Assembly: GCA_001643675.2 (NCBI GenBank)
Contig: LSRY02000016.1
Coordinates: forward strand, 1,302,001 to 1,366,000
Origin: Monocercomonoides exilis PA203
Lineage: Eukaryota; Protista; Preaxostyla
Length of the DNA: 64,000 bases
Direction of reading: 5' to 3'
The position numbers and the translations under genes were made by a program. Below, piece by piece: positions 1 through 64,000 of the stretch (positions within the stretch are counted from its first letter, which is position 1; each line of letters opens with the position of its first letter). Under the pieces are notes generated by a model, which saw only the letters and a program-made list of their open reading frames with translations, did no database searches and was not told the origin of the DNA.

Positions 1-2
1 GC

Positions 3-3000
3 ACTGCAGATGGGTGTGGAAGTGAAATATCACTCTTTGGAGGAGGGTTCATGCTTGAAATAGGAAGTGAAAAGTATGTGAAGTTGAATGGAGGCATTGT
101 GAAAAATTGTTATGCCTCAGCCACTCAAGGGAGAGGAGGAGGGATTGGGCTGAAAGTGAAAGACATAAGTTCAGATTTTATGATTTCCTCGGAATTCGAA
201 GGGAACAGGGCAAAGTGGGGAAGTGATATTTTTGTTGATTCGATCAATTTGGAGTCAACAGCAAAAAGTGGAAAAATCACTTCATTGACAGCATCAATTT
301 CCACGATTAACAAAATCCGAGGATTTGACAATGGAAATGAAACTGTTCCAATTCCGCTATGCGTTTATTTGATTTCTTTGCCAGAAGAGATTGTTGCAAG
401 TAATGTTGATGCTTTTGACAATTCTTATTGTGGGTTTACTGAGTTTCCCTGCATGACTTTGAATCATTCACTGACAAGACAAGAAGAGGAAAAGAAGATT
501 GTTATCGATGGGATGACAGAAGTGAACAGTGAGCTGATGTTTGACTCTTTCAAGCACACAATCCGAGGGAAAGATGGAAACAGTGGATGGAAGGTTATTG
601 ATGATTCTGATGGAAGTGAAGGAAGTATGATAACTGTAAGTGCAAATGCGTATATGATGTCACTCATTTTCTCTGTTCCTTCTGCTCTTCCAAATCACGA
701 ATCATTCTTCAGTTCCACCTCACAATCATTTTCGCTTGAAGATTGCTCACTGACATTTCAAGGCTCCCAGTCAGCGTTATCTTATGAATTTTTGTCAATA
801 ACAGCAGGTGAAGTCTCTATTTCATCTTTTGTTGTATTATCATTGATAATTGGGAACTGTCCGTTGATTAATCTTGATGGAAACAATGCTGCTGGAACAT
901 TCACTTCCATGAATATTGAGGATATTAGCTCGACAGGAAATAGTGTTTTGTTTGGGGTGGCGAATGGAGCATCTTTGACGAGTGAAGATTCAACACTTTC
1001 AGTGAAAGCATCTTCACAGGCAGATTTGCCATCAGGATCTATTCGAGTTATTTCAACATATTCTGGGAAGTCAATGAAATTGTCGAACAATACGATGAGT
1101 GGATTCAAGGGGATTGAAGGAAATGGAGGAGCTATTGAATGCACACTTGGGAGGGATTGCTTTCTGGAAATAGTTGGAGGGCTGATATCTGGGTGTGAGA
1201 GCAAAGGAGGAAATGGAGGAGGGTTGTGGGTTGAAATGGGAGAAGGATCGAGATTCGCTGTGGGAAATGTGACGGATGCTTCCCAAGCGAATTCAATGTA
1301 TTCAAATGATGAAAACGACTTATTTCAACTTGTGAGCTGCAAGGCAACGCAAACAGCAGGTGGGGAGCGTGGATATGGGGGAGGGATTTATCTTCATTTG
1401 AATGGTGGAGCGAGTTCATTCATCTTGAAGGATGTTTCATTTCCTGGGTGCGATGCGAGAAAAGGGAAAGAAATCTTCGTTAATGCACATGATCTTTCAG
1501 GTGTGATTGACAGAAACTCGATTGGATTTGATGTTGATTTGAATAACTTTTCAAAACTGAATGGATTTGAGAGATCAACGCTGAATGAGTCATTTGTCAT
1601 TCCGCTGGTTGTGTATTTGTGGAACAACTTTTCTGCATCAGCATTTGTTGGAGAAGAATCATCAAGCCATGATTTTTCGATGTGTGGATATGAAGCGTTT
1701 CCATGCTCCACAATCGCAAATGCTGCATCAGTCCATTTTGAAGGGAAGAAAAAAGATGTTACTGTTCTTGAGCCATTTGTCTTTGAGGAGGAATTGGGAT
1801 TTGATTCGGAAGAATGGAGCATCAAAGCAAAGGAGAATGAAATGAAGTGTGGAGTTGCTGATCTGACAGAAGGAGCACAAAGTGGATTGATGGAGAACAC
1901 AGTCACAACATCTGTAACTGGCATTGTATTTTCGATATCTCAATCGCTGACATATCATGAAAGTGTGTTTTGTTGTCGTTCAGAGAAGCTCACACTGAGC
2001 AAGTGTGGGATGGAAGGAGAGGCCGAAAGTATTTCGGCAGTGCTTGTGAAGGCTGTTGGAGGAGTTGTGGAGGTGATTGAGTTTGGATCAGAAAGTATTG
2101 CCAAATGGGGTTTTTCGTTTTTCATTGTTGAAGGAAATTCCGAAAGTGTGCCTTCGATGAATATGACGAACAGCAATTTTGGAGAAATCTCATTTGTTGA
2201 TGGATGTGTTGTTGAGTGCCACAACGGAAATATCGAAGAGATATCTGGTTGCACATTTTCATTGATTACTCGCTCGAAGGGAAGTGGAGGGTGCATCAGC
2301 ATTACGAACGAGAATGATAATGATGGAAGAGATCACAAAGTGGAAATAAATGACTGCACATTCGAAGGATGTGCTGTTGCTGGAGAGGAAGAAGAGTGTG
2401 GGGAGGAGCACTCTTTTTGAAGCATCTCCAAAAACGAATCTTGTGGCAAATGAATGCACATTTTATGGTTGCACAGCACCATATGAAGGGGAAAGTGTTG
2501 GATATGGAGGAGGAATAATGATGAAGATACTGAGAGAAGAAGAGGTTAATGGATGGTTTGTGATATCCTCACCTGTTTTTTCACCAAACAAGCCAAACAA
2601 TGCGAAATATGGGAAGGATCTGTTCATTTCGTCTTTATCACTTGCCAGCAGCGTCAAGAACGAAACGCTTCCATTCGTGAGAGATAGATTGGAGATGCTG
2701 ACTGAAGACTCTCTGAGAGGATATGACGGAGGAAACAGAGAGTGCGCAATCCCACTGATCTATTTCTGGAAATCTATTGGATCGAGCGTATATGTTGCTG
2801 AGAAAGGAAACAACGTGGTTGTATGTGGATTAGAAGAATATCCGTGCGGATCCGTTGATTATGCGCTCAATAGGGCAAGCAACCTATCTCTTGAAGGGAT
2901 GATAATACAGGGGATTTGCGATGTGAAGAGGGAAATAAGGTTGAGCAGCATGAAAATAGAAGGAACAAATGACGAATCAGACAAAATCAAATTTGTTCAA

Positions 3001-6000
3001 GCGATTGAAGGAAATGCAGATGTTGTTGTTGAATGCAACGGAGTTATTGAATTTGAAAAAGTGGAGATTTCGATTCCATCATCCTTTGACAATCCAGCAA
3101 AATTTTTCATCTGGACAGGTTCAGATTCAATCAAAGCGAGTCTTGTGTGCTGCTCAATCCATGCATATTCTAATGCTGGAAACAATTCATCATTTGTTCT
3201 GATTTTGGCCACAAAAGGAATTGTTCAGATAGAATCGACAAAGATCACAGAGCTGGGATCGATGCACGAGATAATGAGCATATCAGTTGATTGCAAAGTG
3301 TTGATGAAGAATGCAACATTCGAAGATATTTCTTTGAATGGAGGAAGTGTTTTTGCTCTGGCCGAAACGCGGATATCTGGAGGTGGAAGCAATGCAGCCG
3401 ACGAAGGATGGAACACCATATTTGAGCAATGTGCATTCCTGAATGTGAAGCACAGTTCATTGGACAATCCATCGTTGCTTTGTTGCGGTGAGCAAAATGT
3501 GGCAAAATTGAAAATGCATAATTCGACAATCCGTGATTGTGGATCAACAAGCTCGAATGAAGGGGGAGCTGTATTCTTTGGACTCAGCGAAGGCGGATTG
3601 TTGGAAATCAACCACACAAATGTGACAGAATGCTTCTGCTCGAATATTGGAAGAGGAGGAGGGATGTTTTTGAAATCACAAAGTGTCTCGCAGAAGGCAT
3701 TGCCATTTGTGCTATCGAACATCACATTCCGAGGGAATGCTGCACTGAAAGGGAGAGATGTGTTTGTGAAGTGCACTGACCTTGACTCACAGATAACTGA
3801 ATCACAGTTCCTGATAAATTTTGGGGAGCCATTTGTGAAGGAGCTGGCAATATGGGGATGCACAGCAGACAATTATGAGGATGAAGAGGATCTGTTGGGA
3901 AGAGTGTATGTGTTCAGGAGCGAATTCATATTTGTGTCATCGATTGTGGGGAACAGAAGCGACAGCAAGAATTGTGGGGAAATGAAGAGCGCATGCTCAT
4001 CGCTGAATGTTGGAGTGAGCCACATTATCCCGTCTGATTATTCTCAGCTGTTTGTTTGGAATGAAACAACTTTGACTGGCTCGTGCTCTGCTCAAAAGGT
4101 GACGATCAAGTCGATGGAATCGAATAGGAATGCCGAGATAAAAGTGAGTGAGGTTGAGTTGGCAGGGGAGGAAGTTGTGAGAACTTCGGAATCTGTTCGA
4201 TTTGAGAAAGTATCATTTGTTTTTGATGGTATGTGTAACATTGCCTGCTCGTGCTTAATACACCAACTGAATGGATTTCTCTTTTTGGGATCCGTTTCAT
4301 TTCTGGCTGAGAGTGGATCACTTTGGAATTCACAGAACAATTTAGATTTTTCATTGTTAACTGTTGAGGATGGACTGCTCGAGGGAAGCGAGTGCAGCAT
4401 ATGCAGCTTGCAATTAGCAAAATCAGCGTTTCGTGTGTTGACTTCTGAAAGCGTAAAGTTTCAAGATCTCACAATCAGCAATGTTCAATGCCTGAGCTCA
4501 GTGATAGAGTGTGGAATTAGCCAGAGTGTTAGCATTTCCAAATTGAAAGCAGAAAATACAATTCTGCAAAATGGTTGTGCGATTTCTGCGAAAGAGAGCT
4601 CTTCTTTGCTTTTTTCATTGTCGTTATCATCATTTGCGAACATCAGCCGATCATCATCTGGACCAAGCGTTATTTTCACGTCTCATGCAAAGTCTGCCTC
4701 TGAAATGTTCAACTGTTCATTTTGCGAATGCGCATCAGCATCTGCGAAAGGGAGTCAAGTGGCAATGGTCTCTGCCGATGAGATGATGGTCGATCAGTGC
4801 AAGTTTGAAGGGAATCTTGCTGGTGGTTCAGAGGAAATGAATGTTGCTGAAGAGGGAATCTGCGAATGGAACGGCTCTGTTGTTGATTTCTCTGATTGTG
4901 TTGCTGAGATAAGAGATGCAACAGTTTGCGACTCCTCGAAAGGCGGGTTGACAGCGAGTGGCGGTGCTGTGACGATTGAAGCATGCGATTTCAACAACAA
5001 TAATCCATCTATTTTGCACTACCCATCGGTTAGACGGAATATTGTCTGCTCAGATTTTGGGGTTGTAGATGTGATGAGTGTGAAAGGAGGAGATGGGCTG
5101 CTGCCAAACACATCATTATGGATCTTGGATAATGAATGCACGATGAAAGGGATTGCTGGAGAGAGGCCTTCTCCTTTGTTCATCCCCACAATAGAATCAG
5201 CAAAGATAGATAAGAAAGGAGACGAAGTTAGATTGTATGTGAAAGGCACATTGTTGCTTCCTTGCAACGTGGGTTTGAAGTTGAGTCTGAGGAATGGAGA
5301 CGAAGAGCGTGCGGAAAAATATGATTTTGATGAGTATGTGAACGAGAGTGTGATAGCTGCAGATATTTCAAGCTCAACTATTGGAGAAGAAGAAAATGCA
5401 GAAGCATCTGTTGCTCTTCTTTTTGGTAATGAGAAACACAAATGCGAAACGCAACATTTTATTCTGAAAAACAAAAGCGAAGCTCAAAGAAGCGGAAATG
5501 ACAAACTTGCTGAAGGAGAAATGAAAGAAAGATCGTTATGGTCGTTGATTATTATTGTAATATTTGTCGTTTTATTTTTGATTGTTCTGATTGGATTTGT
5601 GATATTTGTCGTTCGATGGAAGAAGGTGAAGAATGAAGCAGAAGATCTGAGAGAGATTGTGAACGATAACATCAGAAAAGATCCGAAGGCATTTGAGATG
5701 GTGACGATGGAGATGTCACCTGAGGAGCAGTGGAGGAGAGCAGAGAATGAGGCAGAGAAGAAGAATGATGAGAGGATGAAGAAGAGAGTGTATGAGAAAA
5801 GCTTGGGTCATTCAGAGTCATCAGAGCATTTGTTGAGTGAGAGTGGATCGACTGAATACATTCTTGGAAAAGACTCAGACAAGATTCCTGAATGGGCATT
5901 GGAGAAAGATGAGGAAGAGGAAATTCGAAAGCGAACACCATCGCCATCTATCTCATCCACTTCAACAACAGACACTTCAGACACAGATTCCACTTTTGTT

Positions 6001-6876
6001 CGAGGAGAGGATCTGTGCCCCACCACCTCATCAATGTCCAATCTGGTGGATGCGATGGCGTGTTCATCCCCTCATGAGAAGCTGATTGTGGATCTGAGGG
6101 ATTCTTTGTTCATGCTGCTTCATGGAAGGAACAAGACAAAGGAGATGGCGATTGGGAGTTTGAAGGAGAGGGAGATGACAGCTGCTCAGATCCTGTTCTG
6201 GGTGGCTAATCTCGCCCTCCACTCCTTTGATGAAATGGAAAATGAGCTTTCCTCTTTGGTCAATCTCAGTCCCCACATTGTGCTGTTCTCGGAGCACATG
6301 GTCATCTGCATTGCCCTCCACTCCGACTGCTCCTCAGACTCTGACACTTCCTCCATCTCTTCAACCTCCACCATGATCACATCTTCCTCTGATGTTTCTG
6401 TGAAGAGCGAGAGATTCACAAAATCACCTCCTCCTTCATCTGCCTTTGAGGATGAGGATGACAACAGAAAAGAGTGTATGAGGTGGAAGGCGCCAGAGCT
6501 GCTGATCAGCAAGAAGATGGGAGCAACAAAGGAGTCGGTTGCCTTTTCGATTGGGATGATGCTGTGGGAGTGTCTGACGCTGAATATTCCGTTTGGGGAG
6601 TATGAGGCAGAGGTTGCTGGACAGAAGATTGTGAATGGAGAACGTCCTGATCTAGAAAGAGTAGGTGGGAGCAAGTGGAAGGAAGCTGTGAAGGCATGTG
6701 TGTCAAGCAGAGCATGCGATCGGCCGACGCTGATGAATGTGAAGAGGGCATGCATTGAACATTTTCCAGCGGATGCAACAGTGATGACAGTGCCTGATGC
6801 AATTGGGGTATGTTTGAGTGGCGGAACAAATGGCAATAGAGAAAGCAAGGATAGGATTGGAGAAGGCTCGATATGA
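3..6876 (+). CDS. Large single-pass membrane protein: Cys-rich GGA[ILV]/FxxN repeat ectodomain, TM helix and kinase C-lobe-like (pseudokinase) tail; 5'-truncated by the window edge and frameshifted near 2400-2418
   Basis: The frame is open from base 3 (TADGCGSEISLFGGGFM). ORFs 51..2420 and 2350..6876 continue the same repeat architecture (GGG[IL]..N.A..G.D[LIV]F; CG....PC). TM segment LWSLIIIVIFVVLFLIVLIGFVIFVV is followed by RWKK. The tail has RWKAPELL and FSIGMMLWECLTLNIPFG (kinase subdomains VIII-IX). No introns seen. Confidence 0.85.
5632..6642 (+). repeat. 1011-bp cassette near-identical to 34321..35331
   Basis: Offset is 28689 at both ends, so no net indel. I count 15 amino-acid differences in 337 codons. 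Confidence 0.95.
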
Positions 6877-7415
6877 TAGATGCCCAAAGAGATGATCAAT
6901 TACTGAAAATGAATAGAGGGAATTCAAGACAAAATAAAGAAACTGATGACTGGCAGCAGAAAAAGGAAGTGCAACAGTTTTGAGCAATATCACCCAAGAT
7001 CATTTTTCGTTTTCATTTCTTTCGTTTAATTTTCATAGCGCTTTGAGGAATATATTCCATTGATGCTGTTTGATGAGCTGTATTTGTCATATTTCTTTGA
7101 GAATGACAATTGCAGCACTCCTTCATCAAATTTTTGTTTGAATTGTTCATTTCAGAATGATAGGTTAAAAAAGAAAAAAGAAAAACCTTGTAATTCATTT
7201 ATTGGCTTTTTATACGCAAGATTTCAATAATTGGGAAAAGCGGCAATTATTTGCCGGGTGTATTTTTGCTTTATGTTGTTCGAAAATTAATGAATTGGAT
7301 GACAAAGAATGAAAGGATTGCCTCAAATTCAGAAATCTTTTGCAAAATTTTTTCAGTATTTGTTTGGAGCCTTTTTGGAAATTAAGAACAAAATATGTCT
7401 TCTTCTACTTCTTCT

Positions 7416-7449
7416 AAAAAAAAAAAAGGGGGGGGGGGGGGGGGGGGGG
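7416..7449. repeat. A12 followed by G22 homopolymer tract
   Basis: Read directly from the sequence in an AT-rich intergenic region. Confidence 0.9.
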
Positions 7450-7607
7450 AATCACTTTCGCATGTTTTCAGCTAAAAAATATGGAAAATAAAAATAATTT
7501 ATTGCATTTGGTACGAAAATTTTAGCTTTTAAAAATTTGTTCCATTCTTCACCTAAAAAAGTTTTTTCGATATTTTATATTTTCTTTATTCTTTTAACAA
7601 GGGAATG

Positions 7608-7790
7608 ATAGACTTATTATGAAAAGGTTGTTGAAAAAGTTTGGAACAAACCGTTTTTTATTCATAAATGAAAGAATTTTGCCCCATTTTTATTTAAATA
7701 AAATGAATTATATTTTTATTAATGGGTATTGTTTTAGGAAATGCCACAAAATATTAATTTCTCTTTCAAAATGAATTATTGATTTTTCAC
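7608..7790. repeat. Degenerate dispersed repeat, inverted copy of about 42970..43155
   Basis: atagacttattatgaaaaggttgttgaaaaagtttggaacaaaccgttttttattcataaatgaaagaattttg aligns with the reverse complement aagactcataatgatatgaagttggaaatatttgttccaaaacatggttttttttcacaaatgaaattatttcg. Similarity continues for about 100 bp more. Confidence 0.55.
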
Positions 7791-9074
7791 AATATTCCTT
7801 CGTATTGCGATCATAAATGTTCATTTCACTCATCAGCAAATATGTTTGTTATAGGAACATCACTGTTTATTTTATATCCCTTTATAATAACAATGTGATG
7901 GAATATTGTGAAATTTTTAAAAATAATGCTAGGTGGTAATTGAAATTTAGTGATCTTTCATTAAAAAAAATACCCATATCAAAAATTAAAACATGAAAAT
8001 GAGTGATTCTTTTTTGATGTTTATTATTTTTGAAAAATAATTATCTTTTCGAATTTGTGTGAAATATTCAAGGAAATAAGCCCCCAAAAAAGAATGAGAA
8101 TTTTTGAAGAAGTGTGAAGAAAATTGAGCTTGTTATTCAATCCAATGAAAAGAACTCCATCAGAAAATATTTTATTGTCTGAACTCAACTATCGCAAAAA
8201 CACATTTTTCTTCAGAGAACTTGAAAAGGGCATTTTTTTTTGAAAAATCGCTTTTGTTAAATTTTGAAAATAAATTGCCCAAATATAAACATATGGGGGT
8301 ATATACGGACTTTCAAGCTTTTATTGCACAAAGCATAAAAAAATTGCTTCGTTTATAACATTAAATAACTTAATCAAATTTTGAAATAGATTTCATTTTC
8401 ATATCCGTAAACATGTGTTATTGAAATCAAAACATGAAGTTTTCCAACATTTCACGAATGCCAAAAAATGGATAAATTTTTATTGTATTTAATGATTAAA
8501 AAAAGTCAATAAAAAGTGCATAATTATTCTATGAAAATGCCTGAAGCTGAATATTTTGCTACATTTGACTATCATTTCAATTGAGTGGGTTGATTGAAAA
8601 CAATTCACAATATTCATTATTTTTGATTATTCCAATGCAGTTGCATTTATTTGCTTGTTAAATATTAAGATATCAATTTGCTTAATGATGAAAAATAAAA
8701 ACCATAATTATTAATTCTGGCGAATAACATAATTTTGGTTTTTCCCTCTTTTTTAAAAAGATGCATTCGAATGAATATGAAGTCAGGCTTGAAAAATAGA
8801 GAGGAGCATTTTTTTTATAAAACAGAATTACATTCGCAAAGTTATTCAACTCAATAAAATATGTTGATTATTGTTAATATTCATTTTTAGAAGTGAAAAA
8901 GTAACTAAATACTTATTTATTAAAGAGAAAAGTCATAATTTATAAAAATATATATACTTAAAATCAATGAGTGAAACAATGAATTAGTTTTTTCCAATAA
9001 ACACAAAAGATCATTAATATATCAAAATAAATGCGGAGTTGCATAAATAAATTAATAAATAAATAAAAAAAGAA

Positions 9075-12000
9075 TTATCTTCCCTGTGCTTCAACTATTG
9101 GTTGTGGAACCATGCAAGGCTTGATGTTCCAGATCTTCTCTGAATAGTCGATGATGGAACGATCAGAAGAAAACTTATCCATTCTGATTGAATTCAAAAT
9201 TGCACGTCTGCCCCATTCATCCTTCTTTGCCCAGTCTTCTTCAATCTTCTTGTGTGTCTTGATGTAATCCTCGAAGTCCATTGACACCAAATAGTGGTCA
9301 CTGTTCCGAATGTTGTCGGTGAATTGGGCGAAATCAGCTGGATTTCCAAATTTCCCTCCATCAATTGCATCAAGCGCAGCAGTAAGTGATGGTGGGAGTG
9401 TATATGATGGAGAATGCCTTCTTGCACGTGCACCTTCAATTTCTTCTGCTTTAAGTCCAAAGATGTATGCCTGGTTCGCTCCAATCTCCTCCACAATTTC
9501 GATGTTGGCTCCGTCCCATGTGCCCACAAGCAGAGCACCGTTCATGCAGAACTTCATGCACGAGGTGCCTGATGCCTCATAGCCTGCAGTGGATATCTGC
9601 TCCGAGATATCAGCAGCAGGGATGATGATTTGGGCAAGCGAAACACAGTAGTTCGGGATGAACACGATCTTCAAAGCATCCATAATAGACTCGTCCTTGT
9701 TCACAACGTTTCCAACGGCGCAGATCAGTTTGATTGTCTTCTTTGCCATGAAATAGCCGGGTGCTGCTTTGCCACCAAAGATGACAACTTTCGGTGGGCG
9801 TTTCAAAAGTTCAGAGCGACTCAGTTTCTTCAGCTCCAAGTACTCATAAATGCACCTCAGGATGTTCAAGCTCTGTCGCTTGTATTCGTGCAGCCTCTTC
9901 ACATGCACATCAAAGATCACATTGTCTAATTCTGCTCCATGCCTCATCAAAACACCTGCAGCAGCCGGGTTGCCTTGTCCGCACTCACGCTCAATTACCT
10001 CAACCAGCTTCTCCTTGGCCATCCTCTTTACGTTCCAGAATTGATCAATAAATGGTTTGTTGATCATTCCCTGACTCTCAATGCGACGCAGCACTTTGTA
10101 TGCCACTGTCCATCTGCTTCCAACTTTGGAGTCATAAAGCTTAGCAAGTGGTGGGTTGGCCTCAAGCAACCAACGACGCTGTGTAACACCATTTGTAACG
10201 TTGAGGAATTTATCCGGGAACACTTCATAAAAGTGCCTGAAGATTGTCGTTTTCAGCAGCTGTGAGTGAAGCTCAGCCACACCATTCACTTTGGAGGAAG
10301 TGACAATGGCAAGATTGGCCATACGAATGCACTTTACTGGATATTCCTCCACAATTGACAGTTCTCCCATGTATGCATCGTATTTCCCTTTGATTGACTC
10401 AAGGAATACGTGGTTGATGAGATAGATGATCTCCAGATGTCTTGGCAGCATCCTTCCGAGAAGATCGACTGGCCACTTCTCCAGTGCTTCTGGCAACACA
10501 GTGTGGTTAGTGTATCCAAAGCAACCTTGTGTGATCTTCCATGCTTCGTCGAATTCCAACATCTTCTCATCCATCAAAATGCGCATAAGCTCCGGAATTG
10601 CAAGAACTGGATGTGTGTCATTGCATTGCATCATGACGGCTTCTGGAAGGTCGGAATATGGTTTTCCTTGTTTCTCAAAGCGGCGGATGATATCATGCAG
10701 CGAAGAACATACAAAGAAGTATTGCTGACGAAGACGCAATTCCTTACCGGCTGTGAACGCGTCGTTTGGATACAGCACTTGAGTGATCGTCTCTGCCTGC
10801 TGCTTCGCTCTCACTGCATCATCGTAGCTTCCTCTGTTGAACGATGATAAGTCAAATTCGTGTGATGGAACAGACTCCCAAAGACGCAAGTTAATTGTGT
10901 TCAATGTTCTGAATCCTGCAATTGGTACATCGTATGCACGTGCAATAACTTCTTCTCCTCCAACCCATCTTTTTCTGATAGGTCCAGATTCAATTTCGTA
11001 GTTTTCTGTCACTTCAACCCACTCAAATTCGTCGTCTTCATCGTTGCTGGCTGAAGAAGGAACTGATGATGGTGATGCACCAAATTGTGCACGAGGAAGT
11101 GGTGCTGATTCAGCTGACATCATCTCAGATGAGAAACTGCTCGGTGAAAGAGCAAAGGAAGAAGAAGAAGAAGCAGATGCTGAGGATGCTGTCTTTCTCC
11201 TTCTTTCCATGCGCTTGCGAGCTTCCACTCGCTTCTCTTTGTACTCTTCAACGTGTCCAAAGAATCTGACTTTGTATTTTACATCGTTTCTCTGGATTTC
11301 CCATGGGCAACCGTTCTCAAGCCAGTAGTCTGGCAATTCAATTTGATCGCCGTCAGGAGAGATCTTTTGTTTGAACATTCCGTACTGATAGCGAAGTCCG
11401 TAACCCCACGCCGGCAGGCGCAATGACGCCATTGAGTCCAAATAGCATGCAGCAAGACGCCCAAGACCTCCATTTCCAAGTCCCATATCTATTTCCTGCT
11501 CAGCAACTTCTTCCATCTTCAATCCGATCTGTGAAAGAACACTTGTGTATTCATTCATCACAGTTAGAGACAACAAGTTTGAACGCAAAAGTCTTCCAAT
11601 CAAATATTCGATGGAAAGATAATAAAGTCTTTTGGGATTCTTTTCGTGAAAGTGACGATTTGTATCATTCCACAATTCTGTTGATAATAAATTGCAAATT
11701 TCAAGAAAAGTATTGTAATTTAAAACTAAAAAAATTAATCACACCAATTAATCGATCACGCACGCTAAGCGCTGTTGCGTGATATGCCACACCCAAATCG
11801 AAAGACCATTTTGTCCTTGCACATCTGAATTCAACATGATCGCAAATAGATTGAAGAATTGATTTGGTATCTTAACAATTCGTGAATGAAAATTCATTTA
11901 TACAACGTTTGGATCATCAAAAAATTTAAAAATCACAAAAAGAAAATTGACAGTTAAACCATTTTGCAAAAATTGTCTTCTCATTGAAAAAAGAAGATTA

Positions 12001-12262
12001 AGCTTTTGCTTTTCCTCTGGGTTATCTCGGTTAGCAATTGTATTTACACGCGGCAACAATCTTGTACCAGAAGATATTCTTGTTAAGAATCCTTGACTTG
12101 GGGAAAAGGATTCAGATGTATCAGTGGCTCTAAATTCTAAAACATACAATAAAACATGCAAGATCGAGAATATATACACAAGAAAATACTTTCATCTTCT
12201 TCAGGAACTCGCTGGCGTTGTCGTTGCGCAATGCTGTCGGCGTAAGAATACGGAGTTGTCAT
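9075..12262 (-). CDS. PYG: Glycogen/starch phosphorylase (GT35), about 992 aa, 4 exons (12262-12190, 12136-11960, 11870-11745, 11677-9075)
   Basis: Motifs: GLGNGGLGRLAACYLDS, GYGLRYQYGMFKQ, NDTHP, YTNHTVLPEALEKW, KRLHEYKRQ, FGGKAAPGY, the PLP site EASGTSCMKF, and FSSDRSI. GT-AG introns restore the N-terminal ATALSVRDRLIELWNDT. Confidence 0.95.
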
Positions 12263-12419
12263 TTCGATCGTTCGATCTCATAATTAATTTGTGATTTTTC
12301 CGAACGAAAAAAAGAATGACATATCGTATTATGTAATGTGTTCAATTTATAGGAACAAATGTCTCGAATGAAAAATATATCTTTGTGGTATAAGATCAAA
12401 AAATTTCTGTCAAATAAAA

Positions 12420-15400
12420 ATGCGGTCTTTGCTATTCTTTATTTATTTGGTCTGTCAGACGTTTGACGTTTATGCTGAAAAAAGCATCGGAGGAGTAGAT
12501 TTTGGATCTGCAAACATTGTAACATCAATGGTTGGTGGGAAATTGAGTCTTGAAGTTGTTCAAACTCCGACTGGAAAACGAAAAGTACCTGCATTAGTTA
12601 GTGTTGATGGGGTCCATAGGTATACAGGAGCTGATGCTTTTAACAAGGTATGATTTGCTTTGATTTCATTTTTATTTTTTAGAAGGATTAAAATTTACTT
12701 ATTTGCTTCTTTTTGTAGCAAGTCCGTCTTGCAAACAAAACATTTGTCAACATAATTCATAGTCTCGGAAAAGATTCGTTGCCTGATAACTATATTTTCC
12801 CATTTCCTTTTGCTCAACTGACGAAGAATCAGACAACTCATAGACTTGAGTTTATTGAAAAGAAAACAAATGATTCCGTATCGGTCGAGGAGGCGGCAGC
12901 TCTTCTTTTGAAAAACATACAACACCTTGCTGAAGAAGCTTCAGGTGCTGGAGATATCGAGTATATATTGATTGTCCCGCCTGCTTTTACTCAATCACAG
13001 CGTCAAGCACTTATTGAAGCGGCACGCATTGCTCATATGCGAGTTCCAACTATTTTAGAGTCGAACGCAGCATCTGCATACTGGTATGGAACAGAAAGGT
13101 CACGCACTATGCCATACGAACCACAAATTATTCAACGTACCACCGATAACGCTGTTAAAGTTGTTGAAGAGACAAAAAGTCAAGACACACAGAAAAAACC
13201 TGAAAGTTCAGCAAATGAAAAAGAGATTACGGATGAAGAAAAAGCGACAATGTCACTGTTTTCATTGCTTAAAGTGAAATTTTCGCAGTTTTGCAAAACA
13301 GTAATATCCTGGAACAAAAAAGAAAAAACAATAAAGCATTCGAGCAAATGGGAAAAATTCATAAGCACAAAGGAGAAGAAGCCCAGCCTTCCAAGCGACA
13401 AGAAGCTCAGCAAAGAGGCAGAGTGGCAAGGGATGAAGAAAGAGATTGAGCAGGCGATGGAGATGGAAGGCAGGTTGAGCGAGCCAGGCGCAAAGCGTGC
13501 AACAAAGGAAGACATTCGACACGTTGTGTTCGTGGATGTGGGCTCCTCGCAGACCACGTTCAGCTTGGCGGAGTACCGCTTCCCGCTCGAAGAGGTGCTG
13601 ATTGAGAACTCGTCGCTGACCAACTTTGAGACGTACAAAGTGGTGCGGGGCAAAGGCACCGTCGACATCCTGCTCACGCGGAGCATCGAGACGCTCGGCA
13701 GCCTGCGCTTCGAGGAGCGGCTGATGAAGAACGCAACGATGAGGCTGTGCCGCCTGCTGGACAGACGAGATTGGAGCGCCATTTTGGATGAGCATCCGGA
13801 GTATCTACCGGCGAATGTTACGAAGGAGATGCTGCTTGAAACTTTGGACGAAGAAGAGGAAGACGAGGAAGAGGAGTACGACTTCGATGGGTGCCAAAGC
13901 GCACTCCAAAAGGCGAAGGCAGAAGTGAAGAGGAGGAAGAAGAAGAACGGGAAAATTACAAACACAAAGGGAAAAGGCGAAAGAATGGACGACTTCGACA
14001 TCCGTGTGCCGTACAAGACATGGGAAGAGCGCCTTCTCGAAGAGTACGAGGCACAAGCAGGCGAATCCTCGCAGTCAGACAGCTGCCAAAGAAAAGCGGC
14101 AAAGAAACGCAAAGCACCCCGCTTCACTCTGCAGGCAAATGTGACGCTTCCGAAGAGAAAAGCGATGTGCAGTGAAGTAATTGGCTGCCCCGGCTGCTTG
14201 GTGCGCTTGCGGCGCGAAGTTGCAGCGACAAAGGAGATTCTGTCAGTTTCTCCACAGCACCGGCTGAAGATCGATGATCCGATCCCAGGTATCGACGAGC
14301 TGGTGATGAATGTGTCAGCAGAGCAGCTGCAGTACTCGTCGAACTTGGTCATCCAGCACGTCACACGCCACGCTTCTCTGTTTGTTGAAGAGGTCGGAGC
14401 GAGATTTCCAGGCGTGAAGCTGCAGAACGCAGCAGTGGAAGTGGCTGGCGGTGGGATGCGGATGCCGGCGCTGCAGAAGGCGATTGGCGCGGTACTGAAC
14501 GGCCACAGTGCAGAAGGAGAGCTTGGAAAGCGGATGAATGTGGATGAGTCAGCCTCACTGGGAGCAGCAGCGTTTGGGCATTTGGGCAGAGAAGCGCTGT
14601 TTGGGAGAGAAGAGGTTGGGTGGAGAGAAAGAGGGAGCGGAAGCGGAAGAGGATGGAAGAAAGGAGAAGGGAAAGCTGGTTCGTCATCATCGTCTTCTTC
14701 TTCTCAGAAGGAGAAAAGCAGCGAAAAGTGGAAGGTTTCAGGGATGGGAGAGGATTATGAGGCGGATAGAGCAAGCCGGCAGATCATCCAGCCAGGCATT
14801 CCAGAAGGCGGAGAAACACTGAAACTTATCCGGAGGTCGATGTATCCGATTAGAGCAGATATTCAGGTGAGATGGGGAATGGAACAAGCAAAACAGAATG
14901 TGGTTGAGGTTGAAAATGAAACAAAACAGGAAGAAAAGAAAGAGGAGGCGGAAAATAGCACAATCACCGGGCAGAACAACGCAACAGATGTGAATGCAAT
15001 GACAAATGCAACAGCAGAAGTTGAGCCGCGCTACAAAGGCTGGGTGAACGCATCTTCTGAAATGCCCCCAAATGCGTATCTGTTGGAAGATGCGGTTGAG
15101 CTTGTGTCGATTGGCCAGCAGCTGTCAAATACTTCGACTCTGATTATTCCGCTGGGAAACATCGCATTGAATGGAAGAGAGAAGGAGAAGGAGAAAGTTT
15201 TGGCTAAGCTGCAGCAAAGGAGCAAGAAAGAGCAAAAGACAACAGAAGAAGGAGAAGAAAACAAAGAACAGAAGCAGCAAACAGAAAAAGAAGAAGAAAG
15301 CGAGGAAGACCGAAAATTGAGAGAGAAAGTGAAGAAAGAGGCGGAAATGCTGCAAGATATTCCGTCAGAGATGACTGTGGTTGTCAGCTACAATGACAGA

Positions 15401-18235
15401 AGGATGCTGCCAACGGGTGTGCCTACAGAGATTCTGCGTGTGGAAGTGCTGGACTTGAAGAAGAAGATCGGAGACGAGCTGATTCACAGGGGAATTTTGC
15501 GGAAGAAAGAAGAAAAGAAGCCGGAAAATGTATCTGAAATGAGTGAAGAGACCAAGGAACAAACAGAAAATGCTACGAATGCAAACAAAGAAGCTGAATT
15601 TGAAGAAGAAGAAGCGATTTTGAAGGCGTATCAAGAGAACATCACGGTCTTGTACAACACCACGTTTGAGATGGACTTTGCATTCACTGTGCATGGATTG
15701 CTTGAGGTTGTTGGAACAAGGCTATCTTTCAGCGAGACACCAGAAATCAGCCAAGCCGTTGCGCTGGAAGGCGAAATGCAGAGAAAGAAGGAGATGAAGC
15801 GGAGGGAAGAAGCAGCAGAAGCGAAAAAGAAGAAAGGGAAAGGAAGCAACAAACAGAAAGAAGAAGCGAAAAACGCAGCAGACGAGACAAAAGTTGAATC
15901 AAATGAAAACAAATCAAATGAAACTACTTCGGAGAATGCTGAAGCACAAGCACAGAGCGATGTGAATGTGAATGCAACAGCAACAAACAACACACAGCCA
16001 TCCAGTGCTGAAGGAGCTGCATACAAAGAAAGCGGAACAGCAGCTTCAGAAAAGAGCAAATCAAAGAAAGACCAAAGAGAAGAGGAGACCGAAGAAGAAA
16101 GAGCGCAGCGAGAAAGAGACGAGGAGGAAGACCGAAGAGACGCGGAGGAAAGGAAAGAGCGGATGAGGAAGCGAGCAGAAGAGGCAGCCGAGCGCATGAA
16201 GGTGCTTCAGGAGCAGAAGATGATAGAAGACCGAGTGAAGTATGTGGATCGGCGCATGCAGCGGATGAAGAGCACACGCTTTGCGTTTGCGAGGTTGCAC
16301 AGACACCCTTCAATATACATCAGAGGACAGCCCAATACCCTTGTCCCGTTTGAGGATATCCCCACAATCAGAAGCTCTTTCATGGAGAGAGAGGCAAGCG
16401 AGACGGAAAGGGCGAAAAAGCAGATTTTGAGCGATGCGCGCCATTTGAAAGAGGAAAGGATGAAAAGGCAGGCACAAAGATTGAACGGCACATTGAACAC
16501 ATCACAGAGTGCAAGTGAACTTGCCCCCTGGAGTTCGTTTGAGCAGCTTCCACGTGAATATTTCCCGCGCCAGGCGATTTACCTTCCTTCTGCGCACCAG
16601 CCGAGCTTCAGTGCAGTTGCCCGTGCTTCTTCTTCACTGGGTAGCAGAAGTGTGTTTGTGGTTCCTGCTTTGCCTCCGTTCGCGAATGCGGCAATGAGAG
16701 AGGCGCAGAGCCACATCCACCGATCGGTGCAGATCGACGCTGAAAGAGAAGAGCTGGCGCAGAAGCGGAGCGAGGCCGAGTCGTTCGTGTTTTGGCTGAA
16801 GGAGCAGCTGGCGATTGTGGACGAGGCAGTGGAAAGAAGGAAAGCGAAGGCTGAAGCAGTGGAAGGCGGGGCAAATGCATCAGAGAAAGCAGAAGTGGAA
16901 GAAGTTGACGATGACGAAGATGTGAAGCCGTTTGCGCACTATTTTGAGGGAGTGACCAATGAGAAGCTAAGAGAGGAAATGAAAGCGGCGCTTGCAGATT
17001 ATGTCGATTGGATGGAGAGTGTGTCGTCGGATGACCTGACACTCGACGACTTGGCAGAGCAGATGGAGAAAGTGCATGCGGTGTGTGATGCGCCTGTGAC
17101 GGAAGCGAAGCAGATGGGGAAGAAGGCAGCGTCATTAGCTGATGCGCAGAGGAGGATTAAGAAGGCAAGGAAGAGACTGGAGAAAGTGAAGGAGAAGGAC
17201 GAGAAGGACGAGAAGGAAGCGATTGAAAGGGAAAAATTGATGGAGAAAGATGCGAAAAAGGATGGAGTTAAAGAAGACGAAGAGGAAATTCAGGAAGCAA
17301 AAGAAAGAATGGAAGAGCTCAAAGAGGCGCGCGAAATCGCGTTTGCAGAGAAGAGGAAGACTCTGGAGGAGCTGAAGAGTATTGTGGACGACGTAGAGCA
17401 GTGGATCAACAGCGTGGCAGCGGAGAGCAGTGCGGGAGATGCGCAGGTTCAAAACGCGACGAGTGCAGAAAGTATAGACAATGCAGTGGAGAAGATGGAG
17501 GAAGACATGGCGGTGACTGTGAAGGAGTCGATAAAGAAGGCAAAAGCAGAGGCGAAGAGAAGGGCGAAGGAAGCAGCGGAGAAGAGGAGGAAGAAGAGGG
17601 AGGAGAAGATGAAGAAGATGGAGGAGGAGGAAGAGAAGCAAGAAAAAGAAGTGGAAAAAGAAAAAGAAAAGGAAAAGGAACAAGAGGAAGAGAAAAAGGA
17701 GAAGGAAACGAAAGAAGAGGAGGAGGAAGTTAAAGAAGAGAAAGAAGAGAAGGAAACGAAAGAGGAAAAAGAGGAAAAAGAGGAAAAAGAGGAAAAAGAA
17801 GTGAAGGAAGAGAAAGAAGAAGAGAAAGAGAATGAGGTGAAAGAGGAGAAAGAAGAGAAAGATAAAACTGAAGAAGAGAAGGAAACGAAAGAGGAAAAGG
17901 AAGTGAAAGAAGAGAAGGAAGAGAAAGATGAAAAAGAAGTAAAGGAAGAGAAAGAAGAAAAACCAGAAGAAAAGGAAGAAGAAAAGCCAGCAGCAGAAGA
18001 GGAAGTTAAAGAAAATACAGAAACAAAAGATGAAGAAGCAGACAAAGAAGAAGAAAAGAAAGCAGACGAACAACCTGTACATGAAGAAAAAGAAGAAAAT
18101 GAAAGGAAAGAAGAAACTGAACAAAATGATGAAGAAATAAAAGAAGAGGAAAGTGTAAAAGAAAAGGACTCGGAGCAGGACTCACCGAAAGTTGAAGCTG
18201 AAGAAGAGAAACAGTCTCATGAAGATGAGCTTTAA
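12420..18235 (+). CDS. HYOU1: Grp170/HYOU1/Lhs1-like large ER Hsp70-superfamily protein, about 1914 aa, 2 exons (12420-12647, 12719-18235)
   Basis: Signal-peptide-like N-terminus; GGVDFGS, GKRKVPALV, VPPAFTQSQRQALIEAARIA, FVDVGSSQT, VAGGGMRMPALQ and MNVDESASLGAA; C-terminal HEDEL (KDEL-type retention signal). Intron GTATGA...TGTAG is in phase 0. Confidence 0.8.
17560..18180 (+). repeat. Purine-only coding repeat (EEKEEKE / KEVKEEK units)
   Basis: Imperfect tandem gaa/aaa/gag repeats inside the Grp170 tail. Confidence 0.85.
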
Positions 18236-18572
18236 ACACTAAACATTCACTATTTATAAAGGCATTTCTATTTATGTGTTTTGAAGGAGGATTTTTAAAT
18301 ATAATTTTTCCACATTTCGCGTTTTCATTCTCTTTCTATTTTCTTATAACAAACTTCTTAAATTCAAAACTACATAAGTATGCGTGATAAATACAAGATT
18401 TTCATTTTTTTTAGAAGTGTAATCTTTTTTCAGGAAAGATCAAAAAAATTTTTTTATAAATTCTTTGCTCTTTCAAAAGAAAAACGTGGTTCAAATTTAC
18501 TGTTTTTCTAAAACTCTTTATTATTTTAATTTGTTGATACAAGGAGCAATTTTTCCCCTGGACTATTGATTT

Positions 18573-20894
18573 ATGAAAAGCTTTGCATCAAAACAGATAT
18601 ATTTTCAAAAAGACTCTACTATGAATAATATTAGCAAGCAAAATACTGATCCATTGAACAGTGAAGCTTATGCTTATTATTTGAATTCGAACATATTTGC
18701 TTCCGCAACAGGAAAAGAAATTCATTTCCCCACAATATCTTCAAGCGTTTCCAATGGTTTTAGCAGTAAATGTCCCTCAACGCATACTCGCACATTCACG
18801 TTATCAGCGCTTTCAAATCCATCATCAAATCCTTTTCCGCAAAAGATCTTTCATTTTCAAAAATCCGACATTTTAAGTGCAAAACCAACATCTACGGACA
18901 ATTTCACTGTTGGGACTTTCGATGAAATAAATTTCAATATCAAAAAAGCAGGAGCTGAAAGATCGGAAGAAAATATTCAAAACAATAAACAAGCAAAGAC
19001 AATAAATTCTAATGTTGGAAGTGTTATAAAACTAAGAAACAAAGAATCACCACACTCTCCAAAAGGATTTCAAAGCTCAATCAATGATTTTCATATGCAT
19101 GAAATGCATCAACGAAGAAACGATTCTACGATAATTTCCAAACATAAGAAATTACTTAATCAACATGGAGAAAAGAAAGATATTGACAGATCAATATATG
19201 AATTTGTTGATACTAAAATTACAATGTATCAATTGTTCAATGAAATAGAAGAAACGTTCACAAACCAACAAAATCAGAAAAAGGATGATTACTTTCAAAT
19301 TTCATCTTCACAAAATAAACACACAACTTCTGACAATCTTGATTCAATTGCATCTCCAACTTCTTCTCCAGATCCGGAAAGCTTGTTATCAACAGAATCT
19401 TCCTCATCGCTGGACTCGCACCTCGCTGAGAACTTCTTGAAATGTGCGCCTGTTTGCGAGCACGGGACGCTGATAAGCTACGACGTGGACTTTGAGCGTG
19501 ACGGGAGGGTTGAATCGAGAATTGCAGGCTTTCGAAAGGAGAAAATGAGAGACAAATGGAAAGAAGAGGAAGGCCGGCTGAAGAGAAAATACGAGTTTGG
19601 ATCAGCAGCTCTGCCATGTTCGGAATTTGCTGTGGCTGGGGAGATGTTTAAAGGTACTTCTGTATCAAATAAACTCAGTTCTGAATTTAAAAACATGATT
19701 AAATCTGAAATAAAAGATGCAAAAATGTTTAAAAAGCTGTTTGGGGAGTGGGTTACGAAGGATTGGGAAGTGAGCGATGAAGAAAAAGCGATGTGGGACG
19801 AGGCAGAACGGAAAATGAAAGAGAAAGAAGCGATTGATGAAGGAATGACATATTCAATTTCTAAAGTTAATAAAAAGGAAAAACAGAAGAATGCACAAGA
19901 AGAAGAAGAAAACGATGATGATGATGATGAACAGGAAGATTCAGTGATGACATTAGAAGAGTTGCACAGCCGACTGAGAGATGCAGATGAACTTGGCATT
20001 TTGCTACAAGAGAAGAACAGAATTCGAAAGCAGATCAGAAAGATTGAGCAGATTCAGGAGAGGAAGAAGAGAATGGAGGAGATGTCTGAACTGGAGAGAT
20101 ACCAGCAGCAGAGAGTGAAGGAACTGACTAAACTGAAAGGGAAAAGCGATATGGAGAAGGTTGGGGGTGGGAAGAAGGAGCTATTAAATCAGTCAAGTTT
20201 GTTAACACCATTGAAATCTTCACCTTCTTTTTGTTATTCTTCCGCTCAAAATGTAATAACAATGGAATCTAACCAAGCATCATCTTCTACTTTTGGAAAT
20301 TATTTTTTGCCACAAACTTCAATGAGGCTCAAGAAAGAGAACAAACAACTTTATAAGCAGCAAGTTTCATTAAATGCGTCGAACACATCTTGTTCAATTG
20401 ACATGTTGGCAAAGAATTCAGAATTTGACAGAACTTTTCAGAATCGCTCTGTTTCTTTTAACCCAACATTTTCAATGATGAATAAGTCTTCTTCATTGAA
20501 TTTACAAGGCAAGCCAGTTATAAGGCCTGCTAAAACAATGGAATTAAATGATTCTATAAAAAGAGTAGTAAACAAATATTTCATCAAAGAATTGCTCCAA
20601 TCAACACAAAACTTTCAAAGTGGAGAAGAGATACCAAGCAACATTCTGATAAATGATAATGTGAAAGACCTTCTTCCATTGAATAAACAATATATTGTGC
20701 TTGATCCATCAGAATGGCAAGCTAAAAATGAGTTTTCTTTTAACAGCCACAAAAAGGAGGATTGGAAATCAATGCAGCCAAAACAGCCTTTGTTATCCAC
20801 CCTACCACCAATAACAATTGTTCCTTTTTGCTCAAAGTTAAAGCACAATAATTTTGGTAGAAAATTTAAAATAGAACTTTTGCCAAAACGTTAA
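18573..20894 (+). CDS. Hypothetical protein, 773 aa, with a central charged/coiled-coil region
   Basis: Long uninterrupted ORF flanked by AT-rich spacers; no motif recognised. Confidence 0.7.
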   Translation: MKSFASKQIYFQKDSTMNNISKQNTDPLNSEAYAYYLNSNIFASATGKEIHFPTISSSVSNGFSSKCPSTHTRTFTLSALSNPSSNPFPQKIFHFQKSDILSAKPTSTDNFTVGTFDEINFNIKKAGAERSEENIQNNKQAKTINSNVGSVIKLRNKESPHSPKGFQSSINDFHMHEMHQRRNDSTIISKHKKLLNQHGEKKDIDRSIYEFVDTKITMYQLFNEIEETFTNQQNQKKDDYFQISSSQNKHTTSDNLDSIASPTSSPDPESLLSTESSSSLDSHLAENFLKCAPVCEHGTLISYDVDFERDGRVESRIAGFRKEKMRDKWKEEEGRLKRKYEFGSAALPCSEFAVAGEMFKGTSVSNKLSSEFKNMIKSEIKDAKMFKKLFGEWVTKDWEVSDEEKAMWDEAERKMKEKEAIDEGMTYSISKVNKKEKQKNAQEEEENDDDDDEQEDSVMTLEELHSRLRDADELGILLQEKNRIRKQIRKIEQIQERKKRMEEMSELERYQQQRVKELTKLKGKSDMEKVGGGKKELLNQSSLLTPLKSSPSFCYSSAQNVITMESNQASSSTFGNYFLPQTSMRLKKENKQLYKQQVSLNASNTSCSIDMLAKNSEFDRTFQNRSVSFNPTFSMMNKSSSLNLQGKPVIRPAKTMELNDSIKRVVNKYFIKELLQSTQNFQSGEEIPSNILINDNVKDLLPLNKQYIVLDPSEWQAKNEFSFNSHKKEDWKSMQPKQPLLSTLPPITIVPFCSKLKHNNFGRKFKIELLPKR

Positions 20895-21163
20895 TATTTC
20901 GCACATTTTGAATTTTGATTATCTATTAAGTATTTGCAAATGAAATAGAAATATTTAGTCAACGTATCTGGAAAATGTTATATTAATTTTTATATTAATT
21001 TTTTTATGATAGAATGTGAATTTTAAACTGTTATTCAATTAACTATGTTTTTTGTTAACCCATAACTAAGTTCTCTGTTTTTAAGTTTTTCAAAAAATTA
21101 ATAATATTTTGAGCACTTTCAATCTAATTGCTTTTCTTCGAGCAGAATCTGTGAACAACAAAT

Positions 21164-24100
21164 ATGTCTGGGATTGCCTCAACTTTTCATCACAAGGCAA
21201 CCATCACTCCAATGTGTGTATTTTTTCTTTTTCAAAAATTACTTTTTATTGGATATATTTGGATGACTACAGATATTCATGGGGAATAAACAAAGCACTA
21301 AATGATAACTTATATTTTGTGGATAATGAATATATTATTTATCCCGTGGGAAAGCATTACGCACTGTATAATATAAATAACAAAAATATGAACTTTATAT
21401 TTGAGACAGAACTGAAAAAAATAGTTACACTAACAGCATTGACGGTAAGCAATGATAGGAAATTTTTATTAACATGCGAAGCTGTTGAAGAAGATGTCTC
21501 TGCTCTTGCTTTTGAAGCTCAATCGAATGGAACGGCAGCTGCTGAGCCAAAACCTGCCATATATCAACTTTCGATTTACAACATTTCAACTCAAAAAAAA
21601 GTACGTATCATTCAAAGGCCACCAGATGTTCATGATGCACCATTTGTGGGGGTGGCAATGTCTCATGATAATAAGCATTGCGCTGTAATATGTGGTGCAC
21701 CAGATTATTCTCTCATTTTATGGTCTCTTTCACAACCAATTCGCGTCTTAGGCGTCTGTAAGCTTTCCACTCCAATAAATCACATCAGTTTTCATCCTTT
21801 TGACAGCTCTCAATTTCTTGTTACTGGAACCAGATTTGCCAAAACATATGTTTTGGTTGACGGGGCAATTAAATCAATCAATTTGTTAGCAGGACAGCGC
21901 TCGCTGCCATCTTTCACATCACACCTTTGGCTGGAAGAAGATAACAGGGTTCTTGCCTCAACAGAAAAAGGGGAGCTTTGGATTTTTGAAGGTGGCCGAT
22001 TCAAAGGAATTCAGAATGATCTTCTTGGTGCATCAATTGCAATAACCGGCTTGCTTCGTGTTTCAGCTTCTTCCTTTTTGGCTGTTGGCGCACGTGGAAG
22101 AATAGCTTTGTTTGAGAGAACAGACAAAATTAACTCAGACGCAAATCACACTTCACTTTCTGATTTGAATGTGAGTTCAGCAGAATTTGATTCTTTCTAC
22201 ACTTCACAATTAAGCGCTGAAATTCCACTGATGAAGAACATGCAGAGAGAAAACAGCGAAGGCGAAGGCGGCCCTCCGCTCACACCAGTCTCGACTCTCT
22301 CTGCTTCGACGTCTGCCACGTTTTCTGGTGCCAGTTTGCCTCCGCACAAATCCCACAAAGACGAGCGCATCACAACAGCAGCCATATCTCCCGATCACAG
22401 CATTGTCGCGTGTGTCTGTGGGAACACACAAATCTGCCTAGTGCAGCTGTCGCAGCTGCTTTCCGGTATGTCAACGCCCGGGAGCGGGGTGTTTGAGTAC
22501 ATTGGGCGAGGCTTCCATTCAGGAAGCATCACAGGGATGAGCGTGGCCTCAAAGACGCCGCTTGTGGCTACGTGTGCGACAGACGGGTGGGTGCGGCTGT
22601 GGAACATCGTGACGATGGAGTGTGTGCTGGCGGAGCATTTTGAGGCTGAAGTGAAGTCGCTTTCGCTGCACCCGACAGGATTCCACATTGTGATGACGTG
22701 GGGCGACAAAGTGCGACTGATGACGATTTTGTCCAGCCGCTTTGAGCTTCTGAAGGAGATCCCGTTCCACCAGCACTCCGGCTGCCAGGAGGTGCTCTTT
22801 TCACACGGAGGACATCTGTTTGCCTGTGCGCATGGGAAAGTTGTGTCGTTGTACAACTCGTTCACTGGAGATTGTGTGGGGAGTGTAAAAGGGCACGTCA
22901 GCATTGTGCGTGCTTTCTGCTTTGACCCTTCCGACCGCTGCTTGTTCACAGCTGGCACAGACGGGGCTGTTTATCAGTGGAACATCGACACTGAAAGGTC
23001 GGATCCGCTGCGGCGTGTGTCGGAGCATGTGGAGTCTGGGTGTGCATACTCAGCAATTGCGGTGGGGCCGAAGAGACACATCGCTGTTTCTGGCTCAGAT
23101 TTGCAGTTAAGGGGAATTGCAGATGGCACTGTGGAAGTGCAGTTCCAAACTGGAGGTGTTACACGACGTGTCTCGCAGCTGTGTATTTTGAACTCGTGTG
23201 ATGTTTTGGTTGCGGGGCTTGTTTCGGGCGGGCTGCGGACGTATGCCTGGCCCATCACCGAGACGTTTGCGAGAGACACAACAAAGACGGACTCGCAGAT
23301 TGTTCCTGTGTTTGACGAGTATCTCTTCCACACGGCGCCTGTCACCCGCATCTGCGCCTGTGCCGAAGGCTCTGCCATTCTCACCGCCGGCGAAGACAAC
23401 GTGCTCTGCCTCTGGGCGGTGCAGCCGATTGATTTTGGAAGAATTAAGCAGATTTCGTATCCATCACCCTCGGGATTCTGGGATGCGCATATCATCTCAA
23501 AGGCGCAGATCACCGAGCAGCAGGAGCGGCTGGTGATGCTTCAGAACAAAATCAAAGAGCTGAAGTTTCAGGGAGACACGATGATGACGAAAAAATCCAA
23601 GCAGTTTGCTGCATTGATGGAAGAAACGAAAAAGAAGCATGCGAAAATATTGGATGAAAAACAGGAGAAAGTGAAGTTTTTGGAGATGCAGGCGCATCAG
23701 TGCAAAATGAAGTTTGACCAGAAAGTGGCACAGCTCGAAGAGCAGCACCTGGAAGCGCTGGATGACTTGGAGAAAGTGTATGAGGACTCCGTGAAGCAGA
23801 AGCAAGAGGCAGTTCTTCAGCTGCAGAGAGAGAAAGAGGAGATGTCACAGAAACACGATGATGAAACGACGCAGATGCAGTCGCAGTTCAGCTGGAAGGA
23901 GGAGCGGATCAAGCAGCACTACACGACGATTGATGAGCAGAACCAGAAGGCGTTTGAGGCGCTTAAGGAAGAAATGAGATTGTTGGGGGATAAATATGAG
24001 ATGGCGCTGCAACAACAGAAAGAAGAGTTTGACGAGGAAATATCAGCAACGAAGGCGATGCAGGCGGAGGAGCTGCGGAGGATGAAAGTGCGGAAGGAGG

Positions 24101-26265
24101 AGATGGATGAGAACATTCTCTTTCTCCAGACGCAGCTGCGGCAGGCGACGGAGGCAGTGGAGCCGCTGCAGCGTGAGAAGAACCTGTTGGAGAGCCAAAA
24201 TGCGGAGACGAAAGCGGCTGTTGACCAGCTGCGTGCCGAATCGAGGCGACGAGATGCGAAAATGAATGAGCTGGAAGAGGGGATCACAGACAAAGAAGCG
24301 GTGATTTTGCGGCTGAAGAAACAGAACCAAGAACTGGACAAGTTCAAGTTTGTGTTTGACTACAAAATCAAGCAGCTGGAGAAGACAATTGAACCAAAGA
24401 ACGAGCAGATCGCGTCTCTGGAGGAGCAAATTCAAGAAATGGATACCGAACTGGAAAAGGAACACCGAAAAGCGACGACTATGCAAATTGAGCAGCGGGA
24501 GAAAGAGCTGCGGATGAGTGCGCTTTCGCAGGAGAACGCGGGGCTGAAGCGGAGTGTGCACGACCAGCAGCGGCTGAGCGACCGCTTCTGCCACGACTTG
24601 TCAGCATTGGTGGCGCAGGAGCCTGGAACATGGGCTGCGGAGCTGAGGAAGATCTACGAAGAGTTTGTGGGGCCAAACTACGTGAAGACGATATCGCCGG
24701 CGGGGGATAGTTTGAAAGCAGAGGAATTTGCAAGACAGAAGGAGTATCTGGATATTTCGCTGATGTCGCTGAAGACGGGGCTGGCGAAGGCGAAAGAGAG
24801 GGGCAAAAGGGAGATGCGACTGAAACTGGATGAGAACATTCTGCTTATTGATGAAGTGAACCAGCTGCGCAGGGAGAAAAGAGAGTTGCTGTCGAAGATC
24901 AAAAACCTGAAGCAGGAGATTGTGAGTGTGCAGACAGCCATCACGCGGAAGCGGCTGCAGCACATTGCAGAGGAGAAGACGATGAAGCTGCAGCAGCACT
25001 TAGAGGCGGAAGGTGTATTGGCGAGGGAAGCGCACATTGCAGGCGATGGAACGCGTCCGAAGGGAGAAAATGCGAAGGGGAAACTTCACATGGGCTCGAC
25101 AAAGGGAGTGGTGGAGACGATGGAGGCGAAGACGCGGGTGGCGCAGCTGCTTGCGCTGTTGGAGGAGAACACACAAGAAATGAAGCGACAGGAAGAAGAA
25201 CTCAATATGCTTAGAGAGTTTGTGTCTGAGCTGGCTGGGAAAGACGCATCGGGCGAAGGAGCGTCAGAACAAAGTGAGGTGGAGTTATCGGCGATTGCGG
25301 CGGAAGCGCGCTCTTTGCTCAGCACACGCACACAGCCATCACCTGCATTTCCTTTCACATCAACTAACAGATCACTTCAATCTGCAATGCCTTCATCGTC
25401 ATCATCTTCTTCTTCTTTTACACCTTCTCGTTTTTCTTCAACCACTTCTTCTTCTCTCCTCTCTCCACAGCCTTCACAGCGGCACCCCACTTCGCTCTAT
25501 CCGCGTGCCCAGACGTCGATGGGGCTGAGAAGGCCGCTCCAGACACGTGTTGGTTTCACTCCACCTCCCACCGCTTTTGCCCCGCGCCGTGTCACTTCAC
25601 AGCCTCGCCCTCATTCGTCAATGGGGCTGTCTTCATCTTCATCTTCTTCGTCGTCGTCGTCTTCTTCTTCTTCTGCTTTAACTGCAAACACCTCATCATC
25701 CACCTCATTCACTCCTCTTATCACTTCACATTCTCCTTCGCTTTCTCCTTCTCCTTCTTCCGCTCGCTCATTTCGCTCCTTCTCAACAAGATCTCCTTCT
25801 CCTCGCCTGCGTCCCTCCACTCCGCCGAGAAAGCTGCAGCAGTCGCCTCGTTTTGGCTCAACCTCACTTCGCCCTCAGATTCAATTGGACGTTCCTTCAT
25901 CAGCAGACACACTTCAGACAGAAGATCCTATGACACCTCATTCACCTCACACACCTCATACACCTAATGCACATAATACCCCAAATACAACGAATACCCA
26001 GAATATCCCGAATATCACGAATTCCTCAAAGATGCCTTCAACTCCTGTGTCTTCTTCTCGAAATGCGTCTCTTGCTGCTCAGTCTCGCCGCTCTCCAAAC
26101 ACAGCACTTCTTGGCTCGCAGCAAACACCTGTGAATTATAGCCATTCTGCCAGACCATCTTCAGCAGCAAAAAGAGTTTCTCCGAGAATATTTTCTCCGG
26201 TGCAGCCGTTTTTGCGGAAGCAGGCAAATTCTACGCAGGGGGTGGTTGAGACAGATATTGTTTGA
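21164..26265 (+). CDS. CFAP57: Cilia/flagella-associated protein 57 (WDR65), about 1680 aa, 2 exons (21164-21213, 21273-26265)
   Basis: WD40 repeats (FHSGSITGMSV, ATCATDGWVRLWN, SLSLHPTG, AGTDGAVYQW), then a coiled coil with the CFAP57-like segments LKKQNQELDKFKFVFDYKIKQLEKTIEP and ENILLIDEVNQLRRE. Ser/Pro-rich tail. A phase-2 intron supplies an ATG start. Confidence 0.9.
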
Positions 26266-27726
26266 TTGAAGCAAAATGGAAAGTTGTCAAAGATAATGAA
26301 ACAAATTACAAGTAAAAAATTAAAATTTATTGATTATAATTAAAACAGTTGAAGGTTTTATTATTTCTTATTCGAGCACTTTGGTAATATATTAATATTG
26401 GAAATTAAAGAAATTATCAAATTTTAAGATTGTTAAGCAAATTTTTTTTTAAAATATTTTTTTTTATTCTTTTATAAATAAAAAATTCTTTCACTCAAGC
26501 TACAAAAAAGATGAAGATCATATGCCAACTTTTATGTTATCGTGTTTGCATTTTCTAAATTTTGAATTAACAATCAATTTTTTAATCGCATTTGAAATAA
26601 ATTTTTATTTTTTATGGTTTTTGTTGAAAGATGAAACCGTGATTTATCATTGAAAGTAGCAAGAATAGATTGGGTTTACACAAGACATGAATATCCATTT
26701 TAATGACTAACACTTTATTCTGTTTTCATTGGTTTTAAATTCATTTAAGCTGTGAAAAATTTATTTCATTTTATAGTGTCATTTCTGGGTCATAAAGTCT
26801 TGATGAATAGAATCGTTGAATATTTTGCCCTCAAAATTCATCATTCGCACGTTAGCTTGAACATTTACAGTTAATCGTGAAATTATTACAAAGAGCGATG
26901 GAAAAATGGAAAATGATGATTAAATCGCAAATGCATCCACAAGTGGGATGCAGATTGGTGTGACATACCTTCCTGCAATTTTTGAACAATGTTCGTCATT
27001 TTGCTTTGAAATGCAAATGGCTATATCTTTCTGTGATTTTTATTCAATATTTGATAATGAAAATTGCATTAATCTCTCCGGGAAGGCATATAAGTGCATC
27101 AAAAATGCTTGTTCATTTCATGAAGCATCTTATTAAATTTCATAAGAGCGCAGCATTTGGCATTATCACAGAAAATTTGTTTGGATGAATTACAAACTTC
27201 AAATATTTGCAAGAAATACCTCTTGCAATTTATGTTTTCCTCAAATTGAAAGAGAAGAAATCTTGTTATTTCTCTATTTTGGCTCCCGTTGTAAAAGAAT
27301 GGAAGTATTTTTGAATCTAGAGTGGAACAATGGAAACCAAAAAGAAAGGAATGCATGTGGGGAGATGAAAGGCATCAAAACAAATTTGCAGGTGTAAATA
27401 TGTACAAAGGAGTGTGCTTGTTAGCAAATACAATAAAATGGATAGAGAAATCATTGTTTTCTGCAAGAGTTTGATCTTGAAATTGCTGAAGATTGATGTT
27501 AAATTATTATTTTGAAATATTTTCAGATGAGCTCTTCACATTCAAGTCAGAAATTGAAGAATGGTTGAAAAGAGTGTGTTGAAAATTTTAACTGAATAAC
27601 AGCCAACTACATTTCTTACCATTTGAAACTAAAAAGTCTTTCTCACAGATCAATGTTCCCCATTAAGATTCGTAATTATGATCATGCCCTTAATCAAAAA
27701 AAACGGTGAGAATGTTCAGAGAAAAA

Positions 27727-30700
27727 ATGAAATTTCTCTTTATCGTGATTTCAATGTGTTTGCTTTTGTGCAGCAACGGAATATGCAGAGAAGTCTGTGC
27801 GAAGAGTTATGATTTCTCCGAAGACAAAGCATTCGAAGTGTCTGAATTGTCAAAAAATACAAATGATTTCAACAGGAAATCAATGGTCAGTGATTGTTTA
27901 TTTGAAACATTTGAGCAACAACAAAAATGTGTGATAAGCAAAGCAGAATTGTTTGGAGCTTTGACGACTGATTGTTCTTCACTTTTGAGACTTGAAAATT
28001 CAACACTGAACTTATTGAATATCAATTGCAATTGGGATGAGAAATCAAGACTTTCAGAAATTGACAGCAGTTCGTCATTGTTTCTTGCTGATTGTGATAT
28101 TCATCGAGAGGATTTGACAACAAGAAGTTTTATCGAATCATCTGGCACTCTAATTTTATCAAACGTGTCAATTGAATCAGGCATCCATGAAATGAAACAG
28201 ATTTATCCGTTGGCTGAGATGACTGGAAATTCTTTTCTGTCTGTTCATCACTGTATTTTCACATCTATTACTGTGGAATCTACTTCCATGCTGTTTTCTG
28301 GAGTCACTTCGTCGGTAGATATTTCTCAAAGTGTCTTCAAGAACATCACTAAAGCACCGCAAGATGCAAACAAAGAAACAGCACTTCAAAGAGATGGAAA
28401 AGTTGGAAATGTTAAAATTGAAGGATGCATGTTTAATTTCTGTGATAATCCTTATTATGGAGCAGTTGTCTTTCCTTCTTCTGATTCGTTTGCGATGACC
28501 AACTCTTCGTTTAATTCCTGTATGAATTATCGAAATATCGAAATGAACAGATCGTTTTATGAGAAGCAAACATTTTCCTCTGGGAATGTGTCTTTTACTG
28601 ATTGCTTCTTTAAATGTTCATCAAATGAAAATGGAGGTGCGTTAAATGTTGATGGAGAATCGACAACGTGCAGTATTTTGCGATGCCATTTTAATGAATG
28701 TTCGGTGAATAATACAAATAATTTAGCAACTGGTGGATGCATTTCTATTCATGATGTATTAGCAGTGAGTTGTGTGGATTCAAATTTCACTCATTCAAAT
28801 GCTTCATATTGTTGTGGTGGATGCTTTTTTCATAGTGCAAAAAAGATTCAATTAAGATGCTGCATTGTTGCGCATTGCTCTTCAATGTATTACGCAGGAA
28901 TGCAGTTTATTTACACAATTGAAACAGAAGTTTCTTCGTGTTTGATTCATCATTGCAATGGAACAATATTGAATGGAGGAATAGAAGTATTTTCTGCAGA
29001 AGGTTTTATAGTTATTCTTGAGTGTTATTTACACAGTTGTTTTGCGAGTGATGGAGGCGCAATCAATTTTCACCGTGAGGATCGTTTCATACCCTTTGGA
29101 TCTTCAATATCATATTGCCTCTTTTCGAATAATACGGTGACAGAAATAAAATCTGGAAGAGACATCACACTCTTTGATTATTGGATCGGAAAAATCAGAG
29201 ATGAAGATGTTGTTCAGTGCTACTCGACAAGCAATAAACCTCGTGCAACTGATGGAGAAACGAATAAAGACAATTGGCTTCATGATCCTCCAACTTCAAG
29301 TGAATCTTTTTTAGAGTTTTTTGTCAGTTCTCTTAGAGGAAAAGATTTGGATGGATGGGGAGATAGAACTCGACCATTCAAAACTGTTTCATTTTGTTTG
29401 AGCAAGAGATTGGGTCAAAAGATAACTGTTTGCAGAGGGGAATATGAAGAAGGCAGCATCAATGTTGGATCGTTTGAAATGAACCTAATTGGAGATGGGA
29501 TCGACAATTCATTCTTAACTTCGCATAATGTTCATGAAAATCTTGCCTTATTTATTGTTGAAGGAGGAGCACTTGAAGTCATTCGATTTTCACTCGTCCA
29601 CTCAGCGGAAACATCATCTGATGCAAGCCTTCTGGCAATACTTGATGAAGGAAGTGCTAAATTCTCACATTGTGAAATAAAAGGAAATTCAGAGGTTCCA
29701 TCAACGATGTTTTCAGTTCCATTCATGGATCTGAGAAGTGGGATAACAAAAATTGACAACTGTAAATTCCAAAATATTTATCTTCTGGGCAATTCGCTGA
29801 TTCTGACTGCTTGTGTTGGAAATTTGGAAATCAACGGAACATCGTTTTCAGAAATAAAACGAAATGCAGGGAATGGGTCTGTTTTCGAAATAGTGGTTGA
29901 GGATGGTGAGAATATGCAATTGAGTGATCTTGCAATTGAGAAGTGCTCATGCAACCATGGGAATGGAGGAGCAATAAAGGCAGATATGAAGAGTGGAAGT
30001 CGACTGGAGGTTTGTGGCACGAATTTAAGCAATGATGGATTTACAATTTGTTCATGCTCTGCAGAAAATGGGGAAAGTGAGTGGGGAGCTGGAGGAGGAA
30101 TAATGCTGGACTGCCTCCAGGGAGGAAGTGATTTTGTTCTATCATCGATTAGTTTTTCTGAAAATTCTGCAATATTCGGCAAGAACGTATTTGTTGTTGG
30201 ATCAAAATTGGAAGAAGTGTGTTCAGCGTCCAAATTTGCATTTCCGAAGAATGAAACTTCGTTGGATGAGCTGATGGGGTTTGAAAGCAGCGAGATTGGA
30301 GCTGCAGTTCCTCTAATTCTGCTGTGGGAACCGCTGCCCTCTGTTGTGATTGTAAGTGGAAGAGATGGAGTCGATCATATTCGATGCGGATTTGCTATTT
30401 CTCCGTGTAGTACCATTGAATATTCGGAAAAGACCAATTTCAGTTCATTTGATAGAAAAATCAAGATTGCTCCTCCTTTTGAGTTTGATCGTTCATCTGT
30501 TTTAGAAACCAGAGATTGCGAGATTTATGTTGAAGCAAAGGGAACAGTGATTGAGATTGTTGGCGATTCATCGTTACCTGAGAATGGATTTATTGAAACG
30601 AGAATAAACGCAGATTTCTCCAACATCACATTCCAGCTTCCTTCAACACTACCAGATGACAAGCCTTTTCTGTGCTGCTCGAAGAGCGTTTTAAAACTTC

Positions 30701-33700
30701 TCGACTGTGGACTTGGAAAGATCTCATCAGAAGTTGTGTTTCAGTCGACATTTTGCAGTGTTGTCGGAGGACAACTCAACATAACGAACTTTTTGATGAC
30801 GGAATTATCATTTGACTCTTCTTTTGTGCTTTCAATTGGAGAGAGTTCTGATGCAATATTGGATGGAATTAACATGACAAAAGCGAGTGGCACTGACAAG
30901 AGTTTGATTGTCGGAGAGCAGAAAGGGGCAATGGCTGTTCAAAACTGCACTTTTGAATCGTTCGAAGGAAGAGATTGTGCAATAATTATGTGGAAAGGTG
31001 GAAAGGGCTTGAAAGTGAAAAGCACGAATATGTCATCAGTGACAAGGCAAACAGGGAATGGAAGTGGAATCTGTCTGAAATGCAATGATGGGGATGTGTC
31101 AACTGTCAGCTGTGTTGAATGCAAATTTAACCTGTGTGCAGTTGATGAAGAGCAAAGCGGAGGAGGAGGCATATACGGAATTTTTGAAAAAGGATGTGAA
31201 ATAGAAATTGATAAAAGCAGTTTCAAATCATGCAGGGCTCCGGGAATTGTTGAAGGGGAATCAAAAAAGGGCAAAGGAGGAGGATTGCTGCTGGATGTCA
31301 CACATCAAGAAGCAAAATTTGTGATATCTGAGCCAACATTCAAACACAATTCGGCAGAGTTTGGGAAAAACTTATTTTTGCTTGCCAACGATTTGAATAA
31401 GAGTGTCACAAAGGATTCGTTTGTCTTTGATTATAGTAAAATGAAAGACGACAGCACGTTATTTGAGGGAAGCGATGATAATTTTGCAAATGAAGATCTC
31501 TTCCGATTCCTTGTTCAATATACGAGCAATGAGATTCATGTGTCTGCAGGAGGATTAGATGTGTTGAGATGTGGAGCAGAGGATGATCCGTGTCGAACAT
31601 TATGGAGAGGAACGAAACAGATTGATTTGAATGGAGTGAATAAGAAGATTATTATTAGTGAATCCTGTGTTGTTAGCGATCTGTTTGATCTTTCTGACTT
31701 TTCTGTGAGATCGAGCTCAAATGATTTGGATCGAGCAGAAATGGCTGTTTTGATGTTTGAGAATTTGGATGCTGTCAGAGACAATCCAACAATTACATGT
31801 GAAAAAGATCTTTTATTGAGTGAAATTGTTATTCAAGCCAAAGAAAACTACCAGAGTTTGAATAATGTTTTGCTGTTATGTCAAAATGGGCTTTTAAGAC
31901 TGACACACTGCAAATTTGACTCTTTGGCAACTCCAAACGCTCCTCTAAGTGCATCATTTGTGCGAATAGATTGCGGAAGACTTGACATAAATGAATTGAA
32001 CGTTGAATCAATAAACATTGGAAGGAGCATGATTGTTGTTAATGATTTCAAAGAAATTTCAATAACAGACATTGAGGTCAGATCATGCAATATCAGTGGC
32101 GGGAGTATCTTTGAAACTTCACACTCAAATGAAAGGAGTGGAAACAGAGACAGAGCACGAATAACTGTAACAGATTCTGTGTTTGAGGAGCTGAATGGAT
32201 TAAAAGATGAAAGCCGAGCAATGAGCTTCAAAGATACAACAAATATTGATGTTTTGCTTAACGAGAGTGTATTTTCAGGTTGTCAGTCAACAAAAAATCA
32301 GAAAGGAGGAACGATAATGATCGAGTTGGAAGCTAACGGATGCCTGCAGTTTAAGCAATGCACGATTGAAAAGAGCGGTTGCTCCACCGCAAATGGAATG
32401 GGTGGAGGATTATTCCTGAGAACTGATTTGAAATCTGATTTGGACTTTTTGATAGAGCCAACGAAATTTGATGCTAATACGGCTTTTGTTGGCCGAGATG
32501 TCTTTGTGGAGTGTGAAAGTTTAGAGACTCAAATAAACGAGAAACATTTCAGAATCCACTTCAATGAGAGTTTTATTCGGCAAAACGCGTTGTTTGGGAT
32601 TGACAGAAGCGATTTTTCGTTGGAGCCAGTCGATTTGTTGGACTTTATTTTGATATATCAATCAGACACAATCATTGTGTCCTCGGATGTGGGAAACAAA
32701 GGCGAAGATTCAAGAAATTGTGGAACAAGAGCTTTGCCATGTATTTCAATTGGATATGGACTGTATCATTTAACGGATGTTTTTGAAAGCAGACTTATTA
32801 TCGATAAATCAAGTTCAATTGAACAAGAAGTGGAGCTGAAAGGAGTTGTTGTCACTTCTCGAAATCGAAATGTTGCTCAGATACGTGTTTGTTTGTCTCA
32901 AAGAATCAATGGGAATGCAGTTGTCGTGTGTTCTGGTGCAAGTGAAATGCATCTTCTTTCATTTTTGTTTTCATCACCAATATCCTCTCCACATATCTCA
33001 TTTATAAGTGCAACTGAAGATATGTTGATTATTGAGGATTGCCTGTTTGGTTGCGAAAATGAGTTGAGTGATGTCTCGATTCCATTCAGTTTAATTAACA
33101 TCAGCAATGTTGAGTTAATAATGAATAATATTTCGATATCTGATGTGGTATTTGATTGTAATAGTTTGATTTCCATTGAAAAATGTGAAAGAGATGTTAG
33201 CATTGAAAAACTGTTGATAAATAATGTGACAGCAGACAACAATCTGTTATTAATAAGAGGCGACGAATTTCCTTTAAGTGATGAAGCACGCACAATTTTA
33301 ATTTCTGGCTCAAGATTCATGAACACCAATTGTCACTCAAATGTTGGATCCACAATTTTCATACAATCAGAAGCAGCCCCCTTCCAGTTGTGTAATAGCG
33401 TGTTCGATAACTGTAAATCTTCGAGTGAAAAAGGAAGCACGATGAGTGTAAATTCTTGTTTGGATGTGAGTATTTCTTCATGTATTTTCAATGGATACAT
33501 CAATTACAATGAAAGCAATGATGCAATTAATGAAGATGTTTGCAAGTGGAACGGTTCATTTGTTGATGTTGTTGACACATCGATGAAAATGACTGGCACT
33601 TCAATTTCTAATTGCAGCAAAGGAGGATTATCAGTCAGCGGAGGATGGGCACTAATAAGCGAAGGATGGTTCGAGAATAACAATCCTTTGATTGACAAAT

Positions 33701-35562
33701 TTCATTCTGTTCGAAGAAATGTTATTTGTTCTGATGGTTGCCATTTGAATATCAATAATTCGAAAGGTGGTGATGGTGTGAAAAGCAGCCCATCAATGTG
33801 GGTTCTAAATAAAGGGTGCGAATTGGAAGGCTTGCTATCCGAGATTTCATCACCGTTATTTATTCCAGTGTTGAATACAATACAAACACAAGAAGCTGAA
33901 AATTTCATAAAATTAAAATTTTATGGATCGCTTTTTCTTCCATGTAATCTTTCGTTTCAAATTGTTGCAGTGATCAATGGTGTCAATTCCATTGAAACTT
34001 ATGAATTTGAGGAAGATGATTTCACATCTGAAAATGAAATTCATAAAACGATTTCATCGAATCTACTGTCAAGCATTAACAATGAGGCAGAAGTATTTGC
34101 ACATATTTTGTTTGGCGATGCAAATAATCCATCTTCAACTGATTCTTTCATTCTGAAGAACGGAAGTGTGCCTGAACATAAGGGGGACGAAAGATTAGTC
34201 GAAGGTGGAAACGAAGGAAAACTCTCCTGGGCAGTGATCATTGCAATTATTTTTGTTGTTTTGTTTTTGATTGTTTTGATTGTATCCATTGTTGTGACAA
34301 TTCGATGGAGAAGGGCAAAGAATGAAGCAGAAGATCTGAGAGAGATTGTGAATGATAATATCAGAAAGGACCCGAAGGCGTTTGAGATGGTGACGATGGA
34401 GATGTCGCCTGAGGAGCAGTGGAGGAGAGCAGAAAGAGAGGCCGAGAAAAAGAATGAGGAAAGGATAAAGAAGAGGGTGTTTGAGAAAAACTTGGGTCAT
34501 TCAGAGTCATCAGAGCATTTGCTGAGTGAGAGTGGTTCAACTGAATACATTCTTGGAAAAGACTCAGACAAGATTCCTGAATGGGCACTGGAGAAAGATG
34601 AGGAAGAGGAAATTCGAAAGCGAACACCATCGCCATCGATTTCATCCACTTCAACAACAGACACATCAGACACGGAATCCACCTTTGTTCGAGGGGAGGA
34701 TATGTGCCCCACTACCTCATCGATGTCGAATCTGGTGGATGCGATGGCCTGTTCATCCCCTCATGAGAAGCTGATTGTGGATCTGAGGGATTCGCTGTTC
34801 ATGCTGCTTCATGGAAAGAACAAGACAAAGGAGATGGCGATTGGGAGTTTGAAGGAGAGGGAGCAGACAGCTGCACAGATCCTGTTCTGGGTGGCCAATC
34901 TTGCGCTCCACTCCTTTGACGAAATGGAAAATGAGCTTTCCTCTTTGGTCAATCTCAGTCCTCACATTGTGCTGTTCTCAGAGCACATGGTCATCTGCGT
35001 TGCTCTCCACTCTGACTGCTCGTCAGGCTCTGACACTTCCTCCATCTCTTCAACCTCCACCATTGCCACATCTTCCTCTGATGTTTCTGTGAAGAGCGAG
35101 AGATTCACAAAATCACCACCACCTTCATCTGCCTTTGAGGATGAGGATGACAACAGAAAAGAGTGCATGAGATGGAAGGCGCCTGAGCTGCTGATCAACA
35201 AGAATATGGGAGCAACAAAGGAATCAGTTGCCTTCTCGATTGGGATGATGCTGTGGGAGTGTCTGACGCTGAATATTCCGTTTGGGGAGTATGAGGCAGA
35301 GGTTGCTGGACAGAAGATTGTGAATGGAGAAAGGCCAAATTTGGAGATGGTCAATTCGTCATCTTTGACTGAGATCATCCAATCGTGTGTTTCAGAAGAC
35401 ATCTCAAAACGAATCGAACTCACCGTTCTCAAGAGAGAGTTCATCCAGCGGTTTCCAAAAGATGCTGTGATATTCACTGTTTCTGATGCAGTTGATGTTG
35501 ATGAAGACACAGACATCCCAGACAGCAAGCAAGAGCCAACAGTAAGTTTTGAAACGCATTGA
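27727..35562 (+). CDS. Second large single-pass receptor-like pseudokinase of the same family, about 2611 aa, intronless
   Basis: Signal peptide MKFLFIVISMCLLLCSNG; GGAL/GGAI and FSNN/FSEN/FKHN/FDAN motifs; CG....PC modules; TM segment WAVIIAIIFVVLFLIVLIVSIVVTI; same cytoplasmic cassette as the first copy. Confidence 0.9.
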   Translation: MKFLFIVISMCLLLCSNGICREVCAKSYDFSEDKAFEVSELSKNTNDFNRKSMVSDCLFETFEQQQKCVISKAELFGALTTDCSSLLRLENSTLNLLNINCNWDEKSRLSEIDSSSSLFLADCDIHREDLTTRSFIESSGTLILSNVSIESGIHEMKQIYPLAEMTGNSFLSVHHCIFTSITVESTSMLFSGVTSSVDISQSVFKNITKAPQDANKETALQRDGKVGNVKIEGCMFNFCDNPYYGAVVFPSSDSFAMTNSSFNSCMNYRNIEMNRSFYEKQTFSSGNVSFTDCFFKCSSNENGGALNVDGESTTCSILRCHFNECSVNNTNNLATGGCISIHDVLAVSCVDSNFTHSNASYCCGGCFFHSAKKIQLRCCIVAHCSSMYYAGMQFIYTIETEVSSCLIHHCNGTILNGGIEVFSAEGFIVILECYLHSCFASDGGAINFHREDRFIPFGSSISYCLFSNNTVTEIKSGRDITLFDYWIGKIRDEDVVQCYSTSNKPRATDGETNKDNWLHDPPTSSESFLEFFVSSLRGKDLDGWGDRTRPFKTVSFCLSKRLGQKITVCRGEYEEGSINVGSFEMNLIGDGIDNSFLTSHNVHENLALFIVEGGALEVIRFSLVHSAETSSDASLLAILDEGSAKFSHCEIKGNSEVPSTMFSVPFMDLRSGITKIDNCKFQNIYLLGNSLILTACVGNLEINGTSFSEIKRNAGNGSVFEIVVEDGENMQLSDLAIEKCSCNHGNGGAIKADMKSGSRLEVCGTNLSNDGFTICSCSAENGESEWGAGGGIMLDCLQGGSDFVLSSISFSENSAIFGKNVFVVGSKLEEVCSASKFAFPKNETSLDELMGFESSEIGAAVPLILLWEPLPSVVIVSGRDGVDHIRCGFAISPCSTIEYSEKTNFSSFDRKIKIAPPFEFDRSSVLETRDCEIYVEAKGTVIEIVGDSSLPENGFIETRINADFSNITFQLPSTLPDDKPFLCCSKSVLKLLDCGLGKISSEVVFQSTFCSVVGGQLNITNFLMTELSFDSSFVLSIGESSDAILDGINMTKASGTDKSLIVGEQKGAMAVQNCTFESFEGRDCAIIMWKGGKGLKVKSTNMSSVTRQTGNGSGICLKCNDGDVSTVSCVECKFNLCAVDEEQSGGGGIYGIFEKGCEIEIDKSSFKSCRAPGIVEGESKKGKGGGLLLDVTHQEAKFVISEPTFKHNSAEFGKNLFLLANDLNKSVTKDSFVFDYSKMKDDSTLFEGSDDNFANEDLFRFLVQYTSNEIHVSAGGLDVLRCGAEDDPCRTLWRGTKQIDLNGVNKKIIISESCVVSDLFDLSDFSVRSSSNDLDRAEMAVLMFENLDAVRDNPTITCEKDLLLSEIVIQAKENYQSLNNVLLLCQNGLLRLTHCKFDSLATPNAPLSASFVRIDCGRLDINELNVESINIGRSMIVVNDFKEISITDIEVRSCNISGGSIFETSHSNERSGNRDRARITVTDSVFEELNGLKDESRAMSFKDTTNIDVLLNESVFSGCQSTKNQKGGTIMIELEANGCLQFKQCTIEKSGCSTANGMGGGLFLRTDLKSDLDFLIEPTKFDANTAFVGRDVFVECESLETQINEKHFRIHFNESFIRQNALFGIDRSDFSLEPVDLLDFILIYQSDTIIVSSDVGNKGEDSRNCGTRALPCISIGYGLYHLTDVFESRLIIDKSSSIEQEVELKGVVVTSRNRNVAQIRVCLSQRINGNAVVVCSGASEMHLLSFLFSSPISSPHISFISATEDMLIIEDCLFGCENELSDVSIPFSLINISNVELIMNNISISDVVFDCNSLISIEKCERDVSIEKLLINNVTADNNLLLIRGDEFPLSDEARTILISGSRFMNTNCHSNVGSTIFIQSEAAPFQLCNSVFDNCKSSSEKGSTMSVNSCLDVSISSCIFNGYINYNESNDAINEDVCKWNGSFVDVVDTSMKMTGTSISNCSKGGLSVSGGWALISEGWFENNNPLIDKFHSVRRNVICSDGCHLNINNSKGGDGVKSSPSMWVLNKGCELEGLLSEISSPLFIPVLNTIQTQEAENFIKLKFYGSLFLPCNLSFQIVAVINGVNSIETYEFEEDDFTSENEIHKTISSNLLSSINNEAEVFAHILFGDANNPSSTDSFILKNGSVPEHKGDERLVEGGNEGKLSWAVIIAIIFVVLFLIVLIVSIVVTIRWRRAKNEAEDLREIVNDNIRKDPKAFEMVTMEMSPEEQWRRAEREAEKKNEERIKKRVFEKNLGHSESSEHLLSESGSTEYILGKDSDKIPEWALEKDEEEEIRKRTPSPSISSTSTTDTSDTESTFVRGEDMCPTTSSMSNLVDAMACSSPHEKLIVDLRDSLFMLLHGKNKTKEMAIGSLKEREQTAAQILFWVANLALHSFDEMENELSSLVNLSPHIVLFSEHMVICVALHSDCSSGSDTSSISSTSTIATSSSDVSVKSERFTKSPPPSSAFEDEDDNRKECMRWKAPELLINKNMGATKESVAFSIGMMLWECLTLNIPFGEYEAEVAGQKIVNGERPNLEMVNSSSLTEIIQSCVSEDISKRIELTVLKREFIQRFPKDAVIFTVSDAVDVDEDTDIPDSKQEPTVSFETH
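34321..35331 (+). repeat. Second copy of the 1011-bp cytoplasmic cassette
   Basis: Near-identical to 5632..6642. Confidence 0.95.
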
Positions 35563-37916
35563 AAAACAATTGAAAAATCAAAATGTTTAAAAAAAAAGAT
35601 TGATCAAAGTTGTTCAATTCATTAACGTGATCATTAAATTCCGTTCATTAGAAACAAGAATGATTTGTGCAAATAACAATCTTTTCACAAAGGAAATTTT
35701 CTCATTTGCTTTTTCTTTTCAATATTGTGACATTTATAGAATTTCATAACATAAATATATTTTAAGAATTTTGTGATTTTGCAAACAACTTTGAGAAAAC
35801 TGTTATTTATTGAATTTTTAAGTTCATGCATATCACAGAATCTCAAAACAAGAATATCAATATCAACAAATACGTTTTTGAATTTTTTTGGTAATTATAT
35901 TTGCTGGTTTAAAATTCACTTTGGTTTTTATTTGATTTCCATCCAGAAAATTCATCTTCCACTTCAATCAATTATCGAAAATTTTGAATACTCGTTTTGA
36001 ATAAAGACTGAAGTTCAACATTTTTTATTTGTCAGTCATTTGTATTTCCATGAACTTGAATGTTATTTGTTTTTTGCTGTTTTCGATGAGAAACAATTAC
36101 TTCGTTAATTGATTTATTTTTCCCCTTTAAAAAGTATGTTCAACTGCAAATCAATTCGTCTTAAACCGTGAATATTGATCAACTTCCAAACAATATTTGT
36201 TTGAGAGCGCTTTAATAAATGAGTGTATTATCTTGAAAGTGATAAAAATTTTTGTGAGTCTTTTCATTGCCTTTTTTTTCAATCAATAAGGGTCAATTAT
36301 TTTATGGAATTTTTTCCTTTTGTGGCGCTTTTTTTATTTTTGTTTTTGCATTCCAGCCATTCAACAAAGCTTGATAAGCCTCAACACTCGGATGAGGGTG
36401 TATATCAAACAAGAACATTTTTAAACTGGTTTATTTTTTGCTTTTTGTTTATTATAAACGGAGAGAAAGAAATTTTTGTTAAATACGAAGTGTCTTTTTT
36501 CCGCAAATGAAGCATTTCACAAATTTTAAAAAAAAAATGGTGATAATTTTTAAAATCACTTATTATTCCGAAGTCTGCATAATTTTCTGATTCACAGTTA
36601 TTTTCAGAAGAATTTCAAAAAAAGCGTTTCGTGTTTGCAAAGTATCGTCTTTCAAATGCATATTGTCACAGAAAGACAAAGAAGAATATTTGAAATTTTT
36701 TAAAACATTCGATTGATATCTAAGTTTTTGCAACAAATTTGTTAATTCGATAGTATTAATGGAAAAAATTTGAAATCAAAAAGAATCATCCAAATTTTTT
36801 TCAAACTTTTAGCATTTTCCTTTTTTGTCTTGAAAATCAAAAGTTTTGCTCCCTGTTTTTTTCTTGTTTTCTATTAAATATAAGTTTTTAATAAAAATGA
36901 AAACACAAATTTGAAAATTTCTTAGTTAAAAAAATGATGAGTTAAAATTAAGAGTGTGAAACGTGTGAATTATTTCTATAAAAACAATGCATTTTTCGGA
37001 GTGTTGATTCGATAAAGGCATTACACAAAAAATTGTTCTAAATCGAAAAACTTTCAACCAAAATCGAATAACTTTCAAACGAAATAGAAAATTATAATTC
37101 ACATTCGAAAAAGAAGTTGGATAATATTGAACTATAATTTGGTAAAATTTTTTTGAAAAGTTCCACGACTTTAATTTTATCCCACAAAAGATCACAAATG
37201 ATCAAAAAATGTTGATCATTCCGTTCCCATATAAGCTTTAAATATTTATTTTATTATTATTTTCTGAGCTTATTATTGACGAATAGGTCATAAATATTTT
37301 GGAAGCATATGAATTGTTAACTTCATTTTGTTATACACTTTTCAAAGAAAATGTTTTCTTGCTATTCGAATTAAATGAGTTACATATTTTTGTTTCTTCA
37401 TTTTCATTTCATCTGTTCGAATATTCATTTAGAATTTTAGTAAATATACAAAGAATTTATTATTTTATTTTGTTGAAAGAAAAATAAAAATAGAATTGCT
37501 TGAATCATAAAAATTTTTTTAAGAAATTGTCAATCATGAAAAATTCATCAAAACTTCACTCGTAACAATCGAAAGTTATTCAAAAAGTAGTTTGCATAAA
37601 GCAATTATTAATGAAATTCTAGAAAATTGTGGAATGAAGCATTATTTATCAAAATAAATCACTATTTGCTCCAAACTCAAAAAGACAAAATTTTCTCAAA
37701 TTTGGATTCAAAAGGATTGCATCAAACAACTAGTTTCTTTCTTCTCAGTTTGTGCCTTTTTCTTCTCCCTTTCATTTTATATTAACGCTTTATCAAAAAA
37801 TATCCTGCTTTTATCCTTTCAAACTAAATGAAAAAATTAGGTTTTCTTTGCTAGTCGACCATTCTGAAACAAATGAAAATGTTGTGTTGGTATCACAATT
37901 TGAGCTGACTGCAGAC

Positions 37917-40802
37917 ATGGTGGAGTATCTGAAGAAGTTTCTTGTGGCTGGAGCAGCGCAGCAGTCCTCTCTTTGCTCAGCGCCTTCATCTTTGTCTTCT
38001 TCAACTTGAGCAGCACTCCGATCAGCTTCACCATTCAGGAGGCGGAAAAACGAAGAGAAGAAATCTTCAGAGAAAAAGTAGCCATTATTATCGGAGCTTG
38101 AGATTGACCGTTCTGATGCGTCTGCGGTGACGAAGTCATACATATCGACAGCAGCGATAAACGATATCGAGATGCGGCTGCGGATTGTGGTGCCTGAGGC
38201 GGCTGGAGTGTCTGCGCGGAACATGCCGCTGTCGCTGTTACTGCTACTGTCATCACCATTTGCACTGAAGAATCTGCTGGGATATGTTGTAGCTCTGTGG
38301 GCAGTGCTGTGTGGGGGTGTTGTGCGTATTTACAACTTTACACCTTCGGCGATGCTTTCAGTTCTTCTGGTGGTGCAACTTCCGTCGCTTGCAGTGTAAG
38401 TTGGAACGAAGTCGGGGAGCAAGTGGATCTTTTCTGCAGCAGATGTTTATGCGATTTCGGAGATTATGATCTGTTTGACCTATTGCTGCAGATATGGTGA
38501 TCGCCGCAGTCGAGGCGTGTGGTGTTAAAACTGGATGATGAAGTGATGGGATGAGGGGTTTCAGTGTGCGAAGCGAGAAAGATTGTGGAGATGGTGTTGG
38601 ATTCTGCGTGGCTGAGGATGGAGGATGTGGTTCTGTCGCCCGCAGTGATTGCGCTGGTTGTGCTGGAGGAGCGGGAAGAGGCAGAGGAAGGAGAAGGAGG
38701 AGAATATAAAGGAAAAGTGTGAGAAGGAAAAGCAGAAGATGGAGAAGAAGTTTCTGGAGTTCAACATGCTGCTGCAGAAGATCCGGGACGAAGAGCAGAT
38801 ATCGAAGCCTATGAGTGTCCTCGTTGAGCAGCTGCAGGAGAAGGACAAAATCAAAGGATGCAGGAGAGGAAGATTATGAAGATAAGTGATAAGCACATCG
38901 CAGAGATGAAGGAGCTGAAGGAGTAACTTGTTGCGATGAAGGAGAAGGTTGAATTAATTGATGGAGGGATTGAGAAGGAGAAGAAACGCTTGACACATCA
39001 CGGTGAGCTGGTGAGCGGGTACAGCGATTGTTCGCTGGCGGGTTGTGGGTGAAGCTAACCATGCTTTCTTAGTTATCCTCTGAGGTTGATGGAATTGCTC
39101 CATCTTCAGCTTCGTTCATTCTGCCATCGGAGCTGTGAGAAAAATGCTGTGAAAGATTTGCTGCAAACAGCTGCGATGACTGCATTGCGAATGTTTGGGT
39201 CCGACCCTACAAAGGGATTTGTTGCGAAAGTTGGGAACAATGCGAGTGTTGGAAGAGAAGTTAACAGTTATGGGGAAGAGAGGTCCGGCGGTGGTGGAAG
39301 ATCTGATTCAAGTGTTGAAGAAGATGATGAAGAAGATGAAAAAGGAAACGAAGATGCTGATGGCGCTGTCGGAGGTGCAGGAGCAGACGCCAAGCGAGCA
39401 GAAGGCGCTGTTCAAGGAGGTGATTTAGAAGCAGCGGACAGCGCTTGCACAAAAGAAGCAGGAGCAGAAGAAAATGAAGGAGTTGTTTGAAGAGAGGGTG
39501 GAGCATCAGATGAAAACTGTTTCTGGGTCGCTTAGGAAAGTTACGCACGAAACTGCGCATGTGCTTTGGATACCGATAACGTTGCAGTCGTCTGTGCAGT
39601 TGAAGCGTTTGTAGAAGCCGCAGAAGATAGTGCTGCAGTCGTCGCAAGTGTGGAAACTGATGTGGATTCTGTGGATATTCCGTAACAAGATCGCAACAGA
39701 CTTGTGTGAGGGCAGCGCTGTGTTAGTGGGAGTTGCTGTTGCAAGGCAGTGGTTTGGAGACTTTGTGAACATGTGGCTGGGGGAGAAGCACGTAGCGCAG
39801 AAGAAAAGCGAAGCAGAAATATTAAAGATGATCTTCGTTGTGGAGCTGTTTCTAAATGACTTTGCAGATGTGTTGTTGTTAAAGAAGTTTGTGCGGGAGG
39901 AGTGCGAAGGAGACAAGTTGTGGTTTTCATGACAACTGCAAAGTGCTATTTGAAGGTTTTCAGTTGAAGCCACTTGCAGAAGAGAGCTAGATCTTCCTGA
40001 TGACTTTGAACAGGATGTTTTGTTGGTGAATCAATTCAGTGGTTAAAAAGGCTTCGGAGAAGAAAATCGAGATGTATTTTTAGGGGAGTTTGAGGGGCTG
40101 CAGTCGGAGAAGGGGGATGCGGACACATCTGTGTTTCTGCGGTTTCTGCTGAATAACAACTGAGCGGAAGCAATGAAGCGGAAAGAGGAGATGAAGACGC
40201 TGTATGATGCGATATGCCGTGGCGATCCATCAGTCTCATCATCTGCATTATCTTCGTCATTGGGGGTGGTGTGCAGAGGGATCACGCACTCAGAGCTGGA
40301 GTCTCTTCTGCGTGTATGCTGTCCGTAGACGCCACAGGCGCTTTCGCTGCGGATCTTCCGGGATGCGTACCGGCTGTCTGGCTGCTGTCTGCCGTCGTTT
40401 GCATCAGAGCTGGAGGTGTTCCAGCACAACGACTTCTTCACGCTGTGCCTGCGGCTGCCAGATGTATGCGACGCGGCGGACCGACGGGCGCCTCTGACGT
40501 CGTCTGAGAACAGCGCAGTTGTGAAGACGGTGAGCCGGCACCTGGCGCTGCTGAAGCCGGCGCTGGAGGATCTGATGCGGGTGCTTTCGGGGGTGTCGGC
40601 GGGTGTGTCGGGAGGGGTGCTGGCAGGGGCAGGGCTGAAGCGGCAGGTGGAGGCGGTGCAGTCCGCGGTGGGGAAGAAAGAAGGGCGCCGGGCGCTGTTC
40701 CGGATGGCGCGGCTGCTGGTGGAGCTGGTGCTGCTGCAGCTGCGAAAAACGAAATGGAATGGGTGGTCAGTATTGGGCTGCTGTTGTGGGAATGGCAAAT
40801 AG
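37917..40802 (+). pseudogene. Degraded GC-rich protein-coding gene of unknown family
   Basis: Coding-like composition (ctg/gag/aag codons). ORF fragments at 37752, 38127, 38649, 39195, 39630 and 40416 share one frame and are separated by single stops (39426, 39612, 39930, 39951, 40044, 40161, 40326). Probable frameshifts near 38400-38700. Confidence 0.65.
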
Positions 40803-40899
40803 TGGTTTTGTTTCAGAACACAATGACATTGAACTGGAAGGGAAATGCAGCCAATGTCTTTTCATGCTTCATCATTATCTTTTTCTTTAACTTTTTAAA

Positions 40900-41960
40900 C
40901 ATAGCACGAGAAGGCTCCGAGTAATAAAGAGATTGCAATAAACGACATGCTGCTGTTCGATGAATGTTTATAAGATGCGATCGACGCTTTGATTTTTCTA
41001 ATGACATGTTCATCGGAGTTATCATCTTCTTTTCCTTTTTCATCCTTTTCAATCTCCTGTTTCTTGTCGAATTCATTTCCTTTCAAAAAGCTTTTGAAAG
41101 AAGCAAATATGCAGTTAACACTGAGAATACAACAGCATTCTTTTAACATATTTCTGAACAAAATGTTTGAAAAGAAGAAGTTGAAGAAGGTGAAGGTGAA
41201 GGTGAAGGCGAAGGAGGAGGAGGAGGTGCAAATTAGAAGAGGCTCCATTTGAATTCCTTTAACAGTTGTTGTTAGAAAAGCTCCATATATATATGATTTC
41301 CGAAATAGTATCGCCTCAAGGAAAAATGCATCCTTCAAACAACTCCACTTCATTCACAGTCATTCCATTAGATCCAACGCTTACACAATTGCCAATCTCA
41401 AATGCATTTGCTATTGATTCGATCTGTTACGGTTAAACATTTGAAATTGAGACATCATCTCCATTCAACAGGAATGAAGGTTTCATGAATGAAAGGTGCG
41501 ATATTTAACAGTTGTCAACATGAAGAATTCCATTTTAGATGCTCAACAATGTTGAATTGAGTCAATATTTTGAATTTTCCAGAATAAGAAAATGATTAAT
41601 CTAAGTTGAATTTCAATCTCTCAAACAGAACATTCTTAGAGGTTGTAATGAGGGGATAATTACATCATTTGCTTCACATTCTCCGACAATGGCTATCTCT
41701 TTTGATCAACAGTTACGAATGGCGTGATGGAATGATGTGCTGCATTCCCTCATTCAACGATTCACAAGGCGCTTCAAACACTCCACATTGCTTGTTTTCT
41801 TCCACATTCTCTACAACCGATGACACAAATATCTTCTCGCTCTGGTATTTCACAATCATCAGCAGTATATCCTCTTCTCCCACAAACGAATCTGTTGTGC
41901 AGCCCCACGTTACTATCTTCTTCACAATAGGAGCTCTGAAATTTGCAACAAATTTGTCAA
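40900..41960 (-). pseudogene. Decayed fragment of the receptor-pseudokinase ectodomain family
   Basis: APIVKKIVTWGCTTDSFVGEEDILLMIVKYQSEKIFVSSVVENVEENKQCGVFEAPCESLNEGMQHIIPSRHS matches EPFVKELAIWGCTADNYEDEEDLLGRVYVFRSEFIFVSSIVGNRSDSKNCGEMKSACSSLNVGVSHIIPSDYS in the first gene. A further stop-ridden match lies at about 41240-41460. The left boundary is uncertain. Confidence 0.8.
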
Positions 41961-43164
41961 GCTGTAAAAAAGAAAATCATAAAAATTAATTAAACATAAA
42001 GAAAAACAAATTGCAAACCATCAATATTTGATAAATTTTTTGTTTATTCCAACTTAACAGAGCTGTACCGCTTTCAAGAAATGTTGTTATTCATTTTGAA
42101 CAACAAAAAACTTTATTCAAATGAAAATATGAATAAACAGTGAAAACGAAGTTTATCAGGAAAGAAAATCAAAACACACCATGTTCAATTTATTAATCAG
42201 CAATTGCATAATTGTTCAAGAAAATAAAACTATCTTTCTTTGAAAAACAAATGATTTAATTTTGATCATTAAATCAAATATATAATTTTTTGCTTCAAAC
42301 ATTTTCTTTTCATGAAGAAGATTGCAATTAACAGATAAGCATTTTCGTTATAATTTTAATCTTTTCATAAAAATAATGGAAACGGAATGATTATATATTG
42401 ACTGCCATGGGTCATGTTTTTGATCTGATGTCACTTTTCAAAAAAATTTAGCCATTTTAGTTAAACAAAGGTAATTTCTTTGATACAAACGTTGATAATT
42501 TCAAATGTCTGTTAGTTGGGAATGTTTTTCTTTTGTTTTAAATTAGTATTTGCAATAAAAAAGAGTGACATTTATTGATCCTTTTTACATTTTGAAAATT
42601 GAAAACAGTTAAATTTTTCTGTTTCAAATTAAACTTACATGGTTTGATACATTTCGTTTCAAATTAATGAGATTGATTACTGTCTGTTTGTGCGTGTAAC
42701 AAGATTATGAACGATCATGTTCTTTTTTTTAGAAAATAACTTATTGTCTCCTGAGCACATGTGAAGAGTTTTTGGTTTATTATTTCCTATTTATTCATTT
42801 CCATTCAATCAAATTCAAGAAAACTTCAAAAAAGTTTTTTCTGATTGTCATTGACAATTTTCTCTGATCATTCATAGAAAGAAAAGCAATTGACATGTGT
42901 CTGACTTTTGAAAAAGTTTCAAATTTTTAGAAGATAAAAAATTTTCGATGTTGAATAAAACTTTTTCGATGTAGAATAAATTTTGGAGTATCGGTTCAAA
43001 AAAAAATTATGAATATTTCTTGTTTTTTTAAATTAAACGCATTGACAAACTTTCCTTGAGAATATCATCAACAATATTGACCGAAATAATTTCATTTGTG
43101 AAAAAAAACCATGTTTTGGAACAAATATTTCCAACTTCATATCATTATGAGTCTTTAATTCTCA

Positions 43165-43414
43165 TATATGTCTAAATTTTTTTGTAAAGTAACTTTTGTT
43201 TAATTTCCAGAAAATTTTGTAAAATGAATATTTTCTTCAAATTTTCATACCAACTCACAAAATTTCGCTGTTATGCAAGTATAACCTTAGTAATGTTATT
43301 ATTTCCATTCAAGAAAAGTTTCGTAAGTGGGAACAGAAATTTGATGATTACATGTTATTCTTATTTTTTTGAAAATTAAACAAAAGGAACTTTTCAAAAA
43401 AATTTAGACATATA
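43165..43414. mobile_element. 250-bp MITE-like element with about 49-bp terminal inverted repeats
   Basis: Left end tatatgtctaaatttttttgtaaagtaacttttgtttaatttccagaaa versus reverse-complemented right end tatatgtctaaatttttttgaaaagttccttttgtttaattttcaaaaa (5 mismatches). Ends read TATA|TGTC...GACA|TATA. Confidence 0.75.
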
Positions 43415-43549
43415 AAAATACAGATGAATGTTTCACTCTAAAAAATAAAAGAAAACACTTTGTTGAACATATTTTTTGCTTCAAAAATTATGTGTGTTAT
43501 TTTGTTTCGTTTTTTGTTCTTGATAACAAAATATCACAAAAACAAAAGG

Positions 43550-44368
43550 AAAATTTTTGATAAATTGTAGCGTTTTTTGTGAACTTTTCACCAAAAATAA
43601 TTCGATTACGAAAAAAAATAATTCATTTTCGAAAATAAATAATTCAAAATTCAAAATTAGTGATTCGAATTCAAAAAAAAAAAAATAATTCTATTTCGAA
43701 ATAAATTTTTGACAGTATTTTTTTCAATTTTATGATGATGGATTTCAGCAAATATCATGCTGTAATTCATTTTTCAACAAACAATCCTTCTTGAATAAAC
43801 ATTGAATTAAAAACTATAAATCTATTTTTTGAAGACTATTCGAATATTTCGTTAAAATGATTCTATTGTCGAATTTGAAGAATCACTTTCGCTCTACAAA
43901 AATTGTTTAACCTAAAATTAAATACAGAAAAATTATTTCTTTTGAATAGAATGAAATAGAATTTTTCCGTTACAAAAACTAAATAATTTTCTTTTTTATA
44001 TGCAGAATATTTCCTTCATTTCAATATATTGTCGATATCTTTCAATTCATGAAAATAAAAAGAATTAAAAACTGAAAAATTTCGAACTCCCTTGTTTCTT
44101 TTTATGTAAAATCATCAAACCGGAAAATCTGAAAAAAAAGTTGTCTGATTACAAATATTAAAGTGTGCATGAGTTGCACAGTGCAAATATTTCACACAAA
44201 CGTTCAAAATTTTTATAGCATTGAATTTGATATTATCTTTTTCGAAATCGAATTATTAATTTAGAAATTGAAATATTAATTCCGGAATCGAATCATTATT
44301 TTTTCGAATTAGAATTATTTTTAGTGTTCATGAACAGAAAACAAACTAAAATTTGTCCGAAATTTGTG
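43550..44368. mobile_element. Degenerate foldback/MITE-like element of about 820 bp, with about 140-bp imperfect inverted arms built from about 20-bp subrepeats
   Basis: caccaaaaataattcgattacgaaaaaaaataattcattttcgaaaataaataattcaaaattc (from 43589) matches the reverse complement of 44230..44326, cactaaaaataattctaattcgaaaaaataatgattcgattccggaattaatatttcaatttc. Repeat unit is roughly aataattcgatttcgaaaa. Confidence 0.55.
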
Positions 44369-44512
44369 ATTATCATTCATCACTGAAATTCTTTCAAAAG
44401 TGATATTTCTGAAAAATATCACTAAAATAATCATCTTCAAATAAGTCCATTCAAAATAAGACATTCAATTAATAATAATCAGGTTTTTTTTAAAGAATTC
44501 GAAATTAGGTTC

Positions 44513-44514
<2 letters not shown>

Positions 44515-44555
<41 letters not shown>

Positions 44556-44600
44556 TAAGAGTTGTTTTTATTCAACAGAAAAGAGAGTTCAGCCTTCGAG
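44515..44600 (-). other. Genomic poly(A) tail (T38 on the plus strand) with an upstream AATAAA; probable 3' end of a retroposed sequence
   Basis: The minus strand reads ctgttg-AATAAA-aacaactcttatgt-A38. Confidence 0.5.
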
Positions 44601-45276
44601 CACTTTTAATTATACAAAACACGGGAAGAGTGCACATAGAAACCAGTATTAAAATGGTCTTTTAGAAGAATTTTTGATTTTTAAATACTCACTTTTACGA
44701 ACGTTATAATTCTCAAAAAAAGAAATTTTCGATAAAAAACAGAAAATTTTTAGTATTAAAAAGGCAGCAGTCATAAAAAGCTTATGATCAAACCCCAAAG
44801 ATAAAAAGGAGAGAATATATTTTTAAGGTTTTCATTTAGAAAAAGATGGTTTATCCCTTGTCAATGTATTTATTTGGGTTATGTTTAACAAAAGCTAAAA
44901 ATTTAATAAAATGATTAGGGTTTTTCTAAATAAAAAAAGGAAGTTTCCAATATAAAAAAATTTATTGGAATTTAAAGATTGGTATTTTCAGTTTCAATCA
45001 CTGCATTTCGAAAACCCCTTTCGAAATATCATTATTGTATTCATCTGTAATTGTTGAAAATAAATAAAAATATAAAATTCGAATTTATTTGAAACCTGTC
45101 GTTATCTGCTCACTTTCCCAAAATGCTTACAAAATGGAAATTAACGAAAACTTGAAAGAGCATTGCAAATATTGTTTTATTTGAGTTGTTTCTTCAAACA
45201 CAAAAATTTGACAAAAACCATTATAAAAACATTTATTCATTTATTTATTGGTGATTCGTGTTTATTGGAACGTCAG

Positions 45277-46561
45277 ATGATGCAAGAAATTAATAGGTTG
45301 CTAATTTCACAAGACATGCGCGTTACAGCATGGACAATTGTAGCCTTTGTGGTGGTTTATTTTTTAACAATATTTATCAAGAATTTCTATGAACTTTTTG
45401 GCTTTGCTCCTTCGAAGTTTGAATTTTTATTATTTTTGTACGTTTTTAACATTCAATTAAAACACTTTTCTCTCATTATTTTTAGATGTTGGCTTGATGC
45501 ATTTTACCTATGGACTCTGGTAACTGGAATTTTTGTGAGTAGAAATATCATATTCCTTCTTGTCGGATTAGTTGCACTTTTCATAATTGGTCGAACATTT
45601 GAACCGCTGTGGGGGAGATATCCTTTTTTTAGATTTATTGTTGTTGAAGGAATGGCAGTTAACTTGGGAATTACAATAATTATTTCTCTTTTGTACTTAT
45701 TTGGAGCAACTTCATTAATGTATGACATCTTCAATTTTTTCACCTTTTTTTAGTATGTGAACGTTCAATCATCAAGTCGCTCTGATTTTTCAGGAGTTGG
45801 TCCATTAATTTTTTCTTCAATAGTTGCATTAAAACTTCATTACCCAACAAGGCCAGTTGTAAGCTCTATCCCTGCTCTCCAGTGGTTTACATATAATGTT
45901 TGAAATATTGTTTCACATTAATACAAGTTACAAAATATTTTGTTAATTTTCCTTGAAGGATCTTCCGTTCTGTCTTCTTATTCTTTCAATCCCGTTCATT
46001 TTTGTAGAGTATTTGCGATTTATTTTCTTTGATGCCTTCGTCTCCCTTTTTGTGGCATGGGGTTATTTACGATTTTGGCAGCTCGAAGAAGAAATCACTC
46101 CACTTCCTTCGATTGATGTTGAGGCAAATAATAACGAAGCACATGTAAACCTTATGGATGATTTTTCCTTTTCTTCTCTTTTTCCTTCGCCCATTCGTCC
46201 TCTTCTTACGATGCCTGCGTCGCTCATTCGAAAAATTGAGGATTGGATCCATCGAAGACACAGGTTGCAAAATGCTCCGGCAACTGAAATTGGAGTAACG
46301 AACATAGAAACACAGCTTGATGGAGTTGCAAATGCCCCCGCTGCAGTTCCAATCATAGACACAGCGCAACTTGACAATCCGCAGACGAATCAAGACGAGG
46401 TGCCTCTTCTTTTACCCACAAATACTTCACTTTCAGAGCCTTCACTCACTTCAGAGTTCACTTCAACTTCTTCAGAAGATTTTAAACTTGGACTTTCTCT
46501 TCTCAACGCCCAAGAACAAGGTCTCCCATCCTCATCATCTGATGCTTTATTAGAAAATTAA
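45277..46561 (+). CDS. TMEM115: TMEM115/DUF1751-like rhomboid-superfamily membrane protein, about 365 aa, 4 exons (45277-45416, 45486-45719, 45777-45897, 45959-46561)
   Basis: WTLVT...GRTFEPLWG, FSGVGPLIFSSIVALK, VAWGYLRFWQ and DDFSFSSLFPSPIRP match TMEM115-family motifs. Intron phases are consistent. Confidence 0.75.
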
Positions 46562-46659
46562 CAATTTTTATTTCACCCTTATCTAGTTAAGCTTTGAATT
46601 TTTTGTTTTCATTTTTTGTGATGGAATATTTGATCTGTTTTTTTTTTCTTTTCGTTTTA

Positions 46660-54192
<7,533 letters not shown>

Positions 54193-54369
54193 AAATTGTG
54201 AATTCTTTTATAAAGAATAATATAAATTGTTTTTTGTAATTGTTAATATATTGATATATATTTTTTTAATACTTACATTTTTATTATGTATTTACGTTAT
54301 ATTTTGTGATAAATAGGTACTTATTTTGATTTTTCAACCATAATTTGTTTCTGAAAAAACAAAAAACGA

Positions 54370-55334
54370 ATGTCTTCTCTTTCAACTCCCATGTCACACT
54401 CAAGCCCTCTTCCAAGATATAAAACTCAAGGAGGTGATGATAAGCAAGCGTCTCCGTCAAAGATGAGAGTTGAACAACTTGCTTCACGACTTTCTTCAAT
54501 TCAAAGAGGAATGGTTGATCAGAGAACAACCAGGTTCCAAAAATATAACCAAGAGCTTTCAGAACTTTCTGAAAGGCTGCGTGAAATGCAAGAAAATGGA
54601 AACGAAAGGCTAGAACAGCTTAGGAATGAGGCAGATGAACTTGGAAAACTTTTGGAAGCTTCAAAAGCTGAAAGAGAAAGAATAGACGAAAGTTTTAAGG
54701 ACCAAAGCGCAGAGTTGGAAGGAAAATTTGACAGTCAATTGGACGAGGAGCAAGAAGTTTGAAGCATTTTGATGAAATTATTTATAAGCAATTTATTTTT
54801 TTTTCAAATTTTAAGAGTGCGGAAGAATCAATTGATCAAATTCTTAAAACTGCACAAGACCAGCTCACAAGATGTCGGTCTGAAATAATGCAATTGCTTT
54901 CAGATCGAAACGAACAAATGAAAAAAGATTTTGGAAAAATTGCTGAACAACTTCCTGTTCTTGCGCAAAAAGTTGAAAGCGAAAAACAAACCGAAGAAGA
55001 ATTTTTGAAAAATATTGAACTTCAAATGAAACAAGAAGTGGAAGACTTGAAAAGGGAAATTGAAGAAGAGAAAGCCGTATGACTAATATTAACCTTAAGC
55101 TTTATAGAAAAATATTTGAATGTTTTTTTTTTATTACCACTTGACTTTCATTTTTTTTCTTTAAAGGATCGTGAGGCGATGGAAAAAGAAGCGCGCGAAG
55201 CTGTTGAACGCTTTGAAAGAGAAGCCGAGGAGGCAATTGAAGCTGAAAGAAGAGAGAGAGAAGAAACAGAAGCTGCATTAACTCAGGTTTGGGATCAAAC
55301 ATGCGCAAAAATTGCAGAAGCTCAGCAATTTTAA
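54370..55334 (+). CDS. SF-assemblin/beta-giardin family striated-fibre protein, about 271 aa, 3 exons (54370-54756, 54816-55076, 55167-55334)
   Basis: Short Ser/Pro head followed by a continuous coiled coil with periodic E..ER motifs. It ends in ERREREETEAALTQVWDQTCAKI, typical of SF-assemblin C-termini. Confidence 0.75.
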
Positions 55335-55552
55335 TCATACAACCACTCACCTGAATTAACTCTTTTCGATGTAAAAAATTTTCTAATTTCTTTCTTTATA
55401 ACTTTAATGCTTCGTTTCACAATTTTCAACTTTTGTGTGTTTTAAAATAGAATTTTCACTATATAATTATATTTTCTTTTTTATTATTTTTCAACAATTT
55501 TGATAAAAAAAAGTTTTAAAATGTAACTAAAAATTTGAAGTAAGAAACTGTT

Positions 55553-55974
55553 TCATTCGACTTTTTCATCTTCTTCATTATCTTTTTGCGAAGAATCATC
55601 ATCGTTTTCATTTTTTTCTTCGGATTCCTGAATTAATTTTTCAAGTTCTGCAACTGGTTTTTTCCCTTCAAGTATTTTCTTTCTCATAGCTTTCGCTTTT
55701 GCAGCCTTTGTGGAATCAGCTTTAACAAGCAACATTTTTACTTTGTCTCGTTGAGTTTTTTCCAAGCAATCTTTTTCAATTATTTTTGTTAGATTGGACG
55801 ACATTTGCTAAATAAAAATATTAAAAATAGAAAAAATATTGCCCGCGCAAAACCGAATCAATAAAATGAGACTTTTCTCGCACTTAATGCTATATTTTTA
55901 TGTGGCTTTTTAGGGGCCCCCTTTCTTGGCTGAGATACAGCCCTATTCCCTCCTTTTTTTGAGCCTTGAGCCAT
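55553..55974 (-). CDS. C19orf53/LYDG10 (UPF0390/DUF2462)-like small basic protein, 118 aa, 2 exons (55974-55873, 55807-55553)
   Basis: An exon missed by the ORF track gives MAQGSKKGGNRAVSQPRKGAPKKPHKNIALSARK, spliced in phase 0 to QMSSNLTKIIEKD...MLLVKA. The MAQG / PRKG / PKK / LLK pattern fits this family. Confidence 0.7.
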
Positions 55975-56022
55975 TTTTGGAAAAACTATACATCAGATCG
56001 ATAAAAGATCAATTTTGTTGCA

Positions 56023-56364
56023 ATGATTTACGATACACGTTCAACTATTTATAGTTTGTCGCTATTTATTAGTATTCCCAAATAATTATTTATTATTATT
56101 TGCATTAAATTTAGAGTCATTTTTAACTTCATCTGGAACATCTCCGTTTGTTTTCCTTTTTCATTCTTTGTGATATTTTTCTTGCATTGAATGTTGTATT
56201 TATGAAATTCTTATCAACTGTGCATATTTAGTGATGTTCAAGCTATTTTGAGAGCACTCGAATCATATGATCCACATGCTTCATCTGCATCAAAGACAGC
56301 CCCATCATCCACACCAGAAGCATCATCTTCAGCAACGCCTTCATCCTCAGAAGAGAAGAAATAA
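56023..56364 (+). CDS. 64-aa spliced microprotein, 3 exons (56023-56053, 56115-56145, 56232-56364), with an N-terminus resembling plant wound-induced basic proteins
   Basis: Two GTTTGT...TTAG introns with consistent phases give MIYDTRSTIYKSFLTSSGTSPDVQAILRALESYDPHASSASKTAPSSTPEASSSATPSSSEEKK*. Confidence 0.65.
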
Positions 56365-56543
56365 ATTAACCAAATACACATTTCTTGATTTTTCACCTCA
56401 TATTATTGGGCCAAAGAACATTCAAGGAAATATTTTATTTTTATTTTTTGGATGATCACAAATAAAGAACAATGCAAAAATTATTAAAAATCATTTTCAT
56501 TTTTTTTTGTTTTTGCAAATTACGATTAATTTCAACGTCTTCA

Positions 56544-59500
56544 TCAGTTCAAATTTAGTAGAAGAGTCCATGCTCTCACAGAAGGACTATCTGATCTTGA
56601 AGAAAAAATACTGTTAAGAAGCAGCTCGACCTCATCCACTTGTTGCTTTAATAGTTGTAACCTTGAAATAAAGGAAGACGTTCCCTTTAAGCAATTTGGA
56701 ATTTGTAGGCTGCGTTTTCGAGACTGAAAAATTGAGCTTGATTGAATCCCAAGAGAATTTATAATCTCTTCTTCTTTAATTTGTTCATCAATAGCAGCTG
56801 TAACCTCTGATGTGATGGCTGAAGAAAGGTCTAAAAGAAGAAGGGAAGTGTTTATTAGAGAAAGCAGAGCATTTCGAATCACTGCAGTCCGTGGAGTGAG
56901 GGCGCATCTTTCAGTAATCGTTGCCAGATAGGTGTTATGAGCATCGCTAACGTGCCCAATGTGCGTACAATGAATGCCAAGATGAGCAGAATGATGTGAA
57001 CCAGCACCATCATCGCCCAGCGCAACAGGCTGCAGCGCTTTGCACAGGTCCTGCCAGGGCTTGCTGAGTGCAAGTGACAGAAATGCATTGTTAACAGAGC
57101 TGAGGATGTGGATGATGCGATGGCGTGTCAAGAAAAGTGTATGTGCAACAACAGTCTTCAAAAAAGTGGGAGGAAACGTTTTTGGCAGCTTCGATGCTGT
57201 GGAGGCCCACAGGCCCAGTTTCATTTGCAGCAGGAACGAGAATATCGTCTGGTACTGTGCATGGGCAGCGCTATCGATGAGCAGAGAAGTTGGATGAGGA
57301 GCAGAGTATTTCAACGTGATGGACGACACAAATTGCATCACTGGATGGAAAGAAGGTGGAAACGAATTAGCAGTCTGCTGTGCGGAGACAGGCTGCATTC
57401 CCACGCTCAGCCAAGGGCACGCGAAGTTTCCTGAGTAAAGTGATTCCCTCAACCAGCGGCTGACGTCCAGACGAGACGAAAAAAGCTCAATCGATCTGCG
57501 TTCAGAAGGAGGTGGAGAACGCAGTGAGCGTCTATATGCTAAAAAGGAAGACTCAAACAGCTGTGTGGCGAATGAGTGCATCACATCTCCGCGGTTCATC
57601 AGGAAGAAAGAGCGCATGTTTGAAAGATGCTGCAGAAGATAGCCATCTTCGAGGAGAAAGCGAAGCAGCTTGGCGTTTGATGTAGCACATAACGAACGAA
57701 TTGGCAGAGAAAATGACTGTTCCATCAACTCGTCGGGATAGATTCGAAGGAGAGACACTGAAAAATTAATGCATTTATTTATTAAACATTATTTTGAACA
57801 AGTTAAATATGCATAAATCAAATTTCCAATTTTTCATAAAAATACATAAATTCAATTGAGAAATAAAAATAATAAATACCATCCCGAAAGTCAGTCTTGA
57901 ACAAAGAAGCTTCATTTTGGACTGTTTGTTGAGCGTTGAGTGAGAGTGGGTTGATGAAAGACAGCCGAAGAGAAGAAAAAACCTGGGCAAAAATTTTATT
58001 TTTGCATGTTGATTGAATTTGAGGGAGCGAAATTGTGGTTGGGAATATCATGGAAGGCTGCTTAGTAAAGCGAGAAAGGAGAAACGAGGAAGAAGACGAA
58101 GACTCGATGAATGGAAGAGAAGTGGAGGAGAAATGAAGTGTGTTGAATGGGGATTCAGCAGGTGTGGCTGAAGAATAAGTTAAAATTGAAGTGTTCTGAG
58201 CTTCTGTGAATGTGTTTGTGAAATGTGTTTGCTGAATTTGCAGTGATTGAGGTGGATGAAGTTGCAGTTTACTGAATTTCATTGGAATTTCGTTCAAAAC
58301 AGGGGAAGGCGACTCGAAGAGCGCAAAGTTCGGAGGAGGGAAGAAGCGAGGGGCAGCAGGCGAGAGGGAATTCACTGTGGAAGATGGAGTTGAAGAGTTT
58401 TCTTCCCAAATTGATGACAAGTCTTCAGAGCTTTCGTCGTCGTTTGGGTCGATGTTGAAGGAAGGGAACTGGTTGATGAATGAAGTGTAGAGAAGATCGC
58501 CGATGGTGGAATACTCAGAAGAAGAGGAGGAGGAAGAAGAAATTAAACTTTGCTGCTTTTTTGGTGATTGAGAAACCAAAGAAGAAGAAGAAGATGATGA
58601 TGAAGGATGAACTTCACTGGAATCTTCATTAGAACTTGCTGGTAAAAGAGAAAGACTTGTCTCTTGCACCGAATGGAATGAAGGAGACAGTTCAACGCTG
58701 TCTTCTCTTTTGACTAACAGAGCTGAATTCTTTGGGACAATTGCCTTTTCTTCAAATTCATTCTCAGACAGCAACTTGGGAACACACTTATCAATTCTAT
58801 TTTCTGTTCCATTTTCGTCAAATTCCTTTCTTTCAGCCGTATTTCTCTTTGAAACGGACGAAACAGCCATCTTTTTGAACGAGTTGAACATCTGCGACAT
58901 AATCGCATCAGTCATCCCAATCGCCGACGGCGCTTTCAAACCAGACTCCTCTTCTTCATTGCGCGTCCTCTCTGAAACAAGAGCATTCTCCATCCTCTCC
59001 TCAAATCCCAGCGGGCGGGGCATCACTGCACCGCAGCTGAAGTCTTCATAGAGCGTTCTCGCAAAGGGAGTGGAGTGTGCTAAAGCAGAAGAATGGAGCG
59101 GGGTCGGCTTGTGTATAGAAGGGAACAATGAAGCTTCAAAAACGGAGTCTTCGAGGTCTTCAAATAGAGTGTCTGTTTCATTTAGAAGCTGAAGCTGGAG
59201 AGATGGTTGATTGTTTGAAGTGTATGAAAGGCTGCTGCTGCTACTACTACTAACGCTGCTGGTTGAAGGCGACTGAATGAACGAAGGGAAAACATAAGCT
59301 GAGCTGTTACTGTTATTTTCATCGCCATCACCTTCTCTGCTGCTTCCCCCAGGTGATGGAGGCGGTGAATGAATGGAATTAAGTTCTAACAGCTCGTCGT
59401 TTCCAAGGCTTGCAGCAAAAATGTCTTTTGGCCTGACAATTTGGAGTTTTGATGCTTCGGATGAATTGCCTGAAAATTCTTTGTCTGAAAGCTGCTTAAC

Positions 59501-61220
59501 ATTGCTATCATCCCCTTCGATGGCTGAAACGAGAGGTCTTTTCGTGAACGGGATGGTTGTGTCGAGGATGTTCCGAAAGGAAGGAATCGACGAAGAATAA
59601 ACAGATCGGGCAAAGATAGGGAAAGATGAGGTATCAAAGGGCAATCCATCAAAGAGATCAAAAATGTTACTTGAGGTGCGCTTGGAAAGTGAATTGGATG
59701 ATCTAACAAAGCGGTTTGGCGAAGCAGAAACTAAAAGTGAAGAAGAAGAAGAGGAGGAAGAATTCACTGAAAGCTGTACATCGCTTAATTCAATTTGTTT
59801 ATTTTTCTGTTCCTTAGCAGCTTCTTCAATCAGTCGCATGATATGTTCTTTGAAGACCAGCGAAAAGCATTTGTCCTGTTGCTTCTCAGACTGGCTGTTA
59901 TTTCCTTCCTGCCGCAGAAGAAACGCAGACTTCCCCGCTGCTAAAATGTCTGCAATGAGCGGCGCCACAAACGAAGGGCAGATGGCGTCGCTTCCCTTTC
60001 TGGTTTCCCCCAAAGTTTGGTTCGAGCTGGCAGGCATGGCAATGTCGTTGTATGTTAACAGCAGAACAGCAGAGTCCCACTCGCGAAGAGTGTATTTCCC
60101 TTCCTGCTCGTTTGCATTGAACCGAAAGGGCAGCTCATTTGCTGGTGAAATCGTGCGAAGCAGCTTCCGCTCCAGCCTGATCTGCTTTTCAGAAGATGTC
60201 AATTTGCATCTCCCTCGCTTCTCTGGGTGCGAATGGCGGATGCGCCGGCGTTTTGTGGGGCTTGCATCAAACAGCTCATCATCACGCTCAGCAGATGCTT
60301 GGTCTGCCTTCTGCTGGTTCGAAGAACTAGCGCTGGTGTCAGAGAGTGTTATGTCTTTCTCTTCCATTTTTGTAGAGTCGTCGTCCTCTTCCTCTTCTCT
60401 CATGCCAAATTCTTCTCCGTTTTGGAGCATTGAATATGATGCGAAAGAAGCAGATGCATATCTTTCATTGATGCTTTGAGAACTGCTGCCATTAAGTTCT
60501 CCCTTTTTTATCCACTTTTCCAAAGCATCACAATATGGCTTTAATGTCTCGACAAAAATGGAAAAGAAAACTGTGAACAAGTCAATAGATGACCACCATG
60601 ACAACGGCTCAAAAAGTTGTATTTGATCTGATGATTGAATGAAAGATGCTGCAACAGGAGGAATGAAAATGGAACGTGAAGTCGATGAAGAATTTTGATT
60701 GGCTCGTTCGATTTGAGGATACAATCTAACAAGAATGTTGTATAATGTAGTCAAAATGTGAGAAGATATGACAGCTGCTCTCAAGTTCTTTTCGAGTTCA
60801 GATTTTGCCCAAGCTTGTGGATTAATGTCTGTGACAGTCAAAGGAATCAGGGTCTGTTCTTCACGGGCAACATTGTCATTGCAAAATTTAATAAGTGGTA
60901 AAAGTGGACCAAATAATCGTGAAAACGGAGTTATAAACATAAGAAGAAAATCAGAAAAAGGCATTTCTTCAGCGCTTGCATAATGATTTTTAAAAATGAA
61001 AAGTGTTTCATCGAATGATAAAAGAAGTTTTTTCACTTGAGATGCGAATGCCCACATTGTAGGAATTTGAAATGTTCTTAAAAAATAGTTTGTAAACATT
61101 TAAATGATACATAAAGCGTTTTTATGTTAGCAATCAACTTACAAACTTGTGATTACATAATGAATGCATTTGCTCTAAAGCAAATCGAAATCCAGGAACG
61201 TAATCAAAAAAGGAGTCCAT
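56544..61220 (-). CDS. TUBGCP5: Gamma-tubulin complex component, GCP5-like, about 1494 aa, 3 exons (61220-61147, 61076-57880, 57757-56544)
   Basis: FSIFVETLKPYCDALEKWIKKGEL, SFVAPLIADILAAGKSAFLLR, LLQHLSNMRSFFLMNRGDVMHSF and LKYSAPHPTSLLI...YQTIFSFLLQMK match GCP5 GRIP1/GRIP2 segments. The first exon is less certain. Confidence 0.8.
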
Positions 61221-61400
61221 TTAATAATTTTAAAGGGCCTTGGAAGAATTTTTATCTATTTTCAGTCTAAATGCACAAAAATAGCGAATAAAAAAATTGA
61301 ACTTAACCCATACGAATATTTTTTTCATATCTTGTCCATAATATAATTATAACAATTTTGAATTAGATTTTTTGAAAATTGTTTAAGCTCATTCTTCGCA

Positions 61401-63726
61401 ATGAATTTCGATGAAACTTCAGAGGTACGCATTATTTTATAGCTGAGCTATCTTTAATTTTTTCTAAGTTCGTTACAATTGACCGCACATTTCGAGGGCA
61501 TACAGATTCAATTTTATCGGTATCAATAAGTCCAAAAATGAATCAAATTGCATCCGGAAGCAAAGATAAAACTGTAATCGTATGGAATTTTAAAGAGAAT
61601 TGCAGAGCCTTTCGATATAAAGGACACAAAGTGTGCAATCATATTTTTAACTTGAATGTTTAAAGTGAATTTGTTTCAGGGTCCCGTAACAGGAGTTAAA
61701 TTTGCTCCAGATGGAACTCTATTGGCGTCTTGCTCCACTGATGGAGCGGTTAAGTTGTGGGTTCCTAACGTGTTTGCATTTATTTTTTTCTTTGTTTTTG
61801 ATAATTTTATAAACCAAAAATATTTTTAGCGAAGGAAAATCTAAAAGCATTCTTGCTCATTCTGCTCCTGTGCAAGCAGTTGATTTTTCATACGATGGAA
61901 AGTTATTATTAAGTTGCTCGAATGACAAATCAGTAAAAATATTTTCTATGCCAAATCCAACTTTCATGTCATCTTTTTCTGGCCACACAAATTGGGTTCG
62001 TTCTGCGTGTTTCTCACCAGATTCTCGAATTATAGCTTCTGGAAGTGATGATAGAACAGTGAAGTTGTGGAGTGTTAATGACAATTCTTGCATTCATACA
62101 CTTCACGGGCACATTGAGTTTGTAATCATTATTATTTTTCAAGATTTGTTAAAATCTTTTTGTCATAATCAGTTATGTCACTCACGTTGCTTTTCATCCC
62201 CAAGGAACCTGCGTTGCGGTATGTGCTTGTTCCTTTTTAAAAATTTTGAATTTTTATTTTCTAATTAATATAACCTCTTTATAAACAATTAAATGTTTCA
62301 AGGCATGCTCCACTGATCGAATCATTCACATTTGGGATATTCGAAACCAACAACTGCTTCAACGCTATCATGCACACAGCGCAGCAATCAATCAAATCGC
62401 ATTTCATCCTGAAGGTAGATTCCTTCTTTCTTGCTCTGATGATACGAAAGTCAATGTTTGGAAAGCTTTTTATTTCAGTCATAAAAAATCATTCAATAAT
62501 TTTTCTATTCTATTCGACCTTAAATGTTACTTAAATCTTTATTTGCCTTGCCTTAGATGTGGGATTTGGCCACTGGACTTCTTTCGACCACATTTCATGT
62601 GCATCAAAAGCCTGTTCGTGCAGTTGATTGGACGTGCTGTGACAGCATTGTCCGCGCTGCCACGAAAGGCTCCTTGGGACGCAGCGGAACACAGAAACCA
62701 AAAGAAGACAAATTGACAGACTTTTTCGTGAGTGGTGGCGATGACAAGCTGCTTTTCGTGTGGAAAGTTAATGACCTTGATGCTGCCAAAGTAGAAATTG
62801 ATCCACACGACGAGTCAGAGGCAAGCTCAGCGTTTCCTCCGCCCGCTGAAAAGAAAAGCGAGCCCTGGGTCTTCCCCACAAAGGATCCACAAACAACAGT
62901 TCCATTGAGACCGGAGTCCGCTTCTGCTTCTTCTGAAATGATGGCCTCGTCCAGCAGACGCTCACCTGCACATCGCTCATCTGCTTCTCCAACACCATCA
63001 GGCTCAGTTCGATCAGCAGCGTCTTCACGTGCTGGCATGAGGGCGTCTCCAAAATCATCAAAGATGGCTCCTGTCCCACCTCCGTTCCCAGTTCCTGCTT
63101 ATTCTTCGTTTGTGTCGCCGACGCCTGTGCAGATGGATGAAGTGGAGAAAGAGCGGATTGAGCAGAAGACGCAAGCAAAGTACAGACTGCTCAGAACAAG
63201 AGATGCGATTGAGGCAGAGAAGATGCTGACAGAGGAGAAAGAAAGAGAGCTTGCGGAGCTCAAAGAAATTGAAGCAGATAAGAAGAGGGATTATGAAATG
63301 GAAAGGAGGATGGAAGAAAAGAAAGAAAGAGAATTCAAATCGAGGCATGTTGCAGACGATGGAGAGATTGAAATACAGGACAATGATGCCGCCCTCTTCG
63401 ACAAGATGGAAGAACAAGAACAGCAAATTTCCATTTTGACAAAGGTCTGCTTTCATTCGTCTATTCTTTCATTCTTTAATCATTCCATTCTTCAATGTGT
63501 CATGATTGATCAAAAATCACATTTTTCTTTTGTTTTTAATAGAGTTTAGAAATCATGGATGTTCGACAGCGCAGTTGCGAGACAAAGCTTCAAAATATTG
63601 AGATCCTTCTCCAACGTTTGCTTTTTTCATTTCTTTTTCTTTTTTTTGATTATTTTCTATTATTTTATAAATATTGCACTTATTTCCTAAAAATTATCAG
63701 AAATTATGAAGCAACTTGGCATGTAA
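61401..63726 (+). CDS. POC1: POC1 centriolar WD40 protein, about 583 aa, 9 exons (61401-61424, 61469-61630, 61680-61771, 61830-62117, 62173-62218, 62303-62455, 62557-63444, 63543-63615, 63701-63726)
   Basis: IDRTFRGHTDSI, WNFKENCRAFRYKGHK, VKLWVPNVEGKS, AHSAPVQAVDFS, GHTNWVRSACFSPD and LLQRYHAH, plus a C-terminal Poc1-type coiled coil (QISILTKSLEIMDVRQRSCETKL). All intron phases are consistent. Confidence 0.92.
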
Positions 63727-64000
63727 AAATCAATAGTTGAAATTCACGTCATTATTCTTTCTATAAAATCACGTCTTTTTTTCCTCTTTCTCTTTCATTT
63801 TTGGCACTTCACTTTTTCTCTTCAATCGCATTATTACAATATTTCATTCATCAACTCCAGCATTTTCCATCATTTTCTTTCTTTCTTTCTTTTGAACTGT
63901 TTAGTGAAGTGATAAATATTCTATTATTTTATTCTATTCAATAAAAATTTTTTTTTCAAGTCGCACCTGGTTTCCCAGCAGCCAACACATCGTCCACCAT

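Follow-up and report, generated by a model that had tools for sequence, protein, structure and literature searches.

We analyzed a 64,000-nucleotide stretch of the Monocercomonoides exilis PA203 genome (the window; contig LSRY02000016.1, C10 below), in which two genes on the forward strand, A and B, share a near-identical cassette of about 1 kb. In all likelihood, this pattern is the product of purifying selection and ectopic recombination in a family of about 970 receptors with beta-helix ectodomains and a tail descended from a now dead kinase. A and B are two of these paralogs, and their predicted products are giant type I membrane proteins.

The cassette shared by genes A and B

The cassette comprises 337 codons in each gene, at positions 5632–6642 of the window in gene A and 34321–35331 in gene B. 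An ungapped alignment of these 1,011 nt contains 63 nucleotide differences (93.8% identity), with 15 of 337 amino acids changed and 45 codons differing synonymously, which on recount agrees exactly with the gapless match, few residue changes and many synonymous ones described in an earlier note on this DNA. As a baseline, random 1,011-nt windows from the ectodomains of the two genes had a mean identity of 26% (maximum, 32%). Comparison of the window with itself using blastn revealed the cassette pair as the sole nucleotide-level repeat, with a match (5560–6642 versus 34249–35331, 92.4%) that reaches 72 nt further 5′, into the transmembrane (TM) helix. Of the two edges, both described as abrupt, the 3′ edge is indeed sharp and lies directly past KIVNGERP, but at the 5′ edge identity tapers through the TM helix. 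In 30-nt windows kept in register, the flanks were 47–77% identical upstream and 27–57% identical downstream.

Synonymous divergence (pS) between A and B was 0.205 in the cassette, compared with 0.77 for the ectodomain and 0.83 for the C-terminus, which excludes equal synonymous divergence across regions. The C-terminal ends diverge again, as the earlier note had observed (pN = 0.43 between 6643–6876 of gene A and its counterpart in gene B, 35332–35562, each with its stop codon); the C-terminus type of gene B is shared with family copies L008, L009 and L019. Two other parts of that description required correction. The ectodomains, reported to align only at scattered motifs, align from residues 37–1487 of A to residues 1172–2598 of B at 43.6% identity, with the tail counted in, and the cassette, presented as a feature of two genes, is common to hundreds.

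Gene B (27727–35562; 2,611 aa from the ATG at 27727) encodes a signal peptide, tandem modules of about 400 aa predicted to be right-handed beta-helices, a conserved membrane-proximal domain, a TM helix (34228–34302) and the tail. Gene A had been read as one frame from 3 to 6876, but frame 0 stops at 2418–2420 and frame 1 spans 2350–6876. The first frame (1–2420 in the list of open reading frames) encodes putative beta-helix ectodomain modules homologous to those of gene B (23–24% identity), and the second (2350–6876; 1,508 aa) encodes the rest of the ectodomain, the TM helix and the cytoplasmic tail. Its start lies about 2.3 kb outside the window on the upstream side, near C10:1299699, from where the frame runs without stops to C10:1304417. 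A stalk and the TM helix, the only one seen by hydropathy, occupy 5458–5631 (helix, 5536–5613). The adjoining cassette encodes a juxtamembrane helix as well as conserved segments rich in Ser/Asp/Glu and the first half of a kinase-like remnant (WKAPE, 6481–6504), the rest of which, including the 'RPT' subdomain-XI motif at 6715–6768, lies in the divergent C-terminus.

The apparent frame break of gene A (2399–2413), evident from the sequence itself and from arm-to-arm alignment, comes down to homopolymer length, with a G run at 2399 and a T run at 2413 each differing by 1 nt from an inverted twin that is 99.6% identical and whose frame is open through the same site. It reflects either an Oxford Nanopore (ONT) homopolymer error or real slippage. 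A comparison of C10:1284001–1311000 with itself using blastn delineated the 9.17-kb inverted repeat, whose arms (C10:1288342–1297511 and 1301397–1310545) are 99.6% identical and flank a 3,885-bp spacer containing both diverged N-termini; the right arm covers positions 1–8545 of the window.

Copy number, architecture and loss of catalytic motifs

Counting the cassette genome-wide, a step suggested in the earlier note, gave a family of about 970 copies: a codon-degenerate pattern for ECxRWKAPE in the tail matched 971 sites in the M. exilis genome, and the reversed control matched none. A protein search with the tail returned 408 matches, the best 120 of which were all MONOS_* proteins with 70–88% tail identity; a second search added 130 short matches, and the 120 of these that were listed were all from M. 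exilis. Non-M. exilis proteins were thus absent among the matches listed by these two word-based searches, and when metagenomes were scanned with the tail alignment, tblastn confirmed none of 600 pattern matches; other oxymonads may nonetheless carry relatives. Family proteins share an N-terminal signal peptide, tandem modules of about 400 aa, a membrane-proximal domain that is conserved, one TM helix and a cytoplasmic tail of about 410 aa, and in an alignment of 23 tails identical columns averaged 77%.

The ectodomain module is predicted to be a right-handed beta-helix. An AlphaFold2 model of the gene B module at 30019–31221 was of high confidence (pLDDT 89, pTM 0.88), and its top Foldseek matches in the PDB were all right-handed beta-helix proteins, including alginate lyases, AlgE4, pectin methylesterases and tailspikes (probability ~1.0, with TM-scores of only 0.3–0.44). 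Language-model neighbors of the ectodomain likewise fell in clusters named Beta_helix, Chlam_PMP and DUF1565, which carry PF02415, PF13229 or PF07602. At E ≤ 0.01, Pfam detected no family beyond kinase families in A or B, and hence no Chlam_PMP (PF02415), so that language-model similarity is the sole link to that family.

The kinase likeness of the tail is confined to its last ~100 residues, corresponding to subdomains VIII–XI. PF07714 matched the tails of A and B (E = 3.7e-7 and 2.5e-8) over profile positions 160–257, and no earlier part of the profile, before position 160, matched the tail even with Pfam searched at E ≤ 10; in the second frame of gene A, PK_Tyr_Ser-Thr was found at residues 1369–1465 only (profile positions 160–255). 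Gly-loop (GxGxxG), HRD-like and DFG motifs occurred in 0 of 211 family tails, and [VIL]A[VIL]K, which would contain the VAIK lysine, in a single one, taken as chance. Manual alignment instead placed the conserved strings SLxNLSPHIVLF and VICIALHSD where HRD and DFG would be. A PDB profile search with the tail found ZAK/MLT, MLKL (6vc0), BTK and TAK1, but only over the stretch from APE to subdomain XI (WKAPE to RPT), and when the tail was compared by hhalign with a genuine kinase of M. exilis, the product of C52:99224, only positions 167–253 (WKAPE to RPT) aligned. We had considered the latter gene as an active-kinase cousin with the same ectodomain and rejected it; its catalytic domain is N-terminal and it has no similarity to gene B. 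Because an AlphaFold2 model of the tail, built from 23 family tails, was poor (pLDDT 39), the absence of an N-lobe rests on sequence profiles and motifs. By these measures the tail appears to be kinase-derived but non-enzymatic, devoid of ATP-binding and catalytic motifs, which speaks against the 'signaling cassette' of the earlier note acting as a kinase. Its ancestor would have been a TKL-type kinase of which only the end of the C-lobe, from the APE motif to subdomain XI, was retained.

The family is very probably the PTK/TKL family already published for M. exilis (Karnkowska et al. 2019, PMC6759080; Treitli et al. 2021, PMC8767320), since its members match PF07714 and are labeled in NCBI as, for example, 'putative Protein tyrosine and serine/threonine kinase'. 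In their searchable text, these papers give 332 'protein tyrosine kinases', 320 of them TKL, as the largest M. exilis family, together with a map, and report overlap with unclassified repeats (PMC6759080, PMC8767320). The earlier suggestion of an undescribed system therefore holds only in part: the genes themselves have very probably been published, but the same searchable text contains no beta-helix ectodomain, TM helix, catalytic-motif loss, copy number near 970 or recombination. Because members of this 'protein tyrosine kinase' family lack every catalytic motif, the M. exilis kinome appears to have been overcounted, and the largest gene family of a model amitochondriate eukaryote is predicted to comprise surface receptors or adhesins, not kinases.

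Selection regime and mosaic history

Among 16 arbitrary copies, drawn from 16 short genome stretches, cassettes were 72–84% identical in nucleotide sequence, with pN of 0.116 versus pS of 0.60, and third codon positions varied freely among copies. Close pairs gave cassette omega values of 0.03–0.16. The family-wide constancy of the tail thus derives mainly from purifying selection at the protein level (dN/dS ~0.1). For the ectodomain, the sample comprised the ~500 codons nearest the membrane in each of 24 copies picked for likeness to the gene A cassette. Here, dN/dS in close pairs was 0.14–0.62, with no sign of the positive diversifying selection implied by the proposal that the ligand-facing part diversifies.

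These values bear on the idea of an antigenic-variation coat like that of Giardia VSPs, in which few copies would be expressed at once and the tail would serve in sorting or switching, an arrangement compatible with the recombination described below. The analogy draws on a huge dispersed repertoire with a variable outer part, a constant TM-proximal tail and inter-copy recombination, and on a vertebrate-gut habitat (PMC10703272). We consider it unlikely, however, given the ectodomain dN/dS in the part tested, the purifying selection on hundreds of tails, which suggests that many copies are in use, and the scattering of the genes among housekeeping genes, outside dedicated expression sites.

Beyond selection, the identity between A and B stems from local recombination or gene conversion, and the cassette has a history separate from that of both flanks. 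Trees of the ectodomain, cassette and C-terminus reject each other, with AU tests rejecting all cross-partition trees (P = 1e-3 to 1e-56), and PHI within the cassette was 0.673 versus 0.731 ± 0.006, a value reached by 0 of 1,000 permutations. The tree incongruence that the earlier note proposed to test for is therefore borne out, and congruent trees are excluded. Cassette pS was lower than ectodomain pS in 212 of 212 deep pairs and higher in 11 of 11 pairs of recent duplicates (for example, 0.10 versus 0 between L003 and L004). The family thus displays incongruent trees, a positive recombination test and segment-specific pS, by which ectopic conversion or recombination is recognized. That the cassette was moved separately from its flanks stands; that it was homogenized does not, as the divergence of recent duplicates is greater in the cassette than in the ectodomain, which marks the cassette as reshuffled.

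Exchange is not confined to the cassette. A stalk/TM mini-segment of about 50 codons is swapped among family members independently of both adjoining segments, and near-identical ectodomains carry different stalk/TM versions in L005/L008, L004/L010 and L001/L013. Discrete TM types were considered and rejected: they are local on C10, but the stalk/TM segments of 70 proteins formed 49 clusters and therefore no small fixed set of types. The C-terminus is inherited jointly with the 3′ flank, into which some exchange tracts extend, and long swaps take in 0.3–1.1 kb of unique 3′ flank. For single events, conversion is not always separable from crossover-type exchange. The best 14 cassette matches to gene A all lie on C10, where about 15 linked copies with similar cassettes form a cluster that spans four deep ectodomain lineages. 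In the present data, regional sharing is limited to this cluster, and the 16-copy arbitrary sample revealed no general same-contig homogenization (pS 0.599 versus 0.599). We also rejected GC-biased conversion, since GC3 is 0.50–0.55 across the whole tail versus 0.39–0.40 in the ectodomain and is not cassette-specific. Identity correlations between segments were low (r = −0.03 to 0.23) and were not counted as evidence because a star-like family gives the same result.

Because the assembly was built from ONT reads with Canu and then polished, first with Nanopolish and afterward ten times with Pilon (PMC8767320), collapsed or chimeric contigs, or short-read polishing of a repeat with about 970 copies, could in principle mimic such exchange. 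Some small patches in the multi-copy region could indeed be polishing artifacts, and the homopolymer-length differences between palindrome arms point to residual errors in the same region. As an explanation of the whole pattern, however, an artifact is very improbable: A and B are not collapsed because they differ at 63 sites, reads of 150 nt easily separate copies at 6–22% divergence, and the long swaps carry unique flanking sequence. Mis-mapped polishing would, moreover, make palindrome arms more alike, the opposite of the cassette excess in L003/L004.

Vertical descent with purifying selection alone would account for the low cassette dN/dS, the free third positions and the 72–84% identity of arbitrary copies, but we regard it as barely tenable given the low A–B cassette pS beside saturation in both flanks, the mutually rejected partition trees, the significant PHI and the reversal in all 11 recent duplicates. 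Similarly slight is the probability of a mobile element or dedicated site-specific shuffling of the cassette, for which the published overlap of 'unclassified repeats' with family genes (PMC8767320) and the recurrence of the 3′ boundary past KIVNGERP in many pairs might be cited, but against which count the lack of any repeat beyond the coding match in the window self-comparison, 5′ breakpoints that are graded and differ from pair to pair, boundaries that match protein-conservation limits as homology-limited tracts would, and the lack of a recombinase- or transposase-like gene adjoining A or B.

On the most probable reading, homology-driven exchange, strong purifying selection holds the tail protein about 82% identical family-wide while synonymous sites drift, and a tail so conserved offers enough homology for ectopic recombination and gene conversion to occur often. 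The tracts stop at the limits of homology, in the stalk/TM segment and past KIVNGERP, and the 1,011-bp, 93.8% stretch shared by A and B represents one recent tract within the C10 cluster.

Related systems and possible roles

Several known systems share elements of this architecture. Entamoeba TMKs (EhTMKs) combine ectodomains of Cys-rich CXXC repeats with a complete intracellular kinase domain, whereas the M. exilis family has predicted beta-helix modules, kinase subdomains VIII–XI only and roughly tenfold more members. Like the M. exilis family, the EhTMKs of Entamoeba histolytica are reported to be a large protist type I family with variable ectodomains and an intracellular kinase-type domain, and they include many near-identical and truncated copies, with selective expression of members and a role in phagocytosis (PMC2880585, PMC2211552). 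The M. exilis family is an analog of these proteins, not a member.

Giardia, a gut-dwelling metamonad, has hundreds of VSP genes whose products join a variable, CXXC-rich ectodomain to a conserved TM region and end in an invariant cytoplasmic tail of five residues, CRGKA, and the system is defined by mutually exclusive expression. The two families are alike in pairing a variable ectodomain with a conserved tail, but the VSP tail has 5 residues versus about 410 aa in M. exilis. Chlamydial Pmp proteins and the Pmp-like and BspA-like families of Trichomonas resemble it in their beta-helix adhesin-like ectodomains, GG[AG][ILV]-type motifs and massive expansion in a mucosal protist; these families lack a kinase-derived tail, and PF02415 went undetected in A and B at E ≤ 0.01. 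Animal and plant receptor pseudokinases, such as ErbB3, RYK and BIR2, and MLKL keep the whole bilobal fold. The M. exilis tail would share with them a dead, receptor-borne kinase-fold domain with a putative scaffold use, but it has no sequence-detectable N-lobe or catalytic loop. Concerted evolution and arm-to-arm conversion are familiar from multigene families and palindromes, and tree incongruence, patchy identity and near-identical inverted arms recur here. In M. exilis, however, conversion mixes the pool without homogenizing it, and recent duplicates grow less alike in the cassette.

As no ATP-binding or catalytic motifs remain, the tail may serve as a scaffold, for docking or as a phospho-acceptor, through which all ectodomains are coupled to one shared intracellular machinery, and the architecture suggests that the ectodomains could bind ligand, prey or mucosa. 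We can also imagine, more tentatively and with some doubt, that the ~970 copies are mostly functional receptors forming a combinatorial recognition repertoire, whether for bacterial prey, for glycans of host mucus or for immune evasion, and served by one non-catalytic, kinase-derived tail, with recombination focused on the TM/tail region, allowing whichever tail is currently the best to be joined anew to any ectodomain. If true, such a repertoire would be a protist counterpart of the receptor-like protein expansions of plants and the innate-receptor expansions of animals, built on a dead-kinase hub. A family with a conserved tail, variable ectodomains and measurable exchange offers a tractable setting for the interplay of gene conversion and selection in very large families, as well as a route to how a gut protist recognizes its surroundings. 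About 970 copies of genes of 6–9 kb could amount to several percent of the 82-Mb genome, and the family probably accounts for part of the 35% annotated as 'unclassified repeats'.

A shared tract within a large gene family

Genes A (window 1-6876, +) and B (27727-35562, +) share a 337-codon stretch of their cytoplasmic tails, hereafter the cassette. Ungapped comparison of A 5632-6642 with B 34321-35331 revealed 63 differences across 1011 nt (93.8% identity), with 15 of 337 residues changed and 45 codons differing synonymously, which exactly reproduces the 1011-bp match with 15 changed residues reported in an earlier note; random ectodomain windows of the two genes, used as a control, were 26% identical. 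According to blastn, this was the sole nucleotide-level repeat within the window and extended slightly further (5560-6642 versus 34249-35331, 92.4%), while tblastn of the window revealed no additional family copy or fragment besides A and B. The tract had been described as ending abruptly on both sides, which holds for its sharp 3′ edge but not for its 5′ edge, where identity decays gradually across the transmembrane (TM) helix.

Rather than a two-gene feature, as first proposed, the tract belongs to a family of about 970 members. Across the 82.3-Mb assembly (101 contigs), a codon-degenerate ECxRWKAPE pattern allowing up to two mismatches matched 971 times (481 forward, 490 reverse), compared with 0 matches for the reversed control pattern. 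Querying the genome with the cassette yielded 1088 first-look DNA candidates, and the 40 that were scored were all 82-100% identical. The best 120 full-length and best 120 short protein matches all came from Monocercomonoides exilis (MONOS_*), with tail identities of 63-88% among those listed. Family members are dispersed among normal genes, since A and B are separated and followed by housekeeping genes (9075-11675 (−), 21109-26265 (+), 48811-54192 (+) and 57818-61099 (−)), namely a glycogen phosphorylase, an EML-like WD40 protein, a PH-domain protein and a gamma-tubulin complex component. An 1818-aa open frame at 12779-18235 (+) shows a strong purine skew on its strand (AT up to 0.50, GC up to 0.41), and its sole match is a short Hsp70-like one at the N-terminus.

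Recombination and constraint in the tail

The cassettes of A and B had a synonymous difference (pS) of 0.205, while the proximal ectodomain reached 0.77 and the C-terminus (the diverged 70-80 residues after the cassette) 0.83; a codon-shuffle control placed cassette saturation at approximately 0.81. Maximum-likelihood trees of 23 copies were mutually rejected for ectodomain, cassette and C-terminus (AU p, 1.5e-3 to 3e-56), and the PHI statistic within the cassette (0.673 versus 0.731 ± 0.006 when permuted) was reached by 0 of 1000 permutations. These results bear out the recombination in the earlier gene-conversion proposal but not simple homogenisation of a pair. In all 212 deep pairs, pS was lower in the cassette than in the ectodomain, whereas in all 11 pairs of recent duplicates (ectodomain pS < 0.2), the pair L003/L004 described below among them, it was higher (0.10-0.36). 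Given these opposite patterns, cassettes behave like a pool from which genes exchange copies, and are not merely homogenised.

Individual loci illustrate this exchange. An inverted pair of sampled copies, L003 and L004 (G000:C10:1390209 and 1374856, on the contig of the window, LSRY02000016.1), shows no synonymous differences in the sampled ectodomain (~480 aligned codons before the TM helix) and a synonymous difference of 10% in the cassette, and because the cassette differs where the sampled ectodomain does not, the tail of one copy has been overwritten from a third. The stalk/TM segment (~50 codons; A 5458-5631, B 34147-34320) is exchanged as its own unit between otherwise near-identical genes (loci L003-L013), such that where ectodomains are 97-100% identical, the stalk/TM versions share only ~60-66% nucleotide identity, and the 70-80 C-terminal residues travel together with the 3′ flank. 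Gene A itself is 92-100% identical to L013 in its ectodomain and matches L003/L004 at 98-100% at the start of its cassette, with a C-terminus that matches neither. The best 14 matches to its cassette are all on C10 (0.93-1.64 Mb) and span four deep ectodomain lineages; in an arbitrary sample of 16 copies from five other contigs there was no general same-contig effect. Within the family, the tail region is recombination-active and strongly constrained, and the A-B tract reflects a single local event.

Cassettes in the arbitrary sample had a median pS of 0.60, a non-synonymous difference (pN) of 0.116 and nucleotide identities of 72-84%, and close pairs gave omega values of 0.03-0.16 for the cassette and 0.14-0.62 for the membrane-proximal ectodomain. 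Tail constancy across the family therefore mainly reflects protein-level purifying selection. Median pairwise amino-acid identity among 70 proteins was 0.82 in the cassette, 0.53 in the stalk/TM segment and 0.37 in the C-terminus, and close pairs provided no evidence of positive diversifying selection in the membrane-proximal ectodomain. Third codon positions were richer in GC in the tail (0.50-0.55) than in the ectodomain (0.39-0.40; 23 + 16 copies), a contrast compatible with GC-biased conversion, though not cassette-specific.

A kinase-derived tail and a beta-helical ectodomain

The Pfam family PK_Tyr_Ser-Thr matched A and B at profile positions 160-257 only, with the same partial coverage on tail sub-fragments even at E <= 10, and giant open frames across the genome with 160-257 coverage are consistent with the same family. 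A PDB search with a 23-tail profile recovered TKL kinases and MLKL solely over the WKAPE-to-subdomain XI stretch; when aligned by hhalign with a genuine M. exilis kinase, the tail covered only positions 167-253 of that kinase; and a Gly-loop, HRD-like loop or DFG motif was found in 0 of 211 family tails. The tail is accordingly judged not to be a kinase, a conclusion resting on sequence because the AlphaFold model was poor (pLDDT 39). The remainder starts with a charged juxtamembrane helix, after which come Ser/Asp/Glu-rich segments that are close to invariant across the family; this near-invariance argues for putative conserved linear motifs or phosphosites. The earlier label 'signalling cassette' overstates what is a non-catalytic kinase remnant with conserved low-complexity segments. 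Complete or near-complete kinase domains do occur in 4000-6900-aa open frames elsewhere (G000:C52:244016, C23:935922, C47:332771 and C28:950606); they represent further giant kinase genes with no relation to the family tail.

Family proteins have an N-terminal signal peptide, one TM helix and an ectodomain built from ~400-aa modules that repeat internally. One of these, covering B residues 772-1172, was modelled with pLDDT 89 and pTM 0.88, and its Foldseek matches were exclusively right-handed beta-helix proteins, including PL6 alginate lyases, AlgE4, pectin methylesterases and phage tailspikes. Language-model neighbours of the ectodomain carry Beta_helix, Chlam_PMP or DUF1565, but a Pfam search detected none of these families in the ectodomain itself.

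The published genome study states that protein tyrosine kinases (PTKs) overlap unclassified repeats (PMC8767320), and the searched portions of the literature, including the Preaxostyla comparative paper (PMC10703272), do not describe the architecture, dead tail or recombination of this family. Entamoeba transmembrane kinases (PMC2880585 and PMC2211552), Giardia VSPs, Trichomonas/Chlamydia Pmp-like proteins and receptor pseudokinases are its nearest analogues, each with some of its features but not others. We infer that the family provides a repertoire for adhesion or recognition built on a shared scaffold, with antigenic variation a possible role.

Gene models and inverted duplications

Gene B is a single open frame (27706-35562, +; ATG at 27727). 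Gene A, previously given as one frame at 3..6876, is instead split over two (51-2420 and 2350-6876, +) and starts ~2.3 kb before the window. It lies in the right arm of a palindrome (window 1-8545; other arm, G000:C10:1288342-1297511) with 9.17-kb arms that are 99.6% identical and separated by a 3885-bp spacer, in which both diverged N-termini of the gene pair sit; an in-frame stop of the twin gene falls ~85 bp inside the spacer. The coding part of the arms differs by one substitution, the remaining differences being single-base homopolymer-length indels in G/T/C runs (window 2399, 2413 and 6025), which account for the frame break in gene A and another in the cassette of its twin. These indels may be residual ONT errors rather than pseudogenisation. 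In the 3′ flank within the arm, a long A-run is directly followed by a long G-run (window 7415-7450), and these run lengths vary from one arm to the other.

Inverted pairs of family members recur on C10 and contig C1. On the latter, identical tail motifs occur in plus/minus pairs at ~4.4 kb spacing (G000:C1:2695/7151, 75990/80428 and 189964/194397), a pattern suggestive of numerous tail-to-tail inverted duplications within the family.
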